From a virus: a stretch of 64,000 nucleotides of DNA. The stretch lies in the UHGV virus genome UHGV-1558314; one strand, given 5' to 3'. This document shows, piece after piece, positions 1-64,000 of this stretch; the stretch's first letter is position 1, and each line of letters opens with the position of its first letter. The position numbers and the translations under genes were made by a program. The notes beneath the pieces are model-generated. The model made no database searches. It was given only the letters and a program-made list of their open reading frames with translations, and had not been told where the DNA came from.

Positions 1-365
1 CAACGAGGCAAATAACGTTCAATGCATTCAACTGCAGGATTGGCTGTCATGTACCACGCAAATTCTGCAGCAGCATTGAGCTTTTTCCATGGTCGTACGT
101 CAATCTTGATTTGCCGCTGTGAAGGGTCCTGAATAACTACAGACACATTCAGCAATTCTTTTGTTCGAGTCACTGTTTGTGCATTGTTGCCCTTTGATTC
201 TACAAACTCACCTCTACAATGAAGTTCATACAAAATTGAGCGAAATGCTTCTGTTGCAGTGTTTTCAATGATTGTCGTCTGTTGATAACATAAATTTGAC
301 GACAATGCTTCAGCATCATTGTACTTTATGCTGTCATTGTCATAAGGTGAATTTTTTGTGTGCAT
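1..365 (-). CDS. partial ORF running off window start (first ~121 aa); weak thymidylate-synthase-family-like region
   Basis: Own minus-strand translation: ATG at 365-363, open to position 1 (MHTKNSPYDNDSIKY...RPWKKLNAAAEFAWYMTANPAVECIERYLPR). Absent from ORF track because truncated. EFxWY resembles the ELLWF/ELEWY helix of ThyA/pyrimidine hydroxymethylases, recalled from memory only. Confidence 0.4.
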   Translation of the reverse strand, partial: MHTKNSPYDNDSIKYNDAEALSSNLCYQQTTIIENTATEAFRSILYELHCRGEFVESKGNNAQTVTRTKELLNVSVVIQDPSQRQIKIDVRPWKKLNAAAEFAWYMTANPAVECIERYLPR

Positions 366-389
366 ATTTTGGGATGTTTGTTTTTGTTA

Positions 390-1484
390 TCATACAACGA
401 CGGTATCTCGTTTGCAATCTGTTCTGTCGAATATCGAGCAACAATATGATGCAGATTGCTCTTTGATTGCAATAGCTTCGTCATTGTCAAGTGATGAAAT
501 ACCATCTATGTATGCTTTTGTATTGCCAGCGATGTCATCATTTGTTAGCAATGCTGCACGACGTTCAGTACCAAAGAAGCCAAAGCACAATTGACGCTGC
601 AATGCTTCACGAGAAATCTTGTCATCAAACTCGGATTTCATGTGTTGCATAAATTCGACAATATCATCAATGTCGCATTGAGTAAAGTCAATGTACAATT
701 TATGCATGTACTTGAATCGTTTGTAGTCTGTTGCAAGAATTTCTGGGTGCACAATGAACAACGTCTTTTTGCTGTCTATTGGATTTGCAATGACTGACGC
801 TTGAACATAATCAACAAGCACGCCAGATTCACGAAGTTGCTCAACTGTTTTGCCAAATATATGCCCAAACGTGTCATCAAACCACTTCAAGTATACTTCG
901 TTGTCTTCATCTTTTGATGCGCCAACAATGTAAATCTCATTGACTCCAAGCGCTTTAAGACGAGTGTCAGATAGCATCGTGTTCAATTGATGCTGCACAT
1001 ACAGCATTGGGCTGCTATGCAAAACTGTTTTGACAATCTCACAAGCAATGTCCATATATGCATAGTCAAGCTTTGCAGATTTTGACACATACACTGCACG
1101 TTGCTGCAATGGCTCAATTGCTGAGCATGTGGTCACAAAGTTGCCAACACATTCTGCTACTGCAATGTCATGCAAGTCATCTGCAATGTACACAATACTT
1201 GACAAGTCATCAAATGTTTGAACAAGTTGCTGAAGCTTTGTTTTGTAATTGCAGAGCATCAATGACTTGATGTTGCAATTGCCAAGCATTGTCTTGATGA
1301 GTCGTTGACCTGCTTCAGTGCTGTCACCAGAAATGACATGCACATCGCAGTCAAACCAGTTCAACATGTCGATTGCATGCCGAACGCCATATTGCATTTG
1401 TTTTGCGAACTTGCCAGATTCATTGAACAGCATTTCACCTGACATAATGCCGTCAAAGTCACATACGATTTGAAGTCTGTCCAT
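390..1484 (-). CDS. HAD-superfamily phosphatase, KdsC-like N-terminal domain plus uncharacterised C-terminal domain
   Basis: HAD motifs VCDFDGIM (DxDG), ISGDS, IADDLHD in the first ~165 aa; pattern resembles KdsC/YrbI sugar-phosphate phosphatases. Confidence 0.55.
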   Translation of the reverse strand: MDRLQIVCDFDGIMSGEMLFNESGKFAKQMQYGVRHAIDMLNWFDCDVHVISGDSTEAGQRLIKTMLGNCNIKSLMLCNYKTKLQQLVQTFDDLSSIVYIADDLHDIAVAECVGNFVTTCSAIEPLQQRAVYVSKSAKLDYAYMDIACEIVKTVLHSSPMLYVQHQLNTMLSDTRLKALGVNEIYIVGASKDEDNEVYLKWFDDTFGHIFGKTVEQLRESGVLVDYVQASVIANPIDSKKTLFIVHPEILATDYKRFKYMHKLYIDFTQCDIDDIVEFMQHMKSEFDDKISREALQRQLCFGFFGTERRAALLTNDDIAGNTKAYIDGISSLDNDEAIAIKEQSASYCCSIFDRTDCKRDTVVV

Positions 1485-1488
1485 GTTG

Positions 1489-1821
1489 CTACAATTTTGA
1501 AGTTAAGTCAATTCGAATTTTGTCTGCGTTGCTTTGGTCAACAAATCTGTCATCAAAGAAACATTCAACTACGACAAGCTTCTTTGAATTCACAAATTCG
1601 ATTAGCGATTTTTGCATTGCATCAAGTTGCTTCATGCATTTACAAAAGCTGCTGTATGACATGATTTGCTTTGGTAACATATCAAATGCGTCTGCAATTC
1701 GCTGATGAGCAATCTTTTTTGATGTTGCAATAATGACATCTGCTTTGTTGTCATTTGCATGATTGCCAAATATCGCAATATGGTAAACTTTCATTGTATG
1801 AGTGATTTTGCTGTTATACAT
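1489..1821 (-). CDS. hypothetical protein
   Basis: 110-aa ORF packed between neighbours; start may be internal (MKVYHIAIFG). Confidence 0.4.
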   Translation of the reverse strand: MYNSKITHTMKVYHIAIFGNHANDNKADVIIATSKKIAHQRIADAFDMLPKQIMSYSSFCKCMKQLDAMQKSLIEFVNSKKLVVVECFFDDRFVDQSNADKIRIDLTSKL

Positions 1822-1848
1822 TTATGTTATATATGCACATTGTGCCAG

Positions 1849-4800
1849 TTAACAAATTGATGACGTGCCATCAGTATTTGCTACAACTGTCAATGCACTA
1901 TCAAACTCATCTTGTTGCAATACATGGTCAACTATGAGTGTTTTGCGAATTGCAGAAAGCTTGGTAAGCAACTGCATCAACACTTGCTGATAATTGATAT
2001 TGTTGACATCATGCTCAGCGCCAACAATCTGCCCATTGCTAAGCTTGCCACTGATTTCGTCAATGAGCAAGATGTTGCCCACTTTGTTTAAGCGTTGAGT
2101 CAAAATGAGATGCACGATTGCAAGACCTGCGAAAGTTCCTTCCATGCCAGACATTTGACTTACACTTCGAATTGACTTCGAGCCCATCAAGTCAATCATC
2201 TTCAACACATTGTTGTCATTGATGTCAAAGAACACTCGGTAGTTCAATGAATCCAGCAAATCATTGAGCTGTGCATTCAGTGATGTTGCAATTGCTGCAA
2301 AGACATATGAAACTAAGCCTCGTTTGCTTGTGCACTGCTTATATGCATTGTACACCAAGTTTGCAATGTTCCACTTTTTCGAAGCTTGCAAATCTTTCTT
2401 GAGAGCTTCAATTCGCACATTGTTTGCTGATAAGTCTGCTTGCATTGTTGCAATTTCTGCATTGATGCTTAGCAGTTTTGAGTTCGCTTCAGTTTCATGC
2501 TGCTTAGCATCATCAATGTCGACTTGCAATGCAGCATTTGTTGTAATATGCTGCTGAGTTTGCTGTGCATGTTCAAGTGCAAATGCTGCAGCAGTCTTAT
2601 CAATCTCAAGTTGTTTAAGCGCAGACTCATATGTCGCTTTCTTATCATACTCTGCTTGAGCAATTTCAAGTTCAGCATTTATTGCAGCCAGTTCTGATTC
2701 TACTGTAGATTTTGATTGCAATACATCTTGCTTTGCTTGTTCAGCTTTACGTTTGATGTCTGCAAGTTGATTTGTGATATCTGCAATTTGCATTTTGACT
2801 GCTTCGACTTCAAGCAATGTTGCTGCAGTAGCCATTGGTTGTGCAATGAATGCATCTAAGTCTCTTTGCGCATTGACTACAGTTCTCTGCAAATCATTGA
2901 GCTTTTCTGCATGCATGTCATATGCTGCTTTGTGTGCTGGATTCAGTGCAGCAATTATTGCATTTGAATCTGTAACATCTATGATTGCTGCTTGCAGTTG
3001 CTCAATTTCATACTTCAAATTGCCAATTTTGACAACATTCTCATTGAATTGCTCTGTCTTTTGCGCACATTCTTGACGCAACTTAGCAAGCTCAGTTGAC
3101 AACCACAGCTTGTATGCTTGTCCTGTGCCAGATGTCAAGTCATTTGTACATACAGGGCATTTGTCGTTTTCAAGTTGCTTTTGCTTGTCTATAACATTGT
3201 CGATGTTTGTTTTTGCAGCAGATATTTCTGTTCTAAGTGCATTTTGAACAGTGTTGATGTCTTCAATTTGCTTTTGCAAAGCATCTATTTTTGCCCGAGT
3301 GTTTGCATTGTACGACTTGCCAAGATTTATCAGCACAGAATCAATGTGCTGCTTTGCTGCATCATATGCAAGCTTTGATTCATCAAGCTTTGTTCTGTAC
3401 AATGACTCTGCATGCGCAACTTCTTTCTGCACTTTTGCAGATAGCTCATTCTGTTTTGTAAGCAGCTCAGCATATGTATTGTGCAGCTGTGAGCCAGATG
3501 CTATGACATTTGTGTATGCTGTATTAGCTTCATTGTCAATATTAGTGAGTTGCTGCTCAATCTGTGCTTTTGCTGTTTGCAACTTAGACATATCTTGCAA
3601 TGCAAGTGCAGCAATGTCAAGCTCAACTTTGTGAATCTTTGCAATGATGCCATCGATATTTGCTGTTGCATCTTCTATAGTTAAGATGTCTGCAGGAATT
3701 TGATGTAGTTTCTTTGAGAGCTCTTCTACTTTTGCACGAGCTTTTGTAAGCTTCGCGGACCACTCTTTTTGATTATCTTGTCGTAACTGCAAAGAGTAAT
3801 TGAGTTCATTGCAAGTTGTATTGAGAGACTCAAGTTCTGCTTTTATTGCAACATCAGTCAATGCGGGCTTACTAAGGCCATCAAACAATGCAGCCTTTGC
3901 AGCATCATTAGAATTGCCAAGCTGTACAAATGTATTGATGCCAAGAGTATCAAGTAGCCAGTCATTCAATGAATTTGAGTCCATTGCAATGATTTGGTCA
4001 AGTAGTGTCTGATTGATACAAACATATCGCGACAATTCCCAGATAGAGCCAAAGATTGCATATAGCGTGTCTTTGATTTCATGCTGCGGCACTACGTAGT
4101 CATCTGACAATCTTACAAGCTGAACAGTCTCATTGACTGCTGACACGTTATCTCGCCATGAGCCATCTGCATTTATTCGAGAACCTCGTTTGAATTTGCG
4201 TTCAAGTGTTCGAATCAATTTGTAGTGAACATTTTGACCTGCTACTACATGCACAAAGACACAAGAAGCTTCAAGCTTATCATATGACTCATTGTCAATC
4301 AATTTGTCATTGAAGTATGTCAAAGCGTTCTGCTTTGTTGCTGCAGAAGACTGTTCAGCGTCAATAAAGCCAGTCAGCAGCCATTTGATAAGTCTGAAGA
4401 TTGTAGTCTTGCCATTGCCATTGTTGCCTCTAACTTGTGTAAGCTGTGCAAGATTGTCAAAGCTGACATCAACATCTTTCAATGCCATGAACTGATTTGC
4501 TTTAACATTTTGAATGACATATTTTGCAACTTCAGTGTCAAAAGACAATTTATCAATTTGTTCATCAATCAATGACTTGAACATGTCAACAAACTGCTGA
4601 GCATCTTCAGTAGCAACTATGGCATTGCGTTCAATGTATGCATTGACCCAGTCAAGTGCAGCGTCTTTAAGCCATTCAGCAGTTTGAACCTTTTGCAGCA
4701 AATTGTCGCCATTTGCGTCTACAGCATTGATTGAATCAATGACAGCAGAATCATACAGAATGTCAATTGCAGCAACAACATATGAACTTACAAGATTCTG

Positions 4801-5775
4801 TGCAATGCGCTCAACAATACCAGACAGTTCGGGCTTTGTGACCTTTGACTTGATTTTGATTTTATTGATGCGGCCAGGGTTGATGAGTGCAATCTTGTCT
4901 GTTTTGACATCATTATCAATTGTGATTGTATGATAATGCACAAGCTGCTCAAGTGGATGCCACTCTACCACAATTCGCTTGTTGTCAATATCGATGTCAA
5001 GCAAGTTGTAGCCATGTTCTGCAGTACCATGCTGTATTGCAGTGTCATTCAACAAATAGTCGCCTTCACCAAAATCTCTGACAATTGGCGAGCCGCAATA
5101 TGTTAATGTCTTATCACCAGCAACCCATATTGCATGCTTATGAATGTCACCCATTGCAACAAAGTTGCTATTAAATTGCATTGCATCTATACGACTGTCA
5201 TTGTCACCACGAACAATACAATCATCAAAGTTGACACAATTCTTTACAGGGTCATGGAACAGCTCAATGACACACATTGATGACAATGCTGCAATCTGCG
5301 ATTCATCAAGTGATGCCCAAGGCGAATATGTGCCACCAGACCACTTCTCATTTTGAGCCCATACTGCAGCAGCAAAACCAGGTGCAAGCAGTTCAACTCT
5401 TGAACTGTTGATATACTTGATTCGCTTGTCATCAATTGCAGTTACAAGCTTGTCAATGCTATCTGTCCACTGCATTTGTGAACCATCACCAGCATCAAAT
5501 GTGTTATCACGTTGCTTCAAATCATGATTGCCAGCAGTAATGACAATTTGAAGCTTGTCATTGACTTCAAGCATGCCTTTGAGCAGCTTAACAAACAGCG
5601 ACTCTTCAAGTGAATTGCTATTCCAATGCTCAAACACGTCGCCGACAATGAATACAAACTCAACTGACTTTGCTTTGTCAATTAGTTGTTTGTTGATGTG
5701 CTCATATTCTACGAAACGTCGTAAATGACCTTGTCGAACATTATATTGAATGTCTGCTATGTGAAGTGCTTTCAT
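1849..5775 (-). CDS. fused Mre11/SbcD-like nuclease and Rad50/SbcC-like ATPase
   Basis: N-terminal metallophosphoesterase motifs (LHIADIQ, GDVFEH, GNHD, GDIHKH); Walker A GNNGNGKTT; long coiled coil with CPVC zinc hook; C-terminal signature SGMEG, Walker B LLIDE, H-loop DHV. Confidence 0.8.
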   Translation of the reverse strand: MKALHIADIQYNVRQGHLRRFVEYEHINKQLIDKAKSVEFVFIVGDVFEHWNSNSLEESLFVKLLKGMLEVNDKLQIVITAGNHDLKQRDNTFDAGDGSQMQWTDSIDKLVTAIDDKRIKYINSSRVELLAPGFAAAVWAQNEKWSGGTYSPWASLDESQIAALSSMCVIELFHDPVKNCVNFDDCIVRGDNDSRIDAMQFNSNFVAMGDIHKHAIWVAGDKTLTYCGSPIVRDFGEGDYLLNDTAIQHGTAEHGYNLLDIDIDNKRIVVEWHPLEQLVHYHTITIDNDVKTDKIALINPGRINKIKIKSKVTKPELSGIVERIAQNLVSSYVVAAIDILYDSAVIDSINAVDANGDNLLQKVQTAEWLKDAALDWVNAYIERNAIVATEDAQQFVDMFKSLIDEQIDKLSFDTEVAKYVIQNVKANQFMALKDVDVSFDNLAQLTQVRGNNGNGKTTIFRLIKWLLTGFIDAEQSSAATKQNALTYFNDKLIDNESYDKLEASCVFVHVVAGQNVHYKLIRTLERKFKRGSRINADGSWRDNVSAVNETVQLVRLSDDYVVPQHEIKDTLYAIFGSIWELSRYVCINQTLLDQIIAMDSNSLNDWLLDTLGINTFVQLGNSNDAAKAALFDGLSKPALTDVAIKAELESLNTTCNELNYSLQLRQDNQKEWSAKLTKARAKVEELSKKLHQIPADILTIEDATANIDGIIAKIHKVELDIAALALQDMSKLQTAKAQIEQQLTNIDNEANTAYTNVIASGSQLHNTYAELLTKQNELSAKVQKEVAHAESLYRTKLDESKLAYDAAKQHIDSVLINLGKSYNANTRAKIDALQKQIEDINTVQNALRTEISAAKTNIDNVIDKQKQLENDKCPVCTNDLTSGTGQAYKLWLSTELAKLRQECAQKTEQFNENVVKIGNLKYEIEQLQAAIIDVTDSNAIIAALNPAHKAAYDMHAEKLNDLQRTVVNAQRDLDAFIAQPMATAATLLEVEAVKMQIADITNQLADIKRKAEQAKQDVLQSKSTVESELAAINAELEIAQAEYDKKATYESALKQLEIDKTAAAFALEHAQQTQQHITTNAALQVDIDDAKQHETEANSKLLSINAEIATMQADLSANNVRIEALKKDLQASKKWNIANLVYNAYKQCTSKRGLVSYVFAAIATSLNAQLNDLLDSLNYRVFFDINDNNVLKMIDLMGSKSIRSVSQMSGMEGTFAGLAIVHLILTQRLNKVGNILLIDEISGKLSNGQIVGAEHDVNNINYQQVLMQLLTKLSAIRKTLIVDHVLQQDEFDSALTVVANTDGTSSIC

Positions 5776-5795
5776 ATTCTAAATGAGATTTAGAT

Positions 5796-5846
5796 TATAT
5801 GTTGATATTGTACAACATGCAAAATGCACTTGCATTTTGATACAAC
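5796..5846 (-). promoter_or_regulatory. conserved intergenic motif copy 1 (putative promoter/operator) upstream of the Mre11-Rad50 gene
   Basis: tatatgttgatattgtacaacatgcaaaatgcacttgcattttgatacaac; contains palindrome TTGTACAA and inverted repeat CAAAATGCA-ct-TGCATTTTG; ends ~50 bp upstream of ATG 5775. Confidence 0.45.
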
Positions 5847-5854
5847 GTATGTCA

Positions 5855-6199
5855 TTATTTTGCAAGCATTTTGCTGATTGCATCTATCACAGTTTCACTG
5901 AGCAAGTAGTAGACAACGCTTATCAGCAATGATATCAGTACTGCAGCTGTGATAAATTGCAACGCATTCACAATTGCACGCACAAATGTTATCTGTGTGT
6001 TGTATGCAAGCACTATGCAGCATAGCACAATAATGACACACCAGACTACAATTGCATATGCAGGCATCAATGAATTTGTCCATATGCAGTACAATACAGT
6101 AGTTAGCATCAAAAATGCTATTGCTCTGATGACTGACACAATGATGTCTATGTAGAGCTTCATTACACGTAAATGAACTCTTGGCTTATGCGGTTTCAT
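5855..6199 (-). CDS. small multi-pass membrane protein (GtrA-like size and topology; speculative)
   Basis: Three to four hydrophobic helices. ORF-track start 6265 overlaps upstream gene; likely start at 6199 or 6163. Confidence 0.4.
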   Translation of the reverse strand: MKPHKPRVHLRVMKLYIDIIVSVIRAIAFLMLTTVLYCIWTNSLMPAYAIVVWCVIIVLCCIVLAYNTQITFVRAIVNALQFITAAVLISLLISVVYYLLSETVIDAISKMLAK

Positions 6200-7437
6200 C
6201 ATGACTTTATGTACAATTCTGCAAGTTGTCTGGTGTACAATCGTGGATTGTGATATGCTTTCCAATATGCAGTAGACTTTATTGCAGCAAGAATCTCATC
6301 ATAATGTTTGACTGCTTTTGCTACAACTTCATCAAGTACATGCAAATCTTCTACACTAACAAGCAGCCATTTTTCTACAATGTCAATGAATTCTTGATTG
6401 CAATTAAAGCCATATTTGTAGTTGCAAGTGTCAAGTACAAGTGGGATGCAGTCATTTGTCAGTGCTTCAAAAAATCTACGAAGACTGAAACAATTCTCAT
6501 CATATGATGGAATGCTTAATGTAAACTTGGCAGTCTTGATGAGTTGCAAATACTCTTCGTATGGAATCAGAGGACCATTGTGCTTCCACTGATTGTTATG
6601 TCGTCTTGTTGTGTACTTGAACAAAAACTTTGAACTGTCAAGCTCACAAAGATGGTCCATGCGTAAAATGTAGTTATAGCGGTCTCTTCTATCAGGCCAA
6701 CTGTCAGTCATTGCAAACACAAAGTCTCTTTGCTTGTCACATTTTGCTGACATACCTCTATGCTGACACATGCAGTACCAATATTGCTGCGATGGACTGA
6801 ACTCGAACTTTGAGTGATGCTCACTGCCATCTTTGCATTGTTGAACGTAAATATTGTCAGGCACAAAGTGAAAGTAGAAATGTCGAATTTGCAAGCCGTC
6901 AATGTAGTCAAGCTTATGCTGCAATGGGTCCTCACAGAAATTGTAACACTGAATGCGTTTTGCTGCAGCATACTCAGCAACTATGAATGTGCACACCCAT
7001 TGCAATGCGATGTCTTCACTCTTCAAAAAGTCAACAAGTGGCTCATTTGGATGCGCTTTGCATTCATTGAACATTTTGTACCACTTGCATTGCTCCATGT
7101 CATACTTGGAGACTGTATTGCCATTAAAAAATGACACAGTATCAATTTTGAATGCCTCAAGTTGTTTATGCACAATGTCGATTGCTTGTGCATATGTGAC
7201 AGTCTCATCAGACATTATTTGTGCAAACTTGATTGGATGCGCATGCAAATTTGCAATTGTGTCTGCTGACATTTTGCGCTGTGTATGATAATCGACATAC
7301 AAAAACTGACACTTGTCTGTAAGCAATTCAAGCATTGCTACAGATTTCCATCGAATTGCTTGAAAGAAATTGAAGTGCGCAGTTTGAAAAATGAGATGCG
7401 TAGGCTTGTCAGAATGAGTCAAAGTTTGCATGGACAA
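6199..7437 (-). CDS. glycosyltransferase-like protein (exostosin/GT47-like C-terminal motif), paralog of 10462..12018
   Basis: Shared motifs with 10462..12018: NFCEDPLQHKLDYID, PSQQYWY, FTLSIPSYDENCFSLRRFFEALTNDCIPLV (S-x-R-x-x-E...C-I/V-P-L-V). Confidence 0.5.
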   Translation of the reverse strand: MSMQTLTHSDKPTHLIFQTAHFNFFQAIRWKSVAMLELLTDKCQFLYVDYHTQRKMSADTIANLHAHPIKFAQIMSDETVTYAQAIDIVHKQLEAFKIDTVSFFNGNTVSKYDMEQCKWYKMFNECKAHPNEPLVDFLKSEDIALQWVCTFIVAEYAAAKRIQCYNFCEDPLQHKLDYIDGLQIRHFYFHFVPDNIYVQQCKDGSEHHSKFEFSPSQQYWYCMCQHRGMSAKCDKQRDFVFAMTDSWPDRRDRYNYILRMDHLCELDSSKFLFKYTTRRHNNQWKHNGPLIPYEEYLQLIKTAKFTLSIPSYDENCFSLRRFFEALTNDCIPLVLDTCNYKYGFNCNQEFIDIVEKWLLVSVEDLHVLDEVVAKAVKHYDEILAAIKSTAYWKAYHNPRLYTRQLAELYIKS

Positions 7438-8594
7438 ATGTCGCAGTTATGTTGATGTTTGTGTTTATTTATGAAGTCATATGTCACTGCAAAAAAGTGC
7501 TTTGCAATGTCATATCGAGTTTTCAAATATGCTGCTTGTCGTTCACAAAATGCTGCATAAATATCTGGGTGTTGTTTGAATGCTGCAATGCGTTGCTGTA
7601 CTTGTTCTGCAGAATGCACATATGACACTTTGCTCAAATATACATCATCTGCAAATAATCGTTTGTCTTTGTCAACTGCGCAATCAACAAAAGTTGCAAT
7701 TCGTGCAACAATTGCTTCACCGACACGATTTGGTATTAGCCCATATTGCTCATATTGCTGTTCGCCGATAGCAATGTGTGCTGCTGCATATGACATTGCA
7801 TATGGCACACTATAAAATGGCACACTAAAATCAAATGAACAATTTGACTGCAGCAATTGTGTTTGTGCATCAGACAATCTACTTGTCAAGTTGCCTGTAT
7901 ATTTGTGCTCACCAAGAAAACTTGAGCGACAGCCTGAATCTACATAGTATCGAATGACTTTGTTTATGCGACTGTCAGATAGCATATGCCAATCTCTTGT
8001 AGCATATATCAAGTCTACTGTTTTTGCGCCAATATGACGAGGCTCTATCGCAACATTGCTGTATGTTGGCAGCATAAACAATGGCAGCCATTTGACATTG
8101 TTGAACACTGAATGCTCATTTGACAAATTCATGCACTGGCTAAGTTCAAGTACTGGCTCATCATACACGCCATGTAGCTCAACTCTGCCTGCATGCACAA
8201 AGTTGACACGCTTAAATGGAAATCGCATATCAGTGCAAACTGTCATTCTTGCTGCAATAGACATTCGCCACATAGCATGCAGCTTAACAACTGCTTCTGC
8301 TTGAGGTCGAGGCAACATATTTAGCAAATCAATCCAGCCGCCCCACAAAATCCAAACATCATTTGAACAGATGTTGAATTGCAAACTCAATATGTCTTCT
8401 ACTGTTGTAGCAATAATGTCATGCCCATTGATGCTTGCAAGGTGTTTTCGTTGATTTGCAATAATAATGACTTGACTGAATGGAGACTCTGGAAATGACA
8501 CAAGCGCTTTTGCAAACAACACGGGTTCTTGCGACACCAAGTTGTTTGAGTATGGGTCGATTATGCAATCAAGCTTGTGTATGAAGAGTCTCAT
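7419..8594 (-). CDS. hypothetical protein, paralog of 12015..13181 (second gene of duplicated module)
   Basis: Shared segments with 12015..13181 (ILWGGW/IFWQGS, MRFPFKRV/LRFDFDKE, LIPNRVGEAIV/LLPNRWVEGVL); overlaps upstream gene by 19 nt. Confidence 0.5.
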   Translation of the reverse strand: MRLFIHKLDCIIDPYSNNLVSQEPVLFAKALVSFPESPFSQVIIIANQRKHLASINGHDIIATTVEDILSLQFNICSNDVWILWGGWIDLLNMLPRPQAEAVVKLHAMWRMSIAARMTVCTDMRFPFKRVNFVHAGRVELHGVYDEPVLELSQCMNLSNEHSVFNNVKWLPLFMLPTYSNVAIEPRHIGAKTVDLIYATRDWHMLSDSRINKVIRYYVDSGCRSSFLGEHKYTGNLTSRLSDAQTQLLQSNCSFDFSVPFYSVPYAMSYAAAHIAIGEQQYEQYGLIPNRVGEAIVARIATFVDCAVDKDKRLFADDVYLSKVSYVHSAEQVQQRIAAFKQHPDIYAAFCERQAAYLKTRYDIAKHFFAVTYDFINKHKHQHNCDICPCKL

Positions 8595-9325
8595 TTTGCA
8601 GATGATTCAAAAAATTTGTAGACATCGCAGTTAGCAATGTGGTCATTCCAAGCATCTTCAGAGTCTGCAACAAAGCCACAATGACAGCGTTTTGGCTGCC
8701 AAACTGGTTCAACTACTGCAGGCATTGCTTCTTCAATAGTGTTTGCAGGTTCATTATCTGCTGGCAATACTTCAACGTCTTCAACTTGTGCTGCATCTTG
8801 TTGTGCACGCTGCTCAATGACATTGCCCTCAAAGTCAAACTGAATGCCAGCTTGTTCTGCTTTTGTACGATTATTACGAGCTACGAACAAATACGCAAAG
8901 ATGAATTCGACAAGCGCTATGGCAAGTGACTTCAGTGCATTGACAAGAAGCATGATGCCTGTTGATAAATGGCCGTCAAAGCTCAAAAACACGAACACAC
9001 ATGTAAAGCATGACATAAACACTGCAATCAGTGGAATGTTCTTGTATTTTGGCAACAAATCAGAGTTGACTGATGTAAGCAACACAACGAATTGATAACC
9101 TATTGCAAGCCAATAGTCGCCAAACACTGCATAGATATGCGTAGTGATGCCAATAAGAAATGTGATAGTCACAATCATAATGAGCAACACACTTGTCAGA
9201 AAGTCTGCAATAGAATTGCTGAGCTTGTCATACCAGTGTTTGTTGACAATTGACGTGTTGGCTACGCGCACTTTACTAAGTGCATCTATGCCGCTTTTGA
9301 TATTTGATTGTGCTTTCATACACAT
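8591..9325 (-). CDS. membrane protein with C-terminal Cys/His cluster
   Basis: Several hydrophobic helices; C-terminal CHCGF...HIANCD. Confidence 0.5.
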   Translation of the reverse strand: MCMKAQSNIKSGIDALSKVRVANTSIVNKHWYDKLSNSIADFLTSVLLIMIVTITFLIGITTHIYAVFGDYWLAIGYQFVVLLTSVNSDLLPKYKNIPLIAVFMSCFTCVFVFLSFDGHLSTGIMLLVNALKSLAIALVEFIFAYLFVARNNRTKAEQAGIQFDFEGNVIEQRAQQDAAQVEDVEVLPADNEPANTIEEAMPAVVEPVWQPKRCHCGFVADSEDAWNDHIANCDVYKFFESSAK

Positions 9326-9331
9326 ATAACG

Positions 9332-9469
9332 TTATATCATATCTACACACAAAGCAAATGCTACTGCAAGTGCAGCCATAATTGCATATACGACTATCGA
9401 TGCAGTATAATCTGATTCAGGATTCCACTTATCAGGTGTGTTAAGCTTGTGATACTTGTCTCGTCTCAT
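9332..9469 (-). CDS. small ORF (45 aa) with C-terminal hydrophobic helix, below ORF-track cutoff
   Basis: Own translation: MRRDKYHKLNTPDKWNPESDYTASIVVYAIMAALAVAFALCVDMI. Confidence 0.25.
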   Translation of the reverse strand: MRRDKYHKLNTPDKWNPESDYTASIVVYAIMAALAVAFALCVDMI

Positions 9470-9572
9470 CTTGAGTCAAAAAATGATGGCTGCTGCTACA
9501 TTTTGTGAAATCATGTGCAGCAGCCATCTGGCAGGTTTCTTGCTTTGTAAAGCTTGGATAGAGGATGGATTT

Positions 9573-9623
9573 TATATGTTGATATTGTACAACATGCAAA
9601 ATGTATTTGCATTTTGATACAAC
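9573..9623 (-). promoter_or_regulatory. conserved intergenic motif copy 2
   Basis: tatatgttgatattgtacaacatgcaaaatgtatttgcattttgatacaac; near-identical to copy 1 (2-3 substitutions). Confidence 0.45.
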
Positions 9624-9631
9624 ATATATTG

Positions 9632-9847
9632 TCATTTTGCACAGTCTGATGCAATTAAATCTTTGTCAAAGCATTCATCTATAATGTCTTCAATAAGATA
9701 CGCTTCGACATTGTTAAGCTTCAAGATATCTACGAGTTTTGCTTTGATATCGCAAGCTAATGCAGATTCGACTGTATGCAATATGACTGATGATACGACA
9801 TGCTTGTCTGTCATCATTTGTAATTGCTGTGGTGTTACTCTACTCAT
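9632..9847 (-). CDS. hypothetical small protein
   Basis: 71-aa ORF abutting the kinase-like gene. Confidence 0.35.
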   Translation of the reverse strand: MSRVTPQQLQMMTDKHVVSSVILHTVESALACDIKAKLVDILKLNNVEAYLIEDIIDECFDKDLIASDCAK

Positions 9848-10416
9848 GCGCCAAGTTCAGCTAAGCATTTCAACACATTGTCTTGCAGACTTGCATTGTT
9901 GTCAATTTCGACAATATGCAATGGTGAGTTCTTTCGCCACTCATCATATGCAGCAATCATTTCATTGCGTTTGCTGACATCAATGTTGACATCACCGCAA
10001 AAATTATCGACAAAATCTGGCACAACATCACGCTTGCATAAGAACACTACGTGCGGCAATGTTGCAAGCTTCTTTTCATATGCTTCAAAGAATGCTTGAT
10101 GCTTATCAGTGTGCAGCTCTTTGTAAAGCGTTGTGTTGAAGATTTGATGCGTGATGAATGAACGGTCACACAAAAACGTTGCTTTGCCAAAGCCTTGAGA
10201 GTCATTTCCAATGAACTCTAAGAAGAAGCGCCAATCATAAAAGAACGCTTCATTGAGGTCCCAAGGTTCGGGCATTGGGTCATCACCTGACTCATGCTGC
10301 TGCCACCAAGAACGAGATGTTCGTTTGCAATTGATAAACCATGGGCGCCACTTCATCAATTCATTGATGAGTGTTGTTTTGCCTGAAGCTTCTACACCTT
10401 CAAATATCGCTATCAT
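9844..10416 (-). CDS. P-loop nucleotide kinase (dNMP kinase / thymidylate-kinase-like)
   Basis: N-terminal IAIFEGVEASGKTT Walker A and FLCDRS (DRY/DRS-like) motif; resembles phage dNMP kinases and thymidylate kinases. Confidence 0.55.
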   Translation of the reverse strand: MIAIFEGVEASGKTTLINELMKWRPWFINCKRTSRSWWQQHESGDDPMPEPWDLNEAFFYDWRFFLEFIGNDSQGFGKATFLCDRSFITHQIFNTTLYKELHTDKHQAFFEAYEKKLATLPHVVFLCKRDVVPDFVDNFCGDVNIDVSKRNEMIAAYDEWRKNSPLHIVEIDNNASLQDNVLKCLAELGA

Positions 10417-10461
10417 TGTGTATTATGTTTGATTTTTGATTACAGTACAACGTAGTTATGC

Positions 10462-12018
10462 TCATTGCACTTCTACGAATGGCTCTTTCAACACAAAGCT
10501 GTCACCATTGCAACATGCGGCTGAGCCATCGTCTGCATCAAGTGCGCATGACATATCAGACTTGCAGAACTTGCAATATGAACATGACCATGCATGACTC
10601 ATAAAGTTGTTTGCTTCACAAATTACACAGCGCTCATGTGAAAGTGTATTGTCGCAATTGTCACAAGACTTCTTGATTGGCACATCTTTATTGATATATG
10701 CAAGATGCAATGCAATATCATACACAAAGTCACCCGTATATTGCTGAATGAAATCAGTGTGCCACAACTCTTTTAACAATTGTGTATGTCTATATGGCTG
10801 AACAATGTCTTCAAGATGCTGCAAGTCATCATCGCTAACCATGAGCTTCTTAATGACAAACTGTTTGAACTGCGGCCATCTGTCAAACATATAGAGTTTG
10901 CATGAGTTGTGCACAAGTGGAACACAGCCAAGCACAATGCTTTCACAGAATCTACGCAAACTAAAACAGTTTGCATCATATGACGGCACAATCAATGTGA
11001 ATCTGCTATGCTTGATGAGTTCAAGGTATGTGTCATATGGCAGTAGCTTGTCTGACAATGGCTGCTGTTGCTTGTCCCTGCTGAAAAATCTGAACACAAT
11101 GCCTTTATCAATTGCATCTTGATTGTGCAGATGCATGAGTTTGTTGATGAGTTCTGTGCGTTCAGTTTTGTCTCGCCAAGTATTCGTCAATGCAAATGCA
11201 AAATTCAGTCGCTTGTCATCAAACGTCGCTTCAATGTCATCCCAAGTTTTGTCATGCAAATACCAGTATTGCTGTGATGGGCACCATCCATAATATGCAA
11301 TAGCGTCTTGTTCTGCTGTAACGTCATACACATATGCAGAATTGTATTCAAGGCCAAGCCCTTTGACATTGTTGCAGTCATGAAAGTACCAATGCTGCAC
11401 TTTGAATATCTTTGATGCACTGAATGCGCTTTCATATGGCCCTGAATAGCGATAGTCAATGTAATTGAGCTTGTGCTGCAATGGGTCTTCGACAAAGTTG
11501 TTTATGACTGTGCCTTGTTGTTTGCCATTAGTCTTGCGAGCATTCAATGCAATATTGTACTGCATAATGACTGACAGCATCTCATACACTACATACATGA
11601 GTGCTTTGTAGACTGAGCCTGCTGCGTCAATTAGCGGCAAATCACGTTTGACTGATGCAGTACCAAATGTCTTGCAATATGCAGAAAATGTATCAAGTTC
11701 TGCCTGTTGAAATGAATTGCATGCGCCATTGAATATGTTGAATGTTGCAATGTAGCTCATATTACAAGATGTCATTGACATATCAAGACGCTTCATAATG
11801 TCAGCAATGCGACATTGAGCAAAATCTGACACATCAACATATTTGACATGATGACCTGATGCAGTCAAGCCAACTGCGACTTCTTTCATTTGTGGCACAA
11901 AGCCTACTACAATGAACAAGTCATCTTTGTTTGCTCGTTCAAACATTGCTGCACTTTTCCAAGTCAATGAATTGAAAAAGTCTATGTAGCCAGTCTGTGT
12001 GATGATATGTGTTCTCAT
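10462..12018 (-). CDS. glycosyltransferase-like protein (exostosin/GT47-like motif) with C-terminal Cys-rich extension
   Basis: NFVEDPLQHKLNYID, PSQQYWY, FTLIVPSYDANCFSLRRFCESIVLGCVPLV; Cys-rich tail (CDNCDN...CVICE...CSYCKFC). Confidence 0.5.
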   Translation of the reverse strand: MRTHIITQTGYIDFFNSLTWKSAAMFERANKDDLFIVVGFVPQMKEVAVGLTASGHHVKYVDVSDFAQCRIADIMKRLDMSMTSCNMSYIATFNIFNGACNSFQQAELDTFSAYCKTFGTASVKRDLPLIDAAGSVYKALMYVVYEMLSVIMQYNIALNARKTNGKQQGTVINNFVEDPLQHKLNYIDYRYSGPYESAFSASKIFKVQHWYFHDCNNVKGLGLEYNSAYVYDVTAEQDAIAYYGWCPSQQYWYLHDKTWDDIEATFDDKRLNFAFALTNTWRDKTERTELINKLMHLHNQDAIDKGIVFRFFSRDKQQQPLSDKLLPYDTYLELIKHSRFTLIVPSYDANCFSLRRFCESIVLGCVPLVHNSCKLYMFDRWPQFKQFVIKKLMVSDDDLQHLEDIVQPYRHTQLLKELWHTDFIQQYTGDFVYDIALHLAYINKDVPIKKSCDNCDNTLSHERCVICEANNFMSHAWSCSYCKFCKSDMSCALDADDGSAACCNGDSFVLKEPFVEVQ

Positions 12019-13181
12019 GATTTGAATGTTTGTTCAAGAATTGTGTAACACTGCACAATCATTACTGCAAGAGCTTTTTGCTGTGCTTGTTTGCAATCAT
12101 CAAAATTTGTGGGCGCAGTGCGTACGCGTGTTTTGCTATTAAGTGTCGCAAATGTCGCGTAGTCATCGAAGCCTATAATGTCAGCAAATAGGGCAATTGG
12201 CTTATAATCTACAAGTATGTTGCAGCAATTTGCAAGTACGCCTTCAACCCATCGATTTGGCAGCAAGTCTGCTTGCACATACAATGAATCACCAACTACA
12301 AGATTGTATGCCGACTGTGACATTACACGCGGCATTGCATCGTATGTGACTTTGTATTTAAGTGTAAAGTTTGGTGCTGCTGATTTAATCGCAGACAAAA
12401 TTGTGTCATCAAGATATGATGTTATGAGACACGTGTCGCACATATGTATGACAAATTGTTCAATCACACTTCTACGATACTCGTCAAGATATGTGAAACC
12501 TGCACAACTTGCACAGCATGCATATTGCTGCTTTATGTCAGCAAAGCTACGCACATGAGCTTCAATTGCATTTTGCATCGTTACTTGTAGTTTAAGCAAT
12601 CTTGGCTCTTTAATGTATTGAAGCTTCAATGCATTGACTGCTGCAATGATTTGCAATGGGGCAAACACACATTGAGACTCATCAAGCCAAGCGTATTTGA
12701 GATTTTTGTGCTGGCATAGATGCGTAATGTTGTCTTTTTGTGATTCTAAGTACTCTTTGTAATTGTGCAATCGCTTTGTCAATGTGCATTCTTTATCAAA
12801 GTCGAATCGCAAATCAGTTGTTAGTGTAAATTTGCGAGCGTTTGACAAACACCATGTTTTGAATGCATTCCACAGAACATCTTGCTGAAATTCTGAGCAA
12901 TGTTCAAGAGCAGCCTTTGAACCTTGCCAGAATATTGCGCAATCATCTGATTTTGCGCACTTCAGCATATCTTGCCATGCATGTATGTTATTGATAATAT
13001 GCACATTATCATACACAAGCTCATCAAGTATTGCATGCTTGTTCTCAGGGTCGCCAAACACATATACAGCATCAAACATTGTCTGCACAAAACCTGCAAA
13101 TGCAATAGGTTCTGTATGCTTAAGATGCTGTACGTCTGAACGCACGCATGTGTCAAATTTCAAAATGAATAGTTTGCTCAT
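12015..13181 (-). CDS. hypothetical protein, paralog of 7419..8594
   Basis: See 7419..8594; overlaps upstream gene by 4 nt. Confidence 0.5.
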   Translation of the reverse strand: MSKLFILKFDTCVRSDVQHLKHTEPIAFAGFVQTMFDAVYVFGDPENKHAILDELVYDNVHIINNIHAWQDMLKCAKSDDCAIFWQGSKAALEHCSEFQQDVLWNAFKTWCLSNARKFTLTTDLRFDFDKECTLTKRLHNYKEYLESQKDNITHLCQHKNLKYAWLDESQCVFAPLQIIAAVNALKLQYIKEPRLLKLQVTMQNAIEAHVRSFADIKQQYACCASCAGFTYLDEYRRSVIEQFVIHMCDTCLITSYLDDTILSAIKSAAPNFTLKYKVTYDAMPRVMSQSAYNLVVGDSLYVQADLLPNRWVEGVLANCCNILVDYKPIALFADIIGFDDYATFATLNSKTRVRTAPTNFDDCKQAQQKALAVMIVQCYTILEQTFKS

Positions 13182-13878
13182 ATACTTTGCAATTATCTAT
13201 TACATGTTGATATTGTACTTCATCTATGATGTGATTTGCAATGACACCATATGAGGCGTCATACATTGGCATCTTCTCATATGACAATGCTGCGTCAAGA
13301 TTGCATATCACATAATTGCAATGCACAATGTCATCTACATTGTCACTAACTGCTACGATATTGACACACTTTGCAAGAAATGCATCATCAAAGTCTACTT
13401 GATTGCATGCAACCTCATAATCTGCTGCGCTTCTTGGGTACCAATATAACTCAATGCCAGCACTACTAAGTAGTCGCAAGCCATCTATGTGATGATACAA
13501 GTCAACAAAATGCACTTGCTTAACGCCTGCTTGCAAAATAAGCTTTGCGCAATCAATGCATGGACTGTATGTTACATACAGCACTGCGTCATTTGCGGTC
13601 GCATTGCCATATTTGCACAGCTTCATCAATGCGTTTGATTCTGCATGCAAAACTTCTTTGTTGGTTTTGATACCTGCCGATGTTGCATGCTCACAACAAT
13701 TTGACATGCCAGTTGGCATGCCATTGTAGCCATCTGAAATTATGCAACCATTTTTTACAAGCAATGCGCCAACTTTTGCTCGCTGAGCATATGAATTTAA
13801 TGACCAAAGCTCAGCCATTTTAAGATATATGAGATTTCGTTGAAACTGCTTTGTTTCAGACCAAGTTAGCCATTTCAT
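13153..13878 (-). CDS. dCMP deaminase (cytidine/deoxycytidylate deaminase family) with C-terminal extension
   Basis: Zinc-binding motifs VLHAESNAL (HxE) and SPCIDCAKLI (PCxxC). Confidence 0.85.
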   Translation of the reverse strand: MKWLTWSETKQFQRNLIYLKMAELWSLNSYAQRAKVGALLVKNGCIISDGYNGMPTGMSNCCEHATSAGIKTNKEVLHAESNALMKLCKYGNATANDAVLYVTYSPCIDCAKLILQAGVKQVHFVDLYHHIDGLRLLSSAGIELYWYPRSAADYEVACNQVDFDDAFLAKCVNIVAVSDNVDDIVHCNYVICNLDAALSYEKMPMYDASYGVIANHIIDEVQYQHVIDNCKVYEQTIHFEI

Positions 13879-13882
13879 ATGC

Positions 13883-15265
13883 TTACAGTGAGTTTATAAT
13901 TTTGATAAAGTCTGTTACAATGTTTGTATGCAACTCAATGAGATAGTTGTCTTGTAATGTCATAAGCTCATCAAGTTCATCTACACTTAATGACTTGAAG
14001 ACTTCTGCACAATGCTTGGCATTTTTGATGTGTGCGACTTTATGATACTTGATAAAGTCAGGACACACACAATTATTCACGTACATACAAGGCAAGCCTG
14101 CAAGCATTGATTCAGTTGCTCTGAATGTAATTGCGTTGCATTGTTTCATATTCTCTTCACACACAATGTATGCAAAGTCGAACTGCGACAAGTATGTTAA
14201 CATGTCAAAATACTTGATTGTGCCATTATAGACATGTGGCATATCAATGTCGATATTGCCGACAACATGAGTTTCGATGTCTGCGCAGCCAAGCAAATCA
14301 ATGACTTCTTGTTTGCGTTCAGCGCACATGTCATTCCAAGCAACCATCGGCATTGCAGTAGTCAACTTGCCTGATTGCAATTTTGCTAAACGTTTTTCGT
14401 TATGTGATGCATACAATGGAATGCCTTCAAGTCTTGCATGCTGAATTGTGTTGACATTGATTTCTGTCAGCATTGACAACGCATTATGCATGTTCTGTGC
14501 TTGTGTGACAACTGTCATCTTTTTGCAGCGCAATCTAAAGTTTGCAATGTGTGGCACGAGTCGTAAATCATACCACAGCCATACAATGTCACCCTTCCAT
14601 GACTCAATAAGCTGCTTGTGCTGTTTGTAGATGACTGACTGACTCATCAAGTCATTCATTGCTGAGCATACAATGTACAACACACCATATTTGTCAATTG
14701 AGTGCTGCACATAGTCAACTGAGCAGCATAGCACATCTTTGTCGAAAAGTTTTGGGTCATGCACTTCTGCATCATCTACAATAAGATGTGCCTTGTATTG
14801 ATGCTGCTTTGTTGCATCAATGATGCGAGCAATTGCAAAGCATTCTCTACTTTGAATGTCTGTCTTATCTTGTCGTGGTTGGTCTTGTGTTCGTACAGGA
14901 TATGCAGGCTTAAGTATTACAGGCACAAAATGTGTTTTTGCAGAATATGGTGCATCTACTGCAGCAAACTCCGCGTTGCATCGTTGTGAATGCAGATGTC
15001 GTGCATATGATTGCAACAATTCATGAATCATTGCAATGTACTCTTTCAATTCAAACAGCTCGTGTACAGTTGCGTTTGTTATGTCGACTACGACAGTTTG
15101 TCGCACAATTGGATACACACAAATAACGTAATCATTATATGATAGTGGAATGCCTATAAATGCTGAGCATCTGTTTCGAAGCCATGCAATGCAATCAGCG
15201 TCAAACACAATTTCATATTGCTGCTGCAAAGCATTTAATTGCGCTATAATCAAATCATTGTGCAT
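13883..15265 (-). CDS. GT-B fold glycosyltransferase (GT1/GT4-like)
   Basis: C-terminal FAYIVCEENMKQCNAITFRATESMLAGLPCMYVN resembles the E-x7-E / EAMA-G-P donor-binding motif. Confidence 0.45.
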   Translation of the reverse strand: MHNDLIIAQLNALQQQYEIVFDADCIAWLRNRCSAFIGIPLSYNDYVICVYPIVRQTVVVDITNATVHELFELKEYIAMIHELLQSYARHLHSQRCNAEFAAVDAPYSAKTHFVPVILKPAYPVRTQDQPRQDKTDIQSRECFAIARIIDATKQHQYKAHLIVDDAEVHDPKLFDKDVLCCSVDYVQHSIDKYGVLYIVCSAMNDLMSQSVIYKQHKQLIESWKGDIVWLWYDLRLVPHIANFRLRCKKMTVVTQAQNMHNALSMLTEINVNTIQHARLEGIPLYASHNEKRLAKLQSGKLTTAMPMVAWNDMCAERKQEVIDLLGCADIETHVVGNIDIDMPHVYNGTIKYFDMLTYLSQFDFAYIVCEENMKQCNAITFRATESMLAGLPCMYVNNCVCPDFIKYHKVAHIKNAKHCAEVFKSLSVDELDELMTLQDNYLIELHTNIVTDFIKIINSL

Positions 15266-15289
15266 ATTCGTATTGTTTTATCATATATG

Positions 15290-15405
15290 AATATATTGTA
15301 CAACATGTATTGAGCTTTTGCACAACATATGTTGTTAAAATATCATCATTGTACAACATAAAGCGCATATTTGCACGTTGTGTTGCTAAAAATATTGTTA
15401 TTGTA
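15290..15405 (-). promoter_or_regulatory. cluster of three TTGTACA(A/C) boxes upstream of gene 13883..15265
   Basis: attgtacaacatg, cattgtacaacat, ttattgtacacaa within ~110 bp. Confidence 0.4.
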
Positions 15406-15440
15406 CACAAAACAAGCAGACTGCAATTGCAGTCTGCTTG
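15405..15440 (-). terminator. rho-independent terminator after gene 15488..16033
   Basis: Perfect 28-bp palindrome caagcagactgcaattgcagtctgcttg followed on the minus strand by TTTTGTG. Confidence 0.6.
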
Positions 15441-15487
15441 CACTTGTTATTAACCCTTAAAATCAATGACACTATGTCAATGTCATT

Positions 15488-16033
15488 TTAGTTTGCGTCC
15501 GCTTCCTGCGATTCAGCTTCAGCAGACTTTTCAGCAAGTTCTGCTTGCTTGCGTTTGTCAATTTCCTGCAAGCAAGTATCAAGTGCAGTAGCATTTTCAC
15601 GATACTGCTCGTCGAACTTCTGTACTTCTGCTGCAGGTGCCTCAAGCAGATTGTTGAGCGAATCCAGTGCTGCAGCAACCTGAGCACCCTTGAACTTCGT
15701 TGTAGATACTGCACGAACAATGTACTTGAACTCGAAGATGCCCATGGTGCTTCGTCCTTTTGCAGCGTCAGTAGCCCATGCAGCAAATGCGACAACATCA
15801 CGCATAAGTCGCATATCAAACTCAAGCTGCGGCAAAACAAGTTCGCACACATTACGTGCAACAGACTTGAGCAATTCGCCATCAGTCGTGACAATCATCT
15901 GCATTGACTGCGATTTGTCTTCGAGTTCTTTTCGAGCTTCACTGAGCAACTTTTCAAGTGCTTTCAGCTGCTCCATTGTCATGTCTTTGAGTTCAGTTGC
16001 AGGCTTTGCTGCAACAGCATTTTTCTTTGCCAT
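15488..16033 (-). CDS. coiled-coil protein, function unknown
   Basis: 181 aa, Lys/Glu-rich heptad-like segments; followed by a hairpin terminator. Confidence 0.5.
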   Translation of the reverse strand: MAKKNAVAAKPATELKDMTMEQLKALEKLLSEARKELEDKSQSMQMIVTTDGELLKSVARNVCELVLPQLEFDMRLMRDVVAFAAWATDAAKGRSTMGIFEFKYIVRAVSTTKFKGAQVAAALDSLNNLLEAPAAEVQKFDEQYRENATALDTCLQEIDKRKQAELAEKSAEAESQEADAN

Positions 16034-16046
16034 ATGAATAAATGTG

Positions 16047-16607
16047 TTATGAGATGATTTTGATGATTGCTAATGCTAATGTTGCTAAGCACAATGCGCT
16101 TAACAGAATCTTCCATATTGTGGCAGAATATCTTAACAATCGTAAGGGCTGTTCTTCTGCATATGCAAGATATTCGAGTTCAGCAACATTTGACATCACT
16201 GTTCTAATGATGCCATTGCCAGTGTAGTTATGTCGAAGTGTTACGACATCAAGCAGATTGTTTTGCACAAGTTGATTGAAGACAGGTTCCATGCGTTCAT
16301 GCATGATGTGCTCAACAATTGCGACTGAGTCAAGTGCTTCAAATTCTGTGCCCTGTATTGTTGCAATGACTTCAGCAGGGAGCTGCGTATGCACAATGAG
16401 ACATCGTTGTTCATTGAACAATGCAAATCCACTGTTCTTCAAAAATGTCAAAAAGTACTCATGCTCAGGGTCATTAAGATAGTCAAGCAGATATTGATGC
16501 CACTTGTTAGCTTCTGCATCAAGCTTGTTTAGACGTCGAATGACACCAAATGGCCATAGAGCCAATTTGGTATTGTGGAGGACGGTTTTATATTTCATAT
16601 GCATCAA
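16047..16607 (-). CDS. hypothetical protein with C-terminal hydrophobic helix
   Basis: 186-aa ORF. Confidence 0.45.
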   Translation of the reverse strand: MMHMKYKTVLHNTKLALWPFGVIRRLNKLDAEANKWHQYLLDYLNDPEHEYFLTFLKNSGFALFNEQRCLIVHTQLPAEVIATIQGTEFEALDSVAIVEHIMHERMEPVFNQLVQNNLLDVVTLRHNYTGNGIIRTVMSNVAELEYLAYAEEQPLRLLRYSATIWKILLSALCLATLALAIIKIIS

Positions 16608-17602
16608 TGTTCAAGATGACATGCACCATTCTGACAGCCCGCATTGCCATCTGACATGCTTGCAAGATTTGCATTGCTGTCACCACCAGCAGCTTGACCA
16701 ATATTACCAGATGAGCCAACAATGCTTATGAGTCTGCTGTCAGACATTGCAGAGCCTGCATTAGCCGAACCTGATTTGCTTGGCAATGATATTCTGGCTT
16801 CATCATAGTTGCCACCAAAAGTGATGTTCAAGTCAAGTGTAGAATCATCACCATCAATATCAATGTTGTGCTCGTAGTCTGTGATGATGTCATCGCCAGC
16901 CCATATATTATCGCCAGAATTAATTGCAGGATATTGCAAGTGTAATGTCAATGGAAGCTTGATGACTGCATCAATGTCTTCTTTGCCATGCGCAATTGTA
17001 TGCTGAGCATCCATAGAAGACACATCGAATTCATATGACGCGCCATGCATAGTGCCCGCCCAGACAAAACCATACATGTTCAACTGATACAGCTTGCTAA
17101 GCAGATACTCGTAAGTCTCAAGCGCAGTTAGCCAATCTGTTGAAAACACTTGAACATTGATTGCAAAATCTACTGGTATTCGTCTCATTGTGCTATACAA
17201 TGCAGCAGGCACGCTGTCAATTGTAGCAATCAAACGAATCTGTGTATCTTGCATGCCAAGCGCTTGTTTGTTGATTCGAGGCGACTCTACTTCAACAACG
17301 CATCGCGGCACAGTTTGAACAAAGTTCTTCGCGTCAACAAATGCATTTTCAAGTGAATTTGTTGGTGTATTGCCAACTGGGCTTGAGCCTTTACCAACAA
17401 GTTCACCTGACCAATATCGTTGGTCGCCAGTGCTCAGCATGTATGTAGGCATATTCAGACGAGCATACAAATCAGACAGCAGGCCAATAAATGCATTACG
17501 AAAGAAGTGCTGAAATGTCACGTCTTTTGCATTGACTTGCTGTTTGATTGCAGCTTGAGCTGATTTCAGCTCAGCCGAGCCTCTGTTCAGTGAATCTTTC
17601 AT
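16604..17602 (-). CDS. hypothetical protein
   Basis: 332-aa ORF overlapping neighbours by 4 nt at each end. Confidence 0.45.
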   Translation of the reverse strand: MKDSLNRGSAELKSAQAAIKQQVNAKDVTFQHFFRNAFIGLLSDLYARLNMPTYMLSTGDQRYWSGELVGKGSSPVGNTPTNSLENAFVDAKNFVQTVPRCVVEVESPRINKQALGMQDTQIRLIATIDSVPAALYSTMRRIPVDFAINVQVFSTDWLTALETYEYLLSKLYQLNMYGFVWAGTMHGASYEFDVSSMDAQHTIAHGKEDIDAVIKLPLTLHLQYPAINSGDNIWAGDDIITDYEHNIDIDGDDSTLDLNITFGGNYDEARISLPSKSGSANAGSAMSDSRLISIVGSSGNIGQAAGGDSNANLASMSDGNAGCQNGACHLEH

Positions 17603-18033
17603 TGGTCAAGCATATCATTAGCAGCTTTTTGCTGCATAACGAGTTTTAGCAAAGCGTCATTGCCCTGTGATTCAAGCATGTTTTTAGCTATGATGAGCTT
17701 GTTTGTGTATGACAACTGGTCCCAACAAAGCTTTGTGTCAAGCTCATAGTATGTGTTGATTGCATCAAACACATCGATAAGCTGCAAAGCGTTTTTTGTT
17801 AACGCAGCGCATTTTGCAATGCACTCATTGTACTTTGTAGGTTCAATGAACTTATATTTGCGAAGTCTTATTCTAATGTACCTGTGATACGAAGACTTTT
17901 GCAAAAACTGTTCTATTGTAGATGTTGCTAATGCTACTACAGTGTCGTCATTGATTGAAAGCTTGTCGTATTTGATTTCAAACCGCTCAAGTTCCGTAGA
18001 TAGCCATTCATTGTCAAATATCGACTTACCCAT
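17599..18033 (-). CDS. hypothetical protein
   Basis: 144-aa ORF. Confidence 0.45.
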   Translation of the reverse strand: MGKSIFDNEWLSTELERFEIKYDKLSINDDTVVALATSTIEQFLQKSSYHRYIRIRLRKYKFIEPTKYNECIAKCAALTKNALQLIDVFDAINTYYELDTKLCWDQLSYTNKLIIAKNMLESQGNDALLKLVMQQKAANDMLDQ

Positions 18034-18057
18034 AGTGTATGAACTGCTTGTAGCGTG

Positions 18058-18375
18058 TTATTGCATATTGTCGACAATCAGTTGTTCAAGTGCAATAGCT
18101 GACAATGCACCAGTTGCACGACCAGCTTCAATGCAATCACGAAAGACAATTGTCGTTGGTACTGAACGAACATTATGAGTGCTATCAAGCTCATCGCACT
18201 CTTCAACATTCACTTCAGCAAATGTCACCTTGCCATTGAATTTCTTTTCAGTTGACTCGAAAATTGGTGCATAGCCTTGACAAGGCACGCACCATGGCGC
18301 ACTGAACTTCACTACAACGAGTTGATTGTTTGCAAGTGCTCGAGCCATTTCGGCTTTATGTTTGAGTTGCAACAT
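18058..18375 (-). CDS. thioredoxin
   Basis: Active site WCVPCQ (WCxPC) in a ~105-aa protein. Confidence 0.85.
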   Translation of the reverse strand: MLQLKHKAEMARALANNQLVVVKFSAPWCVPCQGYAPIFESTEKKFNGKVTFAEVNVEECDELDSTHNVRSVPTTIVFRDCIEAGRATGALSAIALEQLIVDNMQ

Positions 18376-18417
18376 ATCTTTTTATGTTTGTTTGTTGACA
18401 ATATATGTATATTTGCA

Positions 18418-18873
18418 TTACTCATCATCTTCTACAGCAAGAACAGCTTCAAGCAATCTTGCGGTGCCTTTGCTAATGTTCTTGTCTTTGACGTTGGTGA
18501 GCTTTTTAAGGTCATACTGCATGATGCGCTCAAGCTTCTTTGCAGACTTGACTATGTCAACATCTTCAGCACGCATTGCTTTTGCAATTTGTGCAGCAAA
18601 GATGCACTTGTAGATATCAAGTTCTACGAAATCTGCTGCTTTGATGTCCTGTTCTTTGTACAGCTCAGTCAATGCTAAGCCAAACTGATTTGACGCTCTG
18701 TCAAAATCAACTTTTGTTGCGGGCTGTTGTGTTGCATTTGCTACAGCTTGAATTCGCTTTGTGACAAGCAAATAAGTGTCAAACACACCTTTGAGGTCTC
18801 GCTGCTCAACTATAGGCCGCAGCATTTCTTTGATTTCAGTAGAATTGAACGGTTGCATATTGTTTATTAGCAT
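18418..18873 (-). CDS. hypothetical protein
   Basis: 151-aa ORF. Confidence 0.45.
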   Translation of the reverse strand: MLINNMQPFNSTEIKEMLRPIVEQRDLKGVFDTYLLVTKRIQAVANATQQPATKVDFDRASNQFGLALTELYKEQDIKAADFVELDIYKCIFAAQIAKAMRAEDVDIVKSAKKLERIMQYDLKKLTNVKDKNISKGTARLLEAVLAVEDDE

Positions 18874-18891
18874 TTATATTGATAATGTACA

Positions 18892-20487
18892 TCAAAGTTT
18901 GAATTTTTGCACTTTTGCATCTACTGGCATCTTTTCAGCGTCATAGATTCGTTTTCGAGCAGCAAAGTGTTGCATGTCATAATTGCAGTAGCAGTAGCCT
19001 TTGCGAAGCTTGACAAGCATATCACTGTGAATTGTAAGCTTATGTGCAATATCAATAATGATTGCTTTCTGCTTAAGTGGATGCTTACGCAACAGTCGCC
19101 CAATTGACTGCAATGTTACGTTGTCAGATTTGCCAATCATCAAGAATGCAGCATAAAACCAAGCATGCACAGATACGCCTGTAGATAATGTGCCAGTTGT
19201 TGCAATCATGATGTGTCTATCAGGCTCTGCTTCCATCATTGCAAGCATGTCTTTGCGTTCATGCAAGGGTACATCACCTCTAATGATGTGAACAACCTTG
19301 TCAACACCAGACTGCTGTATGAATGTTTGACATGCATCATAGATGTTCTGCACATGGTCTCGTCGTTTGCAAAGCACAAGAGCATTTTTGTCAAGCGAAC
19401 AAATGATTTTTGCAATGAGCTTGTTAGCATCGACGTAGTTCATGCAATGATGTTGTTCTGCTGGAAGCAGTCTTGCAGTGTTATCAAACACTTCAGGATG
19501 CTCTTCAAGATACTGCACAAATGACGCATCATATTCTGCTGAATGCTCAATGACTACTCGTTTAATTTCAAAGTCAGACACGATGTTCTTTTCGAGTGCT
19601 TGAGCTACACCAAATGTACCCAATATTGGCCCAATGTAAGATTCAATTGTCAAACGAGCTGCAGTGTGCTCAAGTGGCAATGAACCAGAAACTCCAAGAC
19701 GATAATGAGCTTTTGTGCAATGACTGAAGATTTCACGAATTGATGCTGCAGGTGCACCATGAGCTTCATCAGTTACAATGAAGTCGAACTGTTCGAAAAA
19801 ATCTGCTGGCATATTAACAAGACTTTGATATGTGCCGACAACCATATCTGCATCTTGCATCTTGTACTCATTGCGAACGCCTGAATGGATTTTGTAGAGC
19901 TTGTAGTTCTTGTTTGCTAAATCTGACTCATTTTGTTGATAGCTGACAACAATATCGTCAAATGCTTGTGACACGAGATGCACCGAGGGCACAATCATAA
20001 GTGTTTTGCCATTGATTCTCTTGCTATCTTTTAAGAAGCGACTAATTACATAAACAAGAGCTGTTTTGCCATAAGAAGTCGCAAGGCGTAAACAGCATTT
20101 CTTGAATTTGCAAGCAGTCAAAATAAACTTGAGCTGGTCGTCACGCATGTCAAATGGCATGTCAAGACATTCTGCCCATTGCTCAAGTTCTTCAAGCGAC
20201 ACAATGCGGTCAAAGTTGTCAATGAGGCCCTCAATCTTGACTTCGTATGGAATTGGCTTACGCAATTGTAAGTCCCAAATACGCTTCCATAAGCCAAATG
20301 GTAGGTATATGCCATTAAACACATAGCAAATTTGCCCATTCCAATCTGTTTTGCGCCCTTTGCGCTTATTGACTGCTGCTGCAACAAAGTTTGGCACTTC
20401 TGCAGTAGCTTCAGCGTATAATTGCTTGGCTTCCAAATCATTTGCTTCGACAATCTGAAGCAAATCACCTATGACTTTGAGTCTCAT
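18892..20487 (-). CDS. superfamily-2 DEAH-box DNA helicase
   Basis: Motif I TSYGKTAL, motif II IVTDEAHGAPA, motif VI-like QSIGRLLR. Confidence 0.8.
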   Translation of the reverse strand: MRLKVIGDLLQIVEANDLEAKQLYAEATAEVPNFVAAAVNKRKGRKTDWNGQICYVFNGIYLPFGLWKRIWDLQLRKPIPYEVKIEGLIDNFDRIVSLEELEQWAECLDMPFDMRDDQLKFILTACKFKKCCLRLATSYGKTALVYVISRFLKDSKRINGKTLMIVPSVHLVSQAFDDIVVSYQQNESDLANKNYKLYKIHSGVRNEYKMQDADMVVGTYQSLVNMPADFFEQFDFIVTDEAHGAPAASIREIFSHCTKAHYRLGVSGSLPLEHTAARLTIESYIGPILGTFGVAQALEKNIVSDFEIKRVVIEHSAEYDASFVQYLEEHPEVFDNTARLLPAEQHHCMNYVDANKLIAKIICSLDKNALVLCKRRDHVQNIYDACQTFIQQSGVDKVVHIIRGDVPLHERKDMLAMMEAEPDRHIMIATTGTLSTGVSVHAWFYAAFLMIGKSDNVTLQSIGRLLRKHPLKQKAIIIDIAHKLTIHSDMLVKLRKGYCYCNYDMQHFAARKRIYDAEKMPVDAKVQKFKL

Positions 20488-20567
20488 GACATGACTTGTT
20501 AAATGAAAAGAGGCTCAGACAAACAATGTCTGTCTGAGCCTCGAGCATCTTTGATGCGCTTGTACTG

Positions 20568-21701
20568 CTACTTGAGCCCATTGATGAATGCTTCAGTTTC
20601 AGCATCCATCGTTGCTGCTGCAGGTGCTGCTGCTGGAGCTGCTGCAGGTGCAGGCTCTGCTGCAGGTGCTGAAGCTGCTGCAAACGGGTCAATAGCTGTC
20701 TGAGCTGCTGGTGCAGTAGCAGGCGCAGCTGCCGGAGCTGCTGCAGGTGCAGGCTGAGTAGTCTGTGCCTGCTGAGCTGCTGACGAATTGATGACAATGT
20801 CAGGCCAGATATCCGACACATCCTTGTAGTTAGCAAGGCGCATCTTAACCTGACGCTTGATGTCATCAGAAGCTTCGTGGTAGCCCCACTCCTTTTCGAC
20901 ATTCGGGTACTCCTTGAGCATGTCGACAATCTGCTGCATGATTTGCTGCTTGTATGCAGGGTCAGTGTCATACTTCGCCTGGTCAACAAGGCTGCCATCT
21001 GCAAGCAGCATCGACGATACGTTGGGCGAAATCGTCGAAGTCTCGTAGTCACGCATTTCAACGCCATTGACGTCTTTAAGCGTAATCTTCAAGAGAATGT
21101 CGTGGCCCTTAACAGGATGGAACATGTCCATAGGCTGAGCGCCCATTTGGATGTCTTCGTCGGTCGGCTTCATTGAGCTCAGCATTCTTTTATACAATGC
21201 AGCAGGGAGTCGATATGGGAGTACTTTCCCAACGTTCTCAGGGTGCACTGAATCAGCTTTGATTTGCACGAGGCAAGTGTACTGACTCTGCATACTGAAC
21301 TCTCGCTTTGCAAGCGCTTCCTGCTGAGCATCCTTGGTATTGATGAGTTCCCAGTAGAACGCCGAAATGGGGCACCAACCGTAGGGTTTCATCAAATTTT
21401 CCGGATTTTCAGGATGCGGATTAGGCGAGCTCGGCGAATTGTAGCGGAAGCCCTGATTATGGCCAGTTGCAAACCAGTAATAACGAACGATTGAAATCGG
21501 TACTGCTGGGTCTGCTAAATTCGGCAATACGCGAATAACTGCACGATAAACTTTGTCCTTTGGCGAATCCTGCGGCTTAGGATTGAAGAACTCAGGTCCT
21601 GCAGAACGTTCCGGCTTAGCAAAGCTTGCTACATTGTCCGGCTGGACATCAAAGATTGACAGCGGCTGATTACCGGTCTGTCCATTTTCAATTTGTGACA
21701 T
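20568..21701 (-). CDS. hypothetical protein with C-terminal Ala/Pro-rich low-complexity tail
   Basis: Canonical ATG at 21701; C-terminus APAAAPAAAPATAPAA...APAAEPAPAAAPAAAPAAA encoded by GCTGCTGCAGGTGC-type nucleotide repeats. Confidence 0.5.
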   Translation of the reverse strand: MSQIENGQTGNQPLSIFDVQPDNVASFAKPERSAGPEFFNPKPQDSPKDKVYRAVIRVLPNLADPAVPISIVRYYWFATGHNQGFRYNSPSSPNPHPENPENLMKPYGWCPISAFYWELINTKDAQQEALAKREFSMQSQYTCLVQIKADSVHPENVGKVLPYRLPAALYKRMLSSMKPTDEDIQMGAQPMDMFHPVKGHDILLKITLKDVNGVEMRDYETSTISPNVSSMLLADGSLVDQAKYDTDPAYKQQIMQQIVDMLKEYPNVEKEWGYHEASDDIKRQVKMRLANYKDVSDIWPDIVINSSAAQQAQTTQPAPAAAPAAAPATAPAAQTAIDPFAAASAPAAEPAPAAAPAAAPAAATMDAETEAFINGLK

Positions 21702-21787
21702 CGCAATAAATTTTTAGAAAGTTTAACAAAAAGTTTGAAATGAACTCTTCAGAAAATCTTCAGAAGTTTATTTGTTATTTGTATATG

Positions 21788-21838
21788 TATTGTGCAACAT
21801 GCATATTCATATTGTATATGAATATGATACAACATGCG
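21788..21838 (-). promoter_or_regulatory. motif variant with 10-bp inverted repeat, upstream of gene 20568..21701
   Basis: tattgtgcaacatgc...atattcatat-tgt-atatgaatat...gatacaacatgcg. Confidence 0.4.
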
Positions 21839-21852
21839 AATATCATTTGCAC

Positions 21853-22989
21853 TTATCTTGCATGACCGCAATCGTACACTGCAACATAACCAGCATCAAT
21901 CATAGTCTGTTCATCTTGACCACAGTCTTCAATGTGCTCTTTTGTCTTCAAATGACACCAGTGCTTACGAATTGTTGACTTGTCATCTGACAGTTGCGGA
22001 TTGAGCACAAAATCAGTTGAGTCTACTTGTTCACCTGCAAGATGCTTTCTAATGGCGTCAATGACTTCGTTGTCATCCATCCATTCGAATATTGTAATGC
22101 AAGTGTAGCCATGTTTGAGAGCAAGTTGAGCTTTGTCGAAGTGGTAGAATTTGCCAACTGGCTTATTGTGTTTTGTGCGCCCAGTTAAATATGCAAAGCC
22201 ATATGTTGCATTGTGTGACCAAAGAGGATTAACTTCAATCAAAAGTTTGCAGTGTTCATTACAATAATCAAGGTCATATGACCATCGTCCAAGATTGACA
22301 TTATCAAGCCCGCAATCAATACCAAGTTCTTGCAGCAATTTGTCATGCCACCAATGGTTTGTTTGCGATTTTATATGACCTTGAGCATTACGGCATTTAG
22401 TAGTCATACAAAACCATGGCACACCATGTCGTTCCATATTGACTTCTTGAACGCGTTCAAGATTGCCGCTCTTATTGCCATAACGTTGCTGTTTTGTTTG
22501 CAATGCAGCATCAATATTGCCCCATGCATTGCCATATCGTTTTACAACAGTTTGTCTACGTTTTTCAACATCACAGCACTTATTGCCATATTTACGCAAT
22601 TTAGTGTCAAATGCTTTTTGTGTATTGCCTACGCCACGTTTGACCCATTTGCGCTCTTTGCCTTGTTGACATCGTTCTTGGTTACCCCATGTGCTGCCAT
22701 ATCGTTCTAAATTTGTTTGTCTACGTTTTTCAACATTGCCTGCTTTGCATCCATATCGTGCTAAATTTGTTTGTTGTTGTTTAGCTACGCAATCTTTGTT
22801 ACGTGCAGGAAATTCAACGCCTAATGAACGTAGACAGCCAATTCTACGATTATAATTACGTTTAATATTGCCGTGTGATGTTTTACAAGGCCCATATCTT
22901 ACAAACTCAGTTGTTCTCAACAACTCATCTCGCTCTTGCTCAAGCTCTGCAATGCGCTTCTCAAGAGCTTCACCAGTTAGTGGCGTCAT
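21853..22989 (-). CDS. homing-endonuclease-like protein: tandem ~20-aa RYG-x4-GN repeats plus Vsr/DUF559-like (PD-(D/E)xK) nuclease domain; paralog of 63182..63886
   Basis: About 7 repeats (NLARYGCKAGN, LERYGSTWGN, LRKYGNKCCD, VKRYGNAWGN, QQRYGNKSGN, MERHGVPW); C-terminal DLDY...KLLIEVNPLWSHN...LALKHGYTCITIFEW. Confidence 0.5.
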   Translation of the reverse strand: MTPLTGEALEKRIAELEQERDELLRTTEFVRYGPCKTSHGNIKRNYNRRIGCLRSLGVEFPARNKDCVAKQQQTNLARYGCKAGNVEKRRQTNLERYGSTWGNQERCQQGKERKWVKRGVGNTQKAFDTKLRKYGNKCCDVEKRRQTVVKRYGNAWGNIDAALQTKQQRYGNKSGNLERVQEVNMERHGVPWFCMTTKCRNAQGHIKSQTNHWWHDKLLQELGIDCGLDNVNLGRWSYDLDYCNEHCKLLIEVNPLWSHNATYGFAYLTGRTKHNKPVGKFYHFDKAQLALKHGYTCITIFEWMDDNEVIDAIRKHLAGEQVDSTDFVLNPQLSDDKSTIRKHWCHLKTKEHIEDCGQDEQTMIDAGYVAVYDCGHAR

Positions 22990-23741
22990 TTCACTTCAGG
23001 TTTTGCTTGCTTGGCCAACTCAGCTTCAGCATTGAACTCTTTGCCCTCAGCTTTCATTGTTTCAGCATAAGTCTTTTCATCAGTGTAACGTTCTACGTCA
23101 TCACCAAGCAGTTTTGCAACTTCATCATCTGCTTCAAACAATGGCTGTGGATTGTCATCATTGTCATCTTTGAGTTGCTCAAATGTGCTGTTATGCTTTT
23201 CTGCAATTTTGATGAGGTCAACGATTGAACGAGTTACGAGTTCACCATTGATGCCTGACTGTTGTTCAGATTGACCAGAGCCTTGTTGCAATTCTGCTTG
23301 AGTTGCTCGAACATTATTATTGAGTGATGCAAGTACATTGGGAAGAGTTCGACAATATGATATATACTGCTGAACCAACGACATTGCATCATTCTGCAGT
23401 TTGATGAGAAATGCAAACTCACCCATGCCTCCGCCTTGTGCATCAATGCGCTCGAATACTGAATCAAGTGCATGCATTGCATAGAACACTTGTTTGCAAA
23501 GTAAATTGATGTTTGTCTTCTCCATCTCGATTGATGCATCGATAAACGGTGACTTAACATCTGCTGCTATGCACAATTTGCGAACTTCGTCAACATATTT
23601 TGAACACTTGTCAAGTGTCTTGTCAAGTTTGCTTCGGTCAAACTGCTTGTAAACTTCTAATGCATCGCTTACTTCTGCAGCATCCAATATTGCATTTGCT
23701 GCAGCCAATTCTGATTCTCTGCTCATCTCAAAATGGTCCAA
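22986..23741 (-). CDS. hypothetical acidic protein
   Basis: 251-aa ORF. Confidence 0.45.
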   Translation of the reverse strand: MDHFEMSRESELAAANAILDAAEVSDALEVYKQFDRSKLDKTLDKCSKYVDEVRKLCIAADVKSPFIDASIEMEKTNINLLCKQVFYAMHALDSVFERIDAQGGGMGEFAFLIKLQNDAMSLVQQYISYCRTLPNVLASLNNNVRATQAELQQGSGQSEQQSGINGELVTRSIVDLIKIAEKHNSTFEQLKDDNDDNPQPLFEADDEVAKLLGDDVERYTDEKTYAETMKAEGKEFNAEAELAKQAKPEVK

Positions 23742-24337
23742 GCTTCAATGATTGCTGAAAAATCTTCAAAGGGCATTGTAGTGTAGCCGGAATCACCCCA
23801 AGATATACCCCAGCTATTCTTGATGATGAATGAGTCTTTTGTATAGCCGACAATTGACACTGCATGACCACCAAAATTGCCATCGCCTTTCCAAAAATGC
23901 TCAGCATCAATGTCTTTTACGAGCATACCAACAAAGACAGGCCCATTTGCTACAACAGCAGATTTGATTTCATCAATTGTGTAGCAACGTCTGTATGCAG
24001 TTATTGGCAATTGCTCTGAGCCCTTTGACATTTTGATTGGCTGTGCTTTGAGTAGCTTAAAGACGTCACGTGGAATCATGCCCTCTTGAGGCTTATTTGA
24101 ACGACGCTCATACAATGCTTTGATGTCAAGCTTGCCTTGCATAGACAGCACAGAAGACCACCAGTCAATCATTGTTGCTGCTGTGTAAGCTGCACACATT
24201 GATGTACTGCCTTGGTCTTCTACTTGAAGCTGAGCAAGCTTATATGCAAGTGGCAAGTCGGTTTTTGCGTCAAAGCGCAAGTCTCTGTCATCTTGTGGTG
24301 ACTGGATGTAGCCCAGTCCATATGTCATCTGTTTCAT
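23723..24337 (-). CDS. papain-family (C1A) cysteine peptidase
   Basis: Catalytic motifs QGSTSMCAAY (Q...C), GGHAVSIVGY (His), IKNSWGISWGDSGY (Asn-Ser-Trp), matching the papain QGSCGSCWAF / HAVAAVGY / NSWGTGWGENGY pattern. Confidence 0.8.
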   Translation of the reverse strand: MKQMTYGLGYIQSPQDDRDLRFDAKTDLPLAYKLAQLQVEDQGSTSMCAAYTAATMIDWWSSVLSMQGKLDIKALYERRSNKPQEGMIPRDVFKLLKAQPIKMSKGSEQLPITAYRRCYTIDEIKSAVVANGPVFVGMLVKDIDAEHFWKGDGNFGGHAVSIVGYTKDSFIIKNSWGISWGDSGYTTMPFEDFSAIIEAWTILR

Positions 24338-24352
24338 ATCAGATAGTGTATA

Positions 24353-24649
24353 TCATTGTTCATGCCAGTGTCCTGTCAAGTCAAACATTGCTTCACGTTG
24401 TGCCTTTGTGCATTTTGCAATGTCGTCAATAATCCAACGCGGAGTGCTTCCCCAGTTGCAATATCGAATATAGCCTAATTGCTCAAGTTCTGCAACTGGG
24501 TCATACGCAAGACTAATTGGCATATTGTATGCATCAAACAGTTCTGGTTTGAGCTTTTGCAACAATATGTCAGCAGTTTTGTTATGTTCAGCAAAGCCAC
24601 AGTAGGTGACTTGACCTGATGAGCTTAACCAGCAAGATTGCATTGTCAT
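24353..24649 (-). CDS. hypothetical protein
   Basis: 98-aa ORF. Confidence 0.4.
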   Translation of the reverse strand: MTMQSCWLSSSGQVTYCGFAEHNKTADILLQKLKPELFDAYNMPISLAYDPVAELEQLGYIRYCNWGSTPRWIIDDIAKCTKAQREAMFDLTGHWHEQ

Positions 24650-25008
24650 TCATTTGGTTGAGGCTCAATTCGCATCACTACACGCACAGAATCTCTATAA
24701 GGATAAACTGACGCAACAATCAAATACCAACGTTTGTCGTCGACTTCGCCATTTGACTTGATGTATGGCGCAGAAGTAGTAATGTATCGAGCATGTTTGA
24801 ATGTCGTATCTACTCTTGCAGCAAGACAGGTAGAATCAGTCGTTTGAGCATGCCACACATCAATTTCTGGTAAATACGTGTTATGAGCATTGCATACACT
24901 ATCAACAAATTCTCGTGGTTGCAAAGTGACAGTTGACACATATATTGGCTTAACTGCAGCGCATGCAATGCATGCAATTGCAATGAACAACAATGTAAAT
25001 CGTTTCAT
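24646..25008 (-). CDS. putative secreted protein or lipoprotein
   Basis: N-terminal signal-like MKRFTLLFIAIACIACAAV. Confidence 0.4.
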   Translation of the reverse strand: MKRFTLLFIAIACIACAAVKPIYVSTVTLQPREFVDSVCNAHNTYLPEIDVWHAQTTDSTCLAARVDTTFKHARYITTSAPYIKSNGEVDDKRWYLIVASVYPYRDSVRVVMRIEPQPNE

Positions 25009-25012
25009 ATTC

Positions 25013-25282
25013 TTAGACGTTTTGTAGTTCTACAATATCATATCGCTTATGCAATTCAGACCAGTCACGAACGTAGCCTGTCATAAAGACATGCAACATG
25101 TATGGCTTGCTGTCAACATACTTGACTGCACCTGCAGCATCTTTGATTTGCTTGGCAGTTAGCCAAACTTCTGCGTTGTTACTTGTGTATACGCAATGAT
25201 ACACAGGCTCTGACAATTCAGTCACTGTGATTTTCTTGCCATTGCGCAATATGCATCGTACTTGTTTGCCCATTGCTTGCAA
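25013..25282 (-). CDS. hypothetical small protein, paralog of 25616..25912
   Basis: Shared pattern ITELxxPVxxC...YLT...H...GYVRxWxEL. Confidence 0.45.
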   Translation of the reverse strand: MQAMGKQVRCILRNGKKITVTELSEPVYHCVYTSNNAEVWLTAKQIKDAAGAVKYVDSKPYMLHVFMTGYVRDWSELHKRYDIVELQNV

Positions 25283-25322
25283 TTTATGATATTGTTAAGA
25301 TATCTACAAAAAGCAATGCACT

Positions 25323-25619
25323 CTACAAAAAGCAATGCACCATAAAACCCAAGAACATAATTATTGCAGGCTGCATGATGCAATACATAAAGAACTGTGC
25401 AGCAATCGGCAATTCATTGAACTTGTTGACTGTGTCATGATTCTTGAACAATGCCAGTACAAATGATATCCCAATTGCATGCTTAAGCGATAACGCAGTC
25501 AATGCGGGCCACACAGGCATCACAAACCACTCCCAGAAGTTCATAATAATGCAGCCATTCAGAATATAGCCTAACAGCATGAACATAATGCATGCAACAG
25601 TTGTCAGAAAGTTTTTCAT
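25323..25619 (-). CDS. small membrane protein (holin-like topology; speculative)
   Basis: 98 aa, about three hydrophobic helices. Confidence 0.4.
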   Translation of the reverse strand: MKNFLTTVACIMFMLLGYILNGCIIMNFWEWFVMPVWPALTALSLKHAIGISFVLALFKNHDTVNKFNELPIAAQFFMYCIMQPAIIMFLGFMVHCFL

Positions 25620-25912
25620 ATACGCTCAAGTTTTATGATGTCAGTTCTTAATGATTTGTATACAGCAAATAATTCAGTCCAGCCTCGTACATAACCAACG
25701 CCAATTACATGCAATGCATGTGCATCTGGTTTTGTATGGCAATGTCTTGCATGAGGCTGCTGTTCAAGTTCTGCTTGTGTAAGATAGACCTTTGATGTGT
25801 CATCATACACAAAACATGGAAATACTGGCTGTGCAAGTTCTGTTATGTCAATGTCTTGACCATTAGATAGCTTTGCAAGATATAATGTATTGGATTGCAT
25901 ATTAGCTTGCAT
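25616..25912 (-). CDS. hypothetical small protein, paralog of 25013..25282
   Basis: See 25013..25282. Confidence 0.45.
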   Translation of the reverse strand: MQANMQSNTLYLAKLSNGQDIDITELAQPVFPCFVYDDTSKVYLTQAELEQQPHARHCHTKPDAHALHVIGVGYVRGWTELFAVYKSLRTDIIKLERI

Positions 25913-25913
25913 A

Positions 25914-26837
25914 TTACATTGAGATGTTAAGAATTCGCTTGACTACAGAATCGATATCATTGTTTGCAGCATTGCACAGTTCCATGCGAACATTAGAATC
26001 AATGAACAAGTTATGAAACGTTGACGCAGCTTGAACAAGATGACACCAGATTGCTCGTCTACACATTGCAAGTTCTCTGTCAGCTTTGCTGCATTGCATG
26101 AGATACGAGTTTGCTCTATCACTGTAATATGACTGAGCATACTTGCATTGACGTTCAGCGTCATTTACAATGTACATGTATGGAGTCTTGACGTCAAAGT
26201 AAATTTTGCAATACAATGACTTGTCATCAATTGCAAAGTCATCAATATTGACAGTCAAATCTGTCATTGCATACGTCAAACCTCTGTCATGCAAATATGC
26301 AAACATTGCAGTATAGCATTGATGCAATGTAGCAATCAATTCACATTTGTCAGTTGACTGAACAACTTTGTATGCTGCTTTGATTGCCTTTGCATATATG
26401 AGCTGCAAACACAGCTCTTTGCGACGCAATGCTTTGCGTTCAAATTGTCGCTCATATTTGATGTGCTTACGTATGCGTTTGCGTTCTGTAAGCAATTTCG
26501 ACAAGTCAATACGAATGTATTTTGATACATTTGTAACAGCGGTGTCAATACTGTGCCACTGTTCAATGTCGTCAATGTCAAGTTCATGCGCAAGTGAATG
26601 TGACACTCTGCCGTACATGTATAAGACTTTGCAGTTGTCATCGCATAATGCATACATACACCATGATGACAGTTCAATGTCATGCTCAAATGTGGCAAAA
26701 TCAACTTCTACTGCAATATTTGCGTTTGTGCATATGCATTTTTGAATGTCAATGTCACTTAAGTACCACTTGAAAAATGAATCGACTTCTGCAGAATGTT
26801 GACTTATGATGCGCTTGAACAGCTTGTTCGATTTCAT
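25914..26837 (-). CDS. hypothetical protein
   Basis: 307-aa ORF. Confidence 0.45.
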   Translation of the reverse strand: MKSNKLFKRIISQHSAEVDSFFKWYLSDIDIQKCICTNANIAVEVDFATFEHDIELSSWCMYALCDDNCKVLYMYGRVSHSLAHELDIDDIEQWHSIDTAVTNVSKYIRIDLSKLLTERKRIRKHIKYERQFERKALRRKELCLQLIYAKAIKAAYKVVQSTDKCELIATLHQCYTAMFAYLHDRGLTYAMTDLTVNIDDFAIDDKSLYCKIYFDVKTPYMYIVNDAERQCKYAQSYYSDRANSYLMQCSKADRELAMCRRAIWCHLVQAASTFHNLFIDSNVRMELCNAANNDIDSVVKRILNISM

Positions 26838-27124
26838 GCTCGTATAAGTTTGATGACACAGTGCCTACAAGTAGCAAAAGTACTCAATATTGTTTCTACT
26901 TTGACACTGTACTGCACATCAATGACACGATATGTGCCACACAATGCAGACATTTCTTGACGACGTTCTGCAGGTACATTGACACTGTCTGTCAAATTGA
27001 TGATTGCACCAATCTGCATAGATGACATGACTGCAAATTGTTCTGGACCTACTTCTGCTTTGCGATATGCGACTTGTTTGTTGTTTTCGCAAATACTGAA
27101 TGCTACTGTATAATCTGGTGTCAT
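26834..27124 (-). CDS. hypothetical protein
   Basis: 96-aa ORF. Confidence 0.4.
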   Translation of the reverse strand: MTPDYTVAFSICENNKQVAYRKAEVGPEQFAVMSSMQIGAIINLTDSVNVPAERRQEMSALCGTYRVIDVQYSVKVETILSTFATCRHCVIKLIRA

Positions 27125-27136
27125 GATAGTCGCGTT

Positions 27137-27616
27137 TTATTCATTATCGTCATCATATCCCATGCAATCTTCAAGACTTGCAAAGTCATCATCAAAGTCA
27201 TCGAATTCAGGCTCTTTATTGCACCATTTGTAAGGTGGATTGTTGAGCAATTCAAGCTCTATTGCATTTGACTGTGCAGAAATCGGAACATATTCGAATG
27301 CTTCGACTGACATATCAAATTTGATGCAATGCAGCCACGGAAACATATCAGTGTCCTCATGCACAATGGGCTGACGAACGTAGTCTTTCATTGCAATGAA
27401 CTTGCTGCTGTTGTCCCAGTCTTCAATAGGAATTTCAAACTGTGATATGGTCGTATGACAATCGTCAAAGAAATTGCAGGATACGCCTACAATAACGTGC
27501 GTGTCTGTACGTTGACGTTCTATTGCAAGAAAGTCGTGTTTCTTGGAAAGATGAACTTCTCCATGCTTCTCTAAAAAGATTTTAAGAAGCTCTTTGTTAA
27601 TGTCATTGATATTCAT
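27137..27616 (-). CDS. hypothetical acidic protein
   Basis: 159-aa ORF with Asp/Glu-rich C-terminus. Confidence 0.4.
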   Translation of the reverse strand: MNINDINKELLKIFLEKHGEVHLSKKHDFLAIERQRTDTHVIVGVSCNFFDDCHTTISQFEIPIEDWDNSSKFIAMKDYVRQPIVHEDTDMFPWLHCIKFDMSVEAFEYVPISAQSNAIELELLNNPPYKWCNKEPEFDDFDDDFASLEDCMGYDDDNE

Positions 27617-27638
27617 TGCTGTAGAGATTTTATGATGT

Positions 27639-27950
27639 TTAATACTGAGTTTTTGCAGATATAGCTACTTTAATTGCTGCTTTAATTTGTTCGATTGCAT
27701 CTTGTGAGAACAATTCTGGCACTGCTAAATAGTGATACCATGATGTTGGCGCTGCCTGCATATCAGTTCGTTTAATTGCGAACCGAAGTTCTTTTGGTGA
27801 ACCAAGGCAACCCATATATTGGCAGCTTATTAGCTTAACTTGCACATTGTTAATGCTGCTATGAATAGCAAGATGAGACAGATTTATTCTGTCATAGAAT
27901 TTTAGATGCTTGAGTTGTTTTTCAATTGCTTTGAATGCGTTTGTATTCAT
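27639..27950 (-). CDS. hypothetical protein
   Basis: 103-aa ORF; last minus-strand gene before the plus-strand cassette. Confidence 0.4.
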   Translation of the reverse strand: MNTNAFKAIEKQLKHLKFYDRINLSHLAIHSSINNVQVKLISCQYMGCLGSPKELRFAIKRTDMQAAPTSWYHYLAVPELFSQDAIEQIKAAIKVAISAKTQY

Positions 27951-28015
27951 TGTTGTAGAGGTTTGTATACTATATTGATATATGATAATTGTACTACAAA
28001 TTTATCAAATTTGCA

Positions 28016-28133
28016 CTGATTTAATATATAATATGTCAATAAATTTCACATATAAAGTCTTTTCGCTTATGAAAACTACTCAACTCTGGTTTGAACGCCA
28101 GCAGTCAATCGCGGGGGGGCTCTTCGTGACACA
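28016..28133 (+). repeat. promoter/leader module, copy A (inverted partner at 31048..31160)
   Basis: About 113-118 bp near-identical to the reverse complement of 31048..31160, with 2-3 mismatches/indels by eye in the upstream part; contains ATG 28069 and G7 tract. Confidence 0.8.
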
Positions 28134-28185
28134 GGCATGCGCATATACGTGCGTGACAATGCTGATAACATTGTTAATGGGCTAA
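28069..28185 (+). CDS. leader ORF (MKTTQLWFERQQSIAGG...) containing a G7 tract; overlaps 28137..28769 in the -1 frame
   Basis: ATG 28069; G7 at 28113-28119; stop at 28185. The frame of 28137..28769 is open from 28095 (TPAVNRGGALRDTGMRIY...). Confidence 0.4.
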   Translation: MKTTQLWFERQQSIAGGLFVTQACAYTCVTMLITLLMG

Positions 28186-28769
28186 CTTGCTATTTGCACT
28201 GTATTGAAACAGGTCGAACACTTCAAAGAGACTTGCACACAAGCAATAATGGTGATGGCGTCACATTTTACATAACTGGTGATGACTATAAGCAATTAGT
28301 CGGCTCAACAAAAGACGCACAATTTTATCTTATTGACACGCCTGATGCTGCAGATATGTCTTGGTCATCTGCAGCATTTACACTTAGATATGGCGCAGAT
28401 ATAGTTAACAACACACTAAATGTCAATATTGAAGCGTTCAAATCATGCGAAGTAACAATAACTAACAGTGGCAATACATGCAGTTGCACCGCAATGCTTG
28501 AATCTGCATTGCCAGTGGCAATTAAACTGTCAACAATTTGCAATACATCAGTAGCATCTAATGTCGATGTGTCAGTTAACATAGCTGCAAATAGCTTGAC
28601 TGCTAATTTTAGAGTTGGCAATAGCTTATCTGCAAAATTGACGCATGTCGGCATATGGTCTATTGCTAATGCTTCTTATGTTTCACCAATATATGAGGGT
28701 GCTATAATTGTGAAAACACTGAACGACATATTTCACGTGTTCATAACAGATAAGACAACACTTGGCTAA
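28137..28769 (+). CDS. cassette protein 1 (210 aa), Ser/Thr/Asn/Val-rich; function unknown
   Basis: ORF on the rare plus strand, directly after conserved leader copy 1. Confidence 0.55.
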   Translation: MRIYVRDNADNIVNGLTCYLHCIETGRTLQRDLHTSNNGDGVTFYITGDDYKQLVGSTKDAQFYLIDTPDAADMSWSSAAFTLRYGADIVNNTLNVNIEAFKSCEVTITNSGNTCSCTAMLESALPVAIKLSTICNTSVASNVDVSVNIAANSLTANFRVGNSLSAKLTHVGIWSIANASYVSPIYEGAIIVKTLNDIFHVFITDKTTLG

Positions 28770-28804
28770 GTGTACATATCTTACAACATTCAAACATATA
28801 GCAT

Positions 28805-28858
28805 ATGAAAACTCCACAATTTTGGTTTGAGCGTCAACAAGGGCTAGCGGGGGGGCTC
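28805..28858 (+). repeat. diverged third copy of the leader module
   Basis: atgaaaactccacaattttggtttgagcgtcaacaagggctagcgggggggctc versus copy A; upstream part not conserved. Confidence 0.6.
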
Positions 28859-28861
28859 TAA
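28805..28861 (+). CDS. leader ORF copy 2 (MKTPQFWFERQQGLAGGL*) with G7 tract
   Basis: ATG 28805; G7 at 28849-28855; stop TAA at 28859-28861; about 75 percent nt identity to leader copy 1. Confidence 0.3.
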   Translation: MKTPQFWFERQQGLAGGL

Positions 28862-28898
28862 ATTAGTCTACCTGCAACTTGTTATTGGCGACGCTTCG

Positions 28899-29327
28899 TT
28901 GTACAACTTTGGCACTACTGAAACAATGGCGATACAAGGTACAATATCGCTTGACAATGTCACAGTTAACATACCAACGTCAGGCTTTCCTATCAAAATG
29001 ATGGAATGCCGCGGTGGTGAAACTCATGCAATTGGTGCGTTAATGATGCCAAAAGCTTATGACTACTCAAACTTTGCTGCAAAAATTGGTTTTGGCTGCT
29101 ATGCAGCAGATGGTCGTGGCACTGGCAACGTTTACAACATCAATGTGTATGCCAACATTAACAACACAAGCCCTGGTGGTAATCCCATACTGTTAACTTC
29201 TATGGCATGGCAATATCCATTAGGCGTTGGTGATAAGCTTACATTGCCAATGTCAAATCCATCTGTCAAAGTTAACAATGGAGATATCGTGTCAATCATA
29301 CTTAAGAATGCAAGGAAAGTCAGCTAA
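28899..29327 (+). CDS. cassette protein 2 (142 aa; ATG start probably at 28926)
   Basis: ORF-track start is TTG at 28899; in-frame ATG at 28926 (MAIQGTISLD...). Frame is +1 relative to leader copy 2. Confidence 0.5.
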   Translation: MYNFGTTETMAIQGTISLDNVTVNIPTSGFPIKMMECRGGETHAIGALMMPKAYDYSNFAAKIGFGCYAADGRGTGNVYNINVYANINNTSPGGNPILLTSMAWQYPLGVGDKLTLPMSNPSVKVNNGDIVSIILKNARKVS

Positions 29328-29351
29328 CTGACAGATGCATCACATATAAGC

Positions 29352-29390
29352 AATGCTCCACTGAGAAATCTCAGTGGAGCATTTTTTGTG
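29352..29390 (+). terminator. rho-independent terminator between convergent genes 28899..29327 (+) and 29412..29822 (-)
   Basis: 14-bp stem aatgctccactgag / ctcagtggagcatt, loop aaat, then TTTTGTG on the plus strand. Confidence 0.65.
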
Positions 29391-29411
29391 CTGTTTGGCA
29401 ATTTTAGACAT

Positions 29412-29822
29412 CTATATGCTATAGTATGCCCTATTGACAAGCAACACATAGTCACCACACAGTAATGCAGCGTACGACATCATGCAATCATCTTGCGGCG
29501 CACTGACATCTGCATATCCTTTTGCGTACATAACCATGTTGTTGTGCACAAAGTCAACTTTAGCATTTGCATAAATTGCATCAGTGCCACGGTCAACTAT
29601 AAATGATTCACCGCGTTCAAGCGCATTTGCATTAATTGTCACGGTAGATGTACCAGCATTAATGCTGTACAATGTATTTGGCACAGCATTAATGCTGGTA
29701 CTTGATACCGTCATAAACTTAGCAGCAAATATGCTATCAACCAAATCACCAAATTGTGCTGAGGTGGGTTTATCTCCGGTTTCAAAATACGTTTTGAGTA
29801 CCGAACGTGTTTGAACTGCCAT
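29412..29822 (-). CDS. cassette protein 3 (136 aa)
   Basis: Convergent with the plus-strand genes; upstream short ORF (29957 down to 29841) carries another G7 tract. Confidence 0.5.
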   Translation of the reverse strand: MAVQTRSVLKTYFETGDKPTSAQFGDLVDSIFAAKFMTVSSTSINAVPNTLYSINAGTSTVTINANALERGESFIVDRGTDAIYANAKVDFVHNNMVMYAKGYADVSAPQDDCMMSYAALLCGDYVLLVNRAYYSI

Positions 29823-30017
29823 ATGTTTCGATGTTTTAAGTTATGCAATGTGACATGAAAGCAACACTGCAAACTTTTCATCGAATGCAATGTCACCTAC
29901 GTTATAACAAGAGATTGAGCCAGATATGTGACCCCCCCAATTCAATTTGAATGTCATAAAGCTTATGAGTTTGTAAATGTTTGTTTTGTTTATATATTTT
30001 GACTGCCCATATGTACA

Positions 30018-30094
30018 TATCAAAACAACATCTTAGTTGTTTTGCATCTTGCATCAAAACAACATCTTAGTTGTTTTGCATCTTGCATCAAAAC
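30018..30094. repeat. tandem direct repeat, 34-bp unit x2.3, each unit with a 9-bp-stem hairpin
   Basis: tatcaaaacaacatcttagttgttttgcatcttg / catcaaaacaacatcttagttgttttgcatcttg / catcaaaac; internal inverted repeat caaaacaac-atctta-gttgttttg. Confidence 0.8.
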
Positions 30095-30269
30095 TCATAG
30101 GCATTGCATTCAAAGATGAAGATTTTACAGCAGACATTGCACTTGATAACGCGTCATTTTATGATGGCCAAACTGCATGGCTAACTGGAAAGCTTCTGGC
30201 AGCATTGTGTTAAGTATAAAACAGTTACATTGAAAGCTAACACAACAGTAAACATCGCCATTTAATGCA

Positions 30270-30315
30270 CATCAAAAACTCCACTGAACAATTAAGTTCA
30301 GTGGAGTTTTTGATG
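30270..30315. terminator. bidirectional hairpin terminator downstream of gene 30332..30985
   Basis: catcaaaaactccactgaac-aattaa-gttcagtggagtttttgatg; stem flanked by A5/T5 so either strand reads hairpin plus U-tract. Shares core CTCCACTGA with the 29352 hairpin. Confidence 0.6.
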
Positions 30316-30331
30316 TGTAGTGTGCAAAATA

Positions 30332-30985
30332 CTACAACATATTCCAGTTTGTTATGTCATACATGTTGAAGCTGAACGCTGATGTGATGTATCCAAGAGT
30401 AGTCAAGATGTCCACACCAACTACAGGGTCATTTGCAATAAGCAAAATACAGTTAGTGACAGACGTATCGACCATATTGTCTGCTTGAAAATCATTGTGC
30501 ATCAACCAGTCAGCAAAGCAGATGTCATAGTACACAGGATTGCCTGCAAATACTTTATCATTTCCAAATGCTTCTGATGGGTGCGACAATGTAGATGCAA
30601 GCAGTTGAATGTCTTCATCTGTGCAAGACGATTTAATGTCATCAAGCACAATTGCTACACGCTGCTCATTTGTCTCTGAATCACCTCTATGAATTTCATG
30701 AATCCAAGGCAAGCATGCAAGTGCATCACCACATGTCAAATTGACATTATCAAGTGTCTCGCCTTGACCTGCGTAGCAATATAAAGTGGAGCCAGTGCCA
30801 TAACGTAGACAGTCATTTATGCTGACATTATCAAGATACACTGAACAAATTGACAATGCACCTGCACCAAGCCTGTTTGCAGGAATTGTCAACTTATATG
30901 TTGGCACGCCATTTGACTGCACTGTAATAGGCGAGCCCGCTAATAATTCACCAGTGTCAGCATCATAGCATTCGACTTCTTGCAT
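30332..30985 (-). CDS. cassette protein 4 (217 aa)
   Basis: Preceded by leader copy 3 (ATG 31110, G7 at 31066-31060 on minus); gene frame is -1 relative to leader and open through the tract (TPAVNRGGALRDTIISGT...). Confidence 0.55.
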   Translation of the reverse strand: MQEVECYDADTGELLAGSPITVQSNGVPTYKLTIPANRLGAGALSICSVYLDNVSINDCLRYGTGSTLYCYAGQGETLDNVNLTCGDALACLPWIHEIHRGDSETNEQRVAIVLDDIKSSCTDEDIQLLASTLSHPSEAFGNDKVFAGNPVYYDICFADWLMHNDFQADNMVDTSVTNCILLIANDPVVGVDILTTLGYITSAFSFNMYDITNWNML

Positions 30986-31047
30986 AGTCGCATATGCAGC
31001 TTCAAGTAGTGAACCATCTGCTTTGTTGATAGTGCCGCTGATAATAG

Positions 31048-31160
31048 TGTCACGAAGAGCCCCCCCGCGATTGACTGCTGGCGTTCAAACCAGAGTTGAG
31101 TAGTTTTCATAAGCGAAAAGACTTTTTGTATGTGAAATTTATTGACATATTATATATCAG
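31048..31160 (-). repeat. promoter/leader module, copy B (inverted partner of 28016..28133)
   Basis: Reverse complement reads ctgatatataatatgtcaataaatttcacatacaaaaagtcttttcgcttATGaaaactactcaactctggtttgaacgccagcagtcaatcgcgggggggctcttcgtgaca. Confidence 0.8.
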
Positions 31161-31171
31161 GCAGCAATATG

Positions 31172-31210
31172 CACAAAAAAGAAGAGCATCGGTTAAAAAC
31201 CGATGCTCTT
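31172..31210 (-). terminator. rho-independent terminator after BACON-like gene 31259..31873
   Basis: Stem aagagcatcgg / ccgatgctctt, loop ttaaaaa; minus strand continues CTTTTTTGTG. Confidence 0.55.
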
Positions 31211-31258
31211 TCAAGTTCTGCTGTGAACTGTTCAATAGTGTAATCTTGTTGTACTCGA

Positions 31259-31873
31259 TTACGATACAGTCCACGGGCAGTTTGCGGTAACCGTAACCGT
31301 AACGGCAGGAGTACCGGCCTGAGGAATCGTGATTTCCTGCTTGTCGAGTACCAGCGTCGGGTCACCAGCAGCCTGAACGATTGCAATCTGAGCAGTCTGG
31401 GCACCGTTGGCAGTTACCAAAATCGATGTCGTGCGCTCGTTAATCGTCAAGTTGGCAGGAATGTCAAGCTCAATGCTGAAAGCAAACTCGGCGTTGGCAC
31501 CAGGGTCACCAGTGATTGCTACGCCATTGTTGGTTTCTACACCAGCAACTGCGTACTTTTTAGGCAGTTCGATAACAAACTCGCCGCCCTCAACGATGCT
31601 GAACGTCAGCTTCGATGAGTTAGATACACCGGTTACGGTAAGAGTACCGCCAGCTTTAGGAGCTGACATCTCTGAGCCGTTGTCAAATGACACGAACTCA
31701 GCCTTTGCAGTCTGCTGTACATTGTACGTTGAAGGCGCTGCAATACCAGCACCCTGAACGGTTACAACACCAGTACGTGCAATACGACCAGTGTGGGCGT
31801 CAGCAGAGTTGGAAATTGAACCATTACCCGAACCAGATGTCGGGCTAAGTTTCAACCATGCGGGTTTAGCCAT
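31259..31873 (-). CDS. BACON-like domain protein
   Basis: N-terminus MAKPAWLKLSPTSGSGNGSISNSADAHTGRIARTGVVTVQ fits the BACON pattern (W..s..sGsG.g......R.a.itv) as recalled from memory; paralog of the two downstream genes. Confidence 0.5.
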   Translation of the reverse strand: MAKPAWLKLSPTSGSGNGSISNSADAHTGRIARTGVVTVQGAGIAAPSTYNVQQTAKAEFVSFDNGSEMSAPKAGGTLTVTGVSNSSKLTFSIVEGGEFVIELPKKYAVAGVETNNGVAITGDPGANAEFAFSIELDIPANLTINERTTSILVTANGAQTAQIAIVQAAGDPTLVLDKQEITIPQAGTPAVTVTVTANCPWTVS

Positions 31874-31931
31874 TGTTCAAAATTGTTATTAAGTGAGTGT
31901 ATATGTTTAACACAAATTCGATGATTGCTCA

Positions 31932-32531
31932 TCAAAGAATTTTCCAAGAAGCGTTTGATGTCAAATTCATTGTGATTGTCGTGCCATCATCATCAACTGT
32001 CACAGATTCTGTACTCAGCACAAGAGTTGCTGCAGCAGCTGCTTGAGTAATGCTAACATTCAATGATTTGCCACCAGGAGTTGTCACTGTCAATACAAAT
32101 GATTTCTGTTCAATTGTCAAATTTTGCGGTATTGTAGCTTCAATTGACCATGCAAACTTTGCAATATATCCAGGGTCATTTGCAATTGCTGTGTCATTTG
32201 TTGCAGCGACGCCATTTGCTGTGTACGCAGTCGGAATGCTAAGATTCGGATTTGTAGTTGCAAACTTAAGTTTTGCTGCGTTAGACTCACCAGAAACAAC
32301 AATTTTTGTGGTTGCCGCAGAAACATTGTATGATGTTGTGCCAGATACAAATTCTGCAAGAGCAGCTTGGTTGATTGTTGCTTGCTTTGTAACTGTTGGT
32401 GTGGTCTTCGTTTGCACAGTCGCAATTGTGCTACGAATGCCTCTGCCGGTATGAGCTCCTGCAGTAAATGCCAGGATATCATTACCCTCACCAGACATTG
32501 GTGAACACTGTGCCCATATAGCTTTTGCCAT
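31932..32531 (-). CDS. BACON-like domain protein
   Basis: MAKAIWAQCSPMSGEGNDILAFTAGAHTGRGIRSTIATVQ; ends with ...NVSITQAAA. Confidence 0.5.
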   Translation of the reverse strand: MAKAIWAQCSPMSGEGNDILAFTAGAHTGRGIRSTIATVQTKTTPTVTKQATINQAALAEFVSGTTSYNVSAATTKIVVSGESNAAKLKFATTNPNLSIPTAYTANGVAATNDTAIANDPGYIAKFAWSIEATIPQNLTIEQKSFVLTVTTPGGKSLNVSITQAAAAATLVLSTESVTVDDDGTTITMNLTSNASWKIL

Positions 32532-32602
32532 TGTTACTGTGCAATTTTTAATTGTTTGACATGATATTTATATGCATTGCTTAAGCAATGTTGAATTGAC
32601 AT

Positions 32603-35600
32603 TTATCGAACAAGGAATGATGTACCAACAACCATATTCGGGATTGCCAAGCCATTGCCAGACTGGCTTACTGCAACTGTGCCACTTGTGTAGCCTGACA
32701 ATGCAGCAGTAATTGTTGCCGACCTGCTGTTATCTGAACCCCAGTTGTTTGCAGCTGACAATGTCGAACCGCTGATTGTGAATGCACCATTGTTCGATGA
32801 GTACGTTGGAGTAACCGCAGCATCTGATGTTGTAGACTGACCTGTCGTGTACTTTGTGACAGTTCGACCTGTCGTAGACAATGTTGCAGTGCCACCAGCA
32901 GCCCCAAAGCTTGTAACAGTTGAGCTGACAATCAGAGTCTTCGTAGTCGAAGTCACACTGTTGGCTTCCTGTGTAGCAGTGATTGCTTTTGAGCCAGTTT
33001 GACCATTCAACGCAACCGTCATATTGACTGTAGCGGTTCTTGCAGAACCAGCAGTTGTGCCACGATTTGCAGCAGTCAATGAACCGGTTGTACTACTGTT
33101 AAGCGTAAAGCCAGTAGTTGTAGCCATACTGTATGAAATTGTACCGCCAGATGTAATAGTAGTTTTTGAACCACTTGTGTACGTTGCTGTCTGCGAGTAT
33201 GCTGGCGTGCCTGTTGGAGTCTTTGTTGCACCTGCTGCAGCAAATGTTGCATATGATGTTGCTGTAGTAACTGTGACTGCGCTGTATGATACACTGTTAG
33301 CTGCTTGATAAACATCAAGAGCTTTTGTAGCAGTCTTAGACCCTTCACCAGTAGCAGTTGCAGTCAAAGTGCCAATCTTTGTACGAGCTTTGACTGTAGT
33401 GCCAAGCGATGATGCGCTGACTTTTGTGCTATACGCAATGCTAACTGAACCTGGCCTTGTGCTGCCAGACGTATATGTAATTGTCTGTGATGCACTGATG
33501 CCAGACATTGATGCAACTTCACCGCCACCAGCAGGAATATCTGACACAGTTCCACCAGAAATTGTAACCGCGCCATATGTCGTAATTGCATTTGCAGCTT
33601 GGTACACATCGACTGCTTTTGTTCCAGATTTGCCATTGACTGTTACTGTAACAGTAGATGTTGTAATCTTTGTGCGGGCTTTAGCAGTAGTGCCAAGTGA
33701 ACTACCAGACACTGCGCCAGTAGACGTTGTTACACCAGTGCCAGACCATGATTTGCTGCCACCAGACGTAACTGTCTGTGTTGAGCCACTTGACCACATA
33801 ACTGATTGACTGAATGACACTGAAGGCGTAACTGAGCCACCCTTTGCAGGAACATCGCTATAAGTCATCGAAACTGTGGGCGTACCATATGTAGCAGCAT
33901 TAGCATTTTGAGATGCAGTAGCAGTCTTTGTTCCACTGATGGCTTTTGTGCCTGCAGCATTGTATGACGCAGTAGGCGTCCATGTAGCTGTTACAGTCTT
34001 TGTGACTGTCAGCGATGTAGTTGCGCCACTTGCAGTAGTGCCTTTTGATGATGCGGTTATAGCACCAGTAGATGTATTGAGTGCAGTGAACAATCCTGAT
34101 GCGCCTGGCCAACTATATGATGTTGTAGTTGACAATGAACCATACGTAGATGCTGGCGCAGTAGTTGAAGTACTGCCACTACTAAAATGGTATGTTACTG
34201 TGTTTGCACCATTTGACGGTGTAGATGTTCCGCCACCTGCAGCAATTGCAGGATATGACATCGAACCAACTGCAATATTGAGTGCAGTCACATAGTTGCC
34301 TGCCTGATAAATCGTGGCAGACTTGCTGGCAGATTTGCCATTCATTGTGACTTTAACAGTCAGTGTGCCTGCAGTAGTCTGGTTAGATATTGCGGTGTCT
34401 TTTGATTGCGCAGTGACTGTTGACGTATACTCAATTGTTCCGCCGCTTGTCAGTGTTTCTGTCGTCTTTTCACCAGTAGCATATGTCGTAGTTTTGACCT
34501 GCGAGTAAGTTACTGTGCCAGATTTTACAGAACCTCCGCTTGCTGCAATGATAGTTGCAGACGGCGTCAAGTTAACTGTGATATCGCTATATGTAACTGT
34601 GCCAGCAGATTGAGCTGCTTGATAAACATCTGCAGCTTTTGATGCAGACTTGCCATTGAGTGCTACTGTGACAGTCAATGTGCCAATCTTTGTTCGTGGC
34701 TTAACTGTTGTGCCAAGTGATGATGCAGTGATACCTGCTGCTGGACTGTATGAAATTGTTGCACCAGTAGTGATGTTCTGTGTTGAAGTTGATGTGTATG
34801 TTGCAGTCTGCGAATATGACACATTGCCGCTCTTAATTGTACCACCAGTTACAGGAATATCTGCTACAGTGAAGCTTGAAATTGTAACTGCGCCATATGA
34901 CACAGTGTTTGCAACTTGCTTGACTGTGCAAGAACCAGTTTTTGTAACACCGCCCTCAGTATATGAGCCAGAAATTGTAATGCTGCGTTCTGCGCCTACG
35001 ACTGTTGTGCGATTTGCTGCAGTTACTGTAGCAGTCGACAATGTAAAGCCAGTTGCTGAACCGCTAAGTGTTGCAGATACTGCAGCAGATGACGTTGAGC
35101 CTGATGCATATGTGTATGACGCTGTTGAAGTGATTGTAGTTGAACCGCCACCAGCTGCCAATGTTGCAGCGCCAGGTGTCAATGTCAAGCCATTCAGCGT
35201 CTTTGAGTTTGCAGTTTGTGTTGCAGTAGCAGTTTTTGTAGCAGACTTGCCATTGATTGCTACCGTAACTGTGACAGCATTTGAAGCATCAGTAGAGCCT
35301 ACATATGATGTGCCCATTGACGTTACAGTCAATGCGCCACTTGTCGTATTCAATGTCCAGCGTGACTTAGCAGTCATTGCATAAGACAATGTAGCGCCAC
35401 TTGTCAATGTGCCACCTGAGCCAGCTACGCCATTCCAAGTCCAAACTTGTGAATATGAAACAGTTGGGTTTGATGTACCACCAGCAGGAGCAATGTTAGC
35501 ATATGAGAATGTTCCAATGACAGGCGTTGCATAGACTTTAGCACCTGCAGCTTGGTTGAACGTAATATCTTTTGATGCAGACTTACCATTTGCAGTGACT

Positions 35601-36931
35601 GTCAAGGTGACAACAAACCCATTACGTGCAACAGTAGAATTGTTGTTTGTCACTGTGACATTCAAGCCAGACAAGCTGTAGCCTGTTGCAGCAGTTTTGA
35701 CGGCAGCAGTCCATATGCCGCCTGACGTGTTACTATCAGTTGAGCCGCTGCTGTATGTCATTGACTGCGTAAATGTTGCAGATGCATTAGCTGCAACAGT
35801 TTGACCTGCTACTGCAAGAGCAACTGGTGTTGTCTTTGTAATGACTGGTGTGCCGTATGTAATGCTGTTGGCTGCTTGTGTAATTGATACAGTAGCAGTT
35901 GCATTGCCATATGACGCTGTGCCGCTAAATGACCGAGCATCACCGACAGTCTTACCACGATTTGCAGATGTTACAGAATTTGCAGATATTGTAAAGCCTG
36001 TTGCAGTGCCTGTAATTGTTGGCTTGACATTTGTTTCAGTAGATGTAACAACACCGTTCCATGTCACAGTGTACGTACCAGTGATGGTTGATGTTCCACC
36101 TGCTGCAGTATGACTTGTTGAATATGTGTTCAAAGCAAGTTTGTACACAACTGAACCTGCAGCTTGTGAGCATTTAACGGTCTTCGATAATTCATGACCA
36201 CTTACAGTCAGTGTTGGTGTAACTGCTGCAGTTGACGTGTTGTTCGGTGTATTGACAGTGATTGTTGCAGGACCTGTGCCAGATGCTTTTGAGACTGACC
36301 AACCTGCAGGTACGCCCGAAATTGTCCATGCAAAGTCAGGATTACAAGAAATTGCGAATGTCTTCGATTCACCCTTTGCAACAAATGACAAAGTTTCTGG
36401 TGATACTGCCAATGTTGCACTTGCACCAGCTTGATTTACTGTAAATGTTGCAGACTTGCCACCAGGCGTTGACAATGTGAAAGTGAATGCCTTTGCAGCG
36501 ATTGCAGTATGTGCAGCAATCTGCACTCGTACAATGACTTCAAATTCTGCATTGACACCAGGGTCATTGTCAAAATTTGTATTAAGCGCATAATCTTTGC
36601 TTGCAACAGTTACGCCAAGCACTGTGCCACTTGCAGTACCGCCAGTACTGCCAAGCACAAGTTTTTGTGCATTTGTGACACATTTCAATGTTGCAATAGT
36701 GCCACCATTTGACGCAATGTTTGTAGATGCAACTGTAGCTCGTATAGTTTCACCAGGAGACTCTTGCAATACTGCACAGTTTTCAGTTACTACTGGTGAA
36801 CCTGTAGTTGTTTGCGCAGTAAAGCTGCCAGACCTGTTATTTCGACCAGTATGCACAGATGCTTTGACAGACAACTGTGAGTTGCCTGTGCCAACATCAG
36901 GTGTAACTGTCAACCAAGTAGGCTTTGCCAT
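32603..36931 (-). CDS. giant Thr/Ser-rich repeat protein with N-terminal BACON-like domain and many tandem Ig-like repeats (probable fibre/adhesin)
   Basis: N-terminus MAKPTWLTVTPDVGTGNSQLSVKASVHTGRNNRSGSF; repeated ~90-aa units ending NGKSASK....YQAAN. Confidence 0.6.
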   Translation of the reverse strand: MAKPTWLTVTPDVGTGNSQLSVKASVHTGRNNRSGSFTAQTTTGSPVVTENCAVLQESPGETIRATVASTNIASNGGTIATLKCVTNAQKLVLGSTGGTASGTVLGVTVASKDYALNTNFDNDPGVNAEFEVIVRVQIAAHTAIAAKAFTFTLSTPGGKSATFTVNQAGASATLAVSPETLSFVAKGESKTFAISCNPDFAWTISGVPAGWSVSKASGTGPATITVNTPNNTSTAAVTPTLTVSGHELSKTVKCSQAAGSVVYKLALNTYSTSHTAAGGTSTITGTYTVTWNGVVTSTETNVKPTITGTATGFTISANSVTSANRGKTVGDARSFSGTASYGNATATVSITQAANSITYGTPVITKTTPVALAVAGQTVAANASATFTQSMTYSSGSTDSNTSGGIWTAAVKTAATGYSLSGLNVTVTNNNSTVARNGFVVTLTVTANGKSASKDITFNQAAGAKVYATPVIGTFSYANIAPAGGTSNPTVSYSQVWTWNGVAGSGGTLTSGATLSYAMTAKSRWTLNTTSGALTVTSMGTSYVGSTDASNAVTVTVAINGKSATKTATATQTANSKTLNGLTLTPGAATLAAGGGSTTITSTASYTYASGSTSSAAVSATLSGSATGFTLSTATVTAANRTTVVGAERSITISGSYTEGGVTKTGSCTVKQVANTVSYGAVTISSFTVADIPVTGGTIKSGNVSYSQTATYTSTSTQNITTGATISYSPAAGITASSLGTTVKPRTKIGTLTVTVALNGKSASKAADVYQAAQSAGTVTYSDITVNLTPSATIIAASGGSVKSGTVTYSQVKTTTYATGEKTTETLTSGGTIEYTSTVTAQSKDTAISNQTTAGTLTVKVTMNGKSASKSATIYQAGNYVTALNIAVGSMSYPAIAAGGGTSTPSNGANTVTYHFSSGSTSTTAPASTYGSLSTTTSYSWPGASGLFTALNTSTGAITASSKGTTASGATTSLTVTKTVTATWTPTASYNAAGTKAISGTKTATASQNANAATYGTPTVSMTYSDVPAKGGSVTPSVSFSQSVMWSSGSTQTVTSGGSKSWSGTGVTTSTGAVSGSSLGTTAKARTKITTSTVTVTVNGKSGTKAVDVYQAANAITTYGAVTISGGTVSDIPAGGGEVASMSGISASQTITYTSGSTRPGSVSIAYSTKVSASSLGTTVKARTKIGTLTATATGEGSKTATKALDVYQAANSVSYSAVTVTTATSYATFAAAGATKTPTGTPAYSQTATYTSGSKTTITSGGTISYSMATTTGFTLNSSTTGSLTAANRGTTAGSARTATVNMTVALNGQTGSKAITATQEANSVTSTTKTLIVSSTVTSFGAAGGTATLSTTGRTVTKYTTGQSTTSDAAVTPTYSSNNGAFTISGSTLSAANNWGSDNSRSATITAALSGYTSGTVAVSQSGNGLAIPNMVVGTSFLVR

Positions 36932-36986
36932 TTTATGTCGTTTTGTTATTTTCTGTGATATTTACACACACAATGTAACTTGCATT

Positions 36987-38915
36987 TTATCGAACATGCC
37001 AAAGAGTGTTCGACTTCACATTGACAGAGCTCTTAAAGTTATTATGACTACATAGCCAAACATGCGACTTATCAAGTTCTGCATAGGCATCTGACTTTAA
37101 GAATGCTTCAGAAGATTTGCTTGTCTGTTGCTTTGTCATTGATGCATCGCCTACAAGCATTGCAGTAGAGCCTTTGTACACTTGTTGCGCGTCATCTGCA
37201 ATCAATGTAGCTTCAAACGGCTGTTGCTGCATAAGCAATGCAAGCGTAGACCTACATGCATCTTTGTCTACTCGTATATGTGTGATTTTGCCAGCAAAGC
37301 CATACAGCTGAACAATGTCTGAGTCATTTGACCAGTCATGCAAAATTGATGTAGACTTAACAACTTCTGTCAAGATTTGCATGTCATTGACTATGGTCGA
37401 TGTTGACAAACTCAGTACAAGTTCAACGTCACCATTGTTAAGATTGCGTTGTCTAATGACTACGCCGTTCCAGCTCTTGCAAATCTTATCATCTACGCTT
37501 GCTAAGCTTTCGCCAGTTTTGACATCAAGCACATGTAACAAGCCAGATGACACTGCAAGCATCAATCTGCCAAGTCGCATCAGTTGCCATGATGCTGCTT
37601 GAGCTTTTGCATTGTCTTCAAGCATAAACAAGCAACATGCAGACCAATCTGACGTATCAAGTGATTTGACATACTCAACTGCAATGTCATTGCCAACTGC
37701 ATTCATATCATAATATGCAGCAGACACTGGCACATATTTGAACGACAGCGGTGATTCATTTACACTGACTGCTTTATGAATGAATCTACGATTAGTTTCG
37801 TACATGCTCAAGTCGACATGCATGTCATTAACAAACATATTGAGAGCAATGTCTTCGACTTGTTCAGTTGCAACTTTGTCTGCATCAAAAGTATCGAATG
37901 TTTTTGTGAGCTCGTCCAAATTAAGTATCTCTTTCACATCATCAGCAACTTGCATCTTAGACTCGTCACGATATTCAGGTCGATGCTCATATGACTTCAA
38001 TGTTAGCTCATAATATGGCGTTGATAACATAATGCCATTTGGATGCTGCACAGATGCGACTTCAAGCATTCGATTTGCTATTGGCACGTAGCAATAGTCA
38101 AATTGCTGCGGCTGCTTGCCAATGCCAAATACTCGTTCATATTCTGCTTTTGGCACATGAGCTGTTATGCATTGTTCAAAATCAATGTCAAATGCGTCAT
38201 ATGTGACTTTGTTCGTGCTAAATTCATTGTCAACGACCATCAACTTCAGCCACTTAACTGCGCCAGTATGAATCAAATCATATGCACGCAATGATGCAAC
38301 ACGATGTTCATCTGACACTTCATGACTAAACCAGATAACAACATGACCAAGCTGACGATTCACAGCATTTACAATGTTGTCTTGCAATGCTATAGCATCT
38401 TGCATGTGCGTGTATGGATTGTACAGATGATTGTCTGATTCAATGACAATTGATGCTTGTTTTGCTGGTGCAAAAATCTCGTCAGCATATGTGACATTGT
38501 CAACAGACTCTTCATTGACTTTGATGTCTTCAAGCACGTATGAGTCATGACGAACATTTGCTGCATCTGTCCATTGCTTGCGCCATGCAATATCAACAAT
38601 CATAATGAACTTGACATACACTGGTTCGTCCGCAGTTGCATATGCAAGTACAAACTCATTCAAATGCGTTGCAGCATCATACACAGACCCAGGCTCAGAC
38701 CACGTCTTGCCTACATCTACAGACCATTTGAACTGCACATTGAGCATTGCATGACATTGCTCAGCATTGTCGACAAGCTCAATGTTATTCAATGAGCCTT
38801 TGATATCTGCAGCAAATTCAAGATACAGCGTAGAATCTTGTCTTACGATGATGCAATCGTCATCAGCCCTTTGTGACACTGACTGCTTTGTTGATTCGTT
38901 TGATGACTTTGCCAT
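36987..38915 (-). CDS. hypothetical protein, probable virion/morphogenesis protein
   Basis: 642-aa ORF in the late-gene block. Confidence 0.45.
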   Translation of the reverse strand: MAKSSNESTKQSVSQRADDDCIIVRQDSTLYLEFAADIKGSLNNIELVDNAEQCHAMLNVQFKWSVDVGKTWSEPGSVYDAATHLNEFVLAYATADEPVYVKFIMIVDIAWRKQWTDAANVRHDSYVLEDIKVNEESVDNVTYADEIFAPAKQASIVIESDNHLYNPYTHMQDAIALQDNIVNAVNRQLGHVVIWFSHEVSDEHRVASLRAYDLIHTGAVKWLKLMVVDNEFSTNKVTYDAFDIDFEQCITAHVPKAEYERVFGIGKQPQQFDYCYVPIANRMLEVASVQHPNGIMLSTPYYELTLKSYEHRPEYRDESKMQVADDVKEILNLDELTKTFDTFDADKVATEQVEDIALNMFVNDMHVDLSMYETNRRFIHKAVSVNESPLSFKYVPVSAAYYDMNAVGNDIAVEYVKSLDTSDWSACCLFMLEDNAKAQAASWQLMRLGRLMLAVSSGLLHVLDVKTGESLASVDDKICKSWNGVVIRQRNLNNGDVELVLSLSTSTIVNDMQILTEVVKSTSILHDWSNDSDIVQLYGFAGKITHIRVDKDACRSTLALLMQQQPFEATLIADDAQQVYKGSTAMLVGDASMTKQQTSKSSEAFLKSDAYAELDKSHVWLCSHNNFKSSVNVKSNTLWHVR

Positions 38916-40413
38916 TTCGAGGATTTATGATTGCAAGTTCAATATCATAGTCGCCGATATGACGAAAATGATGTCTAAAAAGATATTTGTCAGATGTAGC
39001 TTCAATGACTCCACCAGATATTGCATTGCGATATGTGCATGTCCATTTGATGTCATGTGGAGCATAAGCATATGACAGCTCATCTGGGAAGCAGCACACT
39101 TGACTACCAACTGTCACAGTTGCGCCATTGTCAATCTTGCAAAACCTTGTATCATTTGGTCTACGTTGCACTGCATAGTGATGTTGACATTCAAACATAT
39201 CTGATTTGATTGACAAAGTTTGCCAAGGTGATTCAATGAGATATCGAGGCTTTTGAGACTCTTCACTTACAAGTTTACAATGTAACCCAAGATTTTCAAG
39301 CTCTTCAACAAGTTGAGTGTTTGCAATGTGTAGGGTGTAGTGTTTGTCATTTGTGTGTATTTCCACATCATGCTCAGTAGCATCAACGACATCTGCAATG
39401 ATTGTCGCAGGCCAATTGCCAGTCAGCTCAAAGTCATCAAATGAGAAATGCAAATCTGTTTTGACATGCAATTGTGCTCTGCTCATAGGCTCTTTGCTGT
39501 ACGCATACAATGCCCATTGCATTGAATTGTCAAGCATCTGAATTTCTTGCACAGACCATGTAAACTTCACAAATTGTGAATCTGCTTGCAATTCACAGTA
39601 GTCATTGATTTGCTTGAGCAAGTCTTTAACATCTGTGTATGCAATGTTGACTTCATCTGCGTCAACTTGAACGCCATCGACATCGACAAACTCAGACATC
39701 GACATTGCAAACGTGCCAGCACCTTCAATATCAATTTGCATGTTCAGATATGTTGAGCCGTACTGCAACAATCGCATGCAATCAGAATCAATAAGTTTGA
39801 TGTCATTCAAATGGTCAAGCCATAGAACATTTGATTGCGCCTTGTCAAGATTGTAGAGCCATTTTATGATTGAGCCGTCTTTTTTGACATTTTCTGGGTC
39901 AAATACGTTAGGGTCTGGGTAGCTCATGAAATCTGGCACACCCAATGCTTTGCGTGTGCTATAGAACAATGTAGCATTGTTCATGCCTGCAATGTCAATA
40001 GACTCATCAGGCTCTTGAAGCTTTGCAGCAATTTGAGACAATGAATTGCCAGCATATGACTGCTCAAGTGAATGTAGTTTGCAGTCTGCAATAGCAATGA
40101 CGAAGTTTGCTTGCAATTCTACGATGTTCAGTGTGCGTTTGAACACTTGCACTTGACCATAGCAATCTTTGAGAGTCAACACAAGTTCATATGCACCTGC
40201 AGTTGTTATGCCAAGCTTAAGATGCTGTTGAACATCAAGATACGTTCTGTCAAACACAAGCTTGCCAGATTCATCATAGATTTCATATGTAGCTTCTCTA
40301 CAATTTTGTATGAGCGCAGATAAGTCTGCGTCTTTTGATGACCATGCTGCAATTGAAATGTCTATAATTGCTACATTGTCTCTGTAAAAAAGCCCTATAG
40401 GTTGCGGATTCAT
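38863..40413 (-). CDS. hypothetical protein, probable virion protein
   Basis: 516-aa ORF. Confidence 0.45.
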   Translation of the reverse strand: MNPQPIGLFYRDNVAIIDISIAAWSSKDADLSALIQNCREATYEIYDESGKLVFDRTYLDVQQHLKLGITTAGAYELVLTLKDCYGQVQVFKRTLNIVELQANFVIAIADCKLHSLEQSYAGNSLSQIAAKLQEPDESIDIAGMNNATLFYSTRKALGVPDFMSYPDPNVFDPENVKKDGSIIKWLYNLDKAQSNVLWLDHLNDIKLIDSDCMRLLQYGSTYLNMQIDIEGAGTFAMSMSEFVDVDGVQVDADEVNIAYTDVKDLLKQINDYCELQADSQFVKFTWSVQEIQMLDNSMQWALYAYSKEPMSRAQLHVKTDLHFSFDDFELTGNWPATIIADVVDATEHDVEIHTNDKHYTLHIANTQLVEELENLGLHCKLVSEESQKPRYLIESPWQTLSIKSDMFECQHHYAVQRRPNDTRFCKIDNGATVTVGSQVCCFPDELSYAYAPHDIKWTCTYRNAISGGVIEATSDKYLFRHHFRHIGDYDIELAIINPRNGKVIKRINKAVSVTKG

Positions 40414-40424
40414 TATATTGCAGT

Positions 40425-40874
40425 CTATTGATGATTGTTGTTATCGCACTTATTGAGCAACTGGTCATAATACGTTTGCTCTGTCTTACGCTGCTGTTCT
40501 ATCAAAATGATGATTTGTTCCATCTGAATTTCAAACGCGGCGTTTTTGCGAACAAGTGCCTTATGTTGCTCAGCAGTCAATGATGCGTCAAGAATATCCA
40601 ACATATCTGCATAATATGCAGCAATAATTTTGTTGTATTGCTGCATTGCAGTTTGCAATGACTCAAATGACTGGTCAGATAATGTTGACAAAATCTGAAC
40701 ATGCATTTTGTCTGTCAAGCCAATTTTTGCTTGCAGCAAATCACGTTCTGCTGAATGCTTTCTGTCAATGTTGATGATAAACATCATCAAAATCATCAAT
40801 ACAAAAGCTATAACAGTCTTGTAGTTCTTGTCATCAATGAATCGCAGCAAAAATATGTCTAAAAACTTTTCCAT
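40425..40874 (-). CDS. membrane-anchored coiled-coil protein
   Basis: N-terminal hydrophobic helix then coiled-coil-like segment. Confidence 0.4.
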   Translation of the reverse strand: MEKFLDIFLLRFIDDKNYKTVIAFVLMILMMFIINIDRKHSAERDLLQAKIGLTDKMHVQILSTLSDQSFESLQTAMQQYNKIIAAYYADMLDILDASLTAEQHKALVRKNAAFEIQMEQIIILIEQQRKTEQTYYDQLLNKCDNNNHQ

Positions 40875-40876
40875 TG

Positions 40877-42226
40877 TTACTCTGCGATTTCCCAGATTCG
40901 TGTTCGTTTATTTGCTATGCTTCGTACAACAGCATCATCACCTATGTGAACATCCAATGCTCGATTTGACGTCAATGTGATGTTCTTTGTGCCACCAGGC
41001 TGCTCAAATGACAAGTTAGCTTTGTCAAGTTCAAGCAATGGGGCCAAGTCCATGCTTTGGTCAATAAGCCAATCAAAGTACTCAGCGTCAATTTGTGTCG
41101 TGTCAATGTCTGCTTCAGTTACTACAAAAATGTCATTAAGCTTGTTTGGTCTAACAGTGTCACCAATTGGCTCAAATGCAGTGCTTGACAGAAGCATTGT
41201 ATGTGGACGAATGTAAATGATGTCTTCATCTACAAATGCATTCATATCTTTGACGACAATTTGTGCTGCAGGAGTGTATGGCTTTGACGTCACAATTTCT
41301 GCATTGTCTGAGCCATACAAATACCGAGCCATGTAGGATGCAAAAACATCAATGCTGACATCTGCAAAATGAATGTGCTCTGGCAAAAAGACATCTTCAA
41401 GAATCATGACAAGATACTGCAGCTTCAGCAACAAATCTTGATTGTCTGCCATGTTCTTGACAAATTCAGGCATGCCACAATTCAGATATTTGCCAGACGC
41501 TTCATTGTATTCATAGGTCAATTGCAGCAAATTTGTGCGTTTGTACATGCCTGCGTATGGCGAAATGTCATCTTGCAATGACAATAATGTTCTGTTGTTG
41601 CCATCAAGTGATTTGAGCACTTCATAGATGCGAACAGCTTCACTGTAGCCAAGCCAGTCTAATGCAGCATGCAACCCATTGTATGTACCAAGCTTACTGT
41701 CAATGTCATCTCGTCGTATGAGCCACTCTCTTGCTTTGCTATTCTGCAATATGAAGTCAACGACATCTTGTCGAATGTCATTCAGCATCAATGCTTTGTT
41801 GTAGTACTCAAGATAGTCATGACCCATATTAGACATCATGACAAGCAAGCGTTCATCTGCGTCAACGACTGTAGCAGTCACATTGACATGCAATGCAATG
41901 CCATCAACGACAACTTCAATTGCACAAACATTATTGCCAACATCAACAGCGTTGAATATGATGTTTGCAATCATATCATTGTTGACAAGATGTCGAGTAG
42001 TCTTATCTACAAGCAGCAATTCATTGTTCTCGTCAACTGCAAAGAAACTCAATGCAGATGATAGCAATCTGACTGTGCATTCAACATTGTCTGAAAACAA
42101 TGATGCAATGTTATATGTGCCCTTTGACACATTGCCAAGCTCTATGTTAGCGCCGTCATAGATGCGCTTGCCGAATCTGTCAAAAATGTTTATTGCAGCC
42201 ATGTTACAGTTTCTTATCGATGTCAA
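40877..42226 (-). CDS. hypothetical protein, probable virion protein
   Basis: 449-aa ORF. Confidence 0.45.
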   Translation of the reverse strand: MTSIRNCNMAAINIFDRFGKRIYDGANIELGNVSKGTYNIASLFSDNVECTVRLLSSALSFFAVDENNELLLVDKTTRHLVNNDMIANIIFNAVDVGNNVCAIEVVVDGIALHVNVTATVVDADERLLVMMSNMGHDYLEYYNKALMLNDIRQDVVDFILQNSKAREWLIRRDDIDSKLGTYNGLHAALDWLGYSEAVRIYEVLKSLDGNNRTLLSLQDDISPYAGMYKRTNLLQLTYEYNEASGKYLNCGMPEFVKNMADNQDLLLKLQYLVMILEDVFLPEHIHFADVSIDVFASYMARYLYGSDNAEIVTSKPYTPAAQIVVKDMNAFVDEDIIYIRPHTMLLSSTAFEPIGDTVRPNKLNDIFVVTEADIDTTQIDAEYFDWLIDQSMDLAPLLELDKANLSFEQPGGTKNITLTSNRALDVHIGDDAVVRSIANKRTRIWEIAE

Positions 42227-42434
42227 AGTATGACGTAAAGCGATTCACAAATTCAACAAACAAAATCGACAATGCATCACACATGCCAATGAGAGTTGAC
42301 ACGCCAAAATACGCTGCAACTCTTGTGCTCTTATTGAACACTACTCTACTATATACGCCACTCTGCCATGATGGCTTTGCGGTGACAAGCATTGATTGCT
42401 TGATTTTGTCTCTTGTTGTGAAATTCGATTGCAT
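42204..42434 (-). CDS. hypothetical small protein
   Basis: 76-aa ORF filling an otherwise empty 220-bp gap; overlaps downstream gene start by 23 nt. Confidence 0.3.
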   Translation of the reverse strand: MQSNFTTRDKIKQSMLVTAKPSWQSGVYSRVVFNKSTRVAAYFGVSTLIGMCDALSILFVEFVNRFTSYFDIDKKL

Positions 42435-42446
42435 ATTTGTGAATCA

Positions 42447-44057
42447 TCAACATTCTACATACGAGCCATCAGTGTTTTCAACAAGCACTTTGATGCTCAA
42501 GCCCACATCTGTGCCTTGCTGACTTCTTATCAATGGCACAATGTTTTTTGATTGTGGTGCAATGTTGCCCATATTGTCAATGTGCTCGTCATTGCCAATA
42601 AACTGTACATCCACTGATTTGATGACATCAAGCTCTTCAAGTTTTGCAATTGCAGCAGAACGACTAACGAATGTCGATGCATTTGACCATGAGTCTTCTA
42701 CAAATGTTTTTGCAGCATCAAGCAATTGCTGCTTGACGTCTTCTATATTTTGCAGTACTGCGGTCTTTTTGACAAGAATGAGCATCTGATAAAATTCAAG
42801 TTGCACAGTGTCAAATTGTACATCAGTTAGCAGCACATAGTCACCAGTGTTTTCAATAGCATTGTTCAGATATTGTCTATCTATAGAGTCAATCGTAAAT
42901 TCTGCTATTGGCAATGACCAGTAGTCATACACTATTGAGCCTGCTTTGACATACTTGTCTGCAATGTTGGGCACCAGTACAACATGAATTGTCTGAGTCT
43001 CTGTATTTGACCAGACATCAAGTATCTTATACTGGCCAAAACGTGACATGAATGCTCTGATTGAATCTGCTGAGTGCAACACAAGTGCCCTGTTAATTGA
43101 GCCTGCATGTGAACGTATCGATTCGATGTCTTCACCATTGTAACCACCTACAATGTCTGTCAACTGTTCAATGACTAATACACCCTTTGGGCTTACAGCA
43201 GTAGTGTTTGCATCATACATGCCATTGACCCATTCAAATGTTGCATCATTGTCAATCAAAATGTTTCCTGCATAGCCCTCACATGCAGTGTATTCTACAT
43301 TGACGACTGCATTTTGTGCAGGAATTTGACCAGCAGTACCATTGCCAAACACAATCTGTAGTTTGCCATCATATGACCAGCGTTCAATGTACCCCTTGCT
43401 GTATCGGTCCATTTCATCAAACCCTGCATAGCAAGTCCACAGCTCATTGCCAACTGTGACAGTCAATGAATCCTCAGACACAATCAAGTTGCGCTCTTCG
43501 ATAGTGAATGTTGTCATTGACTCACCATCAGAAATATATTGCTGAGACTTGCGTTCACCTTGTCTAACTGCGAATTCATATCGTACACCCGTCAACTCAT
43601 TGTTGATGTTGAGTTGCGCAAAGTCTTGATGCATGTCGATGTAGTACATCAGCGAGTTCTCTTTGCATTTAATTGCAGCATATCGCTTAATGAACACAGT
43701 CGGGCCAAGCTCTTTAACTGCGTCATATGAAAAACTTAATGCAATTTTGCCTGATGCTGCAATGCCACCAACACATTTGTAGCATGCAAGCTGCGCAAGA
43801 CCTCGTACAGATGCAGTTTGTTCTGCAGTAAGCAAGTTGTTTTCTTTTGTGCCTACTACAATTTGCGTAAAGATGAGTGACGCAAGTTCTCTGAAACTCT
43901 GAACAAGAATTCCAAAAATTGTATATTTGCCATACTGCTTCTTTGTAGAGTTCAGCAAATTCTGCAGCCAAGTATCTATAGACTGTGACACGCCTGAATA
44001 TGACATTTGCATTTTCTGCATCCATGTCATATTGTCACGAGTGTTATTTGTGCGCAT
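42447..44057 (-). CDS. hypothetical protein, probable virion protein (start trimmed to ATG at 44057)
   Basis: ORF-track N-terminus (to 44159) reads through a 30-bp tandem DNA repeat (CAHSKRxIL x2); first plausible ATG downstream is M35 at 44057. Confidence 0.45.
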   Translation of the reverse strand: MRTNNTRDNMTWMQKMQMSYSGVSQSIDTWLQNLLNSTKKQYGKYTIFGILVQSFRELASLIFTQIVVGTKENNLLTAEQTASVRGLAQLACYKCVGGIAASGKIALSFSYDAVKELGPTVFIKRYAAIKCKENSLMYYIDMHQDFAQLNINNELTGVRYEFAVRQGERKSQQYISDGESMTTFTIEERNLIVSEDSLTVTVGNELWTCYAGFDEMDRYSKGYIERWSYDGKLQIVFGNGTAGQIPAQNAVVNVEYTACEGYAGNILIDNDATFEWVNGMYDANTTAVSPKGVLVIEQLTDIVGGYNGEDIESIRSHAGSINRALVLHSADSIRAFMSRFGQYKILDVWSNTETQTIHVVLVPNIADKYVKAGSIVYDYWSLPIAEFTIDSIDRQYLNNAIENTGDYVLLTDVQFDTVQLEFYQMLILVKKTAVLQNIEDVKQQLLDAAKTFVEDSWSNASTFVSRSAAIAKLEELDVIKSVDVQFIGNDEHIDNMGNIAPQSKNIVPLIRSQQGTDVGLSIKVLVENTDGSYVEC

Positions 44058-44083
44058 ATCAGTTAATTTGTTTGTATATGTAT

Positions 44084-44160
44084 TCGAATGTGCACACATG
44101 AGAATAGGTCTCTTCGAATGTGCACATATGAGAATAAGTCTCTTCGAATATGCGCACAAA
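44084..44160. repeat. tandem direct repeat, 30-bp unit x2.5
   Basis: tcgaatgtgcacacatgagaataggtctct / tcgaatgtgcacatatgagaataagtctct / tcgaatatgcgcacaaa. Confidence 0.8.
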
Positions 44161-44188
44161 AAGAAGAGCTTGCATATGCAAGCTCTTC
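44153..44188 (-). terminator. rho-independent terminator after gene 44231..44614
   Basis: Palindrome gaagagcttgcatatgcaagctcttc followed on the minus strand by TTTTTGTGC. Confidence 0.55.
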
Positions 44189-44230
44189 CATCGCCAAAAC
44201 CTATCTAATTATGGAAACACCTCTGAAAGG

Positions 44231-44614
44231 TCAAATTATGAATCGTTTTGTGATTGGCCTGAAGTCTTCTGGCAAATCATAACGTTTTGTGATTGTTACA
44301 TCGCAAACAAGCAAATCGTTCATTTGTGTAGCAGATTTTGTAATGAAACAGTTGACAGACCATTCAAACAAATGCTGCGTAACGCTATAGTTTTTGAGTG
44401 CAGTAATGATATGTGATTGAATTGTTGCTGTCGAAATGCTTCTGTGATAAAGCGCAGCATCAATCTTCTCGACATCAAACATAATGTCAATTTCATTCAA
44501 AAAGACACGCAATGAATCTGTTGTTTGCAATTCATCATCTTCTTGAGTTTCTACAAAGTCAATACCTTGTAGCTCTTGTGACATTTGTGATGTATCGAAA
44601 CGATTATCTGACAT
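44231..44614 (-). CDS. hypothetical protein
   Basis: 127-aa ORF followed by a hairpin terminator. Confidence 0.45.
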   Translation of the reverse strand: MSDNRFDTSQMSQELQGIDFVETQEDDELQTTDSLRVFLNEIDIMFDVEKIDAALYHRSISTATIQSHIITALKNYSVTQHLFEWSVNCFITKSATQMNDLLVCDVTITKRYDLPEDFRPITKRFII

Positions 44615-44620
44615 GATATG

Positions 44621-45931
44621 CTATGCTGTTTGTTGAACATTGACAGTCACAAGCACCTGTTTACCAGGCTCCTGCGATTTCATTTGACGTGACACTTCAA
44701 TGAATGCATCAAGCAATTGCGCAGGTGAAACAGTCATGCCTTGCTCCATAAGCTGCTTACGCAATGCTGCGATTTGCTGACTTGCATTTTGGTCATTGCC
44801 AATTGACAACATTAGTGAATCAAGTCGACGTCCAAGTTCTGCAACTTTAAGTTGAATTGACTGCAATTGCGATGCTGAATCTGCAAGTTGACTGATAGCT
44901 TGCATGTACAAATCAAGCGACACGCCATCAATGTTCGACACTTCAATTGGTGCAAGGCCGACATTGCATGAGCTTACTCGAGTGCAAATGCGAAATGCGA
45001 TTGCATTTGCAGAGCCATCATCAGACATTGCTTTCTTAACAAAGCGTTGCATGCTATAGCCTCTGCCACCTGATTCTTCATATCGATTGACAAAGAACAA
45101 TGAGTGCAAGCATCGTGTTTTGATAGATGGATTTGACTGCAGCCAAACATCACAATACAATGCAATGCAATTGAATTCAATGTCTTCATTGAATGTTTCA
45201 TAATCTGAGAACTGCAGCTTCAATCTGTCAACTGCACGGCTCAAACTGTATCGACTTGCAGGTTCTACGACATCTGCATTGTCATAGATTGCTTTTGTGA
45301 ATGTCGTGTCGCCATCTTCAAGACCTTGCGCGTTTTCTTGAAATGTTTCTGGCACATAGCCAACTTCAATGTCTGGATATGTTGCAGCAGTCCACTTTGC
45401 ATTGCATCGCTTTGCATTTGCAGGTATGTACAGATACTGTTCTGTGTATGACATGCCGTTAAGCTCAACTACACCAAAATCTATCGCATTGCCAATGTAT
45501 GTAACAAGCGGCTGCCAATCTGAACGTTGCACGAATGCTGCGCCATCTGCAGTAGACTCAAGTTCAAGAGCAGAAGCCTTTTGAAACATCTTCCACAACG
45601 CAGATTCTGTGAATGTTTCATTGGCAGACTCCAGCAATGACGTTGCAAGCAATGAGCAGTTGTCGAGGTAGTTTTGACACAATGCTGGCACAAGAGCATT
45701 GGCGTCTTCGACCATCGTAGTGTCATTGAACTCTGATGGATGCACAAAGAACTTTTGCCCATTGTGCTCAGCGTCATTGTACCAATCTGGAATGTTCAAA
45801 CAAGCAAACACAGATGGTGACACGACAATGTCGTGATTTAATGTCGCATTTGTCAGTAGCGTATTTGTGTCAGTGAACACAAGTACAGTGCCTTGTGTTA
45901 ACTTTAACGGGTCGAAAACGGAAACTCTCAT
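44621..45931 (-). CDS. hypothetical protein, probable structural protein
   Basis: 436-aa ORF. Confidence 0.45.
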   Translation of the reverse strand: MRVSVFDPLKLTQGTVLVFTDTNTLLTNATLNHDIVVSPSVFACLNIPDWYNDAEHNGQKFFVHPSEFNDTTMVEDANALVPALCQNYLDNCSLLATSLLESANETFTESALWKMFQKASALELESTADGAAFVQRSDWQPLVTYIGNAIDFGVVELNGMSYTEQYLYIPANAKRCNAKWTAATYPDIEVGYVPETFQENAQGLEDGDTTFTKAIYDNADVVEPASRYSLSRAVDRLKLQFSDYETFNEDIEFNCIALYCDVWLQSNPSIKTRCLHSLFFVNRYEESGGRGYSMQRFVKKAMSDDGSANAIAFRICTRVSSCNVGLAPIEVSNIDGVSLDLYMQAISQLADSASQLQSIQLKVAELGRRLDSLMLSIGNDQNASQQIAALRKQLMEQGMTVSPAQLLDAFIEVSRQMKSQEPGKQVLVTVNVQQTA

Positions 45932-45933
45932 TG

Positions 45934-46368
45934 TTATAAAATTGTCAATCGATGCTCTGCATCAGTTTGCTCACTGTTAAATGTCACTGTCACTGAGTGC
46001 TCAGTGTCATTGAAACTTGCAATGCATTCATGCTCAATGCCTGCAATTCGCAAATGCACATCAGCAAAAGTCTTGTCAATTGTTGATTTGATGACATACA
46101 CATATTGCGGTGCTTGTGATTCAAGTCGAGTAACAGTCACATACTGATTGTCTACTTGCTCTTCACTATTTACAAGCTCAGTCAATGTTGGCTTTACTAC
46201 ACTGACATGTGCAAACTGCAATGCTTTAAGTACTGCTTTGCTTCTTGAATCTACTTGTTGCTGATTTGACACCAGCAGTTTGATTGCAGAGTATGGTGTC
46301 TCTACATTAGCATCAATAGTATTGAGTGCAATAGGCTTTACAGTAGCCAAAAATTCTGCAAGTGTCAT
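45934..46368 (-). CDS. hypothetical protein
   Basis: 144-aa ORF. Confidence 0.45.
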   Translation of the reverse strand: MTLAEFLATVKPIALNTIDANVETPYSAIKLLVSNQQQVDSRSKAVLKALQFAHVSVVKPTLTELVNSEEQVDNQYVTVTRLESQAPQYVYVIKSTIDKTFADVHLRIAGIEHECIASFNDTEHSVTVTFNSEQTDAEHRLTIL

Positions 46369-46369
46369 A

Positions 46370-46900
46370 TTATGAAAGCTGAGCCGTAGTGTACCAAGTT
46401 AAGTCAGATTCATTGTACGTCAATGCAATTGTAAGAGCTTGACCAAGTTGCTGTGACAATTGCTTACATGAATCAATGAATGCTTGCATATCTGCATATG
46501 ACTTTGTGTAGAACATGCCCCATTCTGTTGTATTGACTGCGACATTATGAACATCTGCAAGATGACAGACTTCTACAGATGATACATTAAAGTCTGAGCC
46601 ATCTTCATCAACATGATGCACATTGTTTGCGCACCAATACTGATACAAACGAGCTTTGTCTGATGCAGTCATGTCAAACTGCATGCGTTGAGCAATTGAT
46701 TCATCGACATTATCAATGAATTGCTTTGCTGACTTTGATTCAAGCATCGCATGATGCAGTGTATGATTTGCATGCCAGTCTGGAGTGCCGATTGCTACGC
46801 TAAGCTGATTTTCAAACACAAATTGTTGTGCTTGAGCTTCTTCGTAGCATTGTGTCCATGTCTTTGTCATGTTGTTTATCTTAAGTTTGTATATGTACAA
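46370..46900 (-). CDS. hypothetical protein
   Basis: 176-aa ORF. Confidence 0.45.
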   Translation of the reverse strand: MYIYKLKINNMTKTWTQCYEEAQAQQFVFENQLSVAIGTPDWHANHTLHHAMLESKSAKQFIDNVDESIAQRMQFDMTASDKARLYQYWCANNVHHVDEDGSDFNVSSVEVCHLADVHNVAVNTTEWGMFYTKSYADMQAFIDSCKQLSQQLGQALTIALTYNESDLTWYTTAQLS

Positions 46901-46987
46901 ATAATGTTGATGTTGTATTGAAGCATCGCAAAATAAGGCCAGACTACTCGGTTGAGCTTGCCTGGCCTTTCAAATGCATTTTGCTTA

Positions 46988-47884
46988 TTACAGTGTTCCG
47001 CAAAGCAATTCACGTAAATCCATGCCGGCTTGTGTACTGTACTGAGCAATAAGATTACGTTCTGAATCAGACATACTCCAATAAATCTTATGCAGAGCTC
47101 TACGAATAATAGTATGAATGCCAGATGTGCTACAATTGAACTTCTTTGCAAGTTCTGCATGAGTTAACAAATCAGCATCGCCAAGGCCATACACATGTGT
47201 GAGTACAAGCTTTTCATTTTGAGTGAGTTGTTCAAATGCTCTTTGCAGAATCTTTGTGATACGTTTGTGAGCATCTTCGATTTCAAGAACTTCTTGGCCT
47301 GTTTTGAAGTCTGACCTCAAATCATTCTGAACTGGTGACCATGCGTCACCATCTTTGTCAAGTGTAGTGTCATCCTTGCTGATGAATTGCTTGCCTTCAA
47401 GAGCTCTTTCATATGCTCCACGAATACCAGTAGATAATTGTTGACTTGTCAGATTGAGTTCGTCAAGCACATATTTCTTAATCCAAGGATATGCATATGT
47501 GCTAAACTTTGCTTCACGAACTCCTGCAGGCAATACGCCTTCTACGTAATTCTTGGCTGCTATTGACAATCCAAGATTGCCTGCTTGAATGACGTCATCA
47601 AATGGAACCGAGCGTTTGCCAGATGCGAACCATAAGCTTCGTGCAACTGATATGACCAATCTTAAACAAGATTTGATAAGAGCTTCACGATTTTCTTGAG
47701 TCTTCTTGAATCGAGTAACATCACAATATCGCTTTGCAGTAGCCAGCGATTTGACTTCTTCAGGAGTAAGCTCATTCTCCATCCTCATTTGCTTGAGCTC
47801 TTCCTTTGTGTATAGACGTTCTCTTGTGATTCTACCTACGTCCTTTACGTAGCCTTGATTGATTTGTGAATTTGAACCTGCCAT
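46988..47884 (-). CDS. sigma-70-family RNA polymerase sigma factor
   Basis: Region-2-like LRLVISVARSL...FDDVIQAGNLGLSIAAKNY; region-4 helix-turn-helix LTQNEKLVLTHVYGL...LTHAELAKKFNCSTSGIHTIIRRALHKI. Confidence 0.75.
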   Translation of the reverse strand: MAGSNSQINQGYVKDVGRITRERLYTKEELKQMRMENELTPEEVKSLATAKRYCDVTRFKKTQENREALIKSCLRLVISVARSLWFASGKRSVPFDDVIQAGNLGLSIAAKNYVEGVLPAGVREAKFSTYAYPWIKKYVLDELNLTSQQLSTGIRGAYERALEGKQFISKDDTTLDKDGDAWSPVQNDLRSDFKTGQEVLEIEDAHKRITKILQRAFEQLTQNEKLVLTHVYGLGDADLLTHAELAKKFNCSTSGIHTIIRRALHKIYWSMSDSERNLIAQYSTQAGMDLRELLCGTL

Positions 47885-48017
47885 GGTTGTGTAACTTATT
47901 TAGTTTTAATTTGTTATATAAATTTAATCATTTTTTGTCACATATGAAAATGTTTTGCACATTATTGTCACATAAAGTGTAAAAAAGTTATGAACATTTT
48001 GTTAACACATGTAGACA

Positions 48018-49640
48018 TCAAACCATTTCATTCAACTTGTCGACGTTCTTTTTAGCGTCTGCACTTTGTACAAATGCATAGACATTATCATAGACTTTGC
48101 TAATTGCTGCATCTGTGTAATCATAGAAGCTGTGTCGAGTTCTTGAAGTTCTGCCACCTTTGATGCCAAGTGATGCTTTGTCAGAATCTGATGGTTTCCA
48201 ATATGTTCGTCCAAACCCCGTAGATAGAATCATACTTTCCACGCCAGACCTATCTCGTGGCATAGCATGTTTCAAATGGCAAGTTACAATGAAGTCAGTT
48301 GGAAAGTCATCATAGCCAAGCTCACTTGATGCAGGTTGAATGTCAGTCTTCGTTAAGATAAGATTGCCAATGCTTGCTATGGGTCGAAGTGGGTTTCCTA
48401 ATAGCAAGTGCCATTCGCCGATGGCGTCGCCCTTCAACAAACTATTCATAACAGGAATTGCTGGTCGACCAATAGTGTTCAAGAATTTCGCAACAGCAAA
48501 ACGTTGAAATGCAAGTTTAGCAATCTGCTGCAATTTTTGTTTTGCTGCTTCTTTTCCACCTCCGCTTGCATTCATAATGTTTTGAGCAATGCCTTTGAAG
48601 AAGTCTGTGATTGAGTTGAATGAACCATCAAGCGCATCTTGAATGATTGTAGATTCAAGTTCAAGTGCTTTGTTCCAGAATACTGATGGTTGACCGCCAA
48701 CCCAGTAGCGACCACCTCCCCAAAAACGCGCGTCATTGTATGTGCATTGCATCACATTGCTCAACAAGTCAAGCATTGCTGTTTTGGGATTGATTCCATC
48801 AATCGACTTCAATGAATAAAAGAATTTGACAGTCAATTCATGCTCAAAGTTCAAGCCGACATCACGAATATGCGTTTGTGTAATTGAATCAATTGGGCCA
48901 TAGACTTTATTGTGGTCATGTGTCGGGTCTATTGACAGTCGTGCTTTGCCACGCATTTGGTCTTTTGCATACACTGGGTCCATCAATTTTGCTACTCGGC
49001 CCATCCAGCCACTGATGCCATAATTGCCTCCACTGTCACCACGCATTTCGCCTTGCTCCAATGCAGCAGACAATTCTTTCCAACGCATGCCAAAACTGAA
49101 GCTCAACAAATCTTCAAGTTTGTTGTTTTCACCATCAAACCACGTAATCATATGAGCGATTTCAGGTGTTTGCTGAACTGTTGTGTTGAAGATGTCATCT
49201 TGACATGGCTCAGCAAATCTGCGCAATGTTATGAGTCTGTTGTTTGGGATTTGACCAAGAAATCTGCAATATGCAAAGTCTTGCCAATCGTATGTTGATG
49301 CGCCAATGGGGTTGTTAATGATATTTGCTGCAGTAGGCGTCAAGTATTGCAGGCCTTGCAAGTCTTGGTCAAAGTACACAGTTTTGCCATCAGGCAATTG
49401 CGGTGCTGCAAATAGATTCCATGCATTGAACAAAGACTGCACACCTTGTTTTGATGCATCTTCTGCACCACGAGGCATATCAGCATTGAGTTTCTTTTCA
49501 TAAAACCCGTGCTCATAATCTGTCTCTTGTGCAAATGCGCCTGTCAATGTGCTATTATCTGCATTGAGCTTATTGTCTTTTGGCGGAGCTATTGTAGCCA
49601 TATCTTCAAATGTATTTAGGATATGTACCAAACATAACAA
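48018..49640 (-). CDS. hypothetical protein, probable virion protein
   Basis: 540-aa ORF; start may be the internal MATIAPPK. Confidence 0.45.
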   Translation of the reverse strand: MLCLVHILNTFEDMATIAPPKDNKLNADNSTLTGAFAQETDYEHGFYEKKLNADMPRGAEDASKQGVQSLFNAWNLFAAPQLPDGKTVYFDQDLQGLQYLTPTAANIINNPIGASTYDWQDFAYCRFLGQIPNNRLITLRRFAEPCQDDIFNTTVQQTPEIAHMITWFDGENNKLEDLLSFSFGMRWKELSAALEQGEMRGDSGGNYGISGWMGRVAKLMDPVYAKDQMRGKARLSIDPTHDHNKVYGPIDSITQTHIRDVGLNFEHELTVKFFYSLKSIDGINPKTAMLDLLSNVMQCTYNDARFWGGGRYWVGGQPSVFWNKALELESTIIQDALDGSFNSITDFFKGIAQNIMNASGGGKEAAKQKLQQIAKLAFQRFAVAKFLNTIGRPAIPVMNSLLKGDAIGEWHLLLGNPLRPIASIGNLILTKTDIQPASSELGYDDFPTDFIVTCHLKHAMPRDRSGVESMILSTGFGRTYWKPSDSDKASLGIKGGRTSRTRHSFYDYTDAAISKVYDNVYAFVQSADAKKNVDKLNEMV

Positions 49641-49649
49641 AAGCTTGAC

Positions 49650-50141
49650 TTATTCAGTCAAGCTTTGTTCAGAAAGTTCAATAATTTGTGTTTCGTATAG
49701 TCGTCTTAGTTCATCAAATCTTACACAGTTTTTGTCATACAGTGTAGCAAGACCTTGCAATGCTTGTTGTTTGCTTGTCCATACAATGTCAGCAGTCAAA
49801 TCCCATAACCACTTTTGTGCATAATAGAACTTCCAGTCATGCCAAAATGCATGTGCAGTAATTTGCTGTTCTTTATCATCAATGTAGATAAAGTGATGTG
49901 TTGGATTGCCACTTTCAAGATCTACAAATCTGAATGTCTTGTTTGCTACATGCTCAGCAATCCATTCATCAGATGCAATGACTTCTTGCAATGCGCATTG
50001 ATAATAGTAACGCTTTGCAATGTCAAAGTGACGAACAACTACGCCACGAAACAGTGTCCACAGCCAAGGCTCTTCTTCTGAACTTCTAATCCAGTAGACT
50101 TCTTGATTGACTGGCAGAAAATCGTAGTGAACGAGGTCCAT
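49650..50141 (-). CDS. hypothetical protein
   Basis: 163-aa ORF. Confidence 0.45.
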   Translation of the reverse strand: MDLVHYDFLPVNQEVYWIRSSEEEPWLWTLFRGVVVRHFDIAKRYYYQCALQEVIASDEWIAEHVANKTFRFVDLESGNPTHHFIYIDDKEQQITAHAFWHDWKFYYAQKWLWDLTADIVWTSKQQALQGLATLYDKNCVRFDELRRLYETQIIELSEQSLTE

Positions 50142-50144
50142 TGC

Positions 50145-50723
50145 TTACAGATGCACATTGACACTTGTCACAAGGTCGCAATCAATCAATGCTTTGAGCG
50201 TGTCAATTTCATTGTAGCCAAATGCGCGTGTAGCAGCAAGCACATGATTGACATCTACTGCAGCAGTAATGTCGACTACAACAGTCTTGTCATCTTCAAG
50301 TGGCTGCAAACGCTTGATGAGTTGATGCAGCATATCGTCTGCAGGTGCGCTTAGCTGCTGTGCTGGATATGCCGGTATATGCTGCACTGGTTCAATTGGT
50401 GATGTTATTGGCGATGTAGTTGCTGGTGACACTGGTGCAATTGGTACTACATGCTGTACTGGTGCGATGACTTCAGATACAACACTGCCATCTGCAGCAG
50501 TTGTAGTTACGCTTGGAATCACAATTGGCTGAGAAAATACGTCATCTTGAGGGCGATTCCATGTTTCAATTTCAGACAATGCATAAAGACGATTTTGACT
50601 GTCCCATGCCTTATCAGCTTCTTCGTCAATTGCAACAATTGTTCGAATTTCTGCCGTTGCTGGCCTATCGCCGTTTTCGAGCTGTTCAATGACTCTGATA
50701 GGCGCTATTGATGTTCGTGCCAT
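50145..50723 (-). CDS. hypothetical protein (start trimmed to ATG at 50723)
   Basis: ORF-track start at 50780 is a TTG inside the intergenic motif; first ATG is 50723 (MARTSIAPIRV...). Confidence 0.45.
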   Translation of the reverse strand: MARTSIAPIRVIEQLENGDRPATAEIRTIVAIDEEADKAWDSQNRLYALSEIETWNRPQDDVFSQPIVIPSVTTTAADGSVVSEVIAPVQHVVPIAPVSPATTSPITSPIEPVQHIPAYPAQQLSAPADDMLHQLIKRLQPLEDDKTVVVDITAAVDVNHVLAATRAFGYNEIDTLKALIDCDLVTSVNVHL

Positions 50724-50738
50724 GTTTGGATGGTTTTT

Positions 50739-50810
50739 TATATTGTACAATATGCAAAGTGCTTTTGCACTTTGATGCAAAGTACTGCGTACACAACATG
50801 CAATGTATAA
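50739..50810 (-). promoter_or_regulatory. motif variant with inverted repeat CAAAGTGC-tttt-GCACTTTG, upstream of gene 50145..50723
   Basis: tatattgtacaatatgcaaagtgcttttgcactttgatgcaaagtactgcgtacacaacatgcaatg. Confidence 0.4.
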
Positions 50811-50895
50811 ATTTGCATTTGTGTCGCTATTTTATGCTAAGCACCCTGCGTAAAATAGTGAAATGCTTATTTTACGCAGGGTACGTCAGGTTAAA

Positions 50896-53800
50896 TTATC
50901 GTACGATGAATGGCTTGTTGGTATCTTCAATAATCATTGAGCCAATGCCATGCAACTCTTGAGTAACCTCGACAGATACGTCTTGTGCAGTGTTGTACGA
51001 GCACTTGAATGCTGCAACTCGACTAAATGCGTCAATGTCTGAGTAACTGAGTTCATCGACTTGCATTGAGATTTCACCAATTGCTGGCGTAGTCTTTGAT
51101 GGCGTAATTGTGATGTCATGCAGCCAACCCGGATTGCCAACTATGACTGCTGTCAATGATTCGCCATCAATAGGATTGACGATTTCATAGTTGAAGTTTA
51201 GTGTCTTTGCAGCATCATCAGTTGTTGCTGATGCAGGTGTAATGTTGATTGTTGTTACGCCTTTAGCAGCTTGAACAACTTGTGCAGTGACATCTTGAGC
51301 ATTGATGTGAGAGAACTTAACTGAGCAGCTACGTTGTTCTATCGTTAAGTTGCGGTCACATTCAATAGTCAAGTAGCCCTTGCCAGTATTGTCATCGTAT
51401 TCGAAGTTTGTGTCAGTAAATGTGCCGTCATTATCAAGAACTTCATATGACAATTGCTGCCCTGCAATTGGATTACTAACAGTGATTTCGAATTGTGCTT
51501 GAGTGTCAGTTGACTTCAATTGAGCATTCATTGGCTCAACAATTATCATTGATACACCTTGAGCTGCTTGTGTGATGCTGACCGTTACATTGTCAGCAGT
51601 CATGTATGACAGTCTCAAGTATAAGTTACGAGTAGCTGTTGCAGTGTTGATGTCAAGCGCAAATTGTATTGTGCCAGCTGACATGTTTACTGCAGGTTCG
51701 CCAACAAAGCCAGAGCCCTCTGCTGTAACTGTTAATGTTTCGCCTTCAATAGGATTAGTGATGCTAAAGTTAACTGTGAACGAACCGCCATTAGCTGCTG
51801 CGTTGATTGTCAATGGTTCAGCATTGATGACTGTAGCTTCTTTAGCTGCTTGAGTAAGCAATACTGCTACATTGTCAGCAGTTGGATATTGCAGTACAAT
51901 ATTTGCTGTACGAGCAGTTGTTTGCAATGTCTTGTCATAATCAAATGTAATCTTGTCATCAGCAACTTGAACGTTGTGAATCCAACTTTCTGTAGCATAT
52001 GCAGTGACTGCTGCACCAGCAAAGCCATTACGAATTTGATATGCAATTTCAGCTGAACCACCAGCTGCATTAAGTGACATAGAGCTTGTGACAATGATTT
52101 CGGGTCTTGTTGAAACACCTGTGCTGTATTGAACAACAGAAGCTATTACACGAGGCTCAAATATAACAGCATTTGCAGAACCGCCAAATGTAGGTGTTGC
52201 AATCACATAGATTGGCCAAACTCCACTTGATGCGACATTACGTAAGATTGCTTGATAATGCAGTTCATTGCATGCATCTTGCAATTCACTCCACGTTTTT
52301 GTAGTGTCAATTGATGTCAAGCATGCTGGCAATACTGCGCATGTTGATGGCTTATCAGCATCAATTTGTGTTGCAGCACCACCTGATACTGGTCTGTAAC
52401 TCAAGTCGACTTTAACAGATGCATAGCCATTGCCATACACAATAAATGGCACTGTGATATCGAGCAAAATATCTACAGTTGCAGGCATGTTCAGATATGC
52501 TGGCAGTGGTACAAGCGTTTGCATTGCTGTCGTGCCTGGCACATGGTCATCGAATGATTCAACATACACAGGTGGTGTCAAGTCATCTTTATGCGCATAT
52601 TCTGCATGAGTGTGGTCTGAATGTGATACTGTGCTTGCATAACCAGACCCAGCAAAGTCTTTATTGAATGCAGACTTCTTTGCTTCTTCAGTCAATCTGC
52701 CGGAGCCATCATATGTCAGCACAGTATTTGATGAGCCAATACCTGCCGCAAGATGATTTGAGCCATCAATGAAGACATGCTTGTATTGACGTTCAAACAA
52801 ATGAGCATCAAAATTGTCAAATATCGAATTGAACAACTTTTTGACTGCAGATGCTGTAGGCAGATGCTTGTTTGCATTTGCGCCATCGATAATGATGCTT
52901 GACCAATTGTCTGAGCTCTTGAAGATGCTAAGAAGCATATCAACAACTTTGCCAGTAGCATCTGTGCCAAGAACACTTGCACCGGGCAGTTTCATCAATT
53001 GCAAGTCGACTGTTGCAGCAAGTTTAAGCAACTGCTTTGTCAATGTCAGAATGTCTGTGACAACTCCAGCATCTGACAATGCTGCAATGCGATATGACTG
53101 ATTGATGAGTTGCGCAAACTTATATGCACGAATGAATGACTCTCGCTTTGCTTCTGCATCCAAGCCTTTTGCCAAGAACAACTCATCATATTTCAGATTT
53201 GCATATGACAATATGTCAAGCTCATTGACTGCAGATGTAAAATGATTGCGAAGTCTAATGCCCTCATATGACTGCCACAATGCAGCCAAATCAGCAAATG
53301 ACTTGACATGTGAATCATCTGATGCAAAGCCAAATACAAGACCACTGTTAAAGTCATTTTGCAGCAGCATATGCGGAAAAGCATCAATGCCTGGCAACTG
53401 ATTCTTTTTGTCTGCATCAAGACGATTCAGTGTTCGTTGTGTGAGGTCGTAATAGTAATATGGATTGCCCAATATCTGCATAACTGGCTTTGCTACTTTG
53501 TTGTTTGCATTGCCAAGTCCATCGATTTGTGTATCACTCGGTGCAAGCAGAATAACTGAGCTGTCAACGTTATTGTATCGAGGCACGCTTTCAAGCCCTA
53601 TTGACAACGCACCTGTATGCTTGTTTGAGTAGTTGTTGTCGATTTCTGCGCCAGGCTGCCCGTCTGCAGCAATGTTGAACATTGCTGCATATGACTTGAT
53701 TGTGCCGCCATACTTTGTTTTGATGAGCTCTTCAATGATTTGCGTAATGATGACATTCAAGTTATCATTGTCACTTGTCAGCAATTGCAAGCCCGTAAAT

Positions 53801-54303
53801 TGCCACCATTGAGCATCATTTGATGATGCATCATACCAGTACACCTTGCCATCTGGTGCAATGACCCAGTCTGCGTATGACAAAGCGTCTGTATGCAAAA
53901 TGTTGCAAAACGCAGGTTTGTTTGCATCTGAACAGAACTCATTGAATGCTGCAGCATCGACAACTTTTGCAGTACCTGCGTCATTTTGCGTAGCTGACCA
54001 ATCACTGCCAAACACTGTATTTATATCAGCAAGTGATGCGTACATAATGCGGTTGCCTCGATAGCCATCGAAGCCAGGCAAGCCACGGTCGCCAGTTTCA
54101 CCAATGCGACCCTTAAATAGGGGTGAATTCACAATTCTACTGAAATTGTAATTCAAAATTTCACACAACTCTGCATAAGATGTGACTTGAAGTTTTTTCA
54201 GTACAATTGGCTGTGCTTTATGTTCTGCAGACATGTTGTTCAGATATTTTGCTTTGTATATGTATTCGAGACTTTGTTGAGAATCGTCTGTCACTATGTG
54301 CAT
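50896..54303 (-). CDS. tail-fibre-like protein with short collagen-like Gly-X-Y run and C-terminal tandem Ig/BACON-like repeats
   Basis: GRIGETGDRGLPGFDGYRG (6 Gly-X-Y triplets); repeated units ...ADNVTVSITQAAQG / ...AQDVTAQVVQAAKG. Confidence 0.55.
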   Translation of the reverse strand: MHIVTDDSQQSLEYIYKAKYLNNMSAEHKAQPIVLKKLQVTSYAELCEILNYNFSRIVNSPLFKGRIGETGDRGLPGFDGYRGNRIMYASLADINTVFGSDWSATQNDAGTAKVVDAAAFNEFCSDANKPAFCNILHTDALSYADWVIAPDGKVYWYDASSNDAQWWQFTGLQLLTSDNDNLNVIITQIIEELIKTKYGGTIKSYAAMFNIAADGQPGAEIDNNYSNKHTGALSIGLESVPRYNNVDSSVILLAPSDTQIDGLGNANNKVAKPVMQILGNPYYYYDLTQRTLNRLDADKKNQLPGIDAFPHMLLQNDFNSGLVFGFASDDSHVKSFADLAALWQSYEGIRLRNHFTSAVNELDILSYANLKYDELFLAKGLDAEAKRESFIRAYKFAQLINQSYRIAALSDAGVVTDILTLTKQLLKLAATVDLQLMKLPGASVLGTDATGKVVDMLLSIFKSSDNWSSIIIDGANANKHLPTASAVKKLFNSIFDNFDAHLFERQYKHVFIDGSNHLAAGIGSSNTVLTYDGSGRLTEEAKKSAFNKDFAGSGYASTVSHSDHTHAEYAHKDDLTPPVYVESFDDHVPGTTAMQTLVPLPAYLNMPATVDILLDITVPFIVYGNGYASVKVDLSYRPVSGGAATQIDADKPSTCAVLPACLTSIDTTKTWSELQDACNELHYQAILRNVASSGVWPIYVIATPTFGGSANAVIFEPRVIASVVQYSTGVSTRPEIIVTSSMSLNAAGGSAEIAYQIRNGFAGAAVTAYATESWIHNVQVADDKITFDYDKTLQTTARTANIVLQYPTADNVAVLLTQAAKEATVINAEPLTINAAANGGSFTVNFSITNPIEGETLTVTAEGSGFVGEPAVNMSAGTIQFALDINTATATRNLYLRLSYMTADNVTVSITQAAQGVSMIIVEPMNAQLKSTDTQAQFEITVSNPIAGQQLSYEVLDNDGTFTDTNFEYDDNTGKGYLTIECDRNLTIEQRSCSVKFSHINAQDVTAQVVQAAKGVTTINITPASATTDDAAKTLNFNYEIVNPIDGESLTAVIVGNPGWLHDITITPSKTTPAIGEISMQVDELSYSDIDAFSRVAAFKCSYNTAQDVSVEVTQELHGIGSMIIEDTNKPFIVR

Positions 54304-54321
54304 TTTGCATTCAGTCTATCA

Positions 54322-57300
54322 TCATTGCCACTCTACAATGCACCTTGCTGCACCTTGTTGAGCTTCAAATTGCACTGTGATATATGAATTTGAACTGTCT
54401 CTGTTCAATGCAATTGGCATGATGAGCTGACCTGTAAAGACATCATAGAATGTCAATGTTGGTTGCAGCAGTTTTGCAATCAAGTAATTTGCATATTGCA
54501 TTGATTTTGCATTGTCACCAAGCAACTTTGCAAGTGCAGCTACAAGCGATAAACGCTGTTCTGCACCAGCAACATCAGGTAATTGCAGTTCTGCTGTTTT
54601 TGTTGCAGCAACAGACATAATTGCTGCGAACATGCAAAGTTCAAACACTGTAGGGCCTTCGATATGCTCAAATGCGCCATCAAGCCAAACTCTCGACAAT
54701 TGCGTTGACAATGGGCTAATAACTTGTTCTACTGTAAGAACTTCATTGTCAATCAATGCCCACAAATGAACTGAACTTGACTGAGCAAACGCTACTTTGT
54801 GCTGCAAAGACTCATCATTTGCAAGCGCAGACCATTGCGTAACTTGAGTCAATTCAGGCAGACAATATGTGCCATATCGAGTCAAATTGACAAGCAGCTT
54901 ATTTGTTGGACTTGCATTTGCAGGGTCTGCATCAATGATTTGCTGCTGCATAAACTTTTGCATTACTGCAATTCCGTCAAGCGCATTGATTGCATCACGT
55001 TGATTGTAGAATGCTATTGGCGCGAATCTGTGAATCATTGTTTGCATTGTTGGCATGACTTGCATTACAATGCTTGTCATCATTGACTCAAGAATTCGTG
55101 GTCTAACAGAGCCCTCAATAAATGCATCGACGTCATTGTCAAATGTCACAGCAAGCTCTGTTTGTATCATATGTTGAGGCCAACTGTATGTTTCACCAGA
55201 CTCGTATTCAATTGATGGAATGATGTCTTTGACCCAGATGATTGCTTCTGTGTCATTCAGCAAGTTCACTTCAATTACATCGAATAATTGTACAAATGCA
55301 GTCTTATATGCTACTGCACTTGTCCAGTTTGTTATGTCAAGTTTGACATTTGTGCCTACAATGAAGATGTCCTTAATTGAGAACAAGTTTTGCAATGCAA
55401 TAACTTTGATTGCAATGTCAATTGAGCCGTCATCATTTATGACGATTGGCTTGTCTACTGTAGTGCCTTTGTATGGAAAGCTTGCGACAGTTTTGCTAAG
55501 CGGATAACAGTTGAATGCTACATCTACTTGTGCAATTTTGTTGTCATCAAGAGCAACAATGCTTGAATTGTCATAGTAGATGCTTTTGTCAATTGCAGTT
55601 GTTTGCAAAATGCCATCAAGATTGACAAGAGACTGGTCAATGACTTTGAATGGCAGTACAACTGTCAATGTTTTGAACTTGTTGTTGATGACAAGCTGCG
55701 GTTTGCATTCAAATACGCTGTCACTGTCTACTCTGACTACTGCAAAGCGCCAGCCAACATATGATGATGACACACTGTACTCAACGCCCTTGAACAATGC
55801 GAATGCAGTGATATGGTCTGGCTTGGCGTAGCAGTATGTGTAGCATGGCACTTCAAGAACAGCCTTGTCAGTTACAGCAAATTTATGTGTCAGTTTTGTG
55901 TCAAATACATCGATAGTAGTGTCAGCAAACTCTTTTATGTCAATTGCTTCTGTAGCATATGACTTGCAAAGCAGTTTTGCATGCTGATGCTGCAGCACAT
56001 ATTCAGGGCAGCCAGACCCTTCAACAAACCAGCTATAATTAAATGAATCCAGTGCAATGCCTGTTAAGCGTTCATATGGCGCAAACCCTGTGCAGTTGAA
56101 TGCTATTGAATTGTTTGCTCTGTATTGCTTGTTCAACGCATCAGTAGCTTCAACTGCAGCAAAATGGCATTGATGAATATTGGGCTTGTTGTCATCATTA
56201 ACTGCAAGGTCGTCAAATCTGTCATAGACAGAATCAGAAAATATCAATGCAGAGTCTTTTGACTCAAGAGTCTTGATTGCGTTTGGTTGTGAGTTGCCTT
56301 GCAATTGCTTAACATGCTGAGCTATTGCATCAATATATTGCATACGTTTTGACTTTTCTGCTGCAGCAGTCATGTTAGTAGCCCATGCATCAATATCGAA
56401 TTCTGTGTTTGTTGTCAGTCTCAATTCAGACTCATAGAAGCCTGACCAGTCATACACATCATGCAATCTGCAAAGTCTGGCTTGTGCAGCTTGAATTTGC
56501 AGCATGTCAAATGCAATTTTGACTGCAATGTCTGGTAGCACATCATCTACAAGCACTACAAGCGAATCAGTAGTTGTCAATGACTCATCAATTTCTGAAA
56601 GAGTCAACAATTGACGAATTCGTACTTTAATTGTATCAGTGTCATTAAGATGTAGCAACAATGCATTTGCAGTTTGCAAGTACTGTCGCATTGTAGCACT
56701 AATGACAAGTGAGTTGTTGACAGTAACTGCTGCATCAAATTGCACAGTTTGGCTGCTGTACGTGCTTTTCTTGTACATAGACCATGGCAGCAAAACTTCA
56801 ATGTCAACATCATTTGAGTTACAATTTGTCTCAATTCGTAGTCTTGGATTGCTTTCTGCACTGTACTTTGACGATGGCAACACTGTTACAGTGTAGTCAT
56901 ATGTAGACTTTGCTGATGCATTTTTGAATGCTTCAATGAATCTGTCAATGCTTTCTTGCCAGTTTAGACCAAACAAGAATTGATTGTCATCGACTGTTTG
57001 GCCATCTTCCCATGCATACAGACGTTCGCCATCGATGCCAGCATCTTTCATCTGACAAACAACTTGCACATCGACATTGCCATCTACAATGATTTCGAAT
57101 TTTTCACCAGGCGTCATTTTGCCCGTCAATTCCAAATCAAGTGTTCGCTTTCGTGTAAATGTGTTTGGCTTAAGCCCATCATTTGCAGAAAATGATGCTA
57201 CAACAGTTTCTGCATACAGCTTAGATGAATCAAGCAATGTAGGCAATTTGACAGTGTAGCCATCAATGTATGTCAGCAAGCCAAGCGCATCACCAGATAC

Positions 57301-58119
57301 ATATGCATCAATGAATGGCAAATGTGACAATGACATCGTTGGCGTCCACTCTGTCATTTGAGCATCTGACACATACAAGCCGACATATCGATGCTCACCT
57401 GGAGTGACATCTTCAAATTCAAATGACAAGTTGACAATTTGCGAGCATATCAGACCATTGTCTCGCCAAGCTTCTGATAATGCAGCATCAAAGTCATATG
57501 GCGACAATTCTGCGTCATCAATGTTTGGCGCACCAAGTGTGACATCTTTGTATTGCGCAGTGACTGCATCAAAGCCCCATACACGACTTTGCTGATTGCT
57601 GCTATGTGACACAAAACATGCAGCTTCAGACATTGATGCTTGATGCTTTGTCAACTCAACAATGTCTTTCAATCGCCATTGATGAACAAGTACAGCGTCT
57701 TTTATGATGCTTTGCCAATCTGTTGCAGTTAAGTTATCTGAACGCAATACAACAAAGTATTGTGGCATATCTGTCTTTGACAGCAACAATGGTGCAAAAT
57801 ATCTGAACACATTGAGTCGCTTCGTATATCTGCAGCCACACACATATGTCATATCGAACTGTTTTGCAAGTTCGTCATTTTGCTGCATGCCAATGAGTGT
57901 GCTTTGTTGCACATTGCAAATCTTCGATATGCCCCACTTAAGACGAGACCACATTGCAGCAGCATTGTCTGCATATGAGCCTGCATTCGAGTCAAACTCA
58001 AGTGAACTTGAATTTGTAAGTGGCGCAAACTTGACTTTGCTATACATGTCTACAATGCATTGTACATCGCCAGACAGCAATGTATTTGTGCGAAACAGTG
58101 CTTTTGATTCGTGTATCAT
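54322..58119 (-). CDS. large virion/tail protein, function unknown
   Basis: 1265-aa ORF between the fibre-like and TM-rich giant proteins. Confidence 0.5.
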   Translation of the reverse strand: MIHESKALFRTNTLLSGDVQCIVDMYSKVKFAPLTNSSSLEFDSNAGSYADNAAAMWSRLKWGISKICNVQQSTLIGMQQNDELAKQFDMTYVCGCRYTKRLNVFRYFAPLLLSKTDMPQYFVVLRSDNLTATDWQSIIKDAVLVHQWRLKDIVELTKHQASMSEAACFVSHSSNQQSRVWGFDAVTAQYKDVTLGAPNIDDAELSPYDFDAALSEAWRDNGLICSQIVNLSFEFEDVTPGEHRYVGLYVSDAQMTEWTPTMSLSHLPFIDAYVSGDALGLLTYIDGYTVKLPTLLDSSKLYAETVVASFSANDGLKPNTFTRKRTLDLELTGKMTPGEKFEIIVDGNVDVQVVCQMKDAGIDGERLYAWEDGQTVDDNQFLFGLNWQESIDRFIEAFKNASAKSTYDYTVTVLPSSKYSAESNPRLRIETNCNSNDVDIEVLLPWSMYKKSTYSSQTVQFDAAVTVNNSLVISATMRQYLQTANALLLHLNDTDTIKVRIRQLLTLSEIDESLTTTDSLVVLVDDVLPDIAVKIAFDMLQIQAAQARLCRLHDVYDWSGFYESELRLTTNTEFDIDAWATNMTAAAEKSKRMQYIDAIAQHVKQLQGNSQPNAIKTLESKDSALIFSDSVYDRFDDLAVNDDNKPNIHQCHFAAVEATDALNKQYRANNSIAFNCTGFAPYERLTGIALDSFNYSWFVEGSGCPEYVLQHQHAKLLCKSYATEAIDIKEFADTTIDVFDTKLTHKFAVTDKAVLEVPCYTYCYAKPDHITAFALFKGVEYSVSSSYVGWRFAVVRVDSDSVFECKPQLVINNKFKTLTVVLPFKVIDQSLVNLDGILQTTAIDKSIYYDNSSIVALDDNKIAQVDVAFNCYPLSKTVASFPYKGTTVDKPIVINDDGSIDIAIKVIALQNLFSIKDIFIVGTNVKLDITNWTSAVAYKTAFVQLFDVIEVNLLNDTEAIIWVKDIIPSIEYESGETYSWPQHMIQTELAVTFDNDVDAFIEGSVRPRILESMMTSIVMQVMPTMQTMIHRFAPIAFYNQRDAINALDGIAVMQKFMQQQIIDADPANASPTNKLLVNLTRYGTYCLPELTQVTQWSALANDESLQHKVAFAQSSSVHLWALIDNEVLTVEQVISPLSTQLSRVWLDGAFEHIEGPTVFELCMFAAIMSVAATKTAELQLPDVAGAEQRLSLVAALAKLLGDNAKSMQYANYLIAKLLQPTLTFYDVFTGQLIMPIALNRDSSNSYITVQFEAQQGAARCIVEWQ

Positions 58120-58124
58120 GTCTC

Positions 58125-61100
58125 TTATTTGTGTACTTTTATGCCTGCGCCTTCAAGCAATTCGAAGATGTCAATCAATATCGACATTACAGGATTTGAC
58201 GGGTCATCAGCAAACTCTGCATACTTGTCTGCGCCTTCTACAGGATTGCTTTCAGTGCCAAGCTTGAGCATAGGCTGCATTACACCAGCAGTTGCAGGCA
58301 ATGCATTCATTGAGCTGAAGTTGTCTTTGTCAGTGTCCTTGTTCAAGAATGACTCAAGAGTGTCGAACAGCTTCTTGAGTGATTGAACAAGCGGCCCTTC
58401 TATCGTTGCTGCAACTTGTTTGAGTCCTGCAATCATTTCTTGTGATTGCAATGATTTATATTGAATGTCGAGCTTTGTCAACTTTTCAAAGTTGAGTGAA
58501 TTGATTGCAGTTTGAATGTTCTCAATGTTTGTTGCAGTAGATTGCAGTTCTTTATTACGTGTATCCAGGTTGCCATCAGCAAGAACATCAAAGAATGCGT
58601 CAAGAGATTTACCAACTGTTTGCACTCTATATGTGTTAATGCCTTGCATGCCATCAAACATTGATACGATAGCGCCTACTGCAGCTTTTGCTGTTGGCGC
58701 AAATGTCTTTTCAATGTAATTGACATCAATCTTTGATTGTGAGAAGCCTGTTATGAGATTGACAAGTGGGTCAAGAATTGTACCAATGCCGTCAAAGCCC
58801 TTCTTTGCTTGTTGCATGCGTTTCTTGAAATCTTCACGTTCAGCAGCATTTATGCAAGCATTTACAAGAGAATCAATGACTGATTCAAGACCTGCGCCAA
58901 CTTTTGGTAATGCTTCAGACAAATCAATCGTGCCTACGACTACAAGTTCACCATTTCGAGCTTCATATTTTGGGAACACAAGAGTCGCCATGCCCTTGAT
59001 GCCCTCAGACAATTGATATACGAGATTGCCAAGACCTGACAGCGCGTTGATTGCTTTCTTAGCACCCTTTGCTTTGTCTTCAACGCCATCAAGAGCATCA
59101 ACCATGACCTCAATGAACGTTGCAAGATTGTTGCCAATGCTTGCAAGTTCAGCATCAGTCAAGTTGACTTCTGACATTGTTTTGATTGTCTTTGCAAAGC
59201 TAAGCATTGACAAGCCTACAGCACCAAGTGCTGTGGCGCCAGCAAGCGTAAATGGCAATGTGAATGGGTTGCCTGTCACAGTAGCAACGCCTACTAAAGC
59301 TGCAACAGTGCCAGCAATTGATGCAACATCAAGGTCTTTGACTGTCTGCATCTTTTCAAGTGCAGTAGCAAAAACATATGTTGCAGCACCAGTAGCTGCC
59401 ATAGCAGCTGCACCAAGCAATGCAAGTGGACCAACCAAGCCAAGCGCAGTTGCTGCAGCAGTTACAGTAACTACAAATGCACCAAGTGCAAGCATTGTAG
59501 TGCCATCAACAGATTGAGCTTTGACAAGAGCATTTGCATACATTGTAGTGCCGACTGCAGATAATACAAGTGCAGCGCCACCAAGCAACGCAGTCGCACC
59601 CATATTGCCCAGAATTGCAATTGCGCCAACATTTGCTGCAATAAACAAGCCCATCATGACAGCAGTCTCACCATCAACAGCATTTGCAATCAACAATGCG
59701 CCAGCAAGCAATGCAACGCCAACTGAGGTAATTATAAGCGCACCAGCAGCCATAAGCGGCGAGCCCTTGCTTGATAGAGCCATCAATGCTGCAAGTGCAC
59801 CAGTTACAACTGCAAGTGCTGCACCAGCTTTACCCATGTCTTCCCAATCAAGCAATTTATATGGCAACATTGCAATGCCAAGAATGCCAACTGCTGCAGC
59901 CATCACAATAACACCAGTAGCAATTGACAGCACTTGTTTGCTATCTTTTGCTACTCTTGTCATGACTGTAAATATCGTAGCAAGCACACCAATGCCTATG
60001 CCAGCTTTAATCATGTCTTCTTGCTCAACAATTCGCCAAGCAAATACGCCAAGTGCAAGTACACCAACCGCTGCAGCCATAGCAAGCACGCCTACACCAA
60101 GCTTTTGCATATCACCATCTTTGCCAGCAAGACGATTTGCGCCAGCCATTGCCAATGCAAGCGTAGTAATTGTTATTGCAGGCGCAAATGCATATGTGTA
60201 ATCAGGGATGAGTTCGTGCCAAGCCCAAATTGACAATGCAAGCACTGCTATTGAACCTGCAATCATCATCATTTGAGCGCCAATGCCACCCTTAAGATTT
60301 GAGCCCTCTGTCTGCATTTTGCTAAATGCTTCAGCATTACCTTTGCCAGCAAGCGTCATACCAAGACCTGCGCCGGCAGATGATATGCCATTTGCAAAGC
60401 CAATTGCAAGACCCAATGCAACAATGACACCGAAGATTAAGCCAACGGATTCCCAGCTTGCTTCCATCAATTCGCCTGCAGCAACCACTGCAAGCACAAA
60501 CAGAGCAATTGAGCCTGATAGCATCAGCATTTCTTTGCCCACTGCATTCTGCTGGCCTTTCTTGCCGCTGCCTGAACCAAACAACGATTCACCAGACAAT
60601 GCTTTGCCAAGTACCCAGATTGCTCCACTGACAGCAAGTAAAGCAACTGAGCCCATAGCAACACCGTCCCACGACACATTACTAAACAGCATCATTGACA
60701 ATGCGACCATGCTAAGTGCGCCTGCAATCATCATGACGTTCTTTGCACCAGCTGATGCATCTTTGTCAGTGATTTTGCCAATTGCCCAGTATGCTGCAAT
60801 GAATGTCATTGTGCCAAGCGTGAACATTCCAAGAGCTTCAAATGTCACAAGTTGGCCAAACGCCCATATTGTAAGACCCACAAGAGCAATTGCTGCAGCA
60901 GCTTTCATGACAACCTCTGTTGTTCTATCAAGAGATGCCACAAGTGATTCAACTTGGCTGACCATGTCAGCCACTGCAGTCATTGACTCTTTATGAGATT
61001 TCAGAGTTTCAGCAGCTTTCAAATACGAATCGACAAGCTTATTCAAGGCTGTCTCAAATCTTGGAGCAGCCTTTTCAAGCCTGTCGACAATCAAATCGAT

Positions 61101-61847
61101 AGCCTCAAGACCGCTTTCAAGCTGCAACCGTTTGACAGGCGACATATTTGTCAAAGAGTCAATGATTGTCGCAAAAGCAGTAGCTATCGTGCCCATTTTT
61201 GGGTCAATGTTGGGCGCATTGCTTGCATTGGCCTTGCTGTTTGCGATTGAGTCTTTTTCTTGACGTTCTGCAATGACGTCTGCAAATGTTGTCAAGTCAT
61301 CGAGTTTTGATGACATCAATGCAAAGATGTTGCGTTGATTTTCCTCGATAACTTCAAGATAGACTCTTACAAGGTCACAATGTTGTGTAAATTCAGTATG
61401 CTGTGATTCAACATGCTCTGCAATCACATCAAGCAACACAGAAGCATCTGATATGTTTGTTGCAGCAGCTTTGTTTTCAATATGCTCTGCAATGATTTCG
61501 AGCAATGCGTTTGTGTCAGACAATAATGCAGATACTGATGTTGCTGAAGATGATTCGTCTGTTTGCAGTTCAGATATGATTTGAGCAAGACCAGCAAACA
61601 TATTTGTTTCTGCACTCGAATCTTTTTCTTTCCATGATTGATACAAAACTGCACCAACAGTTGAGCACAATGACGCAACAATAGTGTCATTGCCAACAAT
61701 TGACATGAAAGTGTTTTCAAGCTTTGTCAGCTCATCATCACTGACATCAGTCGAAGATGCTGACGACGTGTCAGCATCTTCGAACTCTTGCCAGTTTGTT
61801 GGCTTGTCGCCTGTAGAATCGTAGACGTTTGTTTTGTCTTCAGCCAT
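58125..61847 (-). CDS. giant protein with N-terminal coiled coil and about 20 Ala/Gly-rich hydrophobic helices (tape-measure-like or membrane-spanning ejection protein)
   Basis: Residues ~330-900 are almost continuous hydrophobic A/G/L/V/I/M segments (e.g. AAAIALVGLTIWAFGQLV, IAGALSMVALSMMLF). Confidence 0.5.
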   Translation of the reverse strand: MAEDKTNVYDSTGDKPTNWQEFEDADTSSASSTDVSDDELTKLENTFMSIVGNDTIVASLCSTVGAVLYQSWKEKDSSAETNMFAGLAQIISELQTDESSSATSVSALLSDTNALLEIIAEHIENKAAATNISDASVLLDVIAEHVESQHTEFTQHCDLVRVYLEVIEENQRNIFALMSSKLDDLTTFADVIAERQEKDSIANSKANASNAPNIDPKMGTIATAFATIIDSLTNMSPVKRLQLESGLEAIDLIVDRLEKAAPRFETALNKLVDSYLKAAETLKSHKESMTAVADMVSQVESLVASLDRTTEVVMKAAAAIALVGLTIWAFGQLVTFEALGMFTLGTMTFIAAYWAIGKITDKDASAGAKNVMMIAGALSMVALSMMLFSNVSWDGVAMGSVALLAVSGAIWVLGKALSGESLFGSGSGKKGQQNAVGKEMLMLSGSIALFVLAVVAAGELMEASWESVGLIFGVIVALGLAIGFANGISSAGAGLGMTLAGKGNAEAFSKMQTEGSNLKGGIGAQMMMIAGSIAVLALSIWAWHELIPDYTYAFAPAITITTLALAMAGANRLAGKDGDMQKLGVGVLAMAAAVGVLALGVFAWRIVEQEDMIKAGIGIGVLATIFTVMTRVAKDSKQVLSIATGVIVMAAAVGILGIAMLPYKLLDWEDMGKAGAALAVVTGALAALMALSSKGSPLMAAGALIITSVGVALLAGALLIANAVDGETAVMMGLFIAANVGAIAILGNMGATALLGGAALVLSAVGTTMYANALVKAQSVDGTTMLALGAFVVTVTAAATALGLVGPLALLGAAAMAATGAATYVFATALEKMQTVKDLDVASIAGTVAALVGVATVTGNPFTLPFTLAGATALGAVGLSMLSFAKTIKTMSEVNLTDAELASIGNNLATFIEVMVDALDGVEDKAKGAKKAINALSGLGNLVYQLSEGIKGMATLVFPKYEARNGELVVVGTIDLSEALPKVGAGLESVIDSLVNACINAAEREDFKKRMQQAKKGFDGIGTILDPLVNLITGFSQSKIDVNYIEKTFAPTAKAAVGAIVSMFDGMQGINTYRVQTVGKSLDAFFDVLADGNLDTRNKELQSTATNIENIQTAINSLNFEKLTKLDIQYKSLQSQEMIAGLKQVAATIEGPLVQSLKKLFDTLESFLNKDTDKDNFSSMNALPATAGVMQPMLKLGTESNPVEGADKYAEFADDPSNPVMSILIDIFELLEGAGIKVHK

Positions 61848-61856
61848 AGTGTATCA

Positions 61857-62111
61857 TCAGAACTTTGGCAGTTCAAAATTGTTGTTGAACTTTGGCATTG
61901 GCAGACTTGTCGGCATCATTGACTTTGCTTTGCGCATGTACGCATCTTGTTGAGCCTTGATGCTTTTATGAGTGCTGCTTTGTGAATCACCATCGCCCTT
62001 TCGAGCCTCTTCTTCAGTCTTGATAAGCTCAAGAACATCATCAAGTAGCCATTGATATTCATAATATGGCAATGCGTCCAATTCAGAAAACTGAAGAGGG
62101 CATTTTTGCAT
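61857..62111 (-). CDS. hypothetical small protein (start trimmed to ATG at 62111)
   Basis: ORF-track start 62255 overlaps upstream gene by 128 nt; internal ATG at 62111 (MQKCPLQF...) lies 17 nt after the upstream stop. Confidence 0.4.
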   Translation of the reverse strand: MQKCPLQFSELDALPYYEYQWLLDDVLELIKTEEEARKGDGDSQSSTHKSIKAQQDAYMRKAKSMMPTSLPMPKFNNNFELPKF

Positions 62112-62127
62112 GATGTATATGCGATTC

Positions 62128-63150
62128 TTACAAAAGTTCCGATTCGAGATTTTGAACTGGTTGAAAAATCTGCTTGATTCCCTCTGGAAATCGAAACGGG
62201 GCTTCACCCTCCATGTGACACTTCGGGCAAGTGAACTTGATATTGTTAGATGCAAGAATCATGCACTTAGACAGAATCTTCAGTTTAAGCGGCAATTCTT
62301 TGAATGCATCCATTGCTTGGAACGATTGACAAATTTGCTCAGCTTTCTTGACATTAAGACCTCGCCAATCAGGTGTAAGCCATTGAGCTGCAAGAATATA
62401 TGTCTTTGCATTCATCAATGTATCTTTGTCAAGTGTTCGCATGTACTCTGCAAAAACTTTGCCAACACCAATTGTCGACGGCTTGAGTACGAGTTCGCCA
62501 TACGAACGAGTTTGAACTCGATAGCAGCCGGTTTCAGAATCAATGTATTTGTCCATTGATTCATCGGGCTCATCCCAAGTCATGTTATCAGCAGTCAAGT
62601 CAAGCTTGAAATTATGCTTGCAAGTGCCTGATGAAATTTCCAGCGTAATTGGGTTTGTCAGCTCAGAGTTCTCAGGGAATGTGAGGTCGTGAATCAACAT
62701 TATTAAGCGCCACTTGTCGTGTTCGTATACATCATCAACTGACCAATGATTCATGCCGGACTTGCTGACACATCGAACACACACCTTAACAATGTCGTTC
62801 AAATATGTTGCTGCTTCAGCTGGATTTGCATTGTCATCAAGATTAGACCAATGACGAATTTCACCTGCTCGGCAAGCTCGATAGATAATTTGCAAATCAC
62901 TTGGGTACAGTCGACCTTGCTTAGCAAGCTTCGTCATGTCAACATTGAACCAGCCAGTGTCTGTAACTTCTGATTGACGTGCTCTTTCTGCAATACGCTC
63001 TTGAGCTACTTCAGTTGCAGCGTCAATTGCGCTGTCATTGATTTTTGTAGCTGCTTCAGCTTCTTCTACTGCAGATGCAAGTGGATTGTTTCGACCTGCA
63101 TTCTCACCACCATCTGCTGGAATGCTAAGACGTTTTCTTTCTTGTGGCAT
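62128..63150 (-). CDS. hypothetical protein (start trimmed to ATG at 63150)
   Basis: Internal ATG (MPQERKRLSIP...) avoids a 74-nt overlap with 63182..63886. Confidence 0.45.
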   Translation of the reverse strand: MPQERKRLSIPADGGENAGRNNPLASAVEEAEAATKINDSAIDAATEVAQERIAERARQSEVTDTGWFNVDMTKLAKQGRLYPSDLQIIYRACRAGEIRHWSNLDDNANPAEAATYLNDIVKVCVRCVSKSGMNHWSVDDVYEHDKWRLIMLIHDLTFPENSELTNPITLEISSGTCKHNFKLDLTADNMTWDEPDESMDKYIDSETGCYRVQTRSYGELVLKPSTIGVGKVFAEYMRTLDKDTLMNAKTYILAAQWLTPDWRGLNVKKAEQICQSFQAMDAFKELPLKLKILSKCMILASNNIKFTCPKCHMEGEAPFRFPEGIKQIFQPVQNLESELL

Positions 63151-63181
63151 ATTGTAATGTGTTTGAATGGTTTTGTTTGTT

Positions 63182-63886
63182 TTATATATTTGACAACTGT
63201 TTGCGTTGTAAAATTGCATGACCGCAGTCATATACTGCAACATAGCCAGCATCAATCATCTCTTGCTCATTTTGTCCGCAGTCTTCAACATGTTCTTTTG
63301 TCTTCAAATGACACCAGTGTTTGCAAATAGTTGACTTGTCATCTGACAATTGTGGATTGAACGCGAAGTCAGTTGAGTCTACTGGTTCGCCTGCAAGATG
63401 CTTTCGAATGACATCGATGACTTCATTGTCATCCATCCATTCAAATATTGTTATGCAAGTGTAGCCATGCTTAAGAGCAAGCTGAGTTTTGTCGAAGTGA
63501 TAGAATTTGCTAACATGCTTATTGTGTGTAGTACGGCCAATTAAATATGCAAAACCATATGTTGAATTGTGTGACCAAGTTGGATTGATTTCAATCAATA
63601 ATTTGCAATGTTCATTACTGTAATTGAGGTCATATGACCATCGCTCAAGATTGACATCATCAAGCCCACAATCAATCCCAAGTTCTTGCAGCAATTTGTC
63701 ATGCCACCAATGGTTTGCTCGTGATTTTACATGACCTTGAGCATCACGACATTTAGCAGTCATACAAAAATATGGGACACCATAGCGTTGCATGTTAGTT
63801 GACGCAATTTTTTGCAAATCGCCTGCAGCAGACCCATATTTTTGTCGTTTTGTTGCAACTGCTACTGCAATATTGCCAAATGACAT
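63182..63886 (-). CDS. homing-endonuclease-like protein (short RYG repeats plus Vsr/DUF559-like nuclease domain); paralog of 21853..22989
   Basis: C-terminal ~170 aa are about 90 percent identical to 21853..22989 (WWHDKLLQELGIDCGLD...KLLIEINPTWSHN...); two QKYG/QRYG repeats at N-terminus. Confidence 0.5.
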   Translation of the reverse strand: MSFGNIAVAVATKRQKYGSAAGDLQKIASTNMQRYGVPYFCMTAKCRDAQGHVKSRANHWWHDKLLQELGIDCGLDDVNLERWSYDLNYSNEHCKLLIEINPTWSHNSTYGFAYLIGRTTHNKHVSKFYHFDKTQLALKHGYTCITIFEWMDDNEVIDVIRKHLAGEPVDSTDFAFNPQLSDDKSTICKHWCHLKTKEHVEDCGQNEQEMIDAGYVAVYDCGHAILQRKQLSNI

Positions 63887-64000
63887 CTATATACTTTAAT
63901 GTACCAAACTGGAAATAGGCTATCCTAATGCAAATATAGGATTTTTCTTTGAAAATCCATATTCAAGGTAAAATACAAGTCATTAAAAGTCAACCATAAC

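Follow-up and report, generated by a model that had tools for sequence, protein, structure and literature searches.

The first 15,265 nucleotides of the 64,000-nucleotide stretch that we analysed (the window), from an uncultivated phage whose parent contig (L001) is 175 kb long, carry nucleotide-metabolism enzymes next to several glycosyltransferases, and raise the question of whether these genes modify the phage DNA or a surface glycan. From the sequence analyses we consider it probable (roughly 80%) that a large myovirus here carries a T4-type island for cytosine hypermodification, in which 5-hydroxymethylcytosine would take the place of cytosine and then be glycosylated. A DNA hypermodification cluster combining a hydroxymethylase of the thymidylate synthase (TS) family, a kinase, a dCMP deaminase and transferases had been suggested by an earlier sequence-only reading, and is supported by the active-site signature of the TS homolog and by homologs of T4 β-glucosyltransferase (β-GT). 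If the proposal is true, the sugars on the DNA would protect it from host restriction and from CRISPR nucleases.

Layout and context of the island

Every open reading frame named in the sequence-only reading is present where it had been placed, and all lie on the minus strand. The features are as follows.

1..365, minus: TS-family protein, predicted dCMP hydroxymethylase (5hm-dCMP synthase), N-terminal 121 codons of 293 aa (PF00303, active-site signature)
390..1484, minus: HAD protein, 364 aa, with an N-terminal KdsC/YrbI-type phosphatase domain (residues 1-155) and a C-terminal domain (TIGR01670, profile)
1489..1821, minus: 110-aa protein, no family match
1849..5775, minus: Mre11/Rad50 (SbcD/SbcC-type) nuclease-ATPase fusion, 1308 aa (Metallophos 2.2e-5, AAA_23 2.7e-10)
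5807..5817, minus: promoter-like 11-mer TGTTGTACAAT, upstream of the gene for the Mre11/Rad50 fusion
5855..6265, minus: small membrane protein, 3 hydrophobic segments
6199..7437, minus: GTB412, 412-aa GT-B glycosyltransferase, proposed extending transferase of module 1
7419..8594, minus: BGT391, 391-aa T4 DNA β-GT homolog, proposed initiating transferase of module 1
8591..9325, minus: multi-pass membrane protein, 244 aa, with an acidic, Cys/His-containing C-terminal tail (3-4 hydrophobic segments)
9584..9594, minus: promoter-like 11-mer TGTTGTACAAT, within the gap of roughly 300 bp that precedes the gene for the 244-aa membrane protein
9632..9847, minus: 71-aa protein (ORF and gene call)
9844..10416, minus: P-loop nucleotide kinase, 190 aa, candidate 5hm-dCMP kinase (P-loop GVEASGKTT)
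10462..12018, minus: GTB518, 518-aa GTB412 paralog whose C-terminus is a Cys-rich tail (about 75 aa), proposed extender of module 2
12015..13181, minus: BGT388, 388-aa BGT391 paralog (T4 β-GT family), proposed initiating transferase of module 2
13153..13878, minus: dCMP deaminase, 241 aa, extended at the C-terminus by about 90 aa (PF00383)
13883..15265, minus: BGT460, 460 aa, third and divergent T4 β-GT family protein, extended at the N-terminus by about 130 aa
15295-15305 and 15348-15358, minus: promoter-like 11-mer, two exact copies, upstream of the island's first gene
15412..15441, minus: terminator-like hairpin with a 13-bp stem and a T-run after it

A large lytic-type myovirus, unrelated to the Straboviridae at the nucleotide level, carries these genes inside its replication and recombination module. 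Distant metagenomic relatives keep the island gene order at 26-55% identity, and in all of them the island genes are surrounded by SSB, helicase and Mre11/Rad50 genes. The Mre11/Rad50 fusion, which fills a quarter of the interval and has orthologs at the same position in the relatives L008, L020 and L021, is a syntenic neighbour, not a modification enzyme. Neither this fusion nor the duplicated glycosyltransferase module and the 11-mer described below had been mentioned in the sequence-only reading. The two membrane proteins that it had recognised do contain three to four hydrophobic segments each; the smaller is 102 aa long (5855-6163) in the public gene call of L001, and in L020 and L022 the 244-aa protein has orthologs (46-52% identity), encoded immediately upstream of the BGT391 ortholog. 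L020 also has a 110-aa ORF at the position equivalent to 1489..1821, with no detected BLAST similarity to the 110-aa protein, and the 71-aa protein gave no significant family match.

The 64 kb contain four exact copies of the 11-mer, every one of them on the minus strand and within the island, for an expectation by chance that we estimate at about 0.03 copies. This shared promoter-like motif may mark or drive three transcription units. Public gene calls conflict in the roughly 300-bp gap around the copy at 9584..9594. The terminator-like hairpin would close the upstream transcription unit and mark the 5' edge of the island; the boundary at 15265 is real, with this hairpin and two of the promoter-like motifs just upstream.

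Nucleotide enzymes and the modified base

Only the N-terminus of the TS homolog lies in the window, and we recovered the remainder, past the window start, from the parent contig (L001:11120-12001). The weak TS likeness noted earlier for the 1-365 fragment, which we find to match PHROG 'thymidylate synthase' at 3e-5, becomes clear membership of the family when the full 293-aa protein is compared with PF00303 (3.7e-24), and its best PDB match is the CMP hydroxymethylase MilA (1.5e-22). The catalytic Cys is present, and at positions 143, 169 and 177 (E. coli ThyA numbering, with the rules of PMC13326640) the protein carries L143D, a retained D169 and N177D, which is the signature of T4 gp42 (D, D, D). 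The same positions are E, N, D in the 5-hydroxy-dCMP synthase RB69 gp48 and L, D, N in the phage's own second TS, whereas the dUMP hydroxymethylases of SP8 and ViI-like phages retain N177. This signature predicts a dCMP hydroxymethylase. Neither a 5-hydroxy-dCMP synthase, D169 being kept, nor a dUMP hydroxymethylase, given the N177D change, fits the active-site residues.

For the 190-aa protein, the earlier assignment as a P-loop kinase stands, with weak matches to dNK, TMK and AAA_28. It is 35% identical (E 5e-28) to a 'thymidylate kinase' adjoining the TS homolog of phage MA9V-2, and has orthologs in L020 and L022 (44-51% identity). The dCMP deaminase was rightly named: it matches PF00383 at 5.5e-21 (74.8 bits, for a curated cut-off of 25) and shows HAE and PCxxC zinc motifs. 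A separate canonical TS is encoded 3 kb beyond the hydroxymethylase-like one. Homology and active-site signatures together suggest a pre-replicative route in which the divergent TS homolog would turn dCMP into 5-hydroxymethyl-dCMP, the P-loop kinase and a host NDP kinase would raise it to the triphosphate, and the phage polymerase would incorporate it, while the deaminase and the canonical TS would maintain the dTTP supply as do cd and td of T4. A T4 gp56-type dCTPase was not found in the roughly 80 kb of contig examined, so complete replacement of cytosine is not established.

Glycosyltransferases, sugar supply and rival readings

The island encodes five GT-B glycosyltransferases, in place of the 'at least three' counted from sequence; apart from the two GT47-like ones (6199-7437 and 10462-12018), these are at 7419-8594, 12015-13181 and 13883-15265. 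By sequence or profile comparison these three, BGT391, BGT388 and BGT460, are homologs of T4 DNA β-GT, and the earlier GT4-like label for a GT-B protein was imprecise. BGT391 matches T4 β-GT by BLASTP (5e-7), by its family profile (hhalign, 94.5% probability, E 8e-8) and through PHROG 7922 'beta-glucosyltransferase' (1.4e-7). Four T4 β-GT residues that serve catalysis and UDP binding (E22, D100, R269 and E272) have equivalents that are invariant across its family; R191 of T4 β-GT is not conserved in BGT391. BGT388 is 24% identical to BGT391 (E 8e-14) and retains the TDLRF and NRWVE motifs. BGT460 aligns with the T4 β-GT family over 275 columns (profile-profile, 88.7% probability, E 2.6e-6, for a negative control at 0.5%), with E141, D233, R382 and E385 in register with the same four T4 residues; its AlphaFold model was unusable (pLDDT 38.7).

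GTB412 and GTB518 are 30% identical to each other (E 5e-47), and GTB518 has orthologs in L020 and L022. Both had been taken for GT47 proteins, which they are not: their scores (21.6 and 25.5 bits) fall below the Pfam GT47 cut-off of 33.4. A confident structure model of this type has a full GT-B fold with T4 β-GT as second-best PDB match. By structure they are generic GT-B enzymes, and it is the fold alone, not the sequence profile (hhalign 1.7%), that ties them to T4 β-GT. Because PglH, a bacterial lipid-linked-sugar glycosyltransferase, scores as well against them as T4 β-GT does, DNA is suggested as their acceptor by context. The BGT-like and GTB genes form an anciently duplicated two-gene module, a conserved, translationally overlapping unit that is seen in each of the two copies here and again in L008, L020 and L022. 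Copy number is flexible, since L020 has no BGT388 ortholog and L008 has a single GTB gene.

After replication, the soluble GT-B transferases would glycosylate 5hmC in DNA. The three β-GT homologs may work directly on 5hmC, and two of them are each paired with a second GT-B enzyme that may extend the first sugar, an initiator-plus-extender scheme as in the gentiobiosyl-hmC of T2/T6. Di- or oligosaccharide adducts would result, perhaps in two kinds.

The HAD protein joins a KdsC-type domain, as had been proposed, to a C-terminal domain of about 200 aa that is poorly conserved and has no recognised fold. D9, D11, G12, K83 and D103 are invariant. The match to TIGR01670 KdsC (1.9e-9) is under the cut-off, and the only PDB structures matched by the family profile are the ulosonic-acid-phosphate phosphatases KdsC and KDN-9-P phosphatase (best 2e-13). 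In Sphingomonas phage PAU, a homolog lies directly after an NTP-transferase/APH fusion and near an arabinose-5-P isomerase, the layout of the NDP-arabinose route of RB69 (PMC13326640). Most likely, the enzyme dephosphorylates a sugar phosphate feeding an unusual nucleotide-sugar donor, which is the weakest step of the scheme. With somewhat lower plausibility, it may instead be a phosphatase of nucleotides and shape the dNTP pool, for instance through removal of dCMP, dCDP or some other canonical precursor: its neighbour is the TS homolog, not sugar-activating genes, here as well as in L020 and Chryseobacterium phage MA9V-2 (where it is also near the kinase), the dCTPase role is vacant, and isomerase, anomeric kinase and nucleotidyltransferase partners were not found in the about 80 kb available. 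The PDB matches and the PAU neighbourhood argue against such a role, and a HAD phosphatase, cleaving monoester phosphates, would waste dCMP, the substrate of the hydroxymethylase.

Three other readings concern the island as a whole. That only mono-glycosylated 5hmC is made, the five transferases being redundant alternatives (anomers, sequence contexts or donor sugars) for counter-defence breadth with no chain building, is a minority view that we find unlikely and still worth weighing. T4 keeps two transferases, α-GT and β-GT, that each add one glucose (PMC13216743), all three BGT-like proteins retain the residues expected for direct action on the base, and copy number is flexible as noted above. 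However, the overlapping BGT-like and GTB pair is conserved, the two families are too different for simple alternatives (hhalign 0.1-1.7%), and neighbouring transferase pairs of other phage clusters work in sequence (bioRxiv 10.1101/2023.12.21.572611, section 7). Considerably less probable is 5-hydroxycytosine as the acceptor base, as in RB69, DLP3 and RL38J1, with the TS homolog as a flavin-dependent 5ho-dCMP synthase and sugars ether-linked at C5. MilA, the nearest solved structure here, is also the top structural match of proven 5ho-dCMP synthases (PMC13326640, Table 1), the distantly related PAU, with its BGT-like and HAD families in common with this phage, has D169N in its TS homolog, and 5hoC systems typically cluster a TMK-like kinase with glycosyltransferases and a HAD phosphatase. 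Against this, the diagnostic D169N, a rule derived from the enzymes tested in one paper (PMC13326640), is absent: the motif is RSND as in T4 gp42, and likewise in the L020 ortholog.

We give very little credence to the seroconversion-like alternative raised from sequence, in which the transferases would act on a host or virion glycan and the genes for nucleotide enzymes would serve ordinary dNTP supply and lie nearby by chance. It could draw on the two membrane proteins, one of them conserved beside BGT391, and on the LPS-pathway type of the KdsC-like enzyme. Yet three of the transferases are homologous to a family known only as DNA glucosyltransferases, the hydrophobic-segment check found no membrane segments in any glycosyltransferase, the P-loop kinase or the HAD protein, and family searches of the island proteins gave no match to Gtr-type, Wzy or O-antigen families. 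The TS homolog also has a hydroxymethylase, not a TS, signature beside a normal TS, and the genes sit in a replication module in all relatives.

Comparison with known systems

The island resembles the T4 hmC pathway (gp42, gp1, cd, td, α-GT, β-GT), with which it shares the gp42 active-site signature, a canonical TS, a dCMP deaminase and the β-GT family with its four conserved residues, and the T2/T6 gentiobiosyl variant (βα-GT), with which the proposed initiator-plus-extender logic is in common. In T4, α-gt adjoins genes 46 and 47, and the island transferases likewise adjoin an Mre11/Rad50-type nuclease. T4 differs in having two GT-B genes, whereas the island has five, in a duplicated two-gene module; the island kinase is not gp1-like by sequence, the gp56-type dCTPase was not found in the roughly 80 kb available, and the island has in addition a KdsC-family phosphatase and a conserved membrane protein.

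The Chryseobacterium phages MA9V-1 and MA9V-2, myoviruses of about 215 kb, have four neighbouring genes in common with this phage: the KdsC-like HAD domain (32% identity), the P-loop kinase (35%), the D/D/D TS homolog (44%) and a helicase. A tblastn search there detected none of the five transferases, and the abstracts found do not report the DNA modification status of these phages.

The 5hoC systems of RB69, DLP3 and RL38J1 (PMC13326640) also combine a MilA-like TS homolog, an in-cluster TMK-like kinase, a HAD phosphatase and several GT-B transferases, which there build mono- to tri-saccharides, and in PAU the BGT-like genes adjoin the TS homolog. Unlike these four, the island lacks D169N, and the predicted base is therefore 5hmC, not 5hoC. 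An arabinose-5-P isomerase and NDP-sugar synthesis genes were not found in the sequence available here, and the HAD domain is KdsC-type, whereas it is 1xpj-like in RB69 and DLP3.

In metaviromes, ThyS- and 5mYOX-associated GT-B clusters ('subclass III', CAZy GT63-like; bioRxiv 10.1101/2023.12.21.572611) have T4-βGT-like enzymes beside ThyS, secondary glycosyltransferases and dCMP deaminase, as here. Their transferases install Kdo or heptose, and one cluster requires a HAD-containing enzyme. The characterised examples make 5hmC post-replicatively through a methyltransferase and a TET-like oxidase, whereas the route predicted here is pre-replicative, and their cytidylyltransferase or APH partner is not seen in the island. 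This contig is absent from the supplementary tables of that study. The 'uncharacterised pathway' of the sequence-only reading holds for the chemistry and not for the type of system, of which examples (T4-βGT-like, ThyS-associated clusters) are already catalogued in that study; with its five glycosyltransferases, the island would be an unusually elaborate, uncharacterised version of a known kind of anti-restriction system.

A predicted dCMP hydroxymethylase at the window edge

A metagenomic phage contig of 175,564 bp (JGI 3300045988 = IMGVR_UViG_3300045988_149023) ends in the 64 kb of the window. We reached it by a public-assembly lookup of the 364-aa protein encoded beside the truncated ORF at 1-365, and it allowed us to read past the window edge. 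The minus-strand genes at positions 1-15265, hereafter the island, form an uninterrupted row. Outside the island, the genes of the window are those of a large myovirus: they code for baseplate and other structural proteins, a UvsW-like helicase, an SSB, and a sigma-70-like factor.

Island genes discussed in the text
1-365, minus: thymidylate synthase (TS) homolog, truncated in the window
390-1484, minus: HAD protein, 364 aa
1849-5775, minus: single 1308-aa fusion of an Mre11-like phosphoesterase and a Rad50/SbcC-like ATPase
6199-7437, minus: GTB412, GT-B enzyme of a second family
7419-8594, minus: BGT391, relative of T4 β-glucosyltransferase (β-GT)
8591-9325, minus: multi-pass membrane protein, 244 aa
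9844-10416, minus: kinase, 190 aa
10462-12018, minus: GTB518, GT-B enzyme of the second family
12015-13181, minus: BGT388, T4 β-GT relative
13153-13878, minus: deaminase, 241 aa
13883-15265, minus: BGT460, T4 β-GT relative

The sequence-only reading had seen a weakly TS/hydroxymethylase-like N-terminus at 1-365, and had pointed to upstream extension of the window and a TS-family profile search as ways to check it. Both bore it out: the complete protein, recovered from the parent contig, has 293 aa and matches the Pfam family Thymidylat_synt (PF00303) at 3.7e-24 (85.8 bits; cut-off, 24.3). Its catalytic cysteine (E. coli C146) is invariant in the TS-family alignment, and the nearest solved structure is the CMP hydroxymethylase MilA (1.5e-22). 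A further 6 kb of the parent contig, past the region that contains this gene, holds ORFs without family match.

Residue rules for the superfamily have been published recently (PMC13326640, 2026): N177D confers a cytosine instead of a uracil substrate, L143D/E accompanies hydroxymethyl products through water access, and D169N is the mark of the newly discovered flavin-dependent 5-hydroxy-dCMP synthases. We read these positions from an alignment of the TS homolog with T4 gp42, RB69 gp48, the SP8 and ViI-like dUMP hydroxymethylases, and the canonical TS that this phage also encodes.

Residues 143/169/177 in the aligned TS superfamily members
TS homolog, 293 aa: D/D/D
T4 gp42: D/D/D
RB69 gp48: E/N/D
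dUMP hydroxymethylases (SP8, ViI-like): D/D/N
Phage's own TS, 352 aa: L/D/N

The motifs KDMPC and FCND give the TS homolog an Asp at positions 143 and 177, as in T4 gp42 and MilA, and we predict it to be a dCMP hydroxymethylase of the T4 gp42 type, which would form 5hm-dCMP from dCMP and methylene-tetrahydrofolate. A 5-hydroxy-dCMP synthase of the RB69 gp48 type was rejected, as D169N is absent (RSND here, against RSQN in RB69 gp48 and RSNN in gp182 of Sphingomonas phage PAU). A canonical ThyA was also rejected, as every TS equivalog model scored below its cut-off (the best NCBIfam at 79.3 bits against 174.55) and the two positions carry Asp, not L143 and N177. These canonical residues are present in the second TS, encoded 3 kb beyond the TS homolog, which passes the TIGR03284 cut-off with 256 bits. 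Two features set this canonical enzyme (L001:15227-16285 on the parent contig) apart from other TS sequences: about 30 residues inserted after the catalytic-Cys strand, and an extended C-terminus. The same residue rules bear on a gene of Agathobaculum phage AB434P2 (L018:314-976) annotated as deoxyuridylate hydroxymethyltransferase: its residue at the N177 position is Asp (GFPYD), which predicts a cytosine substrate, and the database annotation is thus probably wrong.

Five candidate glycosyltransferases in two families

Where at least three glycosyltransferase-like genes had been noticed from sequence, we find five candidates, falling into two families. BGT391 matches T4 DNA β-glucosyltransferase by BLASTP (5e-7) and PHROG 7922 (beta-glucosyltransferase) at 1.4e-7, and its family profile matches T4 β-GT with 94.5% probability (E 8e-8). 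BGT388 is a paralog of BGT391 (E 8e-14). In a joint alignment of T4 β-GT, BGT391, BGT388, and their relatives, the T4 residues E22, D100, R269, and E272 are invariant; in the BGT391 alignment, R195 of T4 β-GT is retained and R191 is not. We take E22 and D100 to be the proposed catalytic residues, and R269 and E272 the UDP-sugar ligands, in T4 β-GT structures. D100 is given as catalytic in the literature (bioRxiv 10.1101/2023.12.21.572611).

BGT460 is more distant. It gave no match to BGT391, BGT388, or T4 β-GT by BLASTP, nor in a profile-to-single-sequence comparison; among the comparisons made, only the broader profile-profile one matched, linking the BGT460 family to a broadened β-GT profile with 88.7% probability (E 2.6e-6, 275 columns), against 0.5% for an unrelated-family control. 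The equivalents of the four key residues lie in register in BGT460, past some 130 additional N-terminal residues. An AlphaFold model of this protein, built from three sequences, reached a pLDDT of only 38.7, too low for a fold search. We infer a GT-B two-Rossmann fold for all three proteins, assign them by homology to the T4 DNA β-glucosyltransferase family (CAZy GT63), and predict that they transfer sugar from a nucleotide sugar to 5hmC in duplex DNA. The BGT391 family also has a conserved HxCDxCP motif at its end, within the last 12 residues.

GTB412 and GTB518 had been labeled exostosin/GT47-like, a label that we abandon: neither reaches the gathering score of Pfam PF03016, and exostosins are not their closest structures. 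Both show the two Rossmann-like domains of GT-B enzymes, of which the C-terminal one carries the nucleotide-sugar site. We found no sequence link between the GTB and BGT families. Among viral structure models, the second match of the GTB model is an annotated DNA β-glucosyltransferase. The top two neighbors reported for GT94 are likewise PglH and T4 β-GT; GT94 is a metavirome enzyme that adds a Kdo-like sugar acid to 5hmC (bioRxiv 10.1101/2023.12.21.572611). The last 75 or so residues of GTB518 (445-518) form a Cys-rich tail with a weak PHF5-like zinc-finger match. This tail and the HxCDxCP motif of the BGT391 family may be zinc-binding, perhaps DNA-contacting, appendages.

Accessory proteins and organization of the island

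The 241-aa protein is unambiguously predicted to be a dCMP deaminase, as the sequence-only reading had it: PF00383 scores 74.8 bits against a cut-off of 25, and the HAE and PCxxC zinc ligands are present in its translation (VLHAES and SPCIDC). For the putative dNMP kinase, the P-loop stands, but its membership in a curated dNMP or thymidylate kinase family does not, with Thymidylate_kin at 15, dNK at 14.5, and AAA_28 at 18.8 bits, all under the cut-off of 27. It has no match among PDB sequences, and aligns with RB69 gp45 at the P-loop alone. The protein is kept in relatives and is 35% identical to a kinase adjoining the TS homolog of Chryseobacterium phage MA9V-2, and we take it as the putative 5hm-dCMP kinase.

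The HAD protein was rightly recognized as KdsC-like. HAD motifs I (DxD), III (K), and IV (DD) are kept, with D9, D11, K83, and D103 invariant and D102 nearly so in 26 family members, and the family profile matches solely KdsC, YrbI, and KDN-9-P phosphatase structures (best 2e-13). As a Kdo-8-P phosphatase itself it was rejected (TIGR01670, 37.7 bits against 106.95; NF007019, 30.2 against 208). It has 364 aa with an extra domain, compared with about 170-190 aa for the single-domain Kdo-8-P phosphatase; the C-terminal domain is poorly conserved, with no Pfam match in the 26 members and no PDB match using a five-sequence profile. The clade has 38 members among 1.84 billion representatives. In PAU, the homolog comes right after an NTP-transferase/APH fusion and near an arabinose-5-phosphate isomerase, the same gene layout as in the NDP-arabinose route of RB69 (PMC13326640). 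Because of this layout and the KdsC-only profile matches, we favor a sugar-phosphate phosphatase. A role in the nucleotide pool stays a serious rival, since partner enzymes were not found in about 80 kb: tblastn of this region with T4 gp56 dCTPase, the RB69 arabinose-pathway proteins, and PAU gp212 and gp215 returned nothing.

The 244-aa membrane protein has an acidic, Cys/His-containing tail. Its orthologs in metagenomic relatives (L020:8084-8845, L022:8008-8805) are 46-52% identical, and in every relative examined the gene is directly upstream of the BGT391 ortholog. The Mre11/Rad50 fusion is likewise kept in relatives (1309-1313 aa), whereas in T4 the Mre11- and Rad50-type genes are separate (47 and 46).

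Two copies of a two-gene unit are present, in each of which a β-GT homolog is followed at once by a GTB gene with an overlapping start; the third β-GT homolog is solitary, apart from both units. Homolog searches yielded very few relatives (5, 2, and 12). The 15-kb interval had no nucleotide match by megablast against 50,697 phage genomes, and in IMG/VR only the present contig and a 97% twin turned up. In a contig deposited at NCBI, a β-GT and GTB unit adjoins the same fused Mre11/Rad50 gene; a host search with this contig against GTDB representative genomes gave no match. Assemblies in ENA and Logan show the whole island order again, at 26-55% identity: BGT460-like, deaminase, BGT388-like, GTB518-like, kinase, variable genes, membrane protein, BGT391-like, GTB412-like, Mre11/Rad50, HAD, hydroxymethylase, and helicase. 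Some genes are missing from some relatives. This recurrence, with not all genes in each, indicates that the module duplication is old and the island a stable trait of a small phage lineage.

A strong terminator hairpin (15412-15441) lies just upstream of the first island gene. The 11-mer TGTTGTACAAT has four exact copies in the window, all on the minus strand and within the island, against an estimated chance expectation of about 0.03.

Exact copies of the 11-mer TGTTGTACAAT
15295-15305 and 15348-15358, minus: before the first island gene
9584-9594, minus: before the membrane-protein gene at 9325
5807-5817, minus: before the Mre11/Rad50 gene at 5775

A copy with one mismatch is found at 21789-21799, upstream of the SSB gene. 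The 11-mer is likely a phage-specific promoter containing a TACAAT -10-like element, and from the placement of its four copies the island appears to form three co-regulated transcription units. Matches in a sigma-70 promoter scan were not above chance. A 298-aa protein encoded amid structural genes (46988-47884, minus strand) has Sigma70_r2 and Sigma70_r4 domains; it is a phage-encoded sigma factor.

Pathway readings and known systems

The sequence-only reading proposed a DNA-hypermodification cluster, and the D/D/D signature of the TS homolog, the T4 β-GT homologs with their four key residues, and the dCMP deaminase uphold it. 5hm-dCTP would be made before replication and incorporated into DNA, and glycosylation would follow after replication, begun by the β-GT homologs and extended by the GTB enzymes. 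This three-part account is the best-supported reading of the homologies and signatures found here, from which the activities, sugars, and chain length are predicted. The alternative offered with it, a phage seroconversion or O-antigen modification module, would call for Gtr-type or O-antigen enzymes embedded in the membrane, and such modules usually lie beside the integration module of a temperate phage. None of the five transferases has a membrane segment, no Gtr-type or O-antigen family was matched, and the neighbors are replication and recombination genes, so that such a module is effectively excluded.

Within the 5hm-dCTP and glycosylation account, a more elaborate outcome is conceivable, if rather doubtful: the two initiator-plus-extender modules, BGT460, and the KdsC-family phosphatase might jointly build a glycan of at least three sugars, or two different glycans, with at least one residue possibly from an unusual donor made by the phage (for instance an ulosonic acid or a pentose), and modification might be tethered to the cell membrane by the conserved membrane protein. 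In either case, this base would be glycosylated more heavily than any other described in DNA so far. To our knowledge, the conserved membrane partner is without precedent among described DNA-modification pathways.

Among the main means by which phages evade restriction enzymes and CRISPR nucleases is glycosylated hydroxymethyl- or hydroxy-cytosine, and every new glycan adds to the targets of type IV restriction and to the tools of DNA chemistry. The island supplies five candidate DNA glycosyltransferases from two families and takes the T4 paradigm into a phage lineage that is unrelated and uncultivated. In three or more phage groups, members of its small, distinct clade of KdsC-type phosphatases are encoded beside TS homologs that modify pyrimidines. 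We consider its interest solid, not exceptional, unless the glycan is unusually complex.

The equivalent genomic position in PAU also has β-GT homologs adjoining a TS homolog, gp182 (L016:8177-8884), in which the D169N signature of the 5-hydroxy-dCMP synthases replaces the RSND of the island protein. PAU codes for the arabinose-5-P isomerase, the NTP-transferase/APH fusion, the HAD-family homolog, β-GT homologs, and dTDP-rhamnose genes, with gp212-gp216 at L015:3790-7951. Its DNA probably has glycosylated 5-hydroxycytosine; PAU was not among the phages tested in PMC13326640.

The overall scheme of the proposed pathway is that of T4, T2, and T6, and the island is of the same kind as the metavirome clusters catalogued in 2023 (bioRxiv 10.1101/2023.12.21.572611). 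No dCTPase was found in the approximately 80 kb of genome examined. The island differs in the number and arrangement of its transferases, and in its non-gp1 kinase, KdsC-type phosphatase, and membrane partner.

What the first reader, a model, noticed from the sequence alone, without database searches (positions are those of the whole stretch)
1..64000. Apparent absence of the tetranucleotide GATC
Close reading of about 15 kb spread across the window (1-6000, 40000-41000, 55000-56000 and scattered lines in 20-36 kb and 58-61 kb) found no GATC, while AATC, CATC and TATC are frequent. At roughly 40 percent GC about 3.5 GATC per kb are expected, so roughly 50 in the portion read. Other 4-6 bp palindromes (AAGCTT, CTGCAG, GAATTC, ATCGAT, TGTACA) are present. 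Strong GATC avoidance is a signature of selection by GATC-specific restriction or Dam-dependent host systems.
Basis: seen in the sequence. Interest (0 to 1): 0.7.

Follow-up and report, generated by a model that had tools for sequence, protein, structure and literature searches.

The report
Phage genome purged of GATC and CTAG
This 64-kb piece of a large uncultivated phage, probably of a Bacteroidota host, has lost almost every copy of GATC and CTAG, which is best read as a strong example of the known strategy of deleting the sites that host restriction enzymes cut.

Summary
GATC occurs once (position 49919) against 176-233 expected. A null that keeps every protein sequence and the codon usage still expects 130 GATC and 56 CTAG in coding regions. 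The words are avoided in all three reading frames by context-dependent synonymous codon choice. Close relatives (96% DNA identity) also lack both words. A neutral-substitution simulation predicts about 12 new GATC and 9-10 new CTAG in 20 kb since divergence; 0-1 are seen. CGCG, nearly absent in the relatives, rose in the window strain at exactly the neutral rate (7 predicted, 7 observed), which serves as an internal control. A 56%-identity relative keeps GATC, and the distant Tenacibaculum phage PTm1 lacks GATC but not CTAG, so the trait is lineage-specific. The window belongs to a roughly 175-kb myovirus with no Shine-Dalgarno sites, BACON domains and Bacteroidota-phage relatives. Host restriction avoidance is the best explanation, but the host and its enzymes were not identified. 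This is a new member of a known kind. Side findings: a likely cytosine hydroxymethylase plus glycosyltransferase module, and a poly-G frameshifted gene cassette.

The parts
1..64000 (.). Window-wide near-absence of the palindromic tetranucleotides GATC and CTAG, one copy each
   Evidence: O/E 0.006 and 0.014 against a second-order Markov model. The codon-shuffle null expects 130 and 56. The depletion is uniform in all eight 8-kb bins.
49919..49922 (.). The only GATC. On the coding (minus) strand it is GTA-GAT-CTT (Val-Asp-Leu) in ORF 49650-50141.
   Evidence: close relatives L001 and L002 read GAC here, so the site is a strain-specific synonymous C-to-T change and not a conserved functional site.
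28844..28847 (+). The only CTAG. It lies in the codons GGG-CTA-GCG of the second copy of a conserved leader, immediately before a G7 tract.
   Evidence: The sister contig has its few CTAG copies at other positions.
3754..63365 (.). 29 CGCG sites (O/E 0.59). This third palindrome is nearly absent from sister strains and partly regained in the window strain.
   Evidence: relatives L001-L005 have 0-1 CGCG against 3-15 expected. The window has 7 in the orthologous ~20 kb, equal to the neutral prediction of 7.0 +/- 2.5.
1..15265 (-). Context, inferred: a candidate second anti-restriction layer. It comprises the 5' part of a cytosine-hydroxymethylase-like ThyA paralog (about 1-490, running off the window edge), a KdsC-like phosphatase (390-1484), three glycosyltransferase-like genes (6199-7437, 7419-8594, 10462-12018), a P-loop kinase-like gene (9844-10416) and a dCMP deaminase (13153-13878).
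   Evidence: The function in DNA modification is inferred and not demonstrated.

Best explanation
The window is part of a large (about 175-180 kb), probably virulent, uncultivated myovirus whose host is most likely a member of Bacteroidota. Its genome has been purged of GATC and CTAG by continuing natural selection. Any copy of these words is a target for sequence-specific host nucleases, most likely orthodox Type II restriction enzymes of the MboI/DpnII (GATC) and BfaI/MaeI (CTAG) kinds. A genome with no target is immune whatever its methylation state. The purge is implemented mostly by neighbour-dependent synonymous codon choice in all three frames. New sites that arise by mutation are removed quickly, so only rare, young, strain-specific sites are seen. 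Shown: the depletion, its independence from protein and codon composition, its recency and its lineage specificity. Inferred: that the selective agent is host restriction, and the host phylum.
For: (1) Magnitude: 1 GATC against 176-233 expected and 1 CTAG against 73-233; no other 4-mer falls below O/E 0.33, and no other strong 5- or 6-mer avoidance was found. (2) Not compositional: the codon-shuffle null expects 130 and 56. (3) Mechanism of avoidance: Asp before a C-starting codon is GAC 73 to GAT 1, against 590 to 678 elsewhere. Ile after a G-ending codon is never ATC (0 of 151, against 28% elsewhere). Ser after an xGA codon is AGY 12 to TCN 0. Leu CTA is never followed by G (0 of 72). AGN never follows xCT (0 of 72). 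No TAG stop is preceded by C. (4) Ongoing selection: residual sites are strain-specific. Applying the observed substitution spectrum at random predicts 12 +/- 3 new GATC and 9-10 +/- 3 new CTAG in about 20 kb, against 0-1 and 0 observed, and none of 500 simulations went as low. CGCG matches the neutral prediction exactly (7.0 predicted, 7 observed), so the simulation is calibrated. (5) Lineage specificity: sister strains have 0-1 GATC and 0 CTAG. One 56%-identity relative has 0 GATC against 44 expected and 4 CTAG against 30. Another has 33 against 51 and 13 against 25. PTm1 has 1 GATC against 125 but 107 CTAG against 95. MA9V-1 and Lak-B5 are mildly or partly depleted. (6) Genome-wide in the sister contig: 2 GATC and 4 CTAG in about 86 kb sampled. 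(7) No DNA methyltransferase domain in the window ORFs or in 25 further ORFs. (8) Host inference: 1 of 64 genes has a Shine-Dalgarno-like motif; BACON domains are present; the nearest isolated relatives infect mostly Bacteroidota. (9) The required specificities exist in Bacteroidales: an active MboI-like GATC system in Prevotella intermedia (PMC5608340), M.BfaI for CTAG in B. fragilis (PMC5867850), and 6mA-GATC, 4mC-CTAG and 5mC-CGCG motifs in B. fragilis-group isolates (PMC10333322). (10) General precedent: near-complete elimination of orthodox Type II sites occurs in about a tenth of viral genomes, mainly non-temperate dsDNA phages (PMC6286503).
Against: The host is unknown. Exact-protein look-ups, a scan of 185,579 species genomes and a literature search for the sample accessions gave nothing. 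No cognate restriction enzyme has therefore been linked to this phage. The Bacteroidota promoter element TAnnTTTG is not enriched. The lineage seems to encode a cytosine hydroxymethylase and glycosyltransferases. If its cytosines are hypermodified, most classical Type II enzymes would already be blocked, and hmC coliphages were reported to show no site avoidance (PMC6286503). That would make a simple Type II explanation less complete. About half of the genome was not examined for phage-encoded methyltransferases or nucleases.
Confidence: 0.72

Rival explanations
1. The selective agent is a modification-dependent nuclease (Type IIM or IV, like DpnI or Mrr) rather than an orthodox restriction-modification system. 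The phage alternates between hosts that methylate GATC or CTAG (Dam-like, M.BfaI-like) and hosts that cut the methylated form. Only removing the word escapes both.
For: Site loss is the only strategy that defeats both methyl-sensitive and methyl-dependent enzymes; the pneumococcal DpnI/DpnII/DpnIII cassettes illustrate this (PMC12707154). In haloviruses that lack both GATC and CTAG, the known agents include Mrr acting on Dam-methylated GATC (PMC7230728). GATC as a Type IIM site is under-represented in all 46 phages whose hosts encode such enzymes (PMC6286503). GATC and CTAG methylation are patchily distributed among Bacteroidales isolates.
Against: Avoidance of modification-dependent sites is generally weak and is attributed to overlapping Type II sites (PMC6286503). 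Nothing in the sequence distinguishes this rival from orthodox restriction.
Confidence: 0.13
2. Self-immunity: the phage encodes its own GATC- and/or CTAG-cutting endonuclease to destroy host DNA, and it keeps its own genome free of these words instead of methylating them.
For: No protective methyltransferase was found. Endonuclease-like genes are present (HNH-like and homing-endonuclease-like hits). About half of the genome is unexamined.
Against: No restriction-endonuclease family domain was detected among 64 window ORFs or 25 further ORFs. The 56%-identity relative L008 keeps GATC, and PTm1 keeps CTAG, so any such enzyme would have to be gained and lost repeatedly. I know of no documented phage that uses this strategy without modification.
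Confidence: 0.05
3. Non-selective causes: mutational or repair bias (such as the very-short-patch-repair-type loss of CTAG known in enterobacteria), passive mimicry of host oligonucleotide usage, or an assembly or sequencing artefact.
For: CTAG is under-represented in many bacteria (general knowledge). The genome has an extreme dinucleotide bias, with TA at 0.56.
Against: Markov models that absorb di- and trinucleotide bias still expect 176 and 73 copies. An O/E of 0.006-0.014 is far below host-like depletion. Relatives with the same dinucleotide bias keep GATC (L008). Distant relatives have a normal CTAG count. Avoidance is symmetric over all three frames. The same result appears in independent assemblies from ENA, Logan and IMG/VR.
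Confidence: 0.03

Closest known systems
HF1-group haloviruses (HF1, HF2, Serpecor1, Hardycor2, HRTV-5/-7/-8)
   Same: Myoviruses whose genomes completely lack both GATC and CTAG. This is interpreted as escape from host sequence-specific defences (PMC7230728). It is the same pair of words, eliminated to the same degree.
   Different: Those are archaeal viruses of haloarchaea with GC-rich genomes of about 75 kb, and they also under-represent TGCA and CATG. Here the GC content is 41%, the proteins resemble Bacteroidota phage proteins, TGCA is about five-fold over-represented, and the genome is about 175 kb. No homology is implied; this is convergence.
Restriction-site avoidance in virulent dsDNA phages in general (Rusinov et al. 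2018, PMC6286503; from memory also Sharp 1986, Rocha et al. 2001, and Staphylococcus phage K, which lacks GATC)
   Same: Short palindromes typical of orthodox Type II sites are eliminated (compositional ratio below 0.1) in a probably non-temperate dsDNA phage.
   Different: In those studies the host and its restriction-modification repertoire are known; here they are not. Here the elimination coexists with a probable cytosine-hydroxymethylase pathway, a combination that the study reported as not showing avoidance in coliphages.
Tenacibaculum phage PTm1 (Shirahamavirus), a distant relative at about 22-26% protein identity
   Same: A large Bacteroidota myovirus with GATC essentially eliminated (1 against 125 expected in 50 kb) and CCGG, GGCC and CGCG strongly depleted. 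It also carries a gene annotated as a pyrimidine hydroxymethylase.
   Different: CTAG is at expectation in PTm1 (107 against 95). PTm1 lacks the extreme TG/CA/GC dinucleotide bias. It has a different avoided set, presumably reflecting a different host repertoire.
T-even-type hmC and glucosyl-hmC DNA hypermodification (relevant to the side finding only)
   Same: A ThyA-family paralog with Asp at the position that confers cytosine specificity, a dCMP deaminase, a nucleotide-kinase-like gene and a beta-glucosyltransferase-like gene.
   Different: The best structural-sequence match is MilA (CMP hydroxymethylase), not T4 gp42. No dCTPase was identified and there is no chemical evidence. T-even phages do not avoid restriction sites.

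Membership tests
Restriction-site avoidance in phage genomes | The avoided word is a short palindrome of the kind recognised by orthodox Type II enzymes | tested here: met
   GATC and CTAG are 4-bp palindromes. Enzymes for both are documented (MboI/DpnII/Sau3AI; BfaI/MaeI), with methyltransferases or restriction-modification systems of both specificities in Bacteroidales.
Restriction-site avoidance in phage genomes | The observed count is far below a composition-corrected expectation (ratio below 0.1, i.e. eliminated) | tested here: met
   O/E 0.006 (GATC) and 0.014 (CTAG) against a second-order Markov model; log10 P about -74 and -30.
Restriction-site avoidance in phage genomes | The depletion is not explained by protein sequence or codon usage, i.e. 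selection acts on the DNA word | tested here: met
   The codon-shuffle null expects 130 and 56 against 1 and 0 observed. Neighbour-dependent synonymous choice is seen in all three frames.
Restriction-site avoidance in phage genomes | The depletion is maintained by purifying selection and tracks lineage or host rather than being a fixed property of the clade | tested here: met
   Neutral simulation with CGCG as an internal control. Relatives differ in which words they avoid.
Restriction-site avoidance in phage genomes | The host encodes a cognate restriction enzyme | not testable with these tools
   The host was not identified. There is only literature evidence that such systems exist in the inferred host phylum.
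Restriction-site avoidance in phage genomes | Non-temperate lifestyle, where elimination is most common | tested here: inconclusive
   No integrase or repressor domain was found among 64 window ORFs plus 25 others, but only about half of the genome was seen.
Dam/MutH- or Dam-dependent host system as the cause | The host methylates GATC (Dam) and has a GATC-methylation-dependent nuclease, or the phage carries its own Dam | not testable with these tools
   No methyltransferase domain was found in the phage sequence examined. The host is unknown.
HF1-group haloviruses | Homologous gene content and a haloarchaeal host | tested here: not met
   The nearest relatives are Bacteroidota phages, the GC content is 41%, and TGCA is over- rather than under-represented. 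The resemblance is only in the avoided words.
Generic bacterial CTAG rarity (repair or structural bias) | Moderate depletion shared by all related genomes irrespective of host | tested here: not met
   CTAG is at expectation in PTm1 (1.13) and MA9V-1 (0.82), and at 0.52 in the 56%-identity relative L008. Here it is 0.014.
hmC-type DNA hypermodification (side finding) | A ThyA-family enzyme with a catalytic Cys and Asp at the E. coli TS Asn177-equivalent position (cytosine specificity) | tested here: met
   on the sister-strain gene L016:10980-12002, whose 5' part is window ~1-490.
hmC-type DNA hypermodification (side finding) | Modified cytosine actually present in virion DNA | not testable with these tools
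   This needs LC-MS of nucleosides or raw long-read signal data.

The most novel reading that the evidence does not exclude
The phage combines two anti-restriction layers that were thought not to co-occur: glycosylated 5-hydroxymethylcytosine DNA and total elimination of GATC and CTAG. On this reading the two purged words mark the host nucleases that cytosine hypermodification cannot stop, or that it provokes. Examples would be adenine-reading DpnII-like enzymes, which are unaffected by cytosine methylation of GATC, or context-specific modification-dependent enzymes. The strain-level regain of CGCG would then record a recent change in which enzymes still matter. A less likely variant is that the phage carries its own GATC/CTAG nuclease and relies on site absence for self-immunity.
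Probability: 0.15. Interest if true: 0.6.

Novelty: new member of a known kind. Interest (0 to 1): 0.33.

Why it matters
Taken alone, this is a clean, extreme and well-controlled example of a textbook phenomenon in an unstudied phage clade, not a new mechanism. It has three practical uses. First, the avoided set (GATC, CTAG, and CGCG in sister strains) is a fingerprint of the restriction repertoire of the unknown host, and it can be matched to Bacteroidales methylomes to predict that host. Second, strains at 96% identity differ in CGCG avoidance while both keep purging GATC and CTAG, which gives a rare view of how fast avoidance is gained or relaxed. Third, if the predicted cytosine hydroxymethylase and glycosyltransferases do modify the DNA, the phage would show that base hypermodification and site elimination can be complementary, contrary to what was seen in coliphages.

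Tried and rejected
These led nowhere:
- blastn of 7 kb against 50,697 phage records gave no match.
- Exact-protein look-ups for two window proteins were not on record.
- A scan of genome contigs with a baseplate-wedge alignment, hoping for a MAG-binned relative or a host clue, gave no confirmed hit.
- A literature search for the sample and contig accessions found 0 papers.
- TAnnTTTG, the Bacteroidota -7 promoter element, is not enriched: 63 matches against 59 +/- 7. It is uninformative, perhaps because the phage has its own sigma factor.
- There are no tRNA genes for host inference.
- The AlphaFold model of poly-G cassette gene 30332-30985 had mean pLDDT 35 and was unusable, so no fold search was run.
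- The search for an in-frame (G8) database version of that gene found only G6 versions called from an internal TTG.
- PDB and NCBIfam searches of the unknown proteins 12015-13181 and 13883-15265 gave nothing.

Considered and rejected:
- Compositional or codon explanation.
- Generic CTAG rarity.
- Assembly artefact: independent assemblies agree.
- Membership of the halovirus group.
- Phosphorothioate systems as a GATC-specific agent in gut Bacteroidales: there is no specific support in PMC12914056.
- TTTAAA is absent (0 against about 6-10 expected), but this is only borderline given the strong TA depletion and the number of hexamers tested.


Full report
**Observation.** The window is 64,000 bases at 41.1% GC. 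GATC occurs once, at 49919 inside AGATCT. Base composition predicts 233 copies, a first-order Markov model 201 and a second-order model 176, giving O/E 0.006 and Poisson log10 P about -74. The palindromes it listed are present: AAGCTT 58, CTGCAG 81, GAATTC 14, ATCGAT 19, TGTACA 37. CTAG also occurs only once, at 28844 inside GCTAGC, against 233 / 107 / 73 expected (O/E 0.014). The next most depleted 4-mer, GGAC, is at 0.33 and is strand-asymmetric, so it is compositional. No other 5- or 6-mer shows comparable avoidance. The depletion is uniform over all eight 8-kb bins.

**Not composition, not codons.** About 95% of the window is coding and 60 of 64 ORFs lie on the minus strand. I permuted synonymous codons among all genes, which keeps every protein sequence and the overall codon usage. 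This null expects 130 +/- 9 GATC and 56 +/- 7 CTAG in coding sequence, against 1 and 0 observed (z = -14.6 and -8.2). One search shows how the words are avoided:
- Asp before a codon starting with C is GAC 73 times and GAT once; elsewhere the split is 590 to 678.
- Ile after a codon ending in G is never ATC (0 of 151, against 28% elsewhere).
- Ser after an xGA codon is AGY 12 times and TCN never (TCN is 74% elsewhere).
- The Leu codon CTA is never followed by G (0 of 72).
- AGN codons never follow xCT (0 of 72).
- None of the 8 TAG stop codons is preceded by C.

Avoidance in all three frames through neighbour-dependent synonymous choice is the signature of selection on the DNA word.

**What the sequence is.** Profile searches identify a baseplate wedge protein, a tape-measure-like protein, a fused SbcCD-like nuclease, a gp32-like single-strand-binding protein, a helicase, a sigma factor, thioredoxin and BACON domains. 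The closest isolated phages, at only 21-27% protein identity, are Chryseobacterium MA9V-1/-2, Tenacibaculum PTm1/PTm5/pT24, Sphingomonas PAU, a Flavobacterium phage and the Prevotella Lak megaphages. Near-identical contigs exist in IMG/VR (174,628 bp) and in ENA/Logan assemblies of up to 181 kb. Only 1 of 64 genes has a Shine-Dalgarno-like motif, and the leaders are A-rich and G-poor. That is typical of Bacteroidota. A Bacteroidota host is therefore inferred, not shown. A genome scan, exact-protein look-ups and a literature search for the sample accessions gave no host, and the Bacteroidota promoter element TAnnTTTG is not enriched.

**Relatives.**

| Sequence | Relation to window | GATC obs / exp | CTAG obs / exp |
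|---|---|---|---|
| L001-L005 | sister strains, about 96% DNA identity | 0-1 / 24-65 | 0 / 10-28 |
| IMG/VR contig, about 86 kb of 174.6 kb sampled | sister strain | 2 in total | 4 in total |
| L006/L007 | 56% protein identity | 0 / 44 | 4 / 30 |
| L008/L009 | 56% protein identity | 33 / 51 | 13 / 25 |
| PTm1 | distant, isolated | 1 / 125 | 107 / 95 |
| MA9V-1 | distant, isolated | 58 / 87 | 145 / 176 |
| Lak-B5 | distant | 75 / 154 | 16 / 67 |

PTm1 also has CCGG, GGCC and CGCG at O/E 0.06-0.13. The trait is therefore not inherited with the virion genes. It is gained and lost lineage by lineage, as expected if it follows host defence repertoires.

**Ongoing selection, with an internal control.**
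- The window's one GATC (GTA-GAT-CTT) reads GAC in two sister strains.
- The one GATC in strains L002-L005 (CGA-TCA) reads CAA-TCA in the window.

The residual sites are therefore young and strain-specific. I took the roughly 20.3-20.5 kb aligned between the window and L001 or L002 (4.1-4.7% divergence). I re-applied the observed substitution spectrum at random positions. Neutral change predicts 12 +/- 3.3 GATC and 9-10 +/- 3 CTAG, against 0-1 and 0 observed, and none of 500 simulations went as low. CGCG is the control. It is nearly absent from all sister strains (0-1 against 3-15 expected). The window strain has 7 in the same region, at positions where the relatives read CGCA, TGCG or TGCA. 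The simulation predicts 7.0 +/- 2.5 (z = 0.0). So the window lineage behaves neutrally at CGCG while still purging GATC and CTAG. The polarity of the CGCG change (relaxation in the window strain, or purge in the others) is not settled without an outgroup. Either way, strains only 4-5% apart differ in a third avoided palindrome.

**Explanation.** The best-supported reading is classical restriction-site avoidance. Host nucleases that recognise GATC and CTAG destroy incoming genomes that carry these words, so variants without them win, and the site-free state is held by purifying selection.
- Near-complete elimination of orthodox Type II sites is found in about a tenth of viral genomes, mainly non-temperate dsDNA phages (PMC6286503).
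- The HF1-group haloviruses lack exactly this pair of words (PMC7230728).
- The needed specificities exist in Bacteroidales:
  - an active MboI-like GATC system in Prevotella intermedia (PMC5608340);
  - M.BfaI for CTAG in Bacteroides fragilis (PMC5867850);
  - 6mA-GATC, 4mC-CTAG and 5mC-CGCG motifs among B. fragilis-group isolates, with CGCG methylated in all Parabacteroides distasonis isolates (PMC10333322).
- No DNA methyltransferase domain was found in the window or in 25 further ORFs of the sister contig.

Not shown: the identity of the host and of the enzymes, and whether they are orthodox or methyl-dependent.

**Rivals.** A modification-dependent enzyme (DpnI/Mrr-like) is compatible with everything seen and cannot be separated from orthodox restriction here. 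A phage-encoded GATC/CTAG nuclease with self-immunity by site absence is not excluded, because about half of the genome was not seen. No restriction-enzyme domain was found, however, and the patchy distribution among relatives argues against it. Mutational bias, host mimicry and artefact are rejected by the Markov and codon nulls, by the relatives, and by agreement between independent assemblies.

**A complication worth recording.** The first ~490 bases of the window (minus strand) are the 5' part of a ThyA-family gene that is complete in the sister contig (L016:10980-12002).
- Its best solved-structure match is MilA, a CMP 5-hydroxymethylase (E 1.4e-22). That is ahead of thymidylate synthases (1e-13) and T4 dCMP hydroxymethylase (2e-11).
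- It keeps the catalytic cysteine.
- It has Asp where E. coli thymidylate synthase has Asn177, the switch to cytosine specificity. The phage's second, canonical ThyA has Asn at that position.
- Nearby lie a dCMP deaminase, a P-loop kinase-like gene, three glycosyltransferase-like genes (one resembling phage beta-glucosyltransferase) and a KdsC-like sugar-phosphate phosphatase.

This looks like a glycosyl-hmC DNA modification pathway, but that is inference only. If it is real, the coexistence with total site elimination is unusual, because hmC coliphages show no avoidance (PMC6286503). It would suggest that the purged words mark enzymes that cytosine modification does not stop. DpnII, for example, is unaffected by cytosine methylation of GATC.

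**Verdict.** This is a new, very clean member of a known phenomenon, so interest is modest. It gains some added value from the strain-level dynamics and from the possible combination with base hypermodification.

Noticed in passing
window 28024-31157 (G7 tracts at 28113-28119 +, 28849-28855 +, 29932-29938 -, 31060-31066 -): This is a hypervariable cassette. The only four G/C runs of 6 or more in 64 kb cluster here, although GG is at 0.38 of expectation. Three unrelated gene bodies (28137-28769, 28899-29327, 30332-30985) share a conserved leader, MKT(T/P)Q(L/F)WFERQQ(S/G)(I/L)AGG, that ends in G7. With G7 every leader is out of frame with its body; G8, G6/G9 and G8 respectively would fuse them into proteins of about 233, 173 and 259 aa. 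Synonymous differences between leader copies indicate that the leader frame is coding. Tract lengths differ in the sister contig (G6 against G7, G10 against G7, plus extra G8 and G9 tracts and about 2 kb of extra DNA). Database proteins correspond to the G6 state, and no frame-restored version was found. Candidate explanations are phase-variable or slippage-dependent expression of alternative fibre or receptor-binding proteins, as reported for poly-G tracts in Campylobacter phages (from memory).
   Followed up: partly
window 28024-28132 and 31047-31157: An inverted repeat of about 110-134 nt (97% complementary) covers the upstream region, the leader and the G7 tract of two inward-facing cassette genes and flanks about 2.9 kb. 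It could be a duplicated promoter-leader module or the ends of an invertible segment. The IMG/VR contig is broken (circularly permuted) inside this locus.
   Followed up: no
window 1-490 (minus strand, runs off the left edge); full gene in L016:10980-12002: A divergent ThyA-family gene is predicted to be a cytosine 5-hydroxymethylase. The best PDB match is MilA (E 1.4e-22), the catalytic Cys is conserved, and Asp sits at the E. coli TS Asn177-equivalent position. A canonical ThyA lies about 4 kb further on in the sister contig.
   Followed up: partly
window 390-15265 (minus strand): This is a sugar and nucleotide module: a KdsC-like phosphatase domain (390-1484), GT47/GT1-like (6199-7437), beta-glucosyltransferase-like (7419-8594), GT47-like (10462-12018), a P-loop kinase-like gene (9844-10416) and a dCMP deaminase (13153-13878), plus large unknowns (12015-13181, 13883-15265) with no hit in Pfam, NCBIfam or PDB. 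DNA glycosylation or virion or host glycan modification are both possible.
   Followed up: partly
whole window, and relatives L001-L009: The dinucleotide bias is extreme: TG 1.71, CA 1.72, GC 1.69; GG 0.38, CC 0.60, CG 0.62, TA 0.56. TGCA occurs 1173 times, one per 55 bp and five times the base-composition expectation. It also exceeds the codon-shuffle expectation (1136 against 724). The bias is shared by the 56%-identity relatives but not by PTm1, MA9V-1 or Lak-B5. In the neutral simulation TGCA is actively maintained (z +3.5 to +4.6) and TATA and TTAA are purged (z -3.2 to -4.5). The cause is unknown.
   Followed up: partly
window 5799-5814, 9576-9591, 13204-13219, 15287-15302, 15392-15407, 18876-18891, 21803-21818 and others (minus strand): The motif TGTACAATATCAACAT recurs just upstream of genes in the replication and nucleotide-metabolism half of the window: 11 matches with up to 3 mismatches against 2.7 +/- 1.7 expected, 10 of them on the coding strand. 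It is probably a phage promoter, perhaps read by the phage sigma factor at 46988-47884.
   Followed up: partly
window 21853-22989 and 63182-63886; L015:9797-10828: Paralogous homing-endonuclease-like (DUF7487, phrog_3339) genes are present in several copies. The copy at the 22-kb position of the sister contig is more similar (88% DNA identity) to the window's 63-kb copy than expected from synteny, which suggests mobile or exchanging endonuclease genes.
   Followed up: no
window, all positions: TTTAAA (the DraI/AhaIII site) is absent: 0 against 41 from base composition and about 6-10 from Markov models. It is also absent from the sister strains, but their expectation is about 1. It is present at expectation in the 56%-identity relatives. 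This is borderline significant given the TA depletion.
   Followed up: partly
window 30019-30086; 29352-29383; 30268-30317: A perfect 34-nt tandem duplication (ATCAAAACAACATCTTAGTTGTTTTGCATCTTGC, two copies), each copy containing a hairpin, and two strong perfect hairpins followed by T-runs (terminator-like), all inside the poly-G cassette.
   Followed up: no

Follow-up and report, generated by a model that had tools for sequence, protein, structure and literature searches.

A single-chain Mre11/SbcD-Rad50/SbcC fusion protein encoded by a phage genome

Results

Layout of the fused open reading frame

The window analyzed here is the whole stretch of 64,000 nucleotides from the virus genome UHGV-1558314. 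Its positions 1849-5775 hold, on the minus strand, one unbroken ORF of 1308 codons plus the stop, according to the ORF list and its translation. A 175-kb contig carries an identical ORF. From the N-terminus, the protein presents a phosphoesterase with a capping domain (aa 1-342), a helix-loop-helix with a linker (343-416), and the N-lobe of an ATPase (417-640). An antiparallel coiled coil with a CxxC hook (CPVC, 873-876) follows, and the C-lobe of the ATPase closes the chain (1149-1308). A translation check confirmed the coordinates of ADIQ, GDIH, Walker A, and CPVC (Table 1).

The ORF encodes a real Mre11/SbcD-Rad50/SbcC fusion in one chain. This set of motifs is far above chance: two Pfam domains exceed their gathering thresholds (GA), PHROG 35725 is matched end-to-end, and the motifs show little or no variation among 113 homologues. 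The first-pass annotation, which gave no strand, had proposed a single-polypeptide fusion of 1308 aa, which the ORF, the domain matches, and the predicted structures bear out.

Upstream of the gene, a promoter-like site ends 19 nt before the fusion ATG. In the consensus scan, such sites were no more numerous in the region than expected from shuffling.

Table 1. Position of the fusion gene, its domains and motifs, and the upstream site in the window.
Feature	Amino acids	Nucleotides	Strand	Basis
Fused Mre11/SbcD-Rad50/SbcC protein	1308 aa + stop	1849..5775	-	ORF list, translation, PHROG 35725
Calcineurin-like phosphoesterase (Mre11/SbcD nuclease) core	1-235	5071..5775	-	Pfam, PDB profile match, Foldseek
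Motif I ADIQ	7-10	5746-5757	-	Translation
Motif II GDVFEH	45-50		-	Motif in translation
Motif III GNHD	82-85		-	Motif in translation
Motif IV H174	174		-	Motif in translation
Motif V GDIH	209-212	5140-5151	-	Translation
Mre11-type capping domain (beta-rich)	236-342	4750..5070	-	AF2 strands, Foldseek
Helix-loop-helix and ~10-residue linker	343-416	4528..4749	-	AF2 secondary structure, conservation
Rad50/SbcC ABC-ATPase N-lobe	417-640	3856..4527	-	Pfam AAA_23, PDB Rad50 heads
Walker A GNNGNGKT	450-457	4405-4428	-	Translation
Ascending coiled-coil arm	641-867	3175..3855	-	AF2 helices with short breaks
Apex with zinc-hook motif		3127..3174	-	Conservation, profile matches
Zinc-hook motif CPVC	873-876	3148-3159	-	Conservation, profile matches
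Descending coiled-coil arm	884-1148	2332..3126	-	AF2 helices antiparallel to ascending arm
Rad50/SbcC ATPase C-lobe	1149-1308	1852..2331	-	Motif conservation
Signature SGME	1209-1212	2140-2151	-	C-lobe motif
Walker B ILLIDE	1235-1240	2056-2073	-	C-lobe motif
H-loop DH	1283-1284	1924-1929	-	C-lobe motif
Promoter-like site TTTGCA-18-TATAAT		5794..5823	-	Consensus scan, 10/12 matches; weak evidence

The Mre11/SbcD-type nuclease half

Profile searches support the N-terminal nuclease domain that had been read from the letters alone. Pfam Metallophos scores 25.4 bits against a GA of 21.5, and the family profile matches SbcD (E 9e-12) and Mre11 (E 2e-7) in the PDB. NCBIfam gives partial matches to sbcd and Rad50. 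We built AF2 models separately for the N-terminal and C-terminal parts of the protein. The N-terminal model has a pLDDT of 86.3, and its best 50 Foldseek matches in the PDB are all SbcD or Mre11 (E 5e-13 to 7e-8). Crystal structures with nuclease plus capping domain align to it with a TM (target) of 0.6-0.68.

The capping domain is modelled as strands at 239-341 with pLDDT above 85, and a conserved GEG lies at 236-238. The entries 7dog ("nuclease and capping domain of SbcD") and 4lty align here with a TM (target) of 0.65-0.68. AF2 and Foldseek together indicate an Mre11-type fold, with phosphoesterase core and capping domain. D8, G45, D46, N83, H84, H174, and H212 are kept in 113-114 of the 114 aligned sequences. 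Judged from model and motifs, the N-terminal part is a predicted two-metal phosphoesterase with an Mre11-type capping domain.

The Rad50/SbcC-type ATPase, coiled coil, and hook

The Rad50 Walker A, the coiled coil, the CPVC hook, and the signature, Walker B, and H-loop motifs had all been announced for the same ORF, and all are present. The split ABC head is complete: Walker A lies in the N-lobe, and the C-lobe contributes the signature, Walker B, and H-loop. For the N-lobe, Pfam AAA_23 reaches 41.7 bits (GA 27), and the matches to the PDB Rad50 heads 3qf7 and 3tho fall in the Walker A region, where G455 and K456 are invariant (114/114). In the C-lobe, S1209/G1210/M1211, D1239/E1240, and H1284 are kept in 108-113 of 114 sequences (D1239/E1240 in 113, H1284 in 108). 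The C-terminal model has a pLDDT of 82.4 and an SMC-type fold, and its first PDB match is Rad50 (7zr1, E 4.9e-20).

Some positions of the head differ from Rad50. The signature is SGM(E/Q), with methionine where a second glycine is expected. The D-loop is degenerate, L-S against L-D in Rad50, and lacks the aspartate after Walker B. Across the family, this position is N in 83, S in 19, and D in 6 sequences. A Q-loop candidate, Q589, is present in only 67 of 114.

Between the two lobes, the model and the conservation indicate a long antiparallel coiled coil (roughly 230-265 residues per arm) with an apical CxxC motif and putative Zn binding. The ascending arm is the least conserved part of the protein (0.19). 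The hook cysteines C873 and C876 occur in 113 of 114 aligned sequences with a 3-residue spacing. In the family-profile search, E is ~2e-6 for the Rad50 hook structures 1l8d and 6zff; Pfam Rad50_zn_hook stays under threshold (12.6 bits, GA 24.3).

The junction between nuclease and ATPase

The AF2 model places two junction helices at about 366-383 and 389-407, and the linker at 408-416. Both helices are amphipathic, with hydrophobic conservation among the 113 homologues at 369/372/373/376/377 and 395/399/402/403/407. We infer that this helix-loop-helix is the equivalent of the Rad50-binding domain of Mre11. The spacing from the motif V histidine to the Walker A lysine is conserved in the homologues (median 248, IQR 244-271). 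Yoshida et al. (PMC3175470) predicted in 2011 that a linker between the Mre11 C-terminus and the Rad50 N-terminus must span 9-12 residues. The linker of about 10 residues in the phage fusion fits this prediction.

Homologues of the fusion

PHROG 35725 matches aa 2-1304 over profile positions 8-1366 of 1376 (E 7.1e-113, 379 bits). We collected 159 proteins, 15 from the first homology search and 144 from the nuclease-domain search. Of these, 113 are at least 1000 aa long and have the fused architecture. The 15 homologue clusters are 18-97% identical, and all are 1284-1401 aa long. At a median identity of 26-32%, between 108 and 114 of the 114 sequences retain D8, D46, N83, H84, H174, H212, K456, C873, C876, D1239, E1240, and H1284. 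The fused homologues include Tenacibaculum phages PTm1 and pT24 and Chryseobacterium phages MA9V-1/2; in the sequence search, the first matches that are not fused are canonical SbcC. No nucleotide-level relative was found in the phage collection searched. So, the ORF represents a new lineage within the PHROG 35725 family.

Altered catalytic and regulatory residues

Metallophosphoesterase motifs had been assigned to the N-terminal part. All five are indeed there, but two are non-canonical. Motif I reads DxQ where DxH is canonical, and motif V has GDxH in place of GHxH. In the profile alignment with the PDB, Q10 stands opposite H10 of SbcD, and D210 opposite H222. The glutamine is found in 105 and the aspartate in 104 of the 114 aligned sequences. 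These altered metal-ligand motifs did not appear in the first-pass annotation.

The substitutions might suggest that the phosphoesterase is a catalytically dead scaffold, a pseudo-nuclease, and that only the Rad50-like ATPase and its tether are functional. Q10 and D210 stand at two canonical metal-ligand positions. Likewise, the His/His pair is missing from all 113 fused homologues, yet it occurs in 18 of the 26 standalone-size SbcD-like matches. Nevertheless, both Gln and Asp can serve as metal ligands through their side chains. The other catalytic and ligand residues (D8, D46, N83, H84, H174, and H212) are retained almost without exception at about 30% overall identity, the pattern expected of an active site and not of a relic. 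The replacements are themselves conserved, and Mimivirus R555 has the same His-to-Asp change (PMC3175470). We therefore hold a dead nuclease to be improbable. The glutamine in place of the motif I histidine and the aspartate in place of the first motif V histidine are probably conserved active-site variants, not decay.

With altered metal ligands, an SGM signature, and a D-loop without aspartate, the kinetics, the metal preference, or even the activity could differ. A tentative and rather unlikely extension is that this remodelled catalytic and regulatory core confers another metal preference or another coupling of ATP to the nuclease than in split SbcCD/MR, maybe as an adaptation to covalent tethering or to action on hypermodified DNA. 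Adjacent glycosyltransferase, dCMP-deaminase, and thymidylate-synthase genes hint at such hypermodified DNA.

Proposed function and genomic context

The ORF likely encodes a functional, self-contained Mre11-Rad50 (SbcDC) machine. Its most likely function is that of an ATP-dependent DNA-end and hairpin nuclease for the recombination-dependent replication of the phage. By analogy with the solved SbcCD and Mre11-Rad50 complexes, two chains would dimerise through their nuclease domains, their ATP-engaged ATPase heads, and the Zn hook. This dimer would be equivalent to the M2R2 heterotetramer, with the 1:1 stoichiometry fixed by the covalent linkage. The helix-loop-helix would dock on the base of the coiled coil of its own chain. 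Through ATP binding and hydrolysis, the head would alternate between a closed form and a "cutting" state that clamps DNA. In the latter, the nuclease would cleave hairpins and DNA ends, including protein-blocked ones. For the phage, such an activity may provide the end resection that recombination-dependent replication and repair require, and perhaps also break down host DNA, in the role that T4 gp46/gp47 have.

The nearby genes encode a DNA helicase, SSB, dCMP deaminase, and thymidylate synthase. Compared with PHROGs and Pfam, the adjacent ORFs resemble glycosyltransferases or nucleotide-metabolism genes, or are without match. No second SbcD-like or family-like ORF was found within the 64-kb window (the genome is at least 175 kb). 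SbcC and SbcD have been described as core recombination genes that are practically universal in jumbo phages (PMC7824862). The literature searched yielded no biochemical characterisation of any natural Mre11/Rad50 fusion.

A rival reading is that the protein is no recombination or replication enzyme but a phage-borne conflict system. It would then be a Lamassu-like SMC sensor fused to a nuclease effector, acting in superinfection exclusion or attacking host or competitor DNA. The PADLOC LmuB models match the ATPase and coiled coil (best E 7e-16 over aa 435-1295), Lamassu LmuB structures are among the fold matches (E ~1e-11), and T4 gp46/gp47 also help to degrade host DNA. However, the LmuB cross-matches are expected, because LmuB belongs to the Rad50/SMC superfamily too. 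The best structural match is Rad50, with canonical SbcC leading the non-fused sequences, and the nuclease, which has a capping domain, is of the Mre11/SbcD type in particular. Moreover, the gene is kept throughout a lineage of large phages, among DNA-replication and nucleotide-metabolism genes. This is the behaviour of a core gene, not the patchy distribution of accessory defence, and a conflict role appears highly improbable.

Integrity of the fused ORF

The first-pass annotation had wished to see one artefact excluded, a sequencing or assembly frameshift that merged adjacent sbcD-like and sbcC-like genes into one ORF. Model systems do encode the two activities as separate genes, and contigs L002 and L003, with the identical ORF, are nucleotide-identical to the window; they give weak independent support, because they may come from the same sample. 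Against this, a strain recovered from other samples, at 94.9% nucleotide identity, carries the 3927-nt ORF without indels. Its 201 differences fall 29/17/155 by codon position. They amount to 154 synonymous and 36 non-synonymous codon changes, the latter mostly in the coiled coil, and all 10 changes in the junction (aa 341-430) are synonymous. The fused length recurs in the 15 clusters, and the motif V-Walker A spacing is conserved in the 113 long homologues. The comparison with related phages agrees: the finished genomes of the isolated phages PTm1, PTm5, pT24, MA9V-1, and MA9V-2 have the same single ORF. On these sequence comparisons, the artefact is effectively refuted.

Discussion

Significance

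The proteins named "metallo-phosphoesterase" in PHROG 35725 can be annotated as a complete single-chain Mre11-Rad50 recombination nuclease of jumbo phages. Structural and biochemical work could profit from a natural single-chain MR whose stoichiometry is fixed. The conserved DxQ/GDxH variant poses a small question on the use of metals by Mre11-type nucleases. The fusion does not overturn current understanding. This kind of fusion has been known since 2011, the family is already in phage databases, and the altered catalytic centre is only mildly new.

Comparison with known systems

The fusion had been called unusual. This is right against the textbook systems (T4 gp46/gp47, SbcCD) only, since natural fusions were published in 2011 and PHROG 35725 exists. 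Yoshida, Claverie & Ogata (2011; PMC3175470) described them in Mimivirus (R555) and its relatives, Bacillus phage 0305phi8-36, C. kluyveri plasmids, a Deferribacter megaplasmid, and several eukaryotes. They noted them as abundant in viral metagenomes and as not monophyletic. Those fusions have the same order, an Mre11-like N-terminal part and then a complete Rad50-like C-terminal part, and a similar length (R555, 1351 aa). Likewise, they present a capping and helix-loop-helix-length region and a short linker. R555 also has aspartate for His206 of P. furiosus in motif V (PMC3175470). However, it retains DxH in motif I, where DxQ is found in the phage protein and in 105 of the 114 aligned sequences. 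In the BFVD fold search, fused proteins of Mimiviridae rank directly behind the phage clade (E 6e-18 to 6e-13). Bacillus phage 0305phi8-36 gave no tblastn match at E 1e-5.

The closest systems are the PHROG 35725 members of jumbo myoviruses: Tenacibaculum phages PTm1, PTm5, and pT24, Chryseobacterium phages MA9V-1 (ORF70) and MA9V-2, and Sphingomonas phage PAU (gp288). They have the same full-length architecture of about 1300 aa. Their tblastn coverage is 98-100%, at only about 25-26% identity, and they head the viral structural matches (E 1e-29 to 3e-32). With "metallo-phosphoesterase" or "DNA repair exonuclease", the published genomes name the phosphoesterase half alone.

E. coli SbcCD, archaeal and eukaryotic Mre11-Rad50, and T4 gp47/gp46 share the folds and the motif set (phosphoesterase I-V, Walker A/B, signature, H-loop, CxxC hook). 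The predicted helix-loop-helix between nuclease and ATPase would be a further likeness to these split complexes. In contrast, they consist of two polypeptides, and the phage protein is one chain with DxQ/GDxH for DxH/GHxH. Its family has SGM(E/Q) for SGG(E/Q), and the D-loop aspartate is mostly changed to asparagine or serine. Sequence identity with solved structures is only 12-17%.

Finally, Lamassu LmuB, JetC, and MukB-like proteins also have a Rad50/SMC-type head and a coiled coil (fold matches at E 1e-11 to 1e-16). None of these SMC-like defence ATPases carries an Mre11-type nuclease in the same chain, and LmuB is encoded with an LmuA effector and an LmuC partner in a defence operon. Compared with them, the phage protein has an invariant CxxC hook, a context of phage DNA metabolism rather than of a defence operon, and Rad50 as its best match.

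A single polypeptide with nuclease and ATPase domains

We established the folds and motifs of the fused protein, its single-chain architecture, the purifying selection on it and its conservation across the lineage. Its gene (window 1849-5775, minus strand) translates without interruption as a single ORF of 1308 codons, part of a long minus-strand gene array with about 40% G+C. The first-pass annotation had proposed an Mre11/SbcD-Rad50/SbcC fusion in one ORF. This holds, and all the motifs it named are present (see table). Translation re-confirmed the coordinates of ADIQ, GDIH, Walker A and CPVC. A TTTGCA-18-TATAAT site has its 3' edge 19 nt upstream of the ATG. It is a weak promoter candidate, because a promoter and terminator scan gave a count not above the shuffled expectation.

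Features of the fused protein (amino acid positions) and of the window (nucleotide positions)
Feature	Position	Strand	Remark
Phosphoesterase motif ADIQ	aa 7-10
Phosphoesterase motif GDVFEH	aa 45-50
Phosphoesterase motif GNHD	aa 82-85
Phosphoesterase motif His	H174
Phosphoesterase motif GDIH	aa 209-212
Walker A GNNGNGKT	aa 450-457
Helical arms (model of aa 400-1308)	641-867, 884-1148		up, down
Hook CPVC	aa 873-876
Signature SGME	aa 1209-1212
Walker B ILLIDE	aa 1235-1240
H-loop DH	aa 1283-1284
Glycosyltransferase-like ORF	6199-7437	minus	directly upstream of the nuclease gene
Glycosyltransferase-like ORF	7419-8594	minus	beta-glucosyltransferase PHROG, E 1.4e-7
Thymidylate-kinase-like N-terminus	9844-10416	minus
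Glycosyltransferase-like ORF	10462-12018	minus
dCMP/cytidine deaminase	13153-13878	minus	PF00383, E 5.5e-21
DNA helicase gene	18892-20487		by SSB and homing-endonuclease-like ORF
SSB gene	20568-21701		adjoins homing-endonuclease-like ORF
Homing-endonuclease-like ORF	21853-22989	minus	phrog_3339, E 3.7e-10
Giant ORF, 1442 aa	32603-36931	minus	no PHROG match at E 1e-5
Baseplate wedge	42447-44159
298-aa ORF	46988-47884	minus	PHROG 'RNA polymerase sigma factor', E 3.8e-26; within structural-gene region
Giant ORF, 1135 aa	50896-54303	minus	no PHROG match at E 1e-5
Giant ORF, 1265 aa	54322-58119	minus	no PHROG match at E 1e-5
Tape-measure-like ORF	58125-61847

Pfam places Metallophos at aa 1-95 (25.4 bits; GA 21.5) and AAA_23 at aa 427-690 (41.7 bits; GA 27). 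Rad50_zn_hook, at 862-883, was below threshold, and NCBIfam gave partial sbcd and Rad50 matches. Links to PDB sequences needed a family profile, because phmmer with the single sequence returned only marginal matches (E 0.03-0.6). The profile matched SbcD of E. coli and S. aureus (E 9e-12 to 6e-9), archaeal Mre11 (E about 2e-7), the Rad50 hook crystal structures 1l8d and 6zff (E about 2e-6), and Rad50 heads around Walker A. The N-terminal nuclease domain of the first-pass annotation is supported by Pfam above GA and by the profile matches to SbcD/Mre11.

The 1308-aa chain was modelled in two pieces, aa 1-430 (pLDDT 86.3) and aa 400-1308 (pLDDT 82.4). For the first, the top 50 Foldseek PDB matches were SbcD/Mre11 only (E 5e-13 to 7e-8). 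They include "nuclease and capping domain" structures, with TM (target) 0.6-0.68. The second shows a split ABC head and antiparallel helical arms with the CPVC loop at the tip. Its top PDB match, at E 4.9e-20, is the Rad50 in the MRN complex from C. thermophilum; SMC, Smc5/6, JetC, MukB and LmuB come next.

The capping domain is separated from the ATPase by two helices (366-383 and 389-407) with hydrophobic faces conserved in the family. In the models, these helices have the position and form of the Rad50-binding helix-loop-helix of Mre11. The first ATPase strand comes after a further stretch of about 10 poorly ordered residues. This linker agrees in length with the calculation of Yoshida et al., in which joining the Mre11 C-terminus and the Rad50 N-terminus would take 9-12 residues (PMC3175470).

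A conserved variant active site

We counted residues in an alignment of 114 sequences, made up of the query and 113 fused homologues. Q10 aligns to SbcD H10, and D210 to SbcD H222. Position 10 (motif I) is Q in 105 and H in 8; position 210 (motif V) is D in 104 and H in 10. The position 10/position 210 pairs are Q/D in 95, Q/H in 10, H/D in 8 and H/H in none. Covariation of Q10 and D210 was ruled out, as Q/D, Q/H and H/D each occur and H/H alone is absent. In contrast to the fused proteins, standalone-size SbcD-like matches from the same search (330-499 aa) carry H/H in 18 of 26, counted with a regular-expression motif search. On the ATPase side, the signature is SGM(E/Q), with M in 110 of the 114, and the D-loop Asp position holds N (83), S (19) or D (6).

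Such replacements could mean a dead nuclease domain. However, we consider this unlikely, because each of the remaining catalytic residues is kept in 113-114 of the 114 sequences. From the alignment, we read the site as a conserved variant rather than a dead one.

Proposed mechanism

By analogy with solved SbcCD/MR complexes, two chains would dimerise through their nuclease domains, ATP-engaged heads and the Zn hook. The helix-loop-helix would dock in cis on the coiled-coil base, and ATP would drive the switch to a DNA-clamping cutting state. In the phage, the protein probably resects ends for recombination-dependent replication and repair, like T4 gp46/gp47. A Lamassu-like conflict function is disfavoured and seems quite improbable beside end resection.

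One frame across the fusion point

The first 430 aa, searched against 1.84 billion representatives, matched 178 proteins at E <= 1e-3. Among the 159 proteins collected (15 of them from the first homology search), 113 have at least 1000 aa. Therefore, the nearest relatives of the nuclease domain are almost all fused. The spacing from motif V to Walker A is conserved (median 248, IQR 244-271), and the 15 clusters, at 18-97% identity, each measure 1284-1401 aa. A comparison with related phages, also proposed in the first pass, found the same single ORF in the finished isolate genomes of Tenacibaculum phages PTm1, PTm5 and pT24 and Chryseobacterium phages MA9V-1 and MA9V-2.

Two contigs with the identical ORF (L002 and L003) were dropped as independent support, being nucleotide-identical to the window. 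We used instead a strain from other samples that is 94.9% identical at the nucleotide level. It has 0 indels across 3927 nt, and its 201 differences fall 29/17/155 over codon positions (codon changes: 154 synonymous, 36 non-synonymous). Of the changes in the junction (aa 341-430), 10 are synonymous and 0 are non-synonymous. With the absence of indels, this means that a single frame is under purifying selection through the fusion point. A frameshift artefact merging two genes is hardly credible, given this indel-free strain and the single ORF in finished isolate genomes.

Genome context

PHROG and Pfam scans gave mostly no match for the immediate neighbours of the fused gene. Encoded in the window are a DNA helicase, an SSB, a dCMP deaminase and three glycosyltransferase-like proteins, as well as sigma-factor-like, baseplate wedge and tape-measure-like proteins. 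The DNA-metabolism genes lend the fused gene general support only. No second SbcD-like or family-like ORF was found among the window's ORFs.

On the 175-kb contig, thymidylate synthase is encoded just past the point where the window begins (L002 8411-9292). Together with the 6199-13878 cluster, it suggests that the phage makes hypermodified DNA, perhaps with glycosylated hydroxymethyl-pyrimidine. The adjacency of fused gene and thymidylate synthase recurs on L002 (the window's contig), L004/L005 and L007. On L007, a distant phage-like contig, the synthase adjoining the DxH/GDxH-type homologue P0102 is split by an intein with a LAGLIDADG domain (7302-9356). Two distant homologues of this type lie on phage-like contigs, beside thymidylate synthase, a ligase-type OB domain and a helicase.

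The three giant ORFs are probably novel virion or tail proteins, because they adjoin the baseplate wedge and the tape-measure-like ORF. An RpoS-like sigma factor is present in the relative MA9V-1 too. Long ORFs (at least 150 aa) in window 1-64000 are nearly all on the minus strand, and most of the few plus-strand ones are nested in longer ORFs of the minus strand. Over the same range, cumulative GC skew declines almost monotonically. Both patterns are consistent with one long co-directional transcription/replication block.

Comparison with known fusions

The fused protein belongs to PHROG 35725 (end-to-end match, E 7e-113). A megablast search of 50,697 phage records with window 1-20000 gave no match, so the genome is without a close sequenced relative. 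A fold search of viral predicted structures ranked the pT24, PTm1 and H9NCG5 proteins best (1301-1318 aa). Behind these were Mimiviridae fusions 1193-1389 aa long (Klosneuvirus, Tupanvirus, Yasminevirus, Pyramimonas orientalis virus, Harvfovirus, Tetraselmis virus and Catovirus), interleaved with, and mostly above, split phage SbcD/gp47 proteins. Mimivirus R555 was not seen by name among the 120 matches listed in the profile search. Partial tblastn matches are Sphingomonas phage PAU gp288 (JQ362498 212912-213445), limited to the C-terminal ATPase lobe, and an uncultured 735-kb phage (LR756501 280457-281908), limited to aa 77-616. According to the MA9V-1 genome paper, the fused orthologue ORF70 matches a PAU protein best.

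The first-pass annotation was right about the fusion structure and overstated its unusualness. Natural Mre11/Rad50 fusions were described in 2011 in Mimivirus (R555, 1351 aa), Bacillus phage 0305phi8-36, C. kluyveri plasmids, a Deferribacter megaplasmid and several eukaryotes (PMC3175470). R555-like reads were abundant in aquatic viral-fraction metagenomes, and a phage origin was suspected (PMC3175470). In the literature searched, we found no later paper characterising a natural fusion. According to Iyer et al., SbcC/SbcD are core recombination genes found in practically all jumbo phages (PMC7824862).

The chief value of these results is to correct the under-annotation of the fused family: ORF70 of MA9V-1 was given as "metallo-phosphoesterase" only. 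JGI auto-annotation already names both SbcCD subunits in some fused homologues. The results also flag the conserved DxQ/GDxH active-site variant. In R555, Yoshida et al. noted a His206-to-Asp change with DxH kept (PMC3175470). Motif I is DxH in R555, whereas it is mostly DxQ in the phage clade of the fused protein. Judged from the aligned sequences, DxQ is a feature particular to this clade.
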